A stretch of 41,232 bases of DNA. Origin: a virus. Its lineage: Duplodnaviria; Caudoviricetes. Shown here one piece after another: positions 1 to 41,232 of this stretch (positions are counted from its first letter, which is position 1; each line of letters begins with the position of its first letter). The translations under genes and the position numbers were made by a program. Location: the IMG/VR virus record IMGVR_UViG_3300035148_000256, positions 1-41,232 of that record; one strand, given 5' to 3'. The notes beneath the pieces are model-generated. The model did not search any database, was not told the origin of the DNA, and worked only from the letters and a program-made list of their open reading frames with translations.

Positions 1-1
1 C

Positions 2-2464
2 ACGATCACGACGGCCACGCGCACGGCCACGGTCACGATCACCGACGACAAGGGGTTCGGCCCGTATGCGGACGCGTTGATCGCGCCGGCGCTCGCGCAT
101 CGCACGGCGCTCGGCACGCCTGTCGTGTCCACGGCGGGCGTCAGTCCCGGAACACCGCAAGCCAGCATCACGCTGGCCGGTGGCGAGCCTGTCGCGGCGA
201 GTGGCGTCACCGCTGCCACGGTTGTTCCCGGCGCGAAGACGATTGCGGTTGATGCGCAGCAACTCGCGTCGGCGGCGGCGTCGGTCGCCGCTGCCACGGT
301 TGTCGGCGGCGTGCAGCTTCCCGACGCCGTGTGGCTCGACGGCCAATCCGCGCTGTCGGTTCCCAGTGATACCACCGTCGTTGAATGGCCGTGGCTCAAC
401 GGCGTCAGCGGCGGCTCCTTGCCCGCATCCCCGGCGCTTGAAGCCTCCACGGGTTCGCAAACGATCAACGGCGACGCGCCGAATGCAGCGGCGGTCGTCA
501 CCGCTGCGACCGTGGTGCCGGGGGCCGTCACGATCGCTGGCGTTGCGCCAGAGGCGAGCGCGCTCGTCGCTGCTGCCACGGTGCAATCATCGGTCACGAT
601 TGCGGGGCAGGGCGTCGCCGCGCAAGCCGGGGTGACTGCTGCCGCACTGGTCGCGGGCGCCATCACGATCGCAGGGCAACCCGTCGCGGCAACGGCAAAC
701 GTCACAGCCGCGACGCTAGTGGCCGCAACGACCATCGCGGGCCAGCCGGTCGTCGTTACGCACGCGATCACCGCTGCCACGCGCATCGCCACCATCACAC
801 GCGCGGGGCAACAGTGCGTCGTTGAAGCCACGGTTGATCCCGCCACGCGCATCGCCACCGTCACGATCGCGGGGCAACTGGTCAACGCGAACGCCGCGCT
901 GACGACGGCGACGCGCATCGCTACCGTGACGATCGTGGGCGTGGCGCCGCAGGCGACCGCCGCAGTGAACGCCGCCACGCGGATCGCGACGGTCACGCTG
1001 GCGGGGCAACCGCTGAACGCCAGCGCAGGCGTCACGGCGGCAACGCTGCTGCCGGGAGCCACCACGATCGCGGGGCAGGCCGTTGGCGCGGTCGCGGCCA
1101 TCGACGCCGCATCCGTGGTCACGCAGGGCGCGCCGCAGACCATCAACGGCGCGCAGGTGGGCGCAGCCGCCACCGTCGATGTTGCCACGGTGGTCGCGGG
1201 CGCCATCACGATCGCGGGCGCGGCGGTTCCGTCCACCTGCGCCGTGAACGCGGCCACGCTGCTGCCGGGGGTCGCCACGATCGCGGGGCAACCCGTTGCC
1301 GCGACGGTCGCGGTTCAACCCGCAGCGACCACCGCGCGGATCACGATCGCGGGGCAGAGCATCGACGCGCGCGGGGTTGTAGACGCGGCGGCGCGGATCG
1401 CGACGGTCACCATCGCCGGTCAAGCGGTGGGCGCGACGGCGGGCGTGAGCGTGGCGACGCTGGCGCCGGGGCTGACAACGCTGGCGGGCCAATCGGTCGG
1501 CGCCACGGGCAACGTCACGGCGGCAGCGGTGCAATCGGTCGGGCCTCCGTCCACGTATGTCTTCAGGCGGCGGCTGCACGGATCGTCGGCGCGCGGGCTG
1601 TTCCGGTTCCACAGCGGCGTGCGCACCTCGCGCGTCCTGCTCGAAACCGTGGCGCCGGAAACGCCGCAAACCATCGCCGGGGCGCTGGTGGGCGCGACGG
1701 CGGGCGTCACAACCGCCACGCTGATCGGGCCGCAGGCGATCACCGGGGTCGCGCCAGATGCCGCAGCGGGCGTCACGGCGGCGGCGCTCCTGCCGGGGGC
1801 CGTCACCATCGCGGGCGTCGCGCCGAATGCGACCGCAGGCATCACAGCCGGGGCGGTGCAGGCCACGCGCACCATCGCGGGCGCGGCACCTGCGGCGACG
1901 GCGGCGGTCACTGCCGGGGCGCTTCAGGCGGCGATCGCCATCCCCGGTCAGCCGGTAGGAGCCTCAGCAGGGGCCACCAGCGCCTCTGTGGGCGCAGGGG
2001 CGGTCACGGTAGGGGGTAGCGCCCCCGGCGCGGCGGCGGGCGTCCTAGAGGCCAGCGTAGGCGGTTCTGGCGTCCTTCTCGGGCAGGCCGTGGCCGCGAG
2101 CGCAGGCGTGGCTCCAGCGGCGCTCCTGCCGGGACCGGCCACGCTGACCGGGCAGGCGGTCGCGGTTAGCGCCGACGTCGCCGGAGCGACGATCATCCTC
2201 GGCGCCGCGACGATCGCGGGCAGCGCGCCGAACGCGACCGCGCTCGTGGCGGTGGGCGACGTCATCGTGGGAGCCATCCCGCCACCGGGGGCGGCGCGGC
2301 TCCTTCATCCGCTCACCGAGGCGCGCACGCTGCGCACGGTCGCGGAAACGCGCATCCTTGTGTTGGCCTCCGAGACGCGCATCTTGGCGCTCGAAGCCGA
2401 GGCACGTATACTGGCGCTCGCGGGTGAGCGTCGCATCCCGACCATCACGCCGACTGGAGTCTAA
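2..2464 (+). CDS. Ala/Thr/Val-rich repetitive virion protein (tail-fibre-like), 5'-truncated
   Basis: Frame is open from base 2; ~21-aa repeats TIAGQxVxAxAxVxAAT; C-terminal 9-aa ExRxL repeats; sits just before the lysis cassette. Confidence 0.65.
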   Translation, partial: TITTATRTATVTITDDKGFGPYADALIAPALAHRTALGTPVVSTAGVSPGTPQASITLAGGEPVAASGVTAATVVPGAKTIAVDAQQLASAAASVAAATVVGGVQLPDAVWLDGQSALSVPSDTTVVEWPWLNGVSGGSLPASPALEASTGSQTINGDAPNAAAVVTAATVVPGAVTIAGVAPEASALVAAATVQSSVTIAGQGVAAQAGVTAAALVAGAITIAGQPVAATANVTAATLVAATTIAGQPVVVTHAITAATRIATITRAGQQCVVEATVDPATRIATVTIAGQLVNANAALTTATRIATVTIVGVAPQATAAVNAATRIATVTLAGQPLNASAGVTAATLLPGATTIAGQAVGAVAAIDAASVVTQGAPQTINGAQVGAAATVDVATVVAGAITIAGAAVPSTCAVNAATLLPGVATIAGQPVAATVAVQPAATTARITIAGQSIDARGVVDAAARIATVTIAGQAVGATAGVSVATLAPGLTTLAGQSVGATGNVTAAAVQSVGPPSTYVFRRRLHGSSARGLFRFHSGVRTSRVLLETVAPETPQTIAGALVGATAGVTTATLIGPQAITGVAPDAAAGVTAAALLPGAVTIAGVAPNATAGITAGAVQATRTIAGAAPAATAAVTAGALQAAIAIPGQPVGASAGATSASVGAGAVTVGGSAPGAAAGVLEASVGGSGVLLGQAVAASAGVAPAALLPGPATLTGQAVAVSADVAGATIILGAATIAGSAPNATALVAVGDVIVGAIPPPGAARLLHPLTEARTLRTVAETRILVLASETRILALEAEARILALAGERRIPTITPTGV

Positions 2465-2465
2465 G

Positions 2466-2774
2466 ATGGCAAGTTCACGGACGCTGCTTGAAGCCAAAGA
2501 TCCATCCGACGTGAAGGAGTACGGCATCGACTGGTCGGCGGTATTGACCGCCGAAGGCGCCACCGGCATCGCCACAAGTACGTGGAGCGATCCCGATCCG
2601 AACGACGGCGTCTTGGTGAAGGGATCGGGCTACATCTTGACCCACGTGACGACGCTGTGGCTCTCCGGGGGAACCCCCGGCACCACCTACGCACTCACGA
2701 ACACCATCACCACTTCTGGCGGCATCCAGCGCACGCATCAGCGCACGATCTATGTGCCTTGCAAGGAGCGATGA
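2466..2774 (+). CDS. Small phage virion protein (KDP..EYGIDW type, putative fibre adaptor)
   Basis: ATG 2466 directly after the upstream stop; KDPSDVKEYGIDW...WLSGGTPG.TY.LTN.ITT pattern seen in phage proteins next to fibres. Confidence 0.6.
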   Translation: MASSRTLLEAKDPSDVKEYGIDWSAVLTAEGATGIATSTWSDPDPNDGVLVKGSGYILTHVTTLWLSGGTPGTTYALTNTITTSGGIQRTHQRTIYVPCKER

Positions 2775-3235
2775 TGACAGAAGACTACGTGAGCGGCGCA
2801 GAATTCGGTCGATTCTTGCAGGACTTCTCGCGCTTCCAAGATCGCCTCGAACGCCGACTCAACGACGGCTTCGGCGGCATGAACGCGCGCCTCGATGATC
2901 TGAATGGGCGCACGCGGAAGAACAGCGAGGCCATCGCTGCGGCGGTGGTGCGGCTCGACGCGATCGAAAACGAAGACAGCGAAATCGAACGCGCAGTCGC
3001 CAACATTCGCGATCACGGCTGCTCACAGCTTGAGTCGCACGCTACCGTGATGCGCGCGGTCGCCAACGGTGGCGACGGCGATGGCGACCTCTTGAGCGGC
3101 TACTGGCCGCGCAAGAAGAAGATCGCGGTCGGCGGCGGGCTGCTGGCGCTTGGCGGCGTCATTGGGACGCTGCTGCTGGAGATGATCAAGGCCGCGCACC
3201 ACGCGCTTGACTTGACGAGGCCGCTGATCAAATGA
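2771..3235 (+). CDS. Coiled-coil protein with C-terminal TM segment (lysis-cassette membrane protein)
   Basis: AAGGAG RBS; ATGA overlap; hydrophobic IAVGGGLLALGGVIGTLLLEMI after KKK. Confidence 0.6.
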   Translation: MMTEDYVSGAEFGRFLQDFSRFQDRLERRLNDGFGGMNARLDDLNGRTRKNSEAIAAAVVRLDAIENEDSEIERAVANIRDHGCSQLESHATVMRAVANGGDGDGDLLSGYWPRKKKIAVGGGLLALGGVIGTLLLEMIKAAHHALDLTRPLIK

Positions 3236-3759
3236 CGACCGACGAGATCATCACCGGCATCCTTGCGCGCGAGGGCAGCGAGTTCACCGACGATCCGGTT
3301 GACGCTGGTGGCCCGACCAAATACGGCATCACGCTGCGCACGCTGCGGGCCTATCGCGGCGACGACACGCTGACCGCCGCCGATGTCAAGGCACTCACCG
3401 AAGCCGAGGCCCGCGAGGTTTACGCCAAACGCTACATCCACGACACGGGCTTCGACCAGATCCTCGATCCGTGGACGCGCGCGTTCGTGGTGGACATGGG
3501 CGTGCTGCAAGGCCCGCGTGCGGCGACGCTGCTGCTGCAACGGGCGCTGCGCACGGTCGCGGTGGATGGCGTCTTCGGCGATGAAACACTGGCGGCGGTC
3601 AATCGCGCACCGATGAACGGCTTGAAGAAGAACCTGATCACGCTTCGCCTGCAACACCTGCTCGCCTGCGCGCTGGCCGATGTGCCTCGCGACGTGATCG
3701 ATCGCACGGACCTGAAATTCCTCAAGGGGTGGATCAACCGCGTGGCGACGTTCCTGTGA
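3232..3759 (+). CDS. Endolysin, glycoside hydrolase family 108
   Basis: REG..FTDDPVDAGGPTKYGIT motif; later AVDGVFGDETLAA and FLKGWINRV. Confidence 0.9.
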   Translation: MTTDEIITGILAREGSEFTDDPVDAGGPTKYGITLRTLRAYRGDDTLTAADVKALTEAEAREVYAKRYIHDTGFDQILDPWTRAFVVDMGVLQGPRAATLLLQRALRTVAVDGVFGDETLAAVNRAPMNGLKKNLITLRLQHLLACALADVPRDVIDRTDLKFLKGWINRVATFL

Positions 3760-3766
3760 GGCCGGT

Positions 3767-5113
3767 ATGAACGAACTTCGATCTCCTAACGGTCGGTACA
3801 ACGCACAGCTTCAGGATGACGGCAACTTCGTCATCTACGCGCCGAACGGTCGCCCCATCTTTGCGACCGGCGCAGATCCCACGCCAGATACACCGCCGCG
3901 TCCTCCAGAACCGCCGACTCCCGGTGATCGGGCTGGCCGCGTGCGCATGTGCGGGCGATCCATGTGCGACGATGGCGGGTCATACCTGCCGGTCGGGACG
4001 TCGCTGTTCTACGCGGTGCGCGATCCGCGACCGCTGGCCGAGATCAATCTCCAGTGGGCGCGCGGCGAGGGCGTGGATTTCGTGCGGGTGTTGTCCGAGA
4101 CAACCGACTGGCCGCAACACCTGCGCACCGATCCGCGCCTGCCAGATTTCGGCGCCAAGCTGGACGACACGTTTGCGCTGGCGCGCGAGAACCACACGCG
4201 CATCGCGTGGACGCTGTTCGGCGGCAACGCGCTCACCTCGCGCGAGCAAGAGCGCGTGATGCAGGAGGTGTTGGCGCGGGCCGACGCCGCGCCCGAGACT
4301 GTGCAATCGTTTGAGATCAGCAACGAGGGGCAGGGCTTCCGCGACACGCAGGGCGGCGCACGGATGCGCGCGTTTGCGGCGGTCATCGCGGCGCACGGAT
4401 TCCCGACCGCGCTCACCTCGGCGGCGCATGGCAGCGACGGCATCTACCGCGACAGCGCGGCCACGTTTGCGACCGAACACTTCGAGCGCGTGATGGGCGA
4501 GCAGGGCTGGCGCCCCGTGCGTCAACCGTGGGGCTATTGGGAGCGGCAAGGCTACCCGCCGACCTTCGGCAATAACGAGCCGGTCGGCATCGGCAGCAGC
4601 GTCGCCTCCGACGACAACGCGCGGCGCCTGATCTGCGCAGCGGTCGTCACGTGGATCGCTGGCGGCTGCGCGCACGTGGTGCATACGGGCGCGGGCATCT
4701 ACGGCGCCGAGTCGGATCATCCGGTGGGCGGACACCGACCGACGAACCTGTGGGAGCAGCCGTCGCTCTCGCCGACGCTGCGCGGGATCGCGGCGCTGCG
4801 GTCGCTCTTGCCCGCTGACCTGTCGAATTGGGCGCGGCAGAATCACTACTGGACGGGGCATCCGTTCGCGTTTGACGAACACGCGGTCGGTGATGATGCG
4901 CTGGCGAACAACCTCGGCTGCGTGCGCGCCTACGCTGCCACCAAGGGCGGATACAGCGTATGCCTGCCGATCGGGGTCATGCAGCGCGTCACGCTCACGC
5001 CGAAGCAGGCGATGCGGTGGGCGACCTACAACGTTCTCGACGGCACCAAGACACGCGAGGGCGAAGGCCCGCTCACGCTCACGACCGAGGAATTGATCCT
5101 CGGCGCTTCCTAG
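3767..5113 (+). CDS. Bulb-type lectin motif + Pro linker + putative GH-A clan TIM-barrel glycoside hydrolase
   Basis: QDDGNFVIY fits QxDxNxVxY; PTPDTPPRPPEPPTP linker; GVDFVRV, FEISNE and NNEP motifs. Confidence 0.6.
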   Translation: MNELRSPNGRYNAQLQDDGNFVIYAPNGRPIFATGADPTPDTPPRPPEPPTPGDRAGRVRMCGRSMCDDGGSYLPVGTSLFYAVRDPRPLAEINLQWARGEGVDFVRVLSETTDWPQHLRTDPRLPDFGAKLDDTFALARENHTRIAWTLFGGNALTSREQERVMQEVLARADAAPETVQSFEISNEGQGFRDTQGGARMRAFAAVIAAHGFPTALTSAAHGSDGIYRDSAATFATEHFERVMGEQGWRPVRQPWGYWERQGYPPTFGNNEPVGIGSSVASDDNARRLICAAVVTWIAGGCAHVVHTGAGIYGAESDHPVGGHRPTNLWEQPSLSPTLRGIAALRSLLPADLSNWARQNHYWTGHPFAFDEHAVGDDALANNLGCVRAYAATKGGYSVCLPIGVMQRVTLTPKQAMRWATYNVLDGTKTREGEGPLTLTTEELILGAS

Positions 5114-5125
5114 AAGGGACCACAC

Positions 5126-5383
5126 ATGGATCTGATCATCAAGAACCTCATCGGGACAGCGGTGCGCTGGCTGCTCACTTCGGTCGGCGCGTGGTTGGTG
5201 GCGCAGGGCATCTTGCAGAGCGGCGCGCAGGTCGAGTGGGTCGCTGGTGCAGTGGCGATCGTGACCGCGCTGGTGTGGGGTCTCTATCAGAAGTTCGTCG
5301 CGGCCAAGCTGCTCAAGACGGCGATGGAGCTTCCGGCTGGCGCCACGCTGATCGAAGTCAAGGCCGCTGCGAAGAACGGTTGA
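5126..5383 (+). CDS. Putative holin
   Basis: 85 aa, two hydrophobic segments, basic C-terminus, within the lysis cassette. Confidence 0.65.
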   Translation: MDLIIKNLIGTAVRWLLTSVGAWLVAQGILQSGAQVEWVAGAVAIVTALVWGLYQKFVAAKLLKTAMELPAGATLIEVKAAAKNG

Positions 5384-5389
5384 CTGGCG

Positions 5390-5716
5390 ATGGCACCCGA
5401 GAGCGCATTCCCAACGGCGCCATCCACGCCGACCACGTATCCTCTCGGCGCGGCGAACGGCGTCGCGATGAACACGCCACCGGAGATCCTGCTGCCATCG
5501 ATCACGGCGGCGGTGAAGCAGGCCGCGACCGCCATCCCCGATGACAAGCGCGGCGCGCTGGTGGGCGTCGTCTGTCCCACGGGCGTCAACCTCGCGGTGG
5601 TGTCGCGCCTCGGTGATGATGTGACCGTGACCGCGTGGCTTGGCAAGACGTGGCAATCGAAGAACCCCGGCGCGTCGCCGTGGTCATACGGCGCGCAAGT
5701 GGTCTATACGTTCTGA
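5390..5716 (+). CDS. Hypothetical protein ending in four predicted beta-strands and a terminal Phe
   Basis: ORF directly after the holin; ends WSYGAQVVYTF. Confidence 0.6.
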   Translation: MAPESAFPTAPSTPTTYPLGAANGVAMNTPPEILLPSITAAVKQAATAIPDDKRGALVGVVCPTGVNLAVVSRLGDDVTVTAWLGKTWQSKNPGASPWSYGAQVVYTF

Positions 5717-5887
5717 TCGCGTGGTGGCGCCGCGCGTGAGGACGGTGGTGAGGCGGGCGGTCGAGGTTTCCGGCCCCGACCGCCCGCGCAGCCAGAATAT
5801 CGCTGGCCGCTGGTGGCGCCGCGCACAGTATCTCATACCTGCCAGCCACGTGCAAATTCATCAATGAAATCCGGCGAATCTTCGGTG

Positions 5888-5917
5888 TTGACACGGGGTT
5901 GGCTGAATTGGGATAAT
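5888..5917 (+). promoter_or_regulatory. Early promoter P1 (sigma70-like)
   Basis: TTGACA-18 nt-GATAAT with a TGn extension; contains TGAATTGGG. Confidence 0.8.
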
Positions 5918-5959
5918 ACTGTCACGGTCGATGGTGGCCGCACAGAAGGAGACGACGCG

Positions 5960-6223
5960 ATGGCAACGGCACACATGGAAGCGCAGCGGAAGCGGTTCGC
6001 CCTCTACTACCCGGAGACCCCGGCGCAGGAATCGAAGGTGGCGCAGGCGATCGAGGCGATCGCCGCTGCCAGCGCCCGCGCCCGCACCGAGTGGAAGCGC
6101 GGCATCACCAAGGGGCAGGCGTTCAGCGATTGCGTGGTGCCGGTGTTGATCCGCTACCGCTCGACCGGCGCGCACGACACCGCCTCGCGCGAGGCGATTT
6201 GGGACGCGACGTTCACCCGCTAA
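5960..6223 (+). CDS. Hypothetical early protein
   Basis: GGAGACGAC at 5948 precedes ATG 5960; first gene after P1. Confidence 0.7.
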   Translation: MATAHMEAQRKRFALYYPETPAQESKVAQAIEAIAAASARARTEWKRGITKGQAFSDCVVPVLIRYRSTGAHDTASREAIWDATFTR

Positions 6224-6258
6224 CCGGCAACGCAGCACACAGAAGAGGAGATGACGCC

Positions 6259-6534
6259 ATGACAACCCGATGGACGGCCCCGCTGGACGGCGCGACGGTG
6301 CAGGCAGTGATCACGATGGTCGCGGTGGCGAGCGTGATGCAGTATGAGATGCGGCCCGCCGCGATCGCGACGCAGCGCGACGCCGAGCGCGTGATGGACG
6401 AGTGGCGCGGCAAGATCGACGCGGCGCTCCTCGCGCGGCACACCTCGCTGGAACTGCTGACCGGCCCGACCGACCAGCAAGACATCCTCCGCGCGGAAGT
6501 GGCGATCGCCCGCATCCTCGGCGAGCGTCGGTAG
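6259..6534 (+). CDS. Hypothetical early protein
   Basis: GAGGAGATGAC RBS; ATG 6259. Confidence 0.7.
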   Translation: MTTRWTAPLDGATVQAVITMVAVASVMQYEMRPAAIATQRDAERVMDEWRGKIDAALLARHTSLELLTGPTDQQDILRAEVAIARILGERR

Positions 6535-6550
6535 GCTCGCGCGTTGAGCA

Positions 6551-6568
6551 GGACCGCTTCGGCGGTCC
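6551..6568 (+). other. Intergenic hairpin with UUCG loop
   Basis: GGACCGC-TTCG-GCGGTCC; no U-tract. Confidence 0.65.
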
Positions 6569-6613
6569 ACCTGAACGCACGAACCGGCAACGCAGCACAC
6601 AGAGGAGACGACG

Positions 6614-7288
6614 ATGAGCAAGCGCAGCAAGCAGCACCGGCAGGGCAAGGCCACGCAGCCGCGCGTGGTCTTCGAGTTGAGCAGCTACACCAAGGCGCAG
6701 CTAGAAGCCGCCGCCAAATCGCGCGCCGCCGCGCAGCGCGGATTGAACAACGCCTTCGCCGCCAAGCGCGCCGCCGAGGAGCGCACGAAGAAGCAGACCA
6801 AGGCGCTCATGGCGCTGCCCGCCCGCGTGCGCAAGGACGGCACGGGGACGATCGTGCGGCGCACGGAGAACGTGGTCGCCGCGCGCACGATCGCCAAGGC
6901 CGAGCGCCACGCCACCAAGCCGCTGTCGAACGCGGAACTGGCGAAGCAGGCGCACGCGATCGTGGCGCGCCGGAACGTGGCCTCGCCGCTGATGCCCGAG
7001 GCTCCCGGCTTCCCCGGCGTCCCGAGCGGCCTGCCGCTGCTGATGGGCGCCACCTTCAGCGACGCCGACAACGCGGCACTGCGCGCCGACCTGTGGACGC
7101 TGCTGACCGCCACGCTGCCGAACCCGACGCGCACGCGCTGCGAGCGCACCGCCGACGACGGCCACATCTGCGGCATGCCCGCCGTGGGCCGTGGCAACCA
7201 CGGGCTGAACACCTGCCAGATGCACGACCGCGAGGCGCGCCTCGCGCTGGTGATGGCGCGCATCCAGCGCCGCCCCGCCGATCAGTAG
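6614..7288 (+). CDS. Basic hypothetical protein with C-terminal Cys/His cluster
   Basis: GGAGACGACGATG start; C...C...C..H near the C-terminus. Confidence 0.7.
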   Translation: MSKRSKQHRQGKATQPRVVFELSSYTKAQLEAAAKSRAAAQRGLNNAFAAKRAAEERTKKQTKALMALPARVRKDGTGTIVRRTENVVAARTIAKAERHATKPLSNAELAKQAHAIVARRNVASPLMPEAPGFPGVPSGLPLLMGATFSDADNAALRADLWTLLTATLPNPTRTRCERTADDGHICGMPAVGRGNHGLNTCQMHDREARLALVMARIQRRPADQ

Positions 7289-7344
7289 AGCGACCATGCA
7301 CGGGGGCGCCCCACGGGGCGCCCCGCATTGAGGAGACGACGACC

Positions 7345-7560
7345 ATGTTGCTGCGCCACATCGCCCGCCCCGGAAGCCTCGATGCGATCGTGAACGCCGA
7401 CCGCCTGCGCTGCGAGCCGCGCTCGCTGCGCTTCAAGGTATATGACGCCGAAGGCCACCTGATCGAAGAAGGCGACCTGCTCGATGCGCTGCACGCGCAC
7501 CTCGAAGAAGGCGACGTGATCTTCGATGCCCGCACCGACCGCGTGCTGGCGAGCCGGTAG
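7345..7560 (+). CDS. Hypothetical early protein
   Basis: GGAGACGAC at 7332; ATG 7345. Confidence 0.65.
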   Translation: MLLRHIARPGSLDAIVNADRLRCEPRSLRFKVYDAEGHLIEEGDLLDALHAHLEEGDVIFDARTDRVLASR

Positions 7561-7574
7561 TAAAGGAGACGACG

Positions 7575-8195
7575 ATGCCGAGACCACTTGCGAACATCAT
7601 GCTGCCACGGCCCATCAGCTTCAGCGCGCGATCGATCAGCGCCCTGCCGACGATCACGTTCCGCGACGACCACGCCACGGCCACACCGGAACTGTCCGAA
7701 CTGTTCAGCACCACGCGCCATCCGCACGCGCTGATCGTGCGCCGCATCTACGGCAACACCTACGCGATCGAAGTGAACCGTCTGCACGGCACCAGCCACG
7801 GGACGCCGCGCCCGATCAGCGTCGTCGTGGCGCGGTGGTCGCCGCTGGAGAACCGCTGGCTGCGATCGATGCTGTTCAGGCCGCGCCAGTTCGACACGAT
7901 GGCCGCTGCCGCGCGCTACGTGAACCGAGCGGTCGCCAACTACGCCGCGCGTGAACGCACGATCGCCGACAACCGCTGGCGCGATGCGGATCAGGTGGCG
8001 GGCGAGCCGCCGATGCGCGACCCGCGCACGGCTGTCACCACGCGCCGCGCACTCTCCAACTTGGCGCAGCCAGCGATCGCGTTGAGCCTGCGGGCGCCGC
8101 ACTGCCCCGTGTGCGCCACGGCGGTCGCCACGCACGGCGACCTGTGCGCGGCCTGCCGGGACGCGGGCCGGAACGCGGCCAACGGCGAACTCTAG
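7575..8195 (+). CDS. Hypothetical protein with C-terminal CxxC...CxxC zinc ribbon
   Basis: GGAGACGACGATG start; CPVC...CAAC. Confidence 0.7.
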   Translation: MPRPLANIMLPRPISFSARSISALPTITFRDDHATATPELSELFSTTRHPHALIVRRIYGNTYAIEVNRLHGTSHGTPRPISVVVARWSPLENRWLRSMLFRPRQFDTMAAAARYVNRAVANYAARERTIADNRWRDADQVAGEPPMRDPRTAVTTRRALSNLAQPAIALSLRAPHCPVCATAVATHGDLCAACRDAGRNAANGEL

Positions 8196-8235
8196 ACCCC
8201 GGTTTCGGCCAATGAATACGGGCAAATCTTCGATG

Positions 8236-8265
8236 TTGACAGGGGGTTGGTTGAATTGGGATAAT
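8236..8265 (+). promoter_or_regulatory. Early promoter P2 (near-duplicate of P1)
   Basis: TTGACA-18 nt-GATAAT; 8210-8288 aligns ungapped to 5862-5940 (67/79 by hand count). Confidence 0.8.
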
Positions 8266-8304
8266 GTTGCCACGGTCGATGTTGACCGGATGAGAGGAGA
8301 CGAC

Positions 8305-8763
8305 ATGGCGAACGGCACAGCGGCGGCAACGATGGATCGGACGGCGGGCGTCTCGCGCGCGTTTGCGCTGGCGGGCCGCGCGGTGTTCACGGTGTCGAAC
8401 GAGGTCAGCGGCGAACGCTACACCTACCGCGTGAACGCCAAGCCGAGCCGCACCAACCCGAACGACCACACCTACTTCGTGAGCCTGCTCGCGGGCAGCG
8501 ACAACGAAAGCGACTACCGCTACATCGGCCTCCTCGATCCGGCCACCTTGGAAGTGCGCACGACCGCCCGCAGCCAGTACCGCGCCGACAGCAAGCCGGT
8601 GCAGGTGGTGGCGTGGGCGCTGCGCCACGTTGCGGCCTCGCGCGCCCTGCCGACCGGCTACGCGCTGCGCCACGCGGGGCGGTGCGGGCGCTGCGGGCGC
8701 CTGCTGACCGTGCCGGAATCGATCGACAGCGGGTTCGGCCCCGAGTGCATTGGTCGCCTGTAG
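8305..8763 (+). CDS. DUF6011-like zinc-finger protein
   Basis: C-terminal CGRCGRLLTVPESIDSGFGPEC; GGAGACGAC start. Confidence 0.8.
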   Translation: MANGTAAATMDRTAGVSRAFALAGRAVFTVSNEVSGERYTYRVNAKPSRTNPNDHTYFVSLLAGSDNESDYRYIGLLDPATLEVRTTARSQYRADSKPVQVVAWALRHVAASRALPTGYALRHAGRCGRCGRLLTVPESIDSGFGPECIGRL

Positions 8764-8777
8764 GAGTGGAGGACGCC

Positions 8778-10520
8778 ATGACGATCACATACCGCAACGA
8801 CCGCTACGAGGCGATCAGCAGCTACGCGGAGAAGGACATCCTCAAGGGCGCGGGGTTCCGGTGGGAGCCGAACGCGCGCCTCTGGTATACGGCAGACGCC
8901 GCGATCGCCGCGAAGCTGGCGCGCTACGCGGACGAGGCAACGCACCTGCGGTTGACCGGCCTGATGGAACAGCGCGCGACGGCGCTGGCGCTCTCGCGGG
9001 CGGTGGCGGCGGACTACGTGGCGCCCGCGCCCGCTGGCCTCGCGTGCCTGCCGTTTCAGAACGCGGGCGTCCTGAGCCTGCTGGCGCGCCCCTCGGCGCT
9101 GCTGGCCGACGAGATGGGGCTTGGCAAGACCGTGCAGGCGATCGCCCTCCTGAACGCCGATGAGAGCCTGCGGCGGGCCATCGTGGTTTGCCCCGCGACG
9201 CTGCGGCTGAACTGGAAGCGCGAGTTGAACCGCTGGCTGACGCGCCCGCTGTCGGTGGCGCTGGCAACCTCGACCGAGTGGCCTGCCGCCGACATCGTGA
9301 TCGTGAACTACGACATCCTCCACAAGCACGCCGCGAAGCTCGCGACCGAGCAGTTTGACCTCGCGATCGTGGACGAAGCGCACTACGCCAAGAACCCGAA
9401 GGCGCGCCGCACGGTGATGACCTACTCGATCAAGGCGCGCCGCCGCGTGCTGATGACCGGCACGCCGATCGTGAACCGCCCCAAGGAGTTGTTCCCGCTG
9501 CTGAACTACCTCGACCCGATCACCTACCCGAAGTTCTTCCCGTATGCGATGCGCTACTGCAACGCCACGCGCGGGCGGTTCGGATGGGACTTCGACGGCG
9601 CCTCGCACCTTGATGAACTGCAAGAGAAGCTGCGCGCCACGGTGATGATCCGCCGCCTGAAGGCGAACGTGCTGACGGAACTGCCCGCGAAGCGGCGGCA
9701 GGTGATCGAGATCCCGGCGAACGGTTGCGGCGACTACGTGCGCCGCGAGCGCGACGCCGAGGCGCGGCACGAAGGCGCGGCGCGCACGCTGCGCGCGGCA
9801 GTGGATGCGGCGCGCGAGGCTGGCGACGAGAACGCCTACCGCGAGGCGGTCTACGCGCTGCGCACGGCTGAGTTGGCGGCGTTTGAAGAGATGGCGCGGC
9901 TGCGGCACGATACGGCGGTTGCCAAGGTGCCGTATGTGGTCGAGCATCTGCGCGACGTGCTGGAGGCGGGCGAGAAGGTGGTCGTGTTTGCGCACCACCA
10001 CGATGTTGTGGACGCGATCGCCAGCGAGTTCGGCAGCGCGGCGGTGGTGGTGGACGGACGGACGCCGATGGCGCAGCGGCAGGTGAACGTGGACCGCTTC
10101 CAGAACGACGACGCCGTGGCGATGTTCGTGGGCGGCATCACGGCGGCGGGCGTGGGGATCACGCTGACCGCCGCCTCGCACGTGGTGTTTGCCGAGTTGG
10201 ATTGGGTGCCGGGGAACATGACGCAGGCCGAGGACCGCTGCCACCGCATCGGCCAGCGCGACTCCGTGCTGGTGCAGCATCTTGTGCTGGAAGGCTCGAT
10301 CGACGCGCGCATGGCGCACACGCTGGTCGCGAAGCAGGCCACGATGGACGCGGCGCTTGATGTGGTCGCCGAAGGCTACGAGGCCAGCCGGTTCACGCTC
10401 GACGCCCGCGAGGAACAGCCGGTGATCGCGCCGCGCGTGAGCGACGATGACGAAGCCGAAGAAGATGTGGCGGTCGCGGTTGAGGCCGTGGACCCGTGGT
10501 TGCCCCCGGTCGGGTTCTAG
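8778..10520 (+). CDS. SNF2-family (SMARCAL1/HARP-like) helicase/ATPase
   Basis: LLADEMGLGKT, DEAH, MTGTPIVN and QAEDRCHRIGQ motifs; N-terminal KGAGFRWEP..RLWY domain. Confidence 0.92.
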   Translation: MTITYRNDRYEAISSYAEKDILKGAGFRWEPNARLWYTADAAIAAKLARYADEATHLRLTGLMEQRATALALSRAVAADYVAPAPAGLACLPFQNAGVLSLLARPSALLADEMGLGKTVQAIALLNADESLRRAIVVCPATLRLNWKRELNRWLTRPLSVALATSTEWPAADIVIVNYDILHKHAAKLATEQFDLAIVDEAHYAKNPKARRTVMTYSIKARRRVLMTGTPIVNRPKELFPLLNYLDPITYPKFFPYAMRYCNATRGRFGWDFDGASHLDELQEKLRATVMIRRLKANVLTELPAKRRQVIEIPANGCGDYVRRERDAEARHEGAARTLRAAVDAAREAGDENAYREAVYALRTAELAAFEEMARLRHDTAVAKVPYVVEHLRDVLEAGEKVVVFAHHHDVVDAIASEFGSAAVVVDGRTPMAQRQVNVDRFQNDDAVAMFVGGITAAGVGITLTAASHVVFAELDWVPGNMTQAEDRCHRIGQRDSVLVQHLVLEGSIDARMAHTLVAKQATMDAALDVVAEGYEASRFTLDAREEQPVIAPRVSDDDEAEEDVAVAVEAVDPWLPPVGF

Positions 10521-10536
10521 ACTAGAATCCAGACCC

Positions 10537-10929
10537 ATGAAAACCTGCTTCAAGTGCCAAGCGACGAAGCCACTGAGCGAGTTCTATGTGCATCCGCAGA
10601 TGGCCGATGGACATCTTGGCAAGTGTAAAGAATGCACGAAAAGCGACTCGCGCGCAGCAAAGGAGCGACGCAGAACGCGACCGCGCAGGACTCGGATGAC
10701 CCCCGACGAGCAGCGCATCGCGTGGCGCATGAAGCGCGAGCGAACACCGAGAGAAGTGCGGATCGCGCAGAAGCGCGCATGGTATAACATCCGCGAGAAG
10801 CCGACCGCGTGCGAGGGTTGCGGGCGCGCCGTGGCGAGGCTGGTTCGGCATCATCCCGACTACAGATTCCCGTTGATGATTGTGTGGGTGTGCCACCGCT
10901 GCCACGCCAAGATCCACGCCGACAACTGA
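10537..10929 (+). CDS. HNH-type endonuclease with N-terminal zinc finger
   Basis: KTCFKC...CKEC and CEGC...HHPDY..PL.IVWVCHRCH..IH. Confidence 0.75.
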   Translation: MKTCFKCQATKPLSEFYVHPQMADGHLGKCKECTKSDSRAAKERRRTRPRRTRMTPDEQRIAWRMKRERTPREVRIAQKRAWYNIREKPTACEGCGRAVARLVRHHPDYRFPLMIVWVCHRCHAKIHADN

Positions 10930-10941
10930 GAGGAGACGACG

Positions 10942-11184
10942 ATGAAGAACCGATTCACCGATCCGACGATCTACCTGCCCGACTCCGAACCGGATGGCGT
11001 GCGCCGCCTCGCTGACCGCTTGCTGGCTGATGCGCTCAAGGCGATCGGCGCGGGCGATCTGCGCGGCTGGCTGATCACCACGGTTGCCAAGCACCGCGAG
11101 GACGCCTACACGACCGCGCGCAAAGACGAGCGCGAAGCGGAGCGGATGCGGAAGCGCCTGCTGGCGCGCCGGGGGTCGCGATGA
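10942..11184 (+). CDS. Hypothetical protein
   Basis: GGAGACGACGATG start; ATGA overlap with the next gene. Confidence 0.7.
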   Translation: MKNRFTDPTIYLPDSEPDGVRRLADRLLADALKAIGAGDLRGWLITTVAKHREDAYTTARKDEREAERMRKRLLARRGSR

Positions 11185-11726
11185 TGACCCACGACGCGAA
11201 CATGGTGCAGCACGCCGCCTACACCGCGACCGTCCTGCACGCCGCGCAACGTCGGCGCTACTTGGGCGACGCCTACATCGTTCATCCGGCGCGCGTGGCG
11301 CACGCGGCCATGCGCATCGGCTTGCCGGTGGATGCGGTCGCCGCTGCGTGGCTGCACGACGTGGTCGAGGACACGCCAGCGGGCGCGGGGGAACTGCTTT
11401 ACTTCCCGGTCACGGTGCGCAACATCGTGCTGGCGCTCTCGCGGTCGCGATCGCAATCGTCGGACGACTACATGGCGCGCATCCTCACTACGCCGCACGC
11501 GGCGACGCTGAAGGTGTTGGACCGCGCCGACAACCTGCGCGATCTGGTTCGCGCACACGCTTCCACTCTTGGCGCCAACCGCGAGTCGGTGCGCGCGTGG
11601 GCGGTCGCCTACGTGCAGAAAACCGATGCCACGTTCGGCGCGTTGATTCGGAACGCGACGCTGGCCGCAGTGGACGACCTTGCGATCGCGCGCCAGATGA
11701 TCGCCAGCGCGATCGAGGGGATCTGA
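11181..11726 (+). CDS. HD-domain protein, RelA/SpoT hydrolase (MESH1/small alarmone hydrolase)-like
   Basis: YIVHPARVA, AAAWLHDVVEDT and KVLDRADNLRD motifs. Confidence 0.8.
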   Translation: MMTHDANMVQHAAYTATVLHAAQRRRYLGDAYIVHPARVAHAAMRIGLPVDAVAAAWLHDVVEDTPAGAGELLYFPVTVRNIVLALSRSRSQSSDDYMARILTTPHAATLKVLDRADNLRDLVRAHASTLGANRESVRAWAVAYVQKTDATFGALIRNATLAAVDDLAIARQMIASAIEGI

Positions 11727-11920
11727 TGCCGACCGTTGCTTCTGTGATCGCTTGCCCGCACTGCCGCGAAGACGCGCCCGACCTGATCGAGGTGTGGCGC
11801 GGTGGGGGCTTCTGCAATTCCTGCGGTCGCTGTTTCACGCTGCCGCAGGCGCCGCCATCAACGCCAGCGGTGATCGAGAACAACGCCAGCGGTAACACAA
11901 CCGCGACCGCGCGCACCTAA
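11726..11920 (+). CDS. Small zinc-ribbon protein
   Basis: TGATG overlap; CPHC...CNSC. Confidence 0.55.
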   Translation: MPTVASVIACPHCREDAPDLIEVWRGGGFCNSCGRCFTLPQAPPSTPAVIENNASGNTTATART

Positions 11921-12189
11921 GCGCCAGCCGATCGGCACACACGCGCGCCGATCGGCCCGCGCCACCACGTGCCACGCTGCACGCACTACGCGCCCCGGAG
12001 AAGCCCGATCGCCGGGGCGCTGGTGCCGCAACATGGCCGCGCATGAATTGGGCTATACGGGGCGCTGGCGCAGGCCGTGGAATCAGGCCGAAACCCCCGC
12101 GACCGCGCCCGCCATCGAACCCGTAAGTCGTTGATTCGCATAGGCTTGCGGGGGCCGCAAAGAATCTTGTGTTCGCGGTCGCTTTTCGC

Positions 12190-12219
12190 TTGACGCCGTG
12201 GCGCCTGAATTGGGATACT
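12190..12219 (+). promoter_or_regulatory. Promoter P3
   Basis: TTGACG-18 nt-GATACT with TGAATTGGG at the same position as in P1/P2. Confidence 0.75.
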
Positions 12220-12267
12220 GTGCCTGTCAGTAGCGCATGGGGCGCTGCTGAACAGAGGAGACGACAG

Positions 12268-13386
12268 ATGCCGAACACGAACGCCGCCGCCGACGCGATC
12301 CTGAACAGCTTGACCTTCGGCGTGGAGATCGAGTGCTACGTGAACAGCGCGTTGTTCCGGCAGCGCGGTTGGTCGGTGGGCGGCTACCACCGAGGCACGC
12401 GGATCAGCGGCTTCAACTTCGAAGCGCAGCACGACGGGTCGTTGAGCAACCCGCCGACCCCGAGCCACATGGGAGTGGAGTTCGTGAGCGGCATCCTGCG
12501 CGGCGCCGCTGGCCTCGCGGAGATCGCCCGCATGTGCGAGGCGCTGGCGCAGATGGATGCCCGCGTGAACGACACCTGCGGCCTGCACGTGCATGTGTAT
12601 TGGGCCGACAGCAACACTGCCGAGCAGATGTCGAAGCTGGTCGCCAGCGTAGCGAATCACGAGTTGGGGTTGTTTGCCGTGACCGGCACGCGCCGCCGCC
12701 TCACCTCGCACTACGCGCGCCCGATCGCCCCCGACTACCGCGCGCTGGACACGATGACCACGATGCGCGAGTTGGTGCAGTGCGGCGCGGCGGGCAACCG
12801 CTACCACACGCTGAACCTCGCGCACATCGTGACGCGGCAGGGCGGCTACAGCTACGGCAGCGCGGCGCCCACGGTCGAGTTCAGGGTGTTTGCCGGAACG
12901 GTGAGCGCGCTGAAGATCAACGCCTACGTGATGCTGTGCGTGGGGCTGGTGCAGAAGGCGATCACGCCGCGCCAGCACAAGGTCAGCTATGACGCGCCGG
13001 TCACCGTGGCGACCAGCGTGGCGCGCAGCGGCGAAGGCGCCGTGGCTTGCGAGCGCCTCCTGATCCACCTGAACTGGAATCGCGGCGCGGGCGCCACGAC
13101 CTCGACCGATGTGACGCGGTTCGGCGCGCTGTGCAGCCTCGATGAACTGGCGCCCTACATCAGCGAACTGCGCCGCCTCGCCCGCAAGTTCGACCGCCCC
13201 GCGAACGCGCCGCGCGCCCGCCGCCGGATGCCGCGCGCGACCACGGCCACGACGCCCGCCACGACGCCCGCCACGACCCCGACCGCCCGCGTGCCGTGGC
13301 ACCTGCGCGTGACCCCGGAACAGCGGCAGGCCAACATCGAGCGCGCCCGCGCCCGCCGCGCGCGGCTCGCGCGGAACGCGCGGTAG
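12268..13386 (+). CDS. Putative amidoligase (COOH-NH2 ligase, Amidoligase_2 type) with a basic C-terminal tail
   Basis: TFGVEIE, HDGSL, EFVS, TCGLHVHV, RYHTLNL and TVEFR motifs. Confidence 0.85.
   Translation: MPNTNAAADAILNSLTFGVEIECYVNSALFRQRGWSVGGYHRGTRISGFNFEAQHDGSLSNPPTPSHMGVEFVSGILRGAAGLAEIARMCEALAQMDARVNDTCGLHVHVYWADSNTAEQMSKLVASVANHELGLFAVTGTRRRLTSHYARPIAPDYRALDTMTTMRELVQCGAAGNRYHTLNLAHIVTRQGGYSYGSAAPTVEFRVFAGTVSALKINAYVMLCVGLVQKAITPRQHKVSYDAPVTVATSVARSGEGAVACERLLIHLNWNRGAGATTSTDVTRFGALCSLDELAPYISELRRLARKFDRPANAPRARRRMPRATTATTPATTPATTPTARVPWHLRVTPEQRQANIERARARRARLARNAR
13246..13281 (+). repeat. 12-bp tandem repeat x3 encoding ATTP
   Basis: GCCACGACGCCC twice plus GCCACGACCCCG. Confidence 0.7.
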
Positions 13387-13466
13387 TGCTACGGGGCGCG
13401 GGCGGGGCCGATCGCCCCGCCTGCGCCCGCCTAACGTGCCACAGCAGCCACCTACAGGAGGACACG

Positions 13467-13676
13467 ATGAACCGAGACACAGCACACGCATTGAGGCAAG
13501 TGGGGCGCGGGCGCAACCCGCGCGCCGAGGCGATGCGCGCGACCGCCGCGCTGCGCCGTGAGATGTGCGACGCGATGGCGCACGGCGGGGGCGACGCGGT
13601 GCTGGCGCTGATGCGCGAGATGCAGGCGACCGTGCGCGCCGAGCGCGTGCGCCGCGCCACCGAGCGCGCACAGTGA
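13467..13676 (+). CDS. Small helical hypothetical protein
   Basis: AGGAGG RBS; ATG 13467. Confidence 0.6.
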   Translation: MNRDTAHALRQVGRGRNPRAEAMRATAALRREMCDAMAHGGGDAVLALMREMQATVRAERVRRATERAQ

Positions 13677-13680
13677 GGGC

Positions 13681-13709
13681 TTGATCTGGACGCTGGTTTG
13701 GGATACGAT
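13681..13709 (+). promoter_or_regulatory. Promoter P4
   Basis: TTGATC-17 nt-TACGAT; TTGGGATA core shared with P1-P3. Confidence 0.55.
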
Positions 13710-13749
13710 AGGTCACGCAACACGATCACGCAGTAGAGGAGACGACGCC

Positions 13750-14568
13750 ATGTGTGTTATCGCCATTTGTGAGAAGCAGCCGACGATCACTGACCTGCGT
13801 GCCATGTGGGACGCCAACCCGCAGGGCGCGGGCCTCGCGTGGAGCGACGGCAAGACCGTCCACTACAAGCGCGGCATCATGACCTTCGACGCGCTGCGCG
13901 AGGCCGTGGGCAAGATGAGCGGGCCGTTCGTGGTGCATACGCGCATCAGCACGGTCGGCGGCACGCGGCCCGACCTGTGCCACCCGTTCGTCGCGTCGCC
14001 CTCCTCGCCGCTGGCGCTCAAGGGCAAGGCGCCGATGGTGTTGTTCCACAACGGTCACTGGGGCGATTGGGCGAACAACCTGCGCGAGTCCACGGTCAGC
14101 ACCGGGGCGCGCGTGCCGGATGGCGCCTTCAGCGACTCGCGGGCGATGGCGGTGCTGGTGGGGCGCCACGGCCAGAACTTCGCGCGGCTGATCCCCGACT
14201 CACAGCGCGTGTGCATCGTGACCGCCACCTCGATCGCGCGCTACGGCAAGGGCTGGACGCAGGTGCGCGGCATGTGGGTCAGCAACGAGAACTGGCTCCC
14301 GCGCGAGCAGCAGGCGCCGTGGTATGTGAGCAACGCGCGCGGCTCGCGGTCGTGGTCCCGCAGCGAACTCCTCCTCGATCCGCCGAAGCGCCGCGAGCCG
14401 GTGGTCGAGCCGACGATGGACGACGTTGTCGATGATGGCGACCCCGTGGAGATGGACCCCGACGCCGATGTGGACGCCTGCGACACCGACGAGCAGTGCG
14501 CCGAAACCGACTACTTGTTCCCCGAGGTGAATGCGGTGCGCGCCGCCTGCGCCCGCGACCGCAAGTAA
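13750..14568 (+). CDS. Class II glutamine amidotransferase (Ntn hydrolase)
   Basis: N-terminal M-C, NPQGAG, HTRIST.G, CHPF, HNG and SDS motifs; acidic tail. Confidence 0.85.
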   Translation: MCVIAICEKQPTITDLRAMWDANPQGAGLAWSDGKTVHYKRGIMTFDALREAVGKMSGPFVVHTRISTVGGTRPDLCHPFVASPSSPLALKGKAPMVLFHNGHWGDWANNLRESTVSTGARVPDGAFSDSRAMAVLVGRHGQNFARLIPDSQRVCIVTATSIARYGKGWTQVRGMWVSNENWLPREQQAPWYVSNARGSRSWSRSELLLDPPKRREPVVEPTMDDVVDDGDPVEMDPDADVDACDTDEQCAETDYLFPEVNAVRAACARDRK

Positions 14569-14622
14569 CAACGCAGCCGGGGCGCGGGATTGGCCCGCGC
14601 CCCAACCGTGAAGGAGACGACG

Positions 14623-15546
14623 ATGATCAAGACTGCCGTGCGTACGATCACGCCAGAAGTGGCGACGCGACTTCTGGAAACCAACACCGTCAACCGCGTG
14701 CTGCGCCAGTGGAAGATCGACCAGTACGCGCGCGACATGAAGGCGGGCAAGTGGAAGCTCACGCATCAGGGGATGGCGCTCTCCACGGAGGGCAACATCC
14801 TCGACGGCCAGCATCGGTTGTGGGCCGTGGTGGAGAGCGGCGTGACGATCGAGTGCATGGTCACCACCGGATTCGAGCGCGAGATCGCCGCCTACATCGA
14901 CTCCGGGTTGGGCCGCACGATGGCCGACCACCTGCGCATCGGGTTCGGCGTCCACGCGGGCAACATGGCGATCGCCGTGGCGCGCCGCATCGTGCGCGGT
15001 CGCGGGCAGACCCGACCCACGACGCACGAAGTTCACGAAGCCTACACGCAGCATGAGAAGGCGATCACGCTGGCGCTCAAGAGTTGGCCGCGCGCCGTGC
15101 GCGGCGTGACAACGGTGCCGATCGCGACCGCGATGGCCCGCGCCAGCTACCACACCGACGAGTCGATGATCCTGCGGTTCGGCGAGGCGCTGTGCGAGGG
15201 GCGCTACTCCGACGACGGCGACGACCCGATCCGCATCCTGCGCAACTGGCTCACCGACCGCGCGCCAAGCGCCTCGTCCGAGAAGGCATCGGACCTGATC
15301 TACGCCAAGGCCGAGCGCGCGTTGTTCGCCTTCCTGCGGCATGAGAAGGTGACCACGCTGTATCCGTCGCCCGCCGAATTGTTCCCGCTGCCGGAGGAAG
15401 CCACGACCACCGTGCGGATGCGCGCCGTGGGCGACGCCAACCGCGCCGTGACGGTCAAGGTCGCGGCCACATCGCGGAAGACACGCAAGCGCACCGGCAA
15501 GGCGTCGGCCACCGAAACGAAGTCGCTGCGCGCGAGGGCGAGGTAG
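14623..15546 (+). CDS. ParB/Srx-like DGQHR-motif protein
   Basis: ITPE.A..LL..N..NR, YARDM..G.W and ILDGQHRL motifs. Confidence 0.75.
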   Translation: MIKTAVRTITPEVATRLLETNTVNRVLRQWKIDQYARDMKAGKWKLTHQGMALSTEGNILDGQHRLWAVVESGVTIECMVTTGFEREIAAYIDSGLGRTMADHLRIGFGVHAGNMAIAVARRIVRGRGQTRPTTHEVHEAYTQHEKAITLALKSWPRAVRGVTTVPIATAMARASYHTDESMILRFGEALCEGRYSDDGDDPIRILRNWLTDRAPSASSEKASDLIYAKAERALFAFLRHEKVTTLYPSPAELFPLPEEATTTVRMRAVGDANRAVTVKVAATSRKTRKRTGKASATETKSLRARAR

Positions 15547-15548
15547 CG

Positions 15549-15794
15549 ATGGAACACACACACGCGACCGAACCCGCGCACAACGTCGCCTCCGATGTGC
15601 GGTCGATGCTGCGCGAAGCCGAGCGCACCATGCAGGCGATGATCTCGGTGTCGCGCTGGCTGGAGTTGAACCCCGCGCTGACGCCGCAGGATCGCGTCGC
15701 CATGATCGCGCGCCTCGATGTGGCAACGCACCGGCTGCGCGAGCAGCGCGACAACCTCGCGGCACTGCTCGCAGAGAGGGGGGCGTCGTCATGA
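15549..15794 (+). CDS. Hypothetical protein
   Basis: Tightly packed ORF with GAGG RBS. Confidence 0.6.
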   Translation: MEHTHATEPAHNVASDVRSMLREAERTMQAMISVSRWLELNPALTPQDRVAMIARLDVATHRLREQRDNLAALLAERGASS

Positions 15795-16351
15795 CCGCCG
15801 TGCTGAGGCCGGTTTGCGATACGTTGATGGCCGCGCTCGATCCGGCCACGCCGTCGATCGGGGCGTTCTACGGCCTGAAGGATGCGGGGCTGTCCTGCAC
15901 CTTCACGATCGCCCGCCCCGGCTTGCGCCACGTGCGCGGTCGCAAGGATGCCGTGCGCGGGCCGTGGATCGTCACCGTGGACATCGAGGCCGGTCCCGAC
16001 GAGGCGATCGTGTGGTTGGCGCGCGATCGCCACCGCGCATCCAAGCTGCGCTATCCCGACCGCGCTTCGCTGGAGCGCGTCGTTGACCGCCTGTATGCGT
16101 GGGCGCGCCGCAAGCACGCACACTGGACGGCGATCCTCGACCTCGATCGCCAGATCACGGTCGGCATGACCACCAACGGCGAGCGATTCGGCGCGGCGCT
16201 GTCGCGCGAAATCGACCGCACCGAGCGCCCGCTGGACTACGACATGATGACGACCGAGGACGCCTTCGGCTGGCTGGAGTGGATTGAACTTCAGCGTCGC
16301 GCTGGAGCGATGAATCGTGATAAACTAAGCGGGAAAGGAGGGCATGAATGA
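15791..16351 (+). CDS. Hypothetical protein
   Basis: ATGA overlaps at both ends. Confidence 0.6.
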   Translation: MTAVLRPVCDTLMAALDPATPSIGAFYGLKDAGLSCTFTIARPGLRHVRGRKDAVRGPWIVTVDIEAGPDEAIVWLARDRHRASKLRYPDRASLERVVDRLYAWARRKHAHWTAILDLDRQITVGMTTNGERFGAALSREIDRTERPLDYDMMTTEDAFGWLEWIELQRRAGAMNRDKLSGKGGHE

Positions 16352-16710
16352 ACGCACGACGGCGGCAGGCGACGCGGCGCGGGGGCGCGCGACCGGGCAG
16401 CGGGCCGAAATCGCAATACCCCGGCAAGCGGTGGGAACACTGCGTGTCGCTCATGCTGCCAACCATCGTCGCGCTCGACGCGCGGCGCGGTGACCTGAGT
16501 CGCAACGATTGCATCGAACACCTGCTGCGCACGCGCGCGAGCGCGGTCACGCGGCCCACAACGAGAGGAGGACGGAAGATGCCGCGCAGCCTGCGCCTCA
16601 CCGACGAGGGGTCGCGCCTGCTGCGGCTGCACGCACAACGGGCGCGCATGACCCCGAGCGCCCTTGTGGAGACCCTGATCTTGGAACACGGCAACGCACA
16701 CACGGAATGA
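16348..16710 (+). CDS. Putative DNA-binding regulator (RGGARPGSG motif + two ribbon-helix-helix-like units)
   Basis: AAGGAGG RBS; VSLML...LSRNDCIEHLL and RSLRLT...MTPSALVETLI patterns. Confidence 0.6.
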   Translation: MNARRRQATRRGGARPGSGPKSQYPGKRWEHCVSLMLPTIVALDARRGDLSRNDCIEHLLRTRASAVTRPTTRGGRKMPRSLRLTDEGSRLLRLHAQRARMTPSALVETLILEHGNAHTE

Positions 16711-16719
16711 GGACATCAC

Positions 16720-17730
16720 ATGAACGACACCATGCGGAGTGAGGGGGCGACGATGGCGCTGGCGATCACTGATCCCGAAGCGGACGCGCTGGCGCAGGCG
16801 AACGGCGTCGATCACGGGCTGGCCGACGACGGATTCACCAAGCACGGATTGAGTGCCGACGAGACCGCCACGTTGACCGCGCCGTTCAACGAGGACGAGT
16901 GGGACATCCTGCCCACGGGCGAGGTCTACGTCAACCACATGAAATACCGCGAGCGCCTCACGCGCGTCTTCGGCGCGATGGGATGGGGCATGCGCGCGAC
17001 CGACGCGCTGCGGTTCGATGCTGACACGGGCGTCGCCTATCAAACGTGGGTCTTGATGGCGCGCGGTGTCCCGATCGCCAAGGCGGTCGGCAGCGCGCGG
17101 TACTTCAGCGAGGCCGAGAAGCGCCTCGACTACGCCGACACCGCCGAGGCCGCGAAGTCGAACGCGCTGACGCGGTGCTGCAAGGATCTGGCGATCGGCG
17201 CCGATCTCTACGACCGCCGCAAGGCCGAGGGCTGGAAGCGGATGCACGCGATCAAGGTGTGGCGCGAGAACGTGAAGAAGCCCGAGTGGAGGCGCGTGGA
17301 TGCGCCGCCGTTCTGGAACGAAACCGGGGTCGCGGGCGATTCGCCACGACAGGCCGCGCCAGCGGCCACCGGAGCCACGAACGCCAGCGCCAGCGGCCCG
17401 TCCCATGCGGCGCCGCCCTCGCGCGCTACGGGGCCGACAGCGGCCACGGCCACCGTGCCGCCCACGGCTACCATGCGCGAGGTGGGGCCGACCGCCGTGC
17501 AGGATGTGGTCATCAAGAAGACCGGCACCAAGCAGGACGGCACGCCTTACAAGGTGTATTCGGTCAAGAGCGACCTCGGCACCTTCGACACCTACGACGA
17601 GAAGCTGTACGACGCCGCACGCACGGCGCTCAACCGGGGGCAGAACGTGATCCTCACGGTCTCGAAGAAGCCCGATCGCAGCGGGCGCCTGTGGGATGTG
17701 CTGACCGCTGTGTGCTTGCTGAACAACTAG
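16720..17730 (+). CDS. Rad52-superfamily single-strand annealing protein, Mgm101-like
   Basis: DILPTGEVYVNHMKYRERLTRVFGAMGW and EAAKSNALTRCCKDL.I...LYD motifs. Confidence 0.8.
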   Translation: MNDTMRSEGATMALAITDPEADALAQANGVDHGLADDGFTKHGLSADETATLTAPFNEDEWDILPTGEVYVNHMKYRERLTRVFGAMGWGMRATDALRFDADTGVAYQTWVLMARGVPIAKAVGSARYFSEAEKRLDYADTAEAAKSNALTRCCKDLAIGADLYDRRKAEGWKRMHAIKVWRENVKKPEWRRVDAPPFWNETGVAGDSPRQAAPAATGATNASASGPSHAAPPSRATGPTAATATVPPTATMREVGPTAVQDVVIKKTGTKQDGTPYKVYSVKSDLGTFDTYDEKLYDAARTALNRGQNVILTVSKKPDRSGRLWDVLTAVCLLNN

Positions 17731-17791
17731 CCGACCAACGGCGGGGCGCCTGCGGGCGCCTCGCCTTCACCGTGCAGGAGACGACGCCAAC

Positions 17792-18490
17792 ATGAGCAGC
17801 ATCTACCTCGACATCGAAACCGCTCCGATCGACAACGCCGACCAGTTCATCGAAGAACCGGAGGCGCCGTCGAACTACAAAGACCCCGCCAAGATCGCGG
17901 CCTACATCGCGGAGGCCAAACAGATCGCGGTCGCCAAGTGCGCCCTCGACTTCGGGCTGCTGCGCATCGTGGCGATCGGCATCGGCCACTTCGATGAGCG
18001 CGGCGAGCCGATGGTGAACGGGCGCATCTGCAAGACCACGGACGGCGAGACCGCCGCGCTGGTGGAAGCGTGGGCGCGCTGCGAGGCCGCGTTCAAGGCG
18101 GGCGGCATGGTGGTCGGCTACAACCTCGCCAGCTTCGACATCCCGGCGATGATCACGCGGTCGTGGATCTTGGGTGTGCGGCCCGCGTTCGATGCGGTGC
18201 GTCGCTACGGCGACCCGCACGTGCTGGATCTGATGAGCGCGATCAGCTTCAACGATCCGACCCGCCGCAAGCGGCTCGCGTGGTGGGCGAAGCGCATGGG
18301 CTGGACGACCGACGACACGCACAGCGGCGCGGAGGTGCCTGCGCTGGTGGCCGCTGGTGACTGGAACGCGGTCGCGGATCACGTGACGTCCGATGTGCGC
18401 CTCACGATGCGGCTGCACCAGATGATCGGGGGCGGGCGCGTGGGCTGGAACACCGTCGCGCCCGAGCCGCTGCCGGATGATGTGCTGTGA
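17792..18490 (+). CDS. DEDD-type 3'-5' exonuclease (PolB-exo/RNase H-like)
   Basis: YLDIET, VGYNLASFDIP, LDLM and H..SDV motifs. Confidence 0.8.
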   Translation: MSSIYLDIETAPIDNADQFIEEPEAPSNYKDPAKIAAYIAEAKQIAVAKCALDFGLLRIVAIGIGHFDERGEPMVNGRICKTTDGETAALVEAWARCEAAFKAGGMVVGYNLASFDIPAMITRSWILGVRPAFDAVRRYGDPHVLDLMSAISFNDPTRRKRLAWWAKRMGWTTDDTHSGAEVPALVAAGDWNAVADHVTSDVRLTMRLHQMIGGGRVGWNTVAPEPLPDDVL

Positions 18491-18496
18491 TTGTGG

Positions 18497-18605
18497 GGTA
18501 GGATTTACCGGGCAGCGGGGAGGAGACGACGGCACCGTTGCGATGCTGAAGTCGCGCGATGACGAGTCGCGCTGTTTCCCGCTACCCGGTCGTGAAAATC
18601 CTACC
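18497..18605. ncRNA. Candidate structured RNA element (long stem closing a multibranch loop)
   Basis: 18497-18506 pairs with 18596-18605; 18507-18522 pairs with 18575-18590 (one mismatch); two inner hairpins. Confidence 0.4.
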
Positions 18606-18629
18606 AGTGAAGACGTGGGGTTGCAAACG

Positions 18630-18950
18630 ATGTGCGATAAGTGCCGACCGGCGCTGCAAATGATCGCGGTGAACCACGCCGAGCGCGACGAGATCCTCGC
18701 ACAGCCGGGGCAGTTCACCGACGCCGAGATGGATCTGGCGACCGAGCGCATCATGCGCAAGATCGCGGTGTGGTTTTCGGTCGATGTGCTGGCGGGCAAG
18801 CGCGAGCCGCAGCAGGTGGTCGTGGACTACGTGGAAGCGATCATCGCGGCCTACCGCAAGCAACACGATGTGCTGCTCGCGGTCGAGGCGGAAATTCAGA
18901 TCGGAGTGCCGCGCGCGTTGATGCCGCACGGCCCGACGCGCTTGCACTGA
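18630..18950 (+). CDS. Hypothetical protein (start uncertain: 18543 or 18630)
   Basis: Phage-like codon usage from about 18630 to the stop at 18950. Confidence 0.55.
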   Translation: MCDKCRPALQMIAVNHAERDEILAQPGQFTDAEMDLATERIMRKIAVWFSVDVLAGKREPQQVVVDYVEAIIAAYRKQHDVLLAVEAEIQIGVPRALMPHGPTRLH

Positions 18951-18970
18951 TCTGGATGAGCCTGTAGACT
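18942..18970 (+). promoter_or_regulatory. Promoter for the replication operon
   Basis: TTGCAC-17 nt-TAGACT. Confidence 0.55.
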
Positions 18971-18973
18971 GCG

Positions 18974-19014
18974 AAAACAAAGCGCCCGATCGGGAGGGAG
19001 TTCCGATCGGGCGC
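18974..19014 (-). terminator. Intrinsic terminator on the minus strand
   Basis: 12-bp stem GCGCCCGATCGG/CCGATCGGGCGC followed on the minus strand by TTTGTTTT. Confidence 0.6.
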
Positions 19015-19071
19015 GCAACCTGCGGGCGGCGCTGAGGGCGCCGTTGGTCCCGCACCATCGGGAGAGATCCG

Positions 19072-20232
19072 ATGTCGCCTGCAAGTGTACTGCGCCTGCT
19101 CGCGCGACGCAACGATCCACACGAACCGATCACGCTGCCGTGCCGCCGCGACGCGGCCACGCTCGACGTGCGCGTGTTCGACCACCTGCTGCACCGGCTG
19201 AAGCGCGGCTGCAACCTGCTGCGCACAACGACCGAGGAACTGTGCGACGCCACGGGCGCCTCGGAGCGCGCCGTGCGACGGTCGCTGGCACGGCTGGAGG
19301 CATCGCGCCTGATCGCTCGCCGCCCCAATCCGAACCCCAAGGGCGGTCGCCACAAGACGACGTTCGAGGTGGCGCGGTTGGCGTTGTCGCGTGACAACAG
19401 ATTGCCCTCGATTCAATTCGTGAGCCGAAGTTCCGAACCGGCCACTTCTGAAAACATCTGGCCGCTTCGATCCTTTGCTGTATTTTCTGATCTTGTATTA
19501 GTAGAACTTCGTTCTACTGGCGCGCACAAGCCGCGCCGTGGTCAATGCCTCGATTCCCACACCGGAGGACCGATGCCCGCCCACAAGCGCAACGCCCGCG
19601 TGGTGGAGATGCCGCTGTTTGGCGAGACGCGCGTGCGGTCGCAGATGCGCAAGACCAAGGCGGTGTCGCCGCTGCTCGCCGCCTACCGCGTCGAGTGGCG
19701 CGACGCCTACGCTGCCAAGTACCGCCAGCCCTACACGGCGCTGGCCCTCGGACGCGAGTTGCGCGACTACAAGCGGTTCATGGCGCTCGCGCCCGATCAG
19801 GCGGTGCGCCAGCGCATCATCGCGATCTACCTCGCCGACGATGACTCGTATCTGGTCGCCAACGGCCACGCGCTGCGGCTGATGCTGACCGAGCGGCGCT
19901 TGCGCCCGATGCTGGTGCAGGCCACCGAGGAGGTCGCCGAGCGCGTGCGCCGCGAACGCTACAAGCGCGAGACCGACTTCAACGAGCGGTGGATGGAGAC
20001 CGAGGAATACACCTACCTGAACAACCTGCGCAACCGCGAGCGCGACGAATGGCAGGAGCGCGCGAATCGCTGCCTGCGGGAGCGCGACTACACGGGCCAA
20101 GACAAGATGCTGGCCGAGTTGCGGCGCCACTACAACGACGCGAGCCAGCGCATTGACGAGGCGCGGCAGCGCGCATGGTTGCGCGAATACCCCGAGCCGA
20201 TGCATCATCCCGCAGCCGATCGCATCCACTGA
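19072..20232 (+). CDS. Putative replication initiator (N-terminal wHTH); possible internal start at 19573
   Basis: TTEELCDATGASERAVRRSLARLEASRLI HTH; lies upstream of DnaB; internal GGAGG-ATG at 19573. Confidence 0.65.
   Translation: MSPASVLRLLARRNDPHEPITLPCRRDAATLDVRVFDHLLHRLKRGCNLLRTTTEELCDATGASERAVRRSLARLEASRLIARRPNPNPKGGRHKTTFEVARLALSRDNRLPSIQFVSRSSEPATSENIWPLRSFAVFSDLVLVELRSTGAHKPRRGQCLDSHTGGPMPAHKRNARVVEMPLFGETRVRSQMRKTKAVSPLLAAYRVEWRDAYAAKYRQPYTALALGRELRDYKRFMALAPDQAVRQRIIAIYLADDDSYLVANGHALRLMLTERRLRPMLVQATEEVAERVRRERYKRETDFNERWMETEEYTYLNNLRNRERDEWQERANRCLRERDYTGQDKMLAELRRHYNDASQRIDEARQRAWLREYPEPMHHPAADRIH
19084..19112 (-). promoter_or_regulatory. Candidate antisense promoter
   Basis: Minus strand reads TTGCGT-17 nt-TACACT, pointing towards the minus-strand terminator. 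Confidence 0.4.
19400..19520. other. Candidate replication origin inside the initiator gene
   Basis: Locally AT-rich; AGTAGAAC-TTC-GTTCTACT inverted repeat at 19500-19518; GGCC(A/G)CTTC twice. Confidence 0.45.
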
Positions 20233-20255
20233 CGACCGCCCATGAGGAGACGACG

Positions 20256-21653
20256 ATGACCGACGACGACATGATCGTGGACGAGATGTTCTACGAGCCA
20301 GCCGATCGCGAGGAGGCGCCGCTGGCGATCCCGTTTGAGTCGGCGCCCCGGCTGGTGGAGGTGAGGCCGCGTCGCCGACCGCGCGCGGCAGAACCGGCGC
20401 CGCTGCGGGATCTGGTAGCCGAGCGCGGCGTCTTGGGGCGCGCGTTCTGGCAACCCGAGGAACACTTCGCGGATGTGGCCGCGATGCTGACCCCGGCGAT
20501 GTTCTGGCTTCCCGAACACGCGGCGCTCTACGACCTGATGCTCGCGCGCTACCACCGCAACGAGCCGATCGACCTGCTGGCGATTGCCAACTATCTGCAA
20601 CAGTACGACGCGCCGCTCTACGCGAAGCTTGGCGAGCGCGCGGGGCTGGTGCGGCTCTCGGACGAATACTTCAAGGGCGTCAACTGGCAGGACTACGCGC
20701 GGTCGGTGCGCGATCACTGGCGCCTGCGCCGCGTGGAAACCGTGGGGCGCGACGTGGTGGATCTGGCCTACAGCGGCGCGACCGCTGATGAAGCCGAAGC
20801 CGCCGCGCTCGCGCACATGGCCCGCATCGAGGTCGCCAGCAAGGACCGCAGCGTCGCCGACGCGCTGATGGCGCGGTTGGATGTGCAGACCGCCACACCG
20901 CGCGTCAAGACCGGCCTGCCGCAGTTCGACATCGACATTCTGCACGGCGGGTTGCGCACGGGCTACTACGTGCTGGCCGGTCGCACCAGCGAGGGCAAGA
21001 GCGCGCTGATGGTGACCATGTTGGAGAACATGATCTTCCAGCAGAACAAGTCGGCGCTGGTGGTCAGCGTCGAGATGAGCGAGGAGTCGATCGGCCTGCG
21101 GCTGGCGGCGGTGCATACCGGCAAGAACGCGTCGCGGCTGATCAATGGCGACGCCACAACCTACAGCACCGAGGAGCGCATCGCGGTGTCGCGCGTGGTC
21201 GAGGCGCTGCGCGCGTCGCGCTTCCACGTGGTGCCGCGCCCGATGAAGCCGAGCCAGATCCGCGCGTTGGCGAGTCAGATCCAGCGGCAGCATGGCCTCG
21301 ACGTCGTGTTCGTGGACTACCTGCAACGCCTGCATCCCGATCGCGCGATGAACAACCGCGTGGTCGAGGTCGGCATGATCTCCGGGGCGATGAAGGTGAT
21401 GAGCGAGGAACTCCAAGTGCCGGTGATCGCGCTGGCGCAGTTGTCGCGCGCAGCGGTCGGTCGCGAGAAGCCGGGGCTGCACCACCTGCGCGAATCTGGC
21501 GACATCGAGCAGGATGCCGATCAGGTGTGGCTCTTGTCGCGCACGGAATCCGAGGCGCTGTTTGACGTGGCGAAGAACCGCAACGGCAAGATCGCGGAAA
21601 TCCCGCTGGTGTTTGAACGCGACCAGATGCGCTTCAAGGAGCGCGGTTACTAG
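20256..21653 (+). CDS. dnaB: DnaB-like replicative helicase
   Basis: AGRTSEGKS, SVEMS, VDYLQ, LAQLSR, LRESGDIEQDAD and KNRNG motifs. Confidence 0.92.
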   Translation: MTDDDMIVDEMFYEPADREEAPLAIPFESAPRLVEVRPRRRPRAAEPAPLRDLVAERGVLGRAFWQPEEHFADVAAMLTPAMFWLPEHAALYDLMLARYHRNEPIDLLAIANYLQQYDAPLYAKLGERAGLVRLSDEYFKGVNWQDYARSVRDHWRLRRVETVGRDVVDLAYSGATADEAEAAALAHMARIEVASKDRSVADALMARLDVQTATPRVKTGLPQFDIDILHGGLRTGYYVLAGRTSEGKSALMVTMLENMIFQQNKSALVVSVEMSEESIGLRLAAVHTGKNASRLINGDATTYSTEERIAVSRVVEALRASRFHVVPRPMKPSQIRALASQIQRQHGLDVVFVDYLQRLHPDRAMNNRVVEVGMISGAMKVMSEELQVPVIALAQLSRAAVGREKPGLHHLRESGDIEQDADQVWLLSRTESEALFDVAKNRNGKIAEIPLVFERDQMRFKERGY

Positions 21654-21666
21654 GAAGGAGACGACG

Positions 21667-21900
21667 ATGCCTGACTTCGAAGTGGTGTGGAACGGATCGA
21701 TGCGGCACGCCTACCTGCTGCCCGACCGCGCCGAGCGCGTGGACTGCCGGTTCGACACGATGCCGAACCCGGTGATGGAGTGGGACGACCGCAAGCGGCA
21801 GCGGGCGGCGGCGCGCAGGGCGGTGCGGTTCACGCACCACCGGCTGCTGAGTGGCTGCAAGGCCGACCGGATCGCGCGGATGCGCGGGGGGCGGGCGTGA
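21667..21900 (+). CDS. Hypothetical protein
   Basis: GGAGACGACGATG start. Confidence 0.6.
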   Translation: MPDFEVVWNGSMRHAYLLPDRAERVDCRFDTMPNPVMEWDDRKRQRAAARRAVRFTHHRLLSGCKADRIARMRGGRA

Positions 21901-22175
21901 GGGGCGCGCCGGGGTGCTACCCTGCCGGGGGCGCCAGCGCCCGCAGGAGGCCCGAGCCTGCGGCGGGGTATCCAAGCCTAGCCGGGGCCGTGAACGGGGC
22001 GCAGGGGCGGTTCTGGCGCGGCGTCGGCCTGCTTCTGGCCCGCATGGAGGGGCTGGCGGCGGATCGGCGGGCGAAGGAGAGAGCGAAGGTGGTAGAGGCG
22101 GGGCGGCTGGCCGCACGGTCGCGGTTGCGTGACGCGCGCGGGCGGTTCGTTGGTCGCCAATCGCGGCTGTGGTAG
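21897..22175 (+). CDS. Basic hypothetical protein (RDARGRF motif)
   Basis: GTGA overlap; low complexity. Confidence 0.35.
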   Translation: MRGAPGCYPAGGASARRRPEPAAGYPSLAGAVNGAQGRFWRGVGLLLARMEGLAADRRAKERAKVVEAGRLAARSRLRDARGRFVGRQSRLW

Positions 22176-22268
22176 CATGCGGCCCGACCGTCGCTCCAAC
22201 GAGTGACATGGGATTGGCGCTCACTGCTTTCCGGCAACGGGGGCGACGGTCGTCTTCATCGAGGGGCC

Positions 22269-22574
22269 GTGGCTGATCACCGTCGCATCGGCAAACGCAA
22301 TCGGGCGAGCGGCGTCCGCGCCGAATACCGCGCGCGGGATTGGCTGCGCGCGGTCGGGTTCTACGTGGTGCGCGCCGCAGGCTCGCATGGCGCCTTCGAT
22401 CTGGTCGCGTTCAACGCGCACAGCATCCGGTTGATCAGCACCAAGCGCGGCGGCGCGACGTTGTCGCCGACCGAACGCGCGGCGCTGCTCGCCATCCCAG
22501 TTCCCCCGAACGCTACGCGCGAATACTGGCGCGTGCGACCGCGTGCCAGCGCGCCTGAAATCGAATTCCTCTAG
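22269..22574 (+). CDS. Hjc-type (PD-D/ExK) Holliday junction resolvase-like nuclease
   Basis: G..AEYRARDWL...GFYVVRAAGSHGAFDLVA......LISTK; start uncertain. Confidence 0.75.
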   Translation: MADHRRIGKRNRASGVRAEYRARDWLRAVGFYVVRAAGSHGAFDLVAFNAHSIRLISTKRGGATLSPTERAALLAIPVPPNATREYWRVRPRASAPEIEFL

Positions 22575-22595
22575 CTGGCGAATCGCCGTTCAATC

Positions 22596-22604
22596 TGATA
22601 TACT
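22596..22604 (+). promoter_or_regulatory. Extended -10 promoter element
   Basis: Intergenic TGATATACT upstream of a GGAGACGAC start. Confidence 0.45.
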
Positions 22605-22625
22605 CCGCATCGGAGACGACGACGC

Positions 22626-22988
22626 ATGAAGTTCCCGAAGCCACCAAAGCGGCTCCTGCGGCGCCTTGCATTGAAGCGCGCCACCGCTGCTGCGCGCAAA
22701 CGCTGTCGCGTGGTGGTGCTGGCCCGCGACGGCTATCGCTGCCGGTATTGCAACGCCTACGTCGGGGCGCGCGGCCACGTGCATGAGATCGTGTTCCGAT
22801 CGCGCGGCGGATCGCCGGTCGAGCCAACGAACTGCGTCACGCTCTGCGCTGAACACCACGAAGCGGTGCAGCGGCACCGCATCATCATCACCGCCGAGGA
22901 CGCCATCGCGGGCGCCAACGGCACGCTCGTCTTCACCAACGCACAGGAGGCATCATGCCGCGTAAAGTCAGCGACCGAGAGCGCGTGA
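22626..22988 (+). CDS. HNH endonuclease
   Basis: RDGYRCRYC...HVHEIVFRSRGG....NCVTLCAEHH. Confidence 0.85.
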   Translation: MKFPKPPKRLLRRLALKRATAAARKRCRVVVLARDGYRCRYCNAYVGARGHVHEIVFRSRGGSPVEPTNCVTLCAEHHEAVQRHRIIITAEDAIAGANGTLVFTNAQEASCRVKSATESA

Positions 22989-23143
22989 TCGAGTACTTCG
23001 CCAGCGGGGATCTGGCGCAGGTGATCATCATGCTGGACACCGTCAAGGCCATCGTGCGCGGTCGGCAGCGCGCCGATACGCCCGAGCGTGCGCGCGTGGT
23101 GCGCCCGAGGCGCGTCGCTGCTGCTGCCCCGGTGACGGAGTAG
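22955..23143 (+). CDS. Hypothetical protein
   Basis: AGGAGG RBS. Confidence 0.6.
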   Translation: MPRKVSDRERVIEYFASGDLAQVIIMLDTVKAIVRGRQRADTPERARVVRPRRVAAAAPVTE

Positions 23144-23146
23144 CCG

Positions 23147-24250
23147 ATGCCACGCACGATCAGTGTGCCGCCGCCGACCCCGCTGCCCGATGCCGTGATC
23201 GTCGCCGCCCGATCAGGTGATGATGGATTCGTGGTCACCGCGCAGGGGTTGACCGTCGAAGGCACGCCATCGTTCGATCAGTGGGCGCGCTTCGGCGAGA
23301 CCTTGCGACGAATGGGCGTGGCGTTGTCGTGGGCGGTGGGCGACTGGCTGGTCTATGGCGAAGGCCGTGGCGATTGGGGCGAGCGGTACGCGCAGGCGCT
23401 CGACGCGCGGGTGATGACCTACGAGTCGCTGCGCGTGGCCGCGCACGTGTCGAGCCGGTTCGCGCACGCGGCGCGCCACCGCAACCTGTCGTGGTCGCAT
23501 CACAAGGCGGTGGCGAAGTTCCCGTCCGATGCCGCCGAGCGCCTGCTGAACTTGGCCGAGACGCACAACTGGTCGGTCGCCGAACTGCGCGAGCAGGCGC
23601 GCATCGTGGAGGAGGCCGAGCGCATCACGTTCCACGAATTCCCGATCGGCACCTACGGGCTGATCTTCGCCGATGTGCCGTGGACGCGGCTCGACCAACC
23701 GGCGCTCCTTGACATGGCCGATCGCGTGCGCACGCTGGCCGCGACCGACTGCGTGCTGGCGCTGTGGGCGCCCGATGCGAAGGTCGCCGCCGCGCTGGAG
23801 GTGATCACCGCGTGGGGCTTCACCTACCGGACGAGCGCCGTGTGGATCAAGGATCTGCCGCAGACGGGGCGCTACTTCCGATCGCGCCATGAATGGTTGC
23901 TGCTCGCGGGCCGTGGCAACGCGCCGATGCCCGCTGAAGATTTGCGACCGGATTCCGTCTTCGAGGTGCCTGATCCGACCACGGGGCGCAAGCCGGATCG
24001 GATCTACGAGATCATCGAAGAGATGTTCCCGCGCATCCCGCGCGTGGAGTTATTCGCAACGAGAGGAGCGCGACCCGGATGGCACATCCCACAACACGGT
24101 CCCGTCGCACGCCCCGTCGCCGCCACGCCCGACGTCGTATCAGCGAGCGTTCTCGATGCTACGGTTGCCAGCACGACGACGACCACCACGCCGAACGCGA
24201 TGCGCCGCGCCGCCCGACGCCTAGCGTCGAGCGTTACCGGCCAGCCGTGA
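23147..24250 (+). CDS. LmbU-like domain fused to an MT-A70-family adenine methyltransferase
   Basis: WAVGDWLVYGE...LSWSHH..VA (LmbU-like); IFADVPW, WGFTYRT..VWIK, HEWLLL, RKPD and ELFA (MT-A70). Confidence 0.78.
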   Translation: MPRTISVPPPTPLPDAVIVAARSGDDGFVVTAQGLTVEGTPSFDQWARFGETLRRMGVALSWAVGDWLVYGEGRGDWGERYAQALDARVMTYESLRVAAHVSSRFAHAARHRNLSWSHHKAVAKFPSDAAERLLNLAETHNWSVAELREQARIVEEAERITFHEFPIGTYGLIFADVPWTRLDQPALLDMADRVRTLAATDCVLALWAPDAKVAAALEVITAWGFTYRTSAVWIKDLPQTGRYFRSRHEWLLLAGRGNAPMPAEDLRPDSVFEVPDPTTGRKPDRIYEIIEEMFPRIPRVELFATRGARPGWHIPQHGPVARPVAATPDVVSASVLDATVASTTTTTTPNAMRRAARRLASSVTGQP

Positions 24251-24426
24251 TGTTCTACGATGCGACCGATCGCGACGATGGGTCGCTCACGCGGCACGAC
24301 ATCTGGCGCACCTTGATGGCGACGCCTGATCTAGCGAACTCGCCACGCCGCCTCGATCGCCTGCGCGCATCGTGGCGCGTTGTCGTGGAGCGCCTGTGGC
24401 ACGACAAGCAGGAGGTGGGTCCATGA
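24250..24426 (+). CDS. Hypothetical protein
   Basis: TGATG and ATGA overlaps. Confidence 0.5.
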   Translation: MFYDATDRDDGSLTRHDIWRTLMATPDLANSPRRLDRLRASWRVVVERLWHDKQEVGP

Positions 24427-24677
24427 AGCAGCGGGGGATTCGCGCCATGCTGGATGATCTGGTGCGCCTCTACAATGAGCGCAAGGAGATCCGGCTACTG
24501 GCCCGCAGTGTGGGCCACTGCGAGCGCAATCTGGTGGAGGCCGTGCGCAGCATGGCCGAGCAAATCCACAGCGACCAGCGCCGGTTGACGGCGCTTGATG
24601 CGATGATCACGCACGAGACGTTGTCACGCGACAACAAAGCCAAGGACGCGCAGCCGCCGACCGTGGCCGCGCACTGA
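24423..24677 (+). CDS. Hypothetical coiled-coil protein
   Basis: AGGAGG RBS. Confidence 0.6.
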   Translation: MKQRGIRAMLDDLVRLYNERKEIRLLARSVGHCERNLVEAVRSMAEQIHSDQRRLTALDAMITHETLSRDNKAKDAQPPTVAAH

Positions 24678-24690
24678 CAAGCAGGACGCC

Positions 24691-25938
24691 ATGCCGCGAC
24701 GACGATCACGACCGGGCGAGGTGCCGACTGTGTGGCGCAACCGCATCGTCGGCTACGGATCGGAAGCCCCCGACCAGCTACTCGCCAACCCCGACAACCC
24801 GCGCATCCATCCGGGGCCGCAGCAGGAGGCGTTGATCGGGTTGCTGGCCGACGTCGGCATCGTGCAGAACATCATCGTCAATAAGCGCACCAGCGAGGAG
24901 TGGCCGGTCGGCGAGCGCGGCGTGGAGACGCTGGTGGATGGTCACCTGCGCGTGAAGGCGGCACTCAGCGAGGGGCAGGCGACGATCCCGGTCACCTATG
25001 TCGATCTGACGCCGCGCGAAGAGCGGCTGGTGCTGGCGTTGCTGGACCCGATCACGGGGCTGGCCGCGACCGACCCCGCGATGATGCAGGCGCTTCTCGA
25101 TCGGGTGCAGACGGGGCAGGCGTCCTTGCAAGGGCTGCTCGATTCGCTGCGCGAGGCGTCGCCGAACCCGCACAGCGGTCGCACTGATCCCGACGCGATG
25201 CCGGAGGCGCGCGAGACGAACATCCGGCGCGGCGATCTGTTCAAACTTGGCGACCACTGGCTGCTCTGCGGCGACACGACCAACGCCACCGACGTCGCGC
25301 GCCTCATGCGCGGCGCCGTGGGCCACTGCATCTTCACCGACCCGCCCTACGGCGTGAACTACGACGGCGGGGCCACGCGGCGGTCCACGCTCGCCAACGA
25401 TCATGTCGGCACGAACATCTACGCGGAGTCGCTGCCGAACTTGGCGCGCGTGGTCGATGCGAAGGCGGCGCTGTATCTGTGGCACGCCGATGGGCTGGTG
25501 GCCGCGACCGCCGCGATCGCGTCGGGCTACGAAATCACCGCGCAAATCGTGTGGGCGAAGAACCACGCGCAGTTCGTCACCGCTGCGCACTACAAGGGCA
25601 AGCACGAATCCTGCTACTACGCACACAAGCGCGGCCACGCCGCACGCTGGCACGGGCAGAACAACGAGGTCACGTTGTGGGAGTGCGACCGCAGCGCGCG
25701 GAACGATTTCCATCCCACGCAGAAGCCGGTCGAGTTGGCCGAGCGCGCGATCTCCAATAGCACGGTCACGGGGCAGGTGGTGGTCGATGGCTTCTGCGGG
25801 GGAGGCACGACGCTGATCGCGTGCGAGCGGTTGGGCCGCAAGTGCTACACGATCGAAATCGAGCCGAGCTACGTGCAGGTCACGATCGACCGATGGGAAG
25901 CGTTCACGGGCAGGCGCGCCGAGAAGGTGGAGGACTAG
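24691..25938 (+). CDS. ParB-like N-terminus + N6A/N4C DNA methyltransferase (beta class)
   Basis: NPDNPRIH and VDGHLR; then TDPPYG, HPTQKP and DGFCGGGTT. Confidence 0.9.
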   Translation: MPRRRSRPGEVPTVWRNRIVGYGSEAPDQLLANPDNPRIHPGPQQEALIGLLADVGIVQNIIVNKRTSEEWPVGERGVETLVDGHLRVKAALSEGQATIPVTYVDLTPREERLVLALLDPITGLAATDPAMMQALLDRVQTGQASLQGLLDSLREASPNPHSGRTDPDAMPEARETNIRRGDLFKLGDHWLLCGDTTNATDVARLMRGAVGHCIFTDPPYGVNYDGGATRRSTLANDHVGTNIYAESLPNLARVVDAKAALYLWHADGLVAATAAIASGYEITAQIVWAKNHAQFVTAAHYKGKHESCYYAHKRGHAARWHGQNNEVTLWECDRSARNDFHPTQKPVELAERAISNSTVTGQVVVDGFCGGGTTLIACERLGRKCYTIEIEPSYVQVTIDRWEAFTGRRAEKVED

Positions 25939-25939
25939 A

Positions 25940-26176
25940 ATGGCGATCCAGATTGCGCGCAACGATCGGTCGTGTTTCGAGTGCGCGTTCTACGCTGGCC
26001 TCGTAGACAACACCAACGGCGAGGGCGCCTGCGTGCGCCATGCGCCGCGTCCGTATTTGGTGCGCGGTGACGAGGATCATCGTTCCGAAGAATATGCGTC
26101 GTGGCCGATCGTTGCGGACGACGACTGGTGCGGCGAGTTCGTTCGGAACCCAAACGTCGGGCCGAGTAAGGAGTGA
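25940..26176 (+). CDS. Small Cys-rich protein
   Basis: CFEC..GAC.RHAP...WP.V...DWCGEF, a common phage pattern. Confidence 0.65.
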   Translation: MAIQIARNDRSCFECAFYAGLVDNTNGEGACVRHAPRPYLVRGDEDHRSEEYASWPIVADDDWCGEFVRNPNVGPSKE

Positions 26177-26178
26177 TT

Positions 26179-26340
26179 ATGGGATGGGCGGCACGCGCGA
26201 ACCCCGAGTCGCGGTGGAACAAGCCGGTGCAGATGCCGAAGATCGTCAAGCGCCGATCGTTCCTCGCGCTCAACTTCACGCTCGATCAGGGCAAACCGAT
26301 GTGGCGACCGCCGACCAAGACGAAGCGGCGCAAACGGTAG
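26179..26340 (+). CDS. Small basic protein (53 aa, MGWAARAN...)
   Basis: AAGGAG RBS; translated by hand, below the ORF-track cutoff. Confidence 0.45.
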   Translation: MGWAARANPESRWNKPVQMPKIVKRRSFLALNFTLDQGKPMWRPPTKTKRRKR

Positions 26341-26507
26341 CGTGCTGGTCGTGCGCGCACCAGCAGATCGGGGGCGTGACGTTCCTCGGCTTCTGCCGCT
26401 GGTTTGAGACGCGCGGCGAACCCAAGAAGGAGATCCCCGGTCGCGTGGTCGATGTAGGCTGCACGCAGTGGAGGAGACGAGACGATGACCGGCAAGCTGT
26501 TCGATGA
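26301..26507 (+). CDS. Small Cys-rich protein
   Basis: CWSCAH...GFC...GC; start uncertain. Confidence 0.4.
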   Translation: MATADQDEAAQTVACWSCAHQQIGGVTFLGFCRWFETRGEPKKEIPGRVVDVGCTQWRRRDDDRQAVR

Positions 26508-26895
26508 TCCCGCCCCGGCGAAAACCGCGTGGCAGCGATACGAGGAGGAGTGCCGAGCGACCGCTGCGCTGTTCCCGGCGCCGCCCGCTGCGCCCGAGAA
26601 CGAACGCCGCAAGGCGAAGGGGCAGGCCCGCGCGCTGACCGGCAGCGACCCCGACTGGCGGCTCGCAGCGGGCCGCTGGCTGCAAACGCTCCCGCGCGGG
26701 CATCAGTTCACCTCGGAGGATTTGGTCGCCGCCTGCGGCCTGCCACGGGGCGCCATCGGCACGAACCAGAACAACGCGGTCGGGGCGCTGATCTCCGGGT
26801 ATGCGCGGCGCGGGGTGATCCGCGACACAGGGCGGTGGATCAAATCGCAGCGGGCGTCGAGCCACGCCGCGAAGCTGACCGTGTGGGAGGCGTAG
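26485..26895 (+). CDS. Hypothetical protein, possibly winged-helix
   Basis: GAGGAGACGA RBS; FTSEDL...NAVGA...ARRGVI..TG....S....SH....VW. Confidence 0.7.
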   Translation: MTGKLFDDPAPAKTAWQRYEEECRATAALFPAPPAAPENERRKAKGQARALTGSDPDWRLAAGRWLQTLPRGHQFTSEDLVAACGLPRGAIGTNQNNAVGALISGYARRGVIRDTGRWIKSQRASSHAAKLTVWEA

Positions 26896-26897
26896 GG

Positions 26898-27425
26898 ATG
26901 CAGTATGGGCGGTTCACCTACGGGGTCGAACACATCCGCACCGAGTGGTCGCAGGCCAGCGTCGAGATCGGCAGCTTCACCTCGATCGCGACCGGCTGCA
27001 CCATCATCCTCGGCGGCAATCACGACCCGCTGCGCGGCACGACGTTCCCGTTCGGCTACCGCGACCAGAAGACCTTCCCGTGTGCGCCGAGCGGCTTGCC
27101 ATCCACGCGCGGGCCAGTCAAGATCGGCAACGACGTGTGGATTGGGTCGCACGTGAGCATCATGTCGGGCGTGCGCATCGGCGACGGCGCGGTCGTGGGC
27201 GCCTTCAGCCACGTGGTGTCGAACGTGAAGCCGTATGCCGTGGTCGGGGGAAATCCGGCGCGGCTCTACTACTACCGGCATCCGCCCGAGGTCGTGAAGC
27301 GCCTGCGCGCGATGCGGTGGTGGGACTGGCCGGTGCCGCTGATCGCGGAGGCCGCACCGCTGCTGAATGCGCGCGACCTTGACCCGTTGTTCGCGTGGTG
27401 GGACCGCCACAAGGAGAACACATGA
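26898..27425 (+). CDS. CatB/Vat-related hexapeptide (LbH) O-acetyltransferase
   Basis: IGSFTSIA, IGNDVWIG, GVRIGDGAVVGA, VGGNPAR and WWDW motifs. Confidence 0.9.
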   Translation: MQYGRFTYGVEHIRTEWSQASVEIGSFTSIATGCTIILGGNHDPLRGTTFPFGYRDQKTFPCAPSGLPSTRGPVKIGNDVWIGSHVSIMSGVRIGDGAVVGAFSHVVSNVKPYAVVGGNPARLYYYRHPPEVVKRLRAMRWWDWPVPLIAEAAPLLNARDLDPLFAWWDRHKENT

Positions 27426-27456
27426 ACCGACCGTTGGGCCGCGCTGGAGGGGAACC

Positions 27457-27789
27457 ATGAATCTTGACGAGGCGCTGGCGTGGACGGGCAAGACCATCGA
27501 CGAACGGCTGCGCGAGGCCCGACGTACCGGCACCGACTCGGACTACGACTGGTCAAACGAGGCGTGTATAGACACCCTCGCCGCCGAGGTGCGGCGCTAC
27601 CACTCGATGCGGTGTGAAACCTGTCGATTTTGCGAGCGGCAGGACCGCATCGGGCGGCGCGACCCGTACTGTCTGAAATCGGTGCGCGAACGTAGAGCCG
27701 ATGTCATCTATGGCGACGAGTACAGCCTGTACACGCGCTGTGCCGATCTCGGCGGCGGGTGCCGTGCGTGGGAGAAACGCGATGACTGA
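27457..27789 (+). CDS. Hypothetical Cys-containing protein
   Basis: GGAGG RBS; CETCRFC. Confidence 0.55.
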   Translation: MNLDEALAWTGKTIDERLREARRTGTDSDYDWSNEACIDTLAAEVRRYHSMRCETCRFCERQDRIGRRDPYCLKSVRERRADVIYGDEYSLYTRCADLGGGCRAWEKRDD

Positions 27790-27819
27790 TCGACTCGCGG
27801 CGATCAAGGCGGTGCTGGC

Positions 27820-28299
27820 GTGAACGACGACACGATCGACGCCACGCTGCGGCTCCCCGTCGTCACGGTCAACGAAGCCGCGACGCTGGCGCGCGTGTCG
27901 CGGCGCACGATCTGGAACTGGCTGCAAGAGGGAAAGGTGCGAGGCGTGCGCACCGCAGGGGGCGGCATCCGCATCGAGCGCGCGTCGTTGTGGCGCACGC
28001 GCGTCGAGGACGCGCCGGTCGCGCCTGCGCCCGACACATGGGACCGCCTGTGCGCGCGGGCCGCACAGCACGACGCGGCATGGGCCAACGCGACGCAGGA
28101 TTTCCCGATGGCGTGTGGCTGCGAATACGAGAACCCGTGCGTCGCAGGCGACCCCGATGTGCGCTGGCTGATGCGCGAGGTCGCCCGTCTGCGCACGCGG
28201 TGGGCCAAAGCCCGCGAGGTGGTGGGGCGACCGTCGCGCCCGCCCGAATGGACGAACCCGTTGGCTGACCAGTTGGTCGCACTGGAGAAGGAACCATGA
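27820..28299 (+). CDS. Excisionase/MerR-like HTH domain protein
   Basis: TVNEAATLARVSRRTIWNWLQEGKV..VRTAGGGIRI. Confidence 0.75.
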   Translation: MNDDTIDATLRLPVVTVNEAATLARVSRRTIWNWLQEGKVRGVRTAGGGIRIERASLWRTRVEDAPVAPAPDTWDRLCARAAQHDAAWANATQDFPMACGCEYENPCVAGDPDVRWLMREVARLRTRWAKAREVVGRPSRPPEWTNPLADQLVALEKEP

Positions 28300-28466
28300 T
28301 CTACGTCTTGATCGGCGCCGTGATCGGATTGTTCGTCTACGAAATCTGGAGCGCCGCCAACGAGAAGCGCGGCGACACCATCAGCGAGATCGTGTGGCGC
28401 GCCAGCGACCGCAGCAAGGCGCTGCCGTTCGCCTTCGGGTTCCTGATGGGCCACTTCTTCTGGTAG
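28296..28466 (+). CDS. Small two-TM membrane protein (56 aa)
   Basis: MIYVLIGAVIGLFVYEIW...LPFAFGFLMGHFFW; AAGGA RBS and ATGA overlap; translated by hand. Confidence 0.6.
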   Translation: MIYVLIGAVIGLFVYEIWSAANEKRGDTISEIVWRASDRSKALPFAFGFLMGHFFW

Positions 28467-28471
28467 GGGCC

Positions 28472-28678
28472 ATGATCGCGCGCACACACATCGCCACCGG
28501 ACGCACCGTGGGCTACTGCTCCACCTGCGCGCACTTCACGTTCCACGACGAGGAGGTCGCACGACCGGGCAAATCGCGCTTCGGTCGATGTGCGCTTGAT
28601 ATGATCACCATCGTCGCCGCGTGCGACCGCTACGTGCCGAAGGGGAAGCCGTGCCGGGTGGACGACCAGATAAGTTGA
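28472..28678 (+). CDS. Small Cys-rich protein
   Basis: CSTCAHF...GRC...ACDRY. Confidence 0.5.
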   Translation: MIARTHIATGRTVGYCSTCAHFTFHDEEVARPGKSRFGRCALDMITIVAACDRYVPKGKPCRVDDQIS

Positions 28679-29142
28679 CCGCGCAGGTGCAGGCCAAGTT
28701 CGTTGAAGCCCTCTCGTCGGGCAACTATCGGCACGTGGCCTGCGCCTACGCGGGCATCAGCACGGGCGCGTTCCATCGGTGGATGGCGAAGGCCGCAACG
28801 CAAACACGCGGAAAGTTCGTAGAGTTTCGAAACGCGGTGGAGGAGGCCGAGACCCGCGCGCAGATGCTTCTCGTCGCCGTGGTTGCCTCGCACGCCACAC
28901 GCGACCCCAAGATCGCGATGGAGATGTTGTCGCGCCGCTGGCCGCGCGAGTGGGGCAAGAGCGACCGGCTGGCCGTGACCGCGCAGGCGGCGCCCCCGTT
29001 GGATGCGCTGCCGGATGACGAGTTGAACGCCGCGATCGAGGCGCGGCTGGAGGAAATCGAACACGCACGGCGCCGCCTCGACGGTCGCCGCGAACCGCTG
29101 GTGCTGGAAGCACACGCAGAGGAGACGACCAATGCCGAGTAG
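28651..29142 (+). CDS. terS: Putative terminase small subunit (HTH)
   Basis: GRPDKLT...ALSSGNYRHVACAYAGIS...FHRW...LSRRWPREWG; upstream of TerL. Confidence 0.65.
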   Translation: MPGGRPDKLTAQVQAKFVEALSSGNYRHVACAYAGISTGAFHRWMAKAATQTRGKFVEFRNAVEEAETRAQMLLVAVVASHATRDPKIAMEMLSRRWPREWGKSDRLAVTAQAAPPLDALPDDELNAAIEARLEEIEHARRRLDGRREPLVLEAHAEETTNAE

Positions 29143-29524
29143 AACCCCGACCGCCAACCCGAACCCCGAGCCGCGCACCATCGACCACTTCGACGTCGCC
29201 AGCGGCCACCGGATCGAACTGGACCGCGTGGGCGTGAACGTGGTCATGCGCACCAGCGACGGCAACGAAGACGCAGAGATGCTGCTGGATGTGGATGACG
29301 CCCGCCGCTTGGCGCGCTCGCTCGACTCGGCCACCGTGGACCGGATCTCGCCGCGCCAGTGGTCGCCCTCGGAATCCGCGACCATGTTCGCGCGCTACCT
29401 GCTCACGCGCCCCGGCTATGAGGCGTTGGGGATGACCGTGGCGATGCACCTGCGGCAGTTCATCAGCGACCACGAACTGCACGAAGTGCGCGCCGATTTC
29501 GAAACCTACCGCGTGAGGCGCTGA
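29132..29524 (+). CDS. Hypothetical protein
   Basis: GGAGACGAC at 29121. Confidence 0.65.
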   Translation: MPSRTPTANPNPEPRTIDHFDVASGHRIELDRVGVNVVMRTSDGNEDAEMLLDVDDARRLARSLDSATVDRISPRQWSPSESATMFARYLLTRPGYEALGMTVAMHLRQFISDHELHEVRADFETYRVRR

Positions 29525-29526
29525 CC

Positions 29527-29778
29527 ATGCCGCGCATGGAAGACCACGCGCTCACGCCCGCGCAAGCGGCGGCGCGCTTGAGCGACCCCGGCGTCGAATA
29601 CGAGATCGATTTGGGCGACGGCTGGTCGCTGCCCTTCCGCGTGACGCAGGTGCATGCGCACCAAGGCATCGAGGACGCGACGCCGCGCGACTCGCTGGTG
29701 CGCGTGTTTGCCCGCGTGGGCGCGGTGCAGATCGAATGGCACTGTGAAGCGAGTGGCGCGCCTCGGAGGAGTTCGTGA
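29527..29778 (+). CDS. Hypothetical protein
   Basis: Tightly packed ORF with GAGG RBS. Confidence 0.55.
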   Translation: MPRMEDHALTPAQAAARLSDPGVEYEIDLGDGWSLPFRVTQVHAHQGIEDATPRDSLVRVFARVGAVQIEWHCEASGAPRRSS

Positions 29779-29797
29779 TCAGCGAGCCGCGTTCTGT

Positions 29798-29939
29798 CTC
29801 GGCTGCTCGCGAGCGCGATCGCGATTCCCGCACGTTGTGCGATCCGAGATCGATTCTTGCCTCGGCTGCTCGCGAGATCGGTCGCGGAATCGATGCTCTG
29901 CGTGACCAGAGTGCGACTCCCGCCTCGGCTGCTCGCGAG
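29798..29939. repeat. Three exact 16-bp repeats CTCGGCTGCTCGCGAG at a 63-bp period
   Basis: Starts at 29798, 29861 and 29924; the 47-nt spacers are only about half identical. Confidence 0.9.
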
Positions 29940-29980
29940 TGCAGCGCGAAATCGCGCGATCTCGCAATCGGAGAGTCGTG

Positions 29981-30169
29981 ATGAGGCTGTTGCGCGCCGC
30001 GTGGCTGGCGCTGGTGACGGCGGTCGCCTGCCGCATGAACGAACACTCGCTGATGATGGCGTTGATCATCTCGCACGGTTGGCGCGGCGAGGCTGGTATT
30101 CTACTCGACGGCACGCACTTCGCGGAGTTGACCAAGATGCGCACCGAGGGCGCCCGTGATGACCTGTGA
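29981..30169 (+). CDS. Small hypothetical protein with hydrophobic N-terminus
   Basis: GGAGAG RBS; MRLLRAAWLALVTAVAC. Confidence 0.4.
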   Translation: MRLLRAAWLALVTAVACRMNEHSLMMALIISHGWRGEAGILLDGTHFAELTKMRTEGARDDL

Positions 30170-30923
30170 CCACACCGTGATGGCCCGCCACGGGGCCGCG
30201 CTGGTGGACTGCCCGATCTGCACCAAGCGCGACCTCGACGCCTACCTTGAGCAATACGCGCCGAACCTGAACGCGATTGCCAGCAAGCACGGCACCGACA
30301 AGGCCGCGACCTACCACGACTACTGCCGCACCTACGAGCGATACTTCGGCCCGCGCCGCTACGCCATCAAGCGCGTGCTGGAGATCGGCATCCTGCACGG
30401 GCAATCGCTGCGCACGTGGCGCGACTACTTTCCGAACGCGAACATCGTGGGCGTGGACAACGACCACACCATCTTCGATCTTGGCCCGCGCATCGTGTGC
30501 ATCCACGCCAACGCGCACGACCCGAACGCGCTGGCGGCGCTGGCCGATCAGGGGCCGTGGGACATCATCATCGATGACGGCTCGCACATGGCCGCAGCAC
30601 AGGCGCTCGCGGCCAACGCGCTGCTCCCGTCGTTGGCGCCGCGTGGCTTCTACGTGATCGAGGATTTCGCGACCGGCTATTGGGCCGAGTTCCAATCGGA
30701 CCTGATGCCGCAGCCGTCTGAGGGCGCGCTGGATCTGGCAACGCGCCGCCTGATCAACCGCCTCACCGACGCCGTGAACAAGCGCGGCCTGCGCGCACAT
30801 GGCGACCGCCGCGCGGCGATCTGTTTCGACCACTACGACGAGGGCGATCTGGACTGGTGGGAGTTGAACATCGAGGCTGTGCATCTGCACAACTCGCTGG
30901 TCGTGATCGAGCGTCGCCCGTGA
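30156..30923 (+). CDS. Class I SAM-dependent O-methyltransferase (MycE/TylE sugar-MTase-like)
   Basis: GTDK...HDY...YE.YF, VLEIG...G.SL..W..YF, DIIIDDGSH and GFYVIED motifs. Confidence 0.85.
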   Translation: MMTCDHTVMARHGAALVDCPICTKRDLDAYLEQYAPNLNAIASKHGTDKAATYHDYCRTYERYFGPRRYAIKRVLEIGILHGQSLRTWRDYFPNANIVGVDNDHTIFDLGPRIVCIHANAHDPNALAALADQGPWDIIIDDGSHMAAAQALAANALLPSLAPRGFYVIEDFATGYWAEFQSDLMPQPSEGALDLATRRLINRLTDAVNKRGLRAHGDRRAAICFDHYDEGDLDWWELNIEAVHLHNSLVVIERRP

Positions 30924-32386
30924 TCGACTACGCCGCGACCGCGCACGAATCGCCGCAGCAGGCGCTCCACCGGATGCTGCTTGAGCGCGAGCGTAGGATC
31001 TACGCGGCATCGCTGGCCGAATACGTGCGCGCCGCGTGGCCCGTGGTCGAACCCGGCACCGCCTACAAGCACAACTGGCACATCGAGGCGATCTGCGACT
31101 ACCTTGAGGCGGTCACGCGCGGGGAGTTGACCCGCGTGGTGTTCAACCTGCCGCCGCGCTACATGAAATCCACGTTGATTTCGGTCATGTGGCCGACATG
31201 GGAGTGGACGCGGTCGCCCGAATCGCGCTGGCTGTTCGCCAGCTACGCGGGATCGCTCTCGATCAAGCACAGCATCGACCGCCGCCAGATCATCGAGAGC
31301 GGCTGGTATCAGGAGCGGTGGGGCGATGCCGTGCAGTTGAGCCACGACCAGAACTTGAAGAGCGAGTTCGTGAACACGGCACGCGGCCACATGATCGCGA
31401 CCTCGGTCGGGGGCAGCGCCACGGGCAAGGGCGGCACGCGCATCGTGATCGATGACCCGCACAACCCCCGGCAGGCGTTGTCGGATGTGCAGCGCGCCGA
31501 GGCGATCCGGTTCTTCGACCAGACCACCAGCACGCGACTGGACGACAAGACGCGCGGCGCGATCGTGGTCGTGATGCAGCGGTTGCACGAAGGCGATCTG
31601 ACCAAGCGGTGCCTCGACCTCGGCTACACGCACGTCAAGTTCGAGGCGCTGTGCGAATCGTCGCGCACCTACATCCTCCCGTCTGGTCGCACCATTCAGC
31701 GCGAAGCGGGGAACGTGCTGTGGCCTGCGCGGGAAACCCGTGCGCAGGTCGAGGGGATGAAGCAAGCCCTCGGCGCCTACGGCTTCGCGGGGCAGTATCA
31801 GCAGCGACCAGCGCCCGCAGGCGGCGGGATGTTCAAGCGCGAGTGGTTCCGCACGATCGAGGCGCTCCCGGCGATGGGCCGCACCGCGACCGTGCGCGCA
31901 TGGGACTGCGCGGGAACCGCTGATGGCGGCGACTGGACGGTCGGCGTGAAGATGTCGCGCTACAACACGGGGCTATTCGTGATCGAGCATGTGGTGCGCG
32001 GGCGCTTCAGCAGCGCCACGGTCAACACGCTGATCCAGCAAACCGCGACCGCCGATGGCCGCATCGTGCGCGTGCGCGAGGAGCAGGAGCCGGGATCGAG
32101 CGGGAAGGCCGTGGTGCAGGCCCGCGCGACCATGCTGGCAGGATGGGACTACAAGGGCATCCCGTCCACAGGGGAGAAGACGACGCGCTGGCGCCCGTTC
32201 GCGGTGCAGTGCGAGGTCGGCAACGTGGCGCTGCTCGCGGGGCCGTGGAATGAGCCGTTCCTTGATGAGTTGGCGCTGGTGCCATACGCCGAACACGACG
32301 ATCAGGCCGACGCAGCGGCGACCGCGTTCAACGATCTCACGCTCGGCAACGCAGGCGGTGGCGTGGTGCGGTTGCAGGGGATCTGA
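30920..32386 (+). CDS. terL: Terminase large subunit
   Basis: NLPPRYMKS Walker A, IVIDDPH, MQRLH..DL, AWDCA and HDDQADA motifs. Confidence 0.95.
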   Translation: MIDYAATAHESPQQALHRMLLERERRIYAASLAEYVRAAWPVVEPGTAYKHNWHIEAICDYLEAVTRGELTRVVFNLPPRYMKSTLISVMWPTWEWTRSPESRWLFASYAGSLSIKHSIDRRQIIESGWYQERWGDAVQLSHDQNLKSEFVNTARGHMIATSVGGSATGKGGTRIVIDDPHNPRQALSDVQRAEAIRFFDQTTSTRLDDKTRGAIVVVMQRLHEGDLTKRCLDLGYTHVKFEALCESSRTYILPSGRTIQREAGNVLWPARETRAQVEGMKQALGAYGFAGQYQQRPAPAGGGMFKREWFRTIEALPAMGRTATVRAWDCAGTADGGDWTVGVKMSRYNTGLFVIEHVVRGRFSSATVNTLIQQTATADGRIVRVREEQEPGSSGKAVVQARATMLAGWDYKGIPSTGEKTTRWRPFAVQCEVGNVALLAGPWNEPFLDELALVPYAEHDDQADAAATAFNDLTLGNAGGGVVRLQGI

Positions 32387-32387
32387 C

Positions 32388-32705
32388 ATGCGAGCATGGA
32401 CGGGGCAAGCGGTCGGTGATCGCGCGCAGGTGCGCCGCGAGTTCGCCAAGCGCGCGGTCGTGCGGCCCGTGGTGGAGCGGTGGTTGGGCGTGGACTGGTA
32501 TCCGGCGACGTTCGTGTGCGAGAACGTGCGGATCTGCCGGGAAGCAAATGGCACGGTCAGATGCCGACCATCTGCTAAGATGTTGCGCGTGCGCGCCGAA
32601 CGATGGCGGCTGATCGGGTTCCGCCTGCTGTGGGCGTGGCGGTATGGTCGCCAGTGGGACGAGCAATCGTTGTCGCCGACAACACCGCCGCAGCGCGGGG
32701 CGTGA
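32388..32705 (+). CDS. Arg/Trp-rich hypothetical protein
   Basis: Fills the gap between TerL and portal. Confidence 0.45.
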   Translation: MRAWTGQAVGDRAQVRREFAKRAVVRPVVERWLGVDWYPATFVCENVRICREANGTVRCRPSAKMLRVRAERWRLIGFRLLWAWRYGRQWDEQSLSPTTPPQRGA

Positions 32706-32718
32706 AAGGAGCGAGGCC

Positions 32719-34236
32719 GTGCCAGTAGACTCAAGGCATCTCGACTATGCGTTGGCAAGCGCGCGGTGGGTCCGGTGCCGGGATGCCTTCGGCGGCTCCG
32801 ACGCCATCAAAGCCAAGCGCACCGACTACCTCCCCAAGCTGACCGGCCAAAGCGAAGCCGACTACGACGCCTACTTGAAGCGCGCCATGTTCTATCCGGC
32901 GACCGACCGCACCGTCGTCGGGTTGACCGGGATGGTGACGCGCCGCGAGCCGCAGGTGGTGCAGTGTCCCGCCTCGGTGCTGCCGCACCTGAAGGATGTG
33001 ACGCTCACCGGCCTCTCGCTGGACGATCTGGCCGCGCGCATCGTGACCGAGATCCTGATCGTGGGGCGCGGGGGTGTGCTGGTCGATCTGCCATCAAGCG
33101 GGAGCGAGTTGGCGCGACCGTATTGGGTGTCGTGGAACGCCGAACAGATCATCAACTGGCGCACGGGCAAGGGCAAGAACGGCGAGACGCGCCTCACGAT
33201 GGTCATGCTGCACGAACGCGTCGCCGAAGAGGGCGCGGGCGATCCGTTCACCGACACGCTGGTCGATCAGTTCCGCATGTTGGCGCTGGTGAAAGACACC
33301 TACACGGTCACGATCTGGCGCAAGTCCAAAGAGGGCAACGCATGGGTCGGCCAGCCGCCGATCATTCCCACGCGGCGCGGCAAGACGCTCGACTTCATCC
33401 CGTTCACCTTCGTCGGCCCGCGCACGATCGAGCCGGGGATCGACAAGCCGCCGCTGCTCGACCTTGTCGATGTGAACCTGTCGCACTTCCTCAGCAGCGC
33501 CGACCTTGAACACGGGCGCCACTTCACCGCGCTGCCGACGCCGTGGATCACCGGCTATCAGGACACCAGCGGCCAACCGATGACGATCGGCAGCGGGGCC
33601 GCGTGGACGTTCCAGAATCCCGACGCCAAGGTCGGCATGTTGGAGTTCACGGGGCAGGGCTTGAGCGAGTTGCGCTTGGCGCTCGAATCCAAGGAACGCA
33701 TGATGGCGGTCTTGGGGGCGCGCATGCTGGAGCAGCAGCCGAAGGCGAATGAAACCGCGACCACGGTTATGCTGCGCCAGTCGGGAGAACACGCCACGCT
33801 CGCCACGGTCTCGAAAGCGGTGTCGGCGGCGCTGTCGCGGGCGTTGGGCTGGCACGCATGGTGGGTCGGCAGCTACGAGCCGAACGCCTCGTCGGATGAA
33901 CCAGCGGTCGCGCTGAACACCGATTTCATGGACATGACGCTCACCGCGCAAGAGGTGCAGGCGTTGATGGCGATGTGGCAGGGCGGGGGCATCAGCTACG
34001 AGACGTTCTACTACAACCTCCAGCGCGGCGAATGGGCGCGCCCGAACATCACGGTCGAGGACGAGAAGGACGCGATCGCGGCTGAGGAGGATCAGGCTGA
34101 GGCCGACCGCATCGAAGCGGGCCTGCCGCTTCCCGGCGAGGAACTGCCGCCCGAAGAGGGCGACGATGGCGAGGACGCAGGCGAGGACGGCACCGAGGGC
34201 GCAGGTGAGGATGGCACCGACGAATCGGCTGACTAA
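32719..34236 (+). CDS. Portal protein (DUF4055 type)
   Basis: YLP...Y..YL.RA.FY and PPLLDL..VNL.H...SAD motifs; acidic tail; position after TerL. Confidence 0.88.
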   Translation: MPVDSRHLDYALASARWVRCRDAFGGSDAIKAKRTDYLPKLTGQSEADYDAYLKRAMFYPATDRTVVGLTGMVTRREPQVVQCPASVLPHLKDVTLTGLSLDDLAARIVTEILIVGRGGVLVDLPSSGSELARPYWVSWNAEQIINWRTGKGKNGETRLTMVMLHERVAEEGAGDPFTDTLVDQFRMLALVKDTYTVTIWRKSKEGNAWVGQPPIIPTRRGKTLDFIPFTFVGPRTIEPGIDKPPLLDLVDVNLSHFLSSADLEHGRHFTALPTPWITGYQDTSGQPMTIGSGAAWTFQNPDAKVGMLEFTGQGLSELRLALESKERMMAVLGARMLEQQPKANETATTVMLRQSGEHATLATVSKAVSAALSRALGWHAWWVGSYEPNASSDEPAVALNTDFMDMTLTAQEVQALMAMWQGGGISYETFYYNLQRGEWARPNITVEDEKDAIAAEEDQAEADRIEAGLPLPGEELPPEEGDDGEDAGEDGTEGAGEDGTDESAD

Positions 34237-34238
34237 TC

Positions 34239-37061
34239 ATGGCCGACGATCCGCAGTGGGTTCGTGATCTCCATGTGATCGCGGATCGCAGTTCGCCCGC
34301 GTATCAACGCGCGTTCATCGAGAGCGTGATTGAGGCGCGGGCGGCTGTGGACGCTTCGGCCATCACCGCCGCGCTACGTGCCGGGGATACCGCGACCGCG
34401 TTCGCGCTCGCCAGCGACGCCGCCTCGGTGCTGGACGCCAGCTTCCAGACGCGGCTCCACGCCGTCACGGTTGACAACCTGCGGCGCGGGGCCGCTGCTG
34501 CGATGAGCGCAGAGAACTTGACCCTACAGGGCGGGTTCAATGTGTTCAACGCCGAGACGCAGGAGTGGGCGCGCGTCTACACCTACGATCTGGTCCGCGA
34601 GATGCGCGACGATCAGATCGCCGCCATCCGCAGCGCGATCCAGCGCACGACCACCGGATCGAAAACCTACATGGAAGCGGCCCGCGAGATCCGGGGCAGC
34701 ATCGGCCTCACGGAGCGCATGGAGCAGACGGTCGAACGCTACCGTGCGCGCGTGGCCGCGCAAGGGCTGAAGCCCGACCGCGTGGAAACGCTGACCTCGC
34801 GCTACCGCGACAAGATGATCCGCCGCCGCGCCAAGACGATCGCGCGCACCGAATCCGTGCGGGCCGTCAATCAGGGGCAGGTGCAGGCGTGGCGCCAGTG
34901 GTCGCAGGCGCGCAAAGTGCCGGTGATGAAGCGGTGGATCGTCACCAAGGACGATCTGCTCTGCGAGGTGTGCAAGCCGATGCATCGGCAGACCGTGCCG
35001 TTGAACGCGCAGTTCCACGCGCTGACCGGCAAGCAAGTCGATGCGCCGCCGCTGCATCCGAACTGCCGGTGCGTGGTCGCGCTGGTGCGCGTGGCACGCG
35101 CGCAAGAGAAGGCCGCGTTGCAGGGGATGCAGGCGCCAGTCACGCCGCTGCGCGTGCGGTTCAAGCCAAAGACCGCGCCACCGCTCTCGGTCGCCAACGC
35201 CGCGATTCAGGAAGCCGTGCAGCAAGCGGTCGTCGCCGTCGCCGCAGGCAGCGCGCCCGTTGCCAGCGCGCCCGCGCGACCGGCACGATGGAGCGAGCGC
35301 GTCACGCCTGAACAGCGGCAGCGCAACATCGATCAGGCTCGCGCCCGTCGCGCCCGCCTGCGGCAGCAGCAGGCCGACCGCGCCGCCGCCAAGGAGCAGG
35401 CCCGCCGCGAAGCAGCCAAGGCCGACGCCCGCGCGCAGGCCAAGGCCAGCCGCGCCCGTGCGGAGGCCCGCACCGCCGAACTGCGCGCCCGTGCGGAGGC
35501 CGACGCCAACGCCGCGCGCCGCGCCGCCGCAGAGCAGGCCGAGGCCGACCGCATCGCCACGATCGCCCGCCTGCGCCGCGAGGCCGCAGAGCGCCGCGCC
35601 CGCGTGGAGGCCATGCAGCAACGCGAGGCCGAATCCCGCCTCGCCGTCAAGCGGGCGACCGAGGCACGCAAGGCCGCAGAACGGGCGCGGGCGCTGGCCC
35701 GCGAGGAGGACGCCCGCCGCGCCGCCGCCACCGCCCGCCGCAACGCCGAGATCGCCGCCCGCCTGCGCGCCGAGAGGCTGGCGCAGGAGGCGCGACAAGC
35801 CGCGCGGGAGGCCGCAGCGCGGGCGAACGCCGCCCCGGTCGTGTCTTCCCCTGCCGCCGCCCCCGGCGCGCCCCAAGGGGCCACCATCAGCCGCTACGTG
35901 CTGGACGCGGAGCGGCGGGGGATCGCCAGTTCCCTCGCCACGCAGTCGCCGATGAACACGCGGATCGGGCAGGCGTTCCGCAGGTGGACCGGGCCGATCG
36001 ATGAAAGCTACACGGTCACGGATGACGCATGGTCGGCGTTCCTGCGCAGCCGCGAGTTCGCCACCGCGCAGCGCGAGGTGCTGGCCGCGAATCCCGGTTT
36101 GGCGACCGCTGCGCCGCGATCGGCGTCGGGCATGCGGTCGGTCATCCGCAGTGAGGAGGAACGCCGCCGCGCCCGCGAGCGATACGCGCGGCTACAGGAA
36201 CGCCGTCGCGCCGCCGCCGCCTCGGGCCAGCCGGTGCCGCGTGCCTCGCGCATGACCGCGACCACGCCGCCACCTGCACGCCGCCGCGCGAGCAGCCCGT
36301 TCAACCTCAAGGCAGAGCCGCCAGATCCCAAGGACTACATCAGCCGGTTCGGATCGGTGCAAGACGGTCTCGGGCAAGGGCTGGCGCGCCAGAAGTTCGA
36401 GGAGTTGTTCGGGCGCGGGGCCACGGTCGAGGATGCGTTCCGCAACCTCGCCGTGCCGGTGCCGAACGGATCGCTGTGGAACGTGCGCGCGACGCCGTCC
36501 TACCACGGCAACGGGTTCTCGATCAGCGGGCAAGCCGATGGCGCTCGCATCACGCGGTCATTCACGTGGGACGCCAACGGCCACATCACGGTCGATCACG
36601 ACTACTTCCAGATCCGCGACGACCTCCAGAAAAGCAACTTCTCCAAGCGGCAACTACACAAGCAGTTCCGCTTCTACGCCGAGAACGGCATCAACACGGT
36701 CAAGGTTCACGCGAACATCGACGTCGGCGGCTATGCGTGGGCGCGTGCGGGGTTCACGCCGTCAGCGGGCAGCGTGAGTGAACTGCGGGATTGGGTCGGC
36801 ATGCGGCTCTCGCGGCTGCGCGCGTCGGGGTCCATCACGGATCAGCAAGCCTCGGTGATCGAGCATCTGCGCAGCCGCATGGAGAAGGGCGACAAGCTGG
36901 CGGTGTGGGACACGGCGGATCTGGAGGATGTGGTCACCTACAACGGCAAGACGATGAAGCTCGGGCAACACCTGCTGGTCAACTCCAACTGGTACGGCAG
37001 CGTGAACATGAAGTCGGCTGAGGCCGCAGAACGGATCATGAAATACTATGGCGTCATCTAA
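34239..37061 (+). CDS. MuF (SPP1 gp7-like) minor head protein with long charged linker and C-terminal GNAT-like domain
   Basis: RAKTIARTE, KRW....D...C..C and PPLHPNCRC; Arg/Ala/Glu helical linker; VKVHANIDVGGYAWARAGF. Confidence 0.85.
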   Translation: MADDPQWVRDLHVIADRSSPAYQRAFIESVIEARAAVDASAITAALRAGDTATAFALASDAASVLDASFQTRLHAVTVDNLRRGAAAAMSAENLTLQGGFNVFNAETQEWARVYTYDLVREMRDDQIAAIRSAIQRTTTGSKTYMEAAREIRGSIGLTERMEQTVERYRARVAAQGLKPDRVETLTSRYRDKMIRRRAKTIARTESVRAVNQGQVQAWRQWSQARKVPVMKRWIVTKDDLLCEVCKPMHRQTVPLNAQFHALTGKQVDAPPLHPNCRCVVALVRVARAQEKAALQGMQAPVTPLRVRFKPKTAPPLSVANAAIQEAVQQAVVAVAAGSAPVASAPARPARWSERVTPEQRQRNIDQARARRARLRQQQADRAAAKEQARREAAKADARAQAKASRARAEARTAELRARAEADANAARRAAAEQAEADRIATIARLRREAAERRARVEAMQQREAESRLAVKRATEARKAAERARALAREEDARRAAATARRNAEIAARLRAERLAQEARQAAREAAARANAAPVVSSPAAAPGAPQGATISRYVLDAERRGIASSLATQSPMNTRIGQAFRRWTGPIDESYTVTDDAWSAFLRSREFATAQREVLAANPGLATAAPRSASGMRSVIRSEEERRRARERYARLQERRRAAAASGQPVPRASRMTATTPPPARRRASSPFNLKAEPPDPKDYISRFGSVQDGLGQGLARQKFEELFGRGATVEDAFRNLAVPVPNGSLWNVRATPSYHGNGFSISGQADGARITRSFTWDANGHITVDHDYFQIRDDLQKSNFSKRQLHKQFRFYAENGINTVKVHANIDVGGYAWARAGFTPSAGSVSELRDWVGMRLSRLRASGSITDQQASVIEHLRSRMEKGDKLAVWDTADLEDVVTYNGKTMKLGQHLLVNSNWYGSVNMKSAEAAERIMKYYGVI

Positions 37062-37236
37062 GCCTCGTCAGCCGCGCGCGGAAATCGAAGTCGTCAACGC
37101 GCAGGGCAAGCGCGTGAGCGACCGCGAGGTGTGGGCGACCATCCTCGGCGCGGATGTGGCGCCGTGGGATCTCTCCACCGACGACTACTACAAGATGCAC
37201 CGCGCAGAGATTGACAAGCAGCGAAAAGGTTCGTAG
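37048..37236 (+). CDS. Small protein overlapping the MuF 3' end (possible immunity or partner protein)
   Basis: 62 aa; 14-bp overlap with MuF. Confidence 0.5.
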   Translation: MASSKPRQPRAEIEVVNAQGKRVSDREVWATILGADVAPWDLSTDDYYKMHRAEIDKQRKGS

Positions 37237-37297
37237 GCTATTTGCGATTCGCACGCTCGCGCGCGGCTTGCGCGCCACCGATGCAGAGTGAGGGTTC

Positions 37298-38104
37298 ATG
37301 GCGATCAAGGCGACGATCACGGCAGACGAATTCAAGGCAATCGACGCTCCGCTCCAGCCGCTCTACAAGCAGAGCGGCGACGTGTTCGTGCTGGACGCTG
37401 ACATCGAATCCCATCCCGCCGTTGCTGGCCTCAAGAACACCGTCAAGGCCACCCGCGAAGAAGCCGACAAGTTCAAGCGCGAAGCCACCGAGTTCAAGAG
37501 CCGGTTCGCCGACCTCGACCCCGACAAGGCGCGCGAGGCAATCAAGACCATCGAATCGCAGCACGACAAGAAGCTGATCGAAGAGGGCAAGGTCGATGAG
37601 TTGGTCGAGAAGCGCATCGAGCGGATGCGCGCCGAACACACCAACCAGACCAAGGCGTTGACCAAGCGCGCGGAAACGCTGGAGCAGGAGAACAAGACGC
37701 TGCTCGGCCAGTTGAGCGAGGTGCTGATCGACAGCGCGCTCACGCAGGCCGCAGTGAAGCTCGGCGTGCGGCAGACCGCCGTGGACGATGTGAAGCTGCG
37801 CGGTCGCATGGTGTGGAAGCTAGTGGACGGGAAGCCCACGCCGCATCACAGCGACGGCACGCTCTACTACGGCGCGGATGGTCGGTCGCTGTTGTCGATG
37901 GAAGAGTGGATTGGCACGCTTCAGCAGAATGCGCCCCATCTGTTTGAGGCGTCCAACGGCTCGGGGAGCGAGTCGGGTTCGGGGCCGCGCACAGCGGGAC
38001 GGCAGATCATCCTCACACGGACGCAGGCCCGCGACGTGGAGGTATGGCGCGCCGCGCAGGAGCAGGCCAAGAAGACCGGGGCAGAAGTCGTCGTGCAGGG
38101 CTGA
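37298..38104 (+). CDS. Capsid scaffolding protein
   Basis: Coiled coil; APHLFE.S.GSGS motif; directly before the coat gene. Confidence 0.8.
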   Translation: MAIKATITADEFKAIDAPLQPLYKQSGDVFVLDADIESHPAVAGLKNTVKATREEADKFKREATEFKSRFADLDPDKAREAIKTIESQHDKKLIEEGKVDELVEKRIERMRAEHTNQTKALTKRAETLEQENKTLLGQLSEVLIDSALTQAAVKLGVRQTAVDDVKLRGRMVWKLVDGKPTPHHSDGTLYYGADGRSLLSMEEWIGTLQQNAPHLFEASNGSGSESGSGPRTAGRQIILTRTQARDVEVWRAAQEQAKKTGAEVVVQG

Positions 38105-38230
38105 CGCCCTGCAAATTAGCGTCGCACCAACGACGCGCAGCGGCAGGGAGTGCCGTTGCCTCACGCGAGCGGGGATCGCCAGCGTGCCACTCGTCATCTG
38201 TGGTCGCGGCGCGCTTTGTGAGGTAAACCA

Positions 38231-39373
38231 ATGGCACAGGTGATCACTCCCTACGATCCCATCTTCTACGCGCAGGCAGGCATCGAACTGCTTGAGAAGG
38301 CGTTGGGGATGGCTGGCCGCGTCTATCGCGGCTACGACAAGAACCCTCAGCAGAAGGGTTCCACGATCCAGATTTCGAAGCCCTCCACGTTCTCGGCGCA
38401 GGACGCTCCTTCCACGGCGCAGGAACTCCAGACCGAATCGCTGACGATCCAGCTCAACTACTGGCGCGAGGTGAAGTTCGCGCTCACCGACAAGGAACTC
38501 TCCTACACGCAGGAGAAGATCATTCAGGATCACGTGCGGCCCGCCGTCTATGCGCTGGCCGACGATATCGACCAGAAGCTCGCGCTGCTCTACAAGGACA
38601 TCCCGTGGTATCAGACCGCGACCAATCCGATCGCGGTGAACGATCTGACCGGCGCGCGGTCGGTGCTGTTCAACAACAAGGTGCCGATGAACGACCTGCA
38701 CGGCATGGTCGACGGCACGACCGAAGAGCAGATGCTCCGACAGTCGGCGTTTACCCAGTGGCAGGGTGCAGGACAGGTCGGCGTCGAGTCGCAGCTTCGC
38801 GGCGCGATCGGCACGCGCTACGGCATCGACTGGTTCGCCAATCAGAACGTGCAGTCGCACACATCCGGCACGTCCACGGACGCTGTTGGCGCGGTGAACA
38901 ACGCGGGCGGCTACGCGGCGGGCATCAAGGTGATGAACGTCAACGGCCTCGACGCGTCTGGCACCGTCAAGATTGGCGACACGTTCGCCATCACCGGCCA
39001 CACGCAGCGGTACGTCGTGACGGCTGATGCAACCGCGTCCACGGGCGCCATCACTGGCCTCGCGTTCGAGCCGGGGCTGGAAGCGGCGGTCGTCAACACG
39101 CAGGTCGTGACGTTCTTCCTCGGCGGTGCGTCCAAGGTGCAGAACCTCGTGTTCCACCGCAACGCCTTCGCGCTGGCGATGGCACCGCTGCCGACCATCG
39201 GCGATGGCATCGGCGCGCGGATCGAATCGATCGTGGACCCCAAGAGCGGCCTCGCGGTGCGCTCGCGCGTGTTCTACGTGGGCGACACATCGAAGGTCTA
39301 CGTGGCGATGGACGTCCTCTACGGCGTCAAGACGCTGAACCGCAACATGGCCGTGCGTCTGAACCTGCCGTAA
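38231..39373 (+). CDS. Major capsid protein, P22 coat-like (HK97 fold with insertion domain)
   Basis: GSTIQISKP, PAVYALADDID, NLVFHRNAFALA..PL and DVLYGVK motifs. Confidence 0.9.
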   Translation: MAQVITPYDPIFYAQAGIELLEKALGMAGRVYRGYDKNPQQKGSTIQISKPSTFSAQDAPSTAQELQTESLTIQLNYWREVKFALTDKELSYTQEKIIQDHVRPAVYALADDIDQKLALLYKDIPWYQTATNPIAVNDLTGARSVLFNNKVPMNDLHGMVDGTTEEQMLRQSAFTQWQGAGQVGVESQLRGAIGTRYGIDWFANQNVQSHTSGTSTDAVGAVNNAGGYAAGIKVMNVNGLDASGTVKIGDTFAITGHTQRYVVTADATASTGAITGLAFEPGLEAAVVNTQVVTFFLGGASKVQNLVFHRNAFALAMAPLPTIGDGIGARIESIVDPKSGLAVRSRVFYVGDTSKVYVAMDVLYGVKTLNRNMAVRLNLP

Positions 39374-39396
39374 GGTTCGCGCTCGGCAACTGAGGT

Positions 39397-39460
39397 GCGC
39401 GCTGGCGCTGCCGCTGGGACTCCTTCGGCCCCGATGGAGTTGGTGGGCACGTCAGCGCGC
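39397..39460 (+). terminator. Long hairpin after the coat gene (possible attenuator or stabiliser)
   Basis: GCGCGCTGGCG/CGTCAGCGCGC outer stem with inner pairing; only a weak U-tract. Confidence 0.45.
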
Positions 39461-39480
39461 CCCGTTTCATGAGGCGCGCC

Positions 39481-39690
39481 ATGCCGACGTTCATCAAGAT
39501 CAAGAATCCCAAGAAGCCGGGAGAATCCCTCGTCCTTGCGGACACCGACTTCAATCCGGCTGTGCATGAACTGTTCAGCGAGGAGCCGGTCACGATGCCC
39601 GCGCCCGTGTCCACCGGGAACAAGCTGGACGGCTACACCGAACCGCCCATCGTTGAAGAGACGCCGCGTGCGCGTCGTCGGAGGGCGTGA
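39481..39690 (+). CDS. Small head-associated protein
   Basis: DFNPAVHELF motif, typical of small genes after the coat gene. Confidence 0.6.
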   Translation: MPTFIKIKNPKKPGESLVLADTDFNPAVHELFSEEPVTMPAPVSTGNKLDGYTEPPIVEETPRARRRRA

Positions 39691-40226
39691 TGCCGGTCAC
39701 CATCGTCGCCACACCAGCCGCCAGCAACGCGAACAGCTACGCCACGGAAGCCGAGGCGCTGGCGTATAACAGCGGCCACGTGAGCGGGGAAACCTACAGC
39801 GACGCGGATACGGACGTTCAGCGCCGCGCGCTGGCAACGGCCACGCGCCTGATCGATTCGCACCTGAAGTTCATCGGGTCGCCGACCACCACCACGCAGG
39901 CGCTCGCCTTCCCGCGCGTGGGGCTGGTCGATCCGGTCACGGGCGCCGCGATCGATTCGATGGCCGTGCCGGTGTTCGTGAAATATGCGACCGCAGAATA
40001 CGCCCGCCTGCTCATCGTGGCTGATCCGACCAAGCCGCAGGACGCCGAGATCGCGGGGCTGGAGTCGATGAAGGCGGGCGACGTCGAACTGAAATTCCGC
40101 TCGGCGGTCGAGGCGGGCGCCTCGCCCTCGCGCGTGACGCTTCCGCCGTCCGTGACGGCGTTCCTCGCCTCGTTCATGGATCAGGCGACCGTCAACGCGT
40201 CGGTGCGCCGCCTTCAGAGGTGCTAG
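39690..40226 (+). CDS. Head-tail adaptor (DnaT-like annotation family)
   Basis: ANSYAT..EA..Y, AL..ATR.ID and QALAFPR motifs. Confidence 0.75.
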   Translation: MPVTIVATPAASNANSYATEAEALAYNSGHVSGETYSDADTDVQRRALATATRLIDSHLKFIGSPTTTTQALAFPRVGLVDPVTGAAIDSMAVPVFVKYATAEYARLLIVADPTKPQDAEIAGLESMKAGDVELKFRSAVEAGASPSRVTLPPSVTAFLASFMDQATVNASVRRLQRC

Positions 40227-40595
40227 ATGGCACTGGCCGACATCCTGCGCAACGGGATCGCGCTGGCGAAGACCACGCTGTCGAACGGCGGGCTGCTTCA
40301 GGCCGTGACCGTTGAGCCGTGGGCCAGCCAAGATTCCTACGGCCAAGCCTCCTACGGATCGGCGGTGACCTACGAGGCGCTGGTCACCAACGCGGACGAC
40401 ACGGCGGTCGGCGCGAACGGCGAGGTGATCGTGCCACGGTGCGCGGTGCTGTTCCTTGAGGCGGTCGCGATCGGGCCGCTGGACCGTATCACGCTCGCGG
40501 ATGGCAGCACGGGGCCGATCGTGCGGGTTGACGAGGGCGTGCATGACGCCGCAGGGCGCATGATGACCAAGGTCTCGATCGGATACCGGCGATGA
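40227..40595 (+). CDS. Head closure/stopper protein
   Basis: Gene position; DSYG and DRITLADG motifs. Confidence 0.65.
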   Translation: MALADILRNGIALAKTTLSNGGLLQAVTVEPWASQDSYGQASYGSAVTYEALVTNADDTAVGANGEVIVPRCAVLFLEAVAIGPLDRITLADGSTGPIVRVDEGVHDAAGRMMTKVSIGYRR

Positions 40596-41032
40596 CGGTC
40601 ACCATCAAGGGTAGCGACGAATTCCGCGCGCGGCTGAAGGGCATGGGGCAGGCGGCGCTCCCGGCGTTGGCCGAGGCGCTCACGCTGGAATTCGAGGCCG
40701 TCATCGAGGACGCCAAGGAGAACTACGTGCCGACCGTCAGCACGAACCTGAAGGGCAGCGGCCACGTGAACGCGCCCGTGCTGACACCGGGGTCCGTGAT
40801 GGTGAAGGGCGGGTTCGGGAACGCCGCCTACAAGTACGCGAAGAAGGTTCACGACAACCCGCGCGCAGGCAAGACGGGCGGGTTCTCGCCCCGTGGCAGG
40901 CGCTACAAGGAATGGTCGCGGGTCGGGTCGTGGAAGTACTTGACCAAGCCGCTGCACCGCCGCGCGCGGGGGCTGGAGCGGCGGGTCTGGAACACGATCG
41001 AGCGGTTCTGGCGCCCCATCCTGTCCCAATAA
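40592..41032 (+). CDS. HK97 gp10-like tail-completion protein
   Basis: VP..S.NLKGSG, YA..VH and KYL..P motifs. Confidence 0.7.
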   Translation: MTVTIKGSDEFRARLKGMGQAALPALAEALTLEFEAVIEDAKENYVPTVSTNLKGSGHVNAPVLTPGSVMVKGGFGNAAYKYAKKVHDNPRAGKTGGFSPRGRRYKEWSRVGSWKYLTKPLHRRARGLERRVWNTIERFWRPILSQ

Positions 41033-41199
41033 CCGCGACCGCGTGCAGGGGCGGCGAGCCAAATGGCTCGGGGGCAGGCCAAATGGCACGGGCGGCTGGC
41101 GGGGCCGTAGGGCGGCGAACGGGGGGCGGCAGGGCGTAAGGCGGGCAGGCAGGCGATCGGGCCTCCTGCGGGCTGCGGTGGGCGCTGGCGGGCAAATCC

Positions 41200-41232
41200 A
41201 TGCCGATGCTTGAGGAACTCAAGGGCTACGTG
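41200..41232 (+). CDS. Start of next gene (likely tail terminator), 3'-truncated
   Basis: MPMLEELKGYV runs off the window end; position only. Confidence 0.35.
   Translation, partial: MPMLEELKGYV

Follow-up and report, generated by a model that had tools for sequence, protein, structure and literature searches.

A 24-residue peptide common to an amidoligase tail and a MuF head protein in an uncultured phage

Amidoligase locus and head module

The DNA analyzed here (the window, 41,232 nucleotides) belongs to an uncultured phage whose sequence record is 45% complete. A short peptide occurs in two of its genes, the first of which encodes an amidoligase and lies in the following setting.

12190..12219, + strand: sigma-70-like promoter site upstream of the amidoligase gene (9/12 consensus matches, TG before the second hexamer)
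12268..13386, + strand: Amidoligase_2 enzyme, 372 aa (PF12224, 68.6 bits, cutoff 22; phrog_2443)
13195..13239, + strand: Arg-rich extension beyond the usual family end, aa 310 to 324, also in the 76%-identical homolog P0003
13246..13281, + strand: Thr/Pro/Ala linker, 12-nt unit repeated 3.1 times (low pLDDT, coil in the model)
13297..13368, + strand: amidoligase copy of the motif, aa 344 to 367 of 372, five residues before the stop codon (from translation and alignment)
13384..13450, + strand: strong hairpin directly 3' of the amidoligase stop codon (z -3.6)
13467..13676, + strand: 69-aa open reading frame (ORF), no significant family match
13750..14568, + strand: class II glutamine amidotransferase-like partner, Met-Cys start, acidic tail (weak PurF match, E 0.016)
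16720..17730, + strand: Mgm101/Rad52-like annealing protein (PF06420, 103.6 bits)

The amidoligase scores above the curated cutoff of its PF12224 profile. Its structure model (pLDDT 88) has a glutamine-synthetase-like fold, with glutamine synthetases as the best fold matches and conserved Glu, His, and Arg residues present, and the position of its start codon is common to P0003. By consensus match only, four sigma-70-like sites lie between positions 5400 and 17000, versus 0.8 expected; the site at 12190-12219 suggests that the amidoligase is an early gene. The tail (residues 310 to 372) contains 16 Arg and 2 acidic residues, and a helix is predicted at residues 350 to 371 (pLDDT 84 to 87). The motif lies between repeats with 12- and 9-nt units, which preserve the reading frame, and the hairpin beyond the stop codon is likely a terminator.

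A Met-Cys ORF follows the amidoligase gene in 56 of 80 viral loci, the same arrangement as here. The amidotransferase-like protein of the window has 19 Asp or Glu residues among its last 60 and is without the motif. The Mgm101/Rad52-like protein could be an agent of short-segment exchange, and a further internal duplication is present in the window (5862-5973 and 8210-8319, 81%). No integrase was found among the 56 ORFs scanned in this 45%-complete record.

The second copy of the peptide is encoded in the head module.

32644..34236, + strand: portal protein (phrog_145, DUF4055)
34239..37061, + strand: MuF (SPP1 gp7-like) protein, 940 aa (PF04233, 44.1 bits, cutoff 29.6, aa 181 to 280)
35289..35360, + strand: MuF copy of the motif, aa 351 to 374 of 940, at the start of a Pro-free charged stalk
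36300..37058, + strand: GNAT-like C-terminal domain, MuF aa 690 to 940 (model pLDDT 91)
37048..37236, + strand: 62-aa ORF, syntenic with a small partner family (weak match, E 9.7)
37298..39373, + strand: scaffold and P22-like coat (phrog_206, phrog_283, PF11651)

The MuF gene sits between the portal and scaffold genes, and its product consists of the MuF domain, a linker, the motif, a long Ala/Arg/Glu stalk, and the GNAT-like domain, which begins about 340 residues beyond the motif. The composition of the stalk suggests that it is a helix. The C-terminal tail of the portal is very acidic (26 Asp or Glu residues in the last 60), and no prohead protease gene is annotated in the head module of this incomplete record. 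According to the accessible part of one article (PMC6316719), SPP1 gp7 binds the portal, and a reference title within it terms gp7 DNA-binding.

The peptide pair

An earlier note on this DNA had described the peptide in both proteins, and the pair was borne out: positions 13297-13368 and 35289-35360 translate as claimed, 19 of 24 residues are identical, and 8 of those 19 use different codons. Each copy is preceded by a Pro/Ala-rich linker, as the note also held. The DNA of the copies is identical at 55 of 72 nt and differs at 17, and the adjoining 12-nt blocks match at just 3 to 6 positions, the likeness ending abruptly on both sides. The local alignment score of 107 compares with a maximum of 88 in 4 × 1,000 composition-preserving shuffles, none of which (0/4,000) reached the observed value. 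The ARARRARL end, which supplies 8 of the 19 identities, is low-complexity and lies inside 9-nt tandem repeats; the first 14 residues taken alone (11 identical) were equaled by 2 of 200 locally shuffled proteomes. A six-frame search of the window found no third copy (next best score, 30 versus 110), and no RNA structure was found within the motif.

That the peptide rather than the DNA is common to the two copies also held up, with a dN/dS of about 0.26 and saturated synonymous sites; 11 codons are identical, and 11.0 are expected. Judged from the codons, this saturation shows selection on the peptide. Among ortholog pairs near 80% identity, 24-residue windows with 18 to 20 identities average 6.7 synonymous differences, and 957 of 2,763 such windows, which are not independent of one another, have at least 8. 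Since ordinary orthologs show an equal pattern, capture from a sister phage would require no selection on the amidoligase copy. Duplication within the genome combined with a neutral amidoligase copy is a poor fit, at 0.7% at most; if selection acted on both copies, the figure rises to as much as 39%.

No known family matched the motif significantly in Pfam, PHROGs, NCBIfam, or PDB sequences, which also gave no support to a suspected likeness to actinobacterial IHF or DUF3106 helices, and GenBank phages gave no match. The earlier note had suggested a motif profile as a way to find the peptide on other enzymes; searches of 5.8 billion proteins (1,841 candidates scored) and of 1.84 billion yielded no further clear homolog. 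The sole new match, P0096 (96 aa), consists of a triple repeat and was discounted as a capped basic helix of a generic kind. Five unrelated viral stretches match W..RVTPEQR, with ten residues in common only, and none of the five extends into the second half of the motif.

Relatives of the two proteins

The motif was absent from all 84 other amidoligase homologs and from 152 amidoligase loci (0/80 viral and 0/72 genome). P0003 has the Arg-rich extension and ends just before the motif, and amidoligase tails are 15 aa or shorter in 67 of the 72 genome loci. Among the three loci whose amidotransferase is closest, two (L001 and L007) have amidoligases that also end in Arg runs, and the third (L004) has one with an acidic tail.

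The sole MuF ortholog found, P0089, is 58% identical overall and has a diverged counterpart of the motif at the same place. The counterpart is less conserved (11/24 identical) than its flanks (27/41 and 39/55), and it compares with 19/24 between the two copies within the genome. In GenBank phages, 66 records match the MuF domain only, at <60% identity. No close relatives at the DNA level were found among the viral contigs or metagenome contigs searched, and the known material comprises one genome plus one ortholog each of the amidoligase and MuF.

The GNAT-like domain belongs to a widespread phage family (220 viral stretches found, 80 kept), and 0 of the 80 relatives carry the motif. In a structure comparison, the top rows were GNATs (best Z, 7.1; rmsd, 3.9 over 128 residues); other matches were weak (Foldseek E of 1.3e-3 or weaker; sequence E of 0.22). 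The GNAT label given earlier to this domain thus stands as a weakly supported one. The canonical GNAT acyl-CoA loop has the pattern Q/R-x-x-G-x-G/A, and it is absent here (QKSNFS) and in P0089 (QKSKFS). The family consensus retains QGxG, and the motif A glycine loop is altered in this lineage.

A conserved small partner gene directly follows the GNAT-like domain in 45 of 80 loci. The 62-aa ORF in the corresponding place here is 44% identical to its counterpart in L081 and is likely a distant, immunity-like member of the small partner family. The MuF protein fits the MuF-toxin layout of a C-terminal extension with a downstream ORF of <150 aa.

In phages with the GNAT-like domain, we also detected short tags common to unrelated head-module proteins. 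Relatives of the domain carry these other portable tags where the MuF fusion is absent: among 50 clusters, 0 had both, 15 had the MuF fusion only, 13 had a tag only, and 22 had neither (p 0.005, on crude patterns). The window and the 80 viral amidoligase loci showed none of these tags. The shared-peptide control covers up to 10 kb on each side of the query, and a MuF gene lying 22 kb from an amidoligase would escape it.

Origin and possible role of the tail

A diverged counterpart in the MuF ortholog, together with the absence of the motif from amidoligase relatives, indicates that the peptide is native to MuF, where it is likely the capped start of the long charged stalk. The piece was likely attached to the amidoligase, in frame and solely in this lineage, and we postulate, at a little under an even chance, that it would act there as a general Arg-rich tether for DNA or acidic tails. 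Some 72 bp would have moved from MuF to the amidoligase gene by short-homology or illegitimate recombination, the donor being an ancestor of this phage or a sister phage, and the linker and last residues would have grown through in-frame tandem slippage. The tail may have been retained as a lengthening of a basic tail that the lineage already possessed. Its predicted form is a helix with a Thr-Pro-Glu cap and 7 Arg, carried on a disordered linker, and the proposed targets are phage DNA or acidic protein tails, such as those of the portal and the amidotransferase. A purely electrostatic tether should need no W, V, P, N, or I; the retention of these residues, together with the poor fit of duplication plus a neutral copy, favors a specific interaction, except where a sister phage served as the donor. 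The tail may also have been lost in the P0003 lineage rather than gained here.

A somewhat unlikely alternative is that the tail is an idle passenger, a fragment recently captured from the MuF gene of a sister phage, with selection having acted solely in MuF. As the ortholog windows indicate, 8 synonymous changes at an identity of 19/24 are what sister phages ordinarily show, and the tail is dispensable in all amidoligase relatives examined. However, MuF-like DNA is absent from both flanks, the expansion of the repeats on either side points to time having passed while the frame was kept, and the donor MuF allele was not found in viral or metagenome contig searches.

It is rather unlikely that the helix is a capsid-loading tag that binds the acidic tail of the portal, the scaffold, or MuF, such that the amidoligase is packaged and delivered with the DNA. 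If tag and partner coevolve, identity should be high within a genome and low between genomes, which agrees with the two identities given above, and the synonymous saturation and the use of short head-module tags by GNAT-like-domain phages, seldom coinciding with the MuF fusion, point the same way. Precedents include the T4 capsid-targeting CTS, as the accessible text of PMC3012670 describes it, and scaffold-dependent loading in P22 (PMC8402733). Against it, those tags differ in sequence, sit in the head module, and are unseen in the window and the 80 amidoligase loci; the amidoligase gene is separated from the head genes by 20 kb and follows a host-type promoter site; the amidotransferase partner is without the motif; and no other amidoligase examined carries such a tail. 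We consider it about equally unlikely, more narrowly, that the amidoligase was recruited into the virion by copying of the MuF stalk-helix start to its C terminus, there to bind the portal's acidic tail or the scaffold as a newborn, protease-independent loading tag.

The earlier note had proposed a portable helix by which an acyltransferase delivered in the virion and an early amide ligase are both directed to one target, for instance a host complex, in the manner of T4 Alt and ModA/B. A helix on a flexible linker is indeed predicted by the model, while conserved docking of two enzymes on one target found no support, and we regard this shared target as very improbable. Selection acts on the peptide, the MuF C-terminal domain is GNAT-like, and MuF fusions are thought to deliver effectors (PMC5512222, PMC5576092). 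Yet the motif is missing from every relative of the GNAT-like domain and every amidoligase relative examined, an outcome that the earlier note had named as refuting its reading. In the MuF ortholog it has changed more than the sequence around it, which would not be expected of a peptide that binds a conserved host protein, and it lies far from a catalytic domain whose motif A glycine loop is altered; nor are the two enzymes paralogs, as Alt and Mod of T4 are.

Convergence, chance, or misassembly is extremely improbable: the five W..RVTPEQR stretches, the low complexity of the last eight residues, and the lack of an independent contig spanning either copy in our searches, which by itself proves nothing, might speak for it, but the shuffles never reached the observed score, none of the five stretches extends into the second half, the tail is flanked by its native gene, the hairpin, and the conserved amidotransferase neighbor, and 17 of its 72 nt are unlike those of the MuF copy.

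If the peptide is a loading tag, a 72-bp copy would suffice to add an enzyme to the injected payload of the phage and would yield a short C-terminal signal for a P22-like head. Should it instead be a tether, as we prefer, or a passenger, it would be a clear case of subdomains being shuffled from one phage gene to an unrelated one, and would warn that two copies with saturated synonymous sites are not, on that ground alone, proven to have a common function. The putative effector family of GNAT-like MuF proteins with a small partner, and the tags that tend to replace the MuF fusion, are more general.

Searches of the open-licence literature turned up no account of a link between amidoligase and MuF, nor any of the head-module tags. 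The CTS of T4 is N-terminal and is removed by the prohead protease. Like the present motif, it is a short peptide common to otherwise unrelated proteins of one phage, and the available part of PMC3012670 describes its conservation among T-even phages and its proven role in loading cargo. In contrast, our motif is C-terminal on the amidoligase and internal on MuF, never an N-terminal leader; it is confined to one genome, with loading as a proposal and no protease gene annotated in the head module of the incomplete record. A tag of the T4 type should stay conserved among related phages as its cargo changes, whereas the motif is found in 0/84, 0/80, 0/72, and 0/80 relatives and at 11/24 in the MuF ortholog.

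With the MuF polymorphic toxins and SPP1 gp7, the phage shares a MuF gene between the portal and the scaffold or coat, as the accessible text of PMC5576092, PMC6316719, and PMC3482391 describes, and a C-terminal enzyme-like extension, here a putative effector, with a small ORF directly downstream. The available text of the toxin paper (PMC5576092) names no GNAT toxin domain (0 matches to "acetyl" or "GNAT"), and that of the toxin and gp7 papers describes no peptide common to MuF and an early gene. Phage polyvalent proteins likewise place GNAT-like domains in virion-linked multidomain proteins, two GNAT families being named among them, and ADP-ribosyltransferase domains lie beside the GNAT-like domain in P0090 and L084, as in those proteins; the small partner gene conserved here is not mentioned for their GNATs in the part of PMC5512222 available.

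Exchange of diverged segments by Rad52-like recombinases, as outlined in the accessible part of PMC3945230, has a parallel in the Mgm101/Rad52-like gene and internal duplication of this phage, but here a segment of about 72 bp joins nonhomologous genes, with no breakpoint homology demonstrable. T4 Alt and ModA/ModB offer a final likeness, one enzyme being virion-linked and one likely early. They are paralogous ADP-ribosyltransferases, according to the same portion of PMC5512222, whereas the present pair joins a GNAT-like protein and an enzyme of glutamine-synthetase fold, with the 24-residue peptide as their sole common part.

A peptide shared by two phage proteins

An Arg-rich peptide of 24 residues occurs in two proteins of this genome.

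12268-13386, Amidoligase_2 protein (family profile match)
13297-13368, peptide copy in the amidoligase
34239-37061, MuF protein (MuF domain), between portal and scaffold
35289-35360, peptide copy in the MuF protein

The shared peptide is a real feature of both proteins. As the earlier note had reported, the copies lie at these positions and agree at 19 of 24 residues, 8 of the 19 on differing codons, and the similarity it had proposed to check against shuffles held up (alignment score 107; maximum of 88 in 4,000 composition-preserving shuffles). The DNA copies are identical at 55 of 72 nt, their flanks are unrelated, and there is no third copy in the window. The low-complexity Arg/Ala end holds eight of the identities; the other half alone (11/14 identical) was equalled in 2 of 200 shuffled proteomes. 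Since its first ten residues recur in five unrelated viral stretches, the first half resembles a generic helix cap. A small viral protein (L235 1438-1689, and L237) agrees with the amidoligase copy at nine of its first ten residues and nowhere beyond; we interpret this likeness in the same way.

Synonymous change between the copies has reached saturation (11 identical codons observed, 11.0 expected at random), and their dN/dS is ~0.26. None of 3,000 neutral simulations kept the 19 residues. When in-genome duplication was simulated, a neutral amidoligase copy reproduced the pattern in ≤0.7% of runs and selection on both copies in up to 39%, a contrast inflated by the 24-residue segment having been picked for its identity. 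Ordinary orthologue pairs near 80% identity look no different, with at least eight synonymous differences in 957 of 2,763 comparable segments. The peptide common to two proteins of one phage genome is real and selected. A piece captured from the MuF gene of a sister phage would show exactly such a pattern, and selection could be all in MuF; whether the amidoligase copy itself was under selection cannot be read from these data.

Origin of the amidoligase copy

The predicted amidoligase model has a glutamine-synthetase fold. A sigma-70-like site lies upstream of the gene; downstream come, in order, a hairpin, an ORF of 69 aa, and an amidotransferase-like gene with a Met-Cys start, of the kind that usually neighbors the amidoligase (56/80 viral loci). 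Family members usually end a few residues past KYD/KFD. The motif is absent from all 84 other amidoligase homologues (best score, 31 versus 110), a set that leaves out an 85th match (the window's own protein, truncated), and from 80 viral and 72 genome amidoligase loci. The closest homologue, P0003, is 76% identical, has a short Arg-rich extension, and ends before the linker and motif; its C-terminal end is already basic. Among the three viral loci with the closest amidotransferase, L001 and L007 have such an end and L004 does not. The window's linker is a 12-nt tandem repeat modeled as low-confidence coil, the motif is modeled as a helix (350-371) with a Thr-Pro-Glu cap at its start, and the last residues form a 9-nt repeat. 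The tail holds 16 Arg and 2 acidic residues.

The only full MuF orthologue found, P0089, is 58% identical and has a counterpart of the motif in the same position (11/24 identical); its flanks match better (27/41 and 39/55), and the MuF motif thus evolves faster than its own flanks. The motif starts a Pro-free Ala/Arg/Glu stretch of ~175 residues, from which we infer a long helix. Since P0089 has a counterpart and the amidoligase relatives examined have none, the peptide is native to the MuF protein and a foreign element among amidoligases. Among 5.8 billion proteins (1,841 candidates), a profile search found the window's MuF as the only carrier; a search of 1.84 billion returned only this protein, P0089 (itself part of the profile), and a repeat protein that looks unrelated.

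On these comparisons, the amidoligase motif is best explained as a piece of the MuF stalk that was grafted on in this lineage only. Most likely, ~72 bp of a MuF gene became fused, with the frame kept, to the 3' end of the amidoligase gene and lengthened a basic end that P0003 already has. The means may have been recombination, as the genome encodes a Rad52-like protein and has another internal duplication; part of PMC3945230 treats recombination by such a protein as a route of exchange.

Genome setting, GNAT-like domain, and portable tags

The phage record (68% G+C) is classed as linear and ~45% complete, with lysis, early, replication, and head modules recognized in family scans of 56 ORFs. 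Of the 72 genome loci, whose amidoligases are distant relatives, 59 carry Planctomycetota titles; the distance is too great to assign a phage host. A promoter and ribosome-binding cassette is duplicated (5862-5973 and 8210-8319; 81% identical; near-consensus sigma-70 sites), and similar sites precede the amidoligase gene and, as judged by eye, that of the amidotransferase. Leader/ribosome-binding sequences of the AGAGGAGACGAC type recur before several genes (6222-6256 and 6582-6613; 12253-12301 and 29117-29165). A repetitive 795-aa protein (77-2464; Ala/Thr/Val-rich; many internal DNA repeats), without a match in Pfam or PHROG, is possibly a tail or surface fiber. Also present are a PolB-type 3'-5' exonuclease adjoining a Mgm101/Rad52-like annealing protein (16720-18490), three methyltransferase genes (MT-A70, N6/N4 with a ParB-like N-terminal part, and Methyltransf_24; 23147-25938 and 30156-30923), a hexapeptide-repeat acyltransferase (26529-27425), and short direct repeats (29795-29954; 63-nt spacing; 73% alike) among small ORFs upstream of the large terminase.

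MuF residues 690 to 940 belong to a phage domain family (220 stretches, 80 kept). The model is confident, and its best structural matches are GNATs with middling scores (Z 7.1; E 1.3e-3 or weaker); 20% of its Atlas cluster are Acetyltransf_1 members. QGxG is present in the family consensus and absent from the window's domain and that of P0089; A(N)xD(V)GGY(A)W is invariant (window 36300-37236; loci L081-L160). In 45 of 80 loci, a conserved protein of 55 to 85 aa follows the domain; in L084, L087, and L088 the two are fused in frame. The window's ORF of 62 aa is syntenic with these partners and matches their family weakly. Three such partners had no Pfam match. By gene arrangement, domain and partner are a candidate new MuF toxin-immunity pair.

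A control for shared peptides (160 loci plus the window) found 21 short matches common to otherwise unrelated ORFs. Most of them belong to three tag types (GSGN.GH.GRPG; F/W-D-x-x-Q/H-PR...G.W/F; YN.CH.P), which occur in 26, 5, and 2 of the 80 loci that encode the GNAT-like domain, within the head module; none lies on the + strand of the 80 amidoligase loci or the window. Carriers are L084, L087, L088, L096, L097, L106, L109, L121, L122, L138, L139, L150, and P0090, a further protein with the domain. Within one genome, the tags are repeated ahead of effector modules and on unrelated proteins of the head region, for the most part in cases where the domain lacks a MuF fusion. Upstream of 50 domain clusters, 15 had only a MuF-type Cys motif, 13 only a tag, none both, and 22 neither (P = 0.005), by crude patterns, although L146 and P0090 carry both. 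Four tag stretches had no Pfam match, and a literature search on the tag motifs found no relevant paper.

Possible roles and known systems

Our preferred reading, quite possible though short of probable, is that the amidoligase tail would serve as a basic tether of a general kind, holding phage DNA or acidic tails; the last 60 residues of the portal and the amidotransferase hold 26 and 19 acidic residues. That the tail is a neutral passenger we consider doubtful. A putative capsid-loading tag stays alive because portable tags exist in such head modules, but it is unlikely: the window's motif is none of the three types, and MuF itself would not need one. A shared host target for both enzymes, one possibility raised in the earlier note, is poorly supported and very improbable, as the motif is absent from 80/80 relatives of the MuF C-terminal domain, diverges faster than its flanks, and lies far from the catalytic domain.

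Our literature search found no paper tying an amidoligase to MuF. At best, the motif would work like the T4 capsid targeting sequence, as outlined in part of PMC3012670, or like the scaffold-dependent loading in P22 treated in part of PMC8402733, but neither its position nor its conservation is that of a capsid targeting sequence. SPP1 gp7 binds the portal, according to a portion of PMC6316719; excerpts of PMC3482391 and PMC10945688 give further background. Judged by the account excerpted from PMC5512222, amidoligase and MuF are not an Alt/Mod pair. How novel the MuF C-terminal domain is may depend in part on the Ct_MAD profile, given in the supplement of PMC5576092. Part of that paper describes a MuF toxin and immunity layout, which the genes for the GNAT-like domain and its small partner fit.
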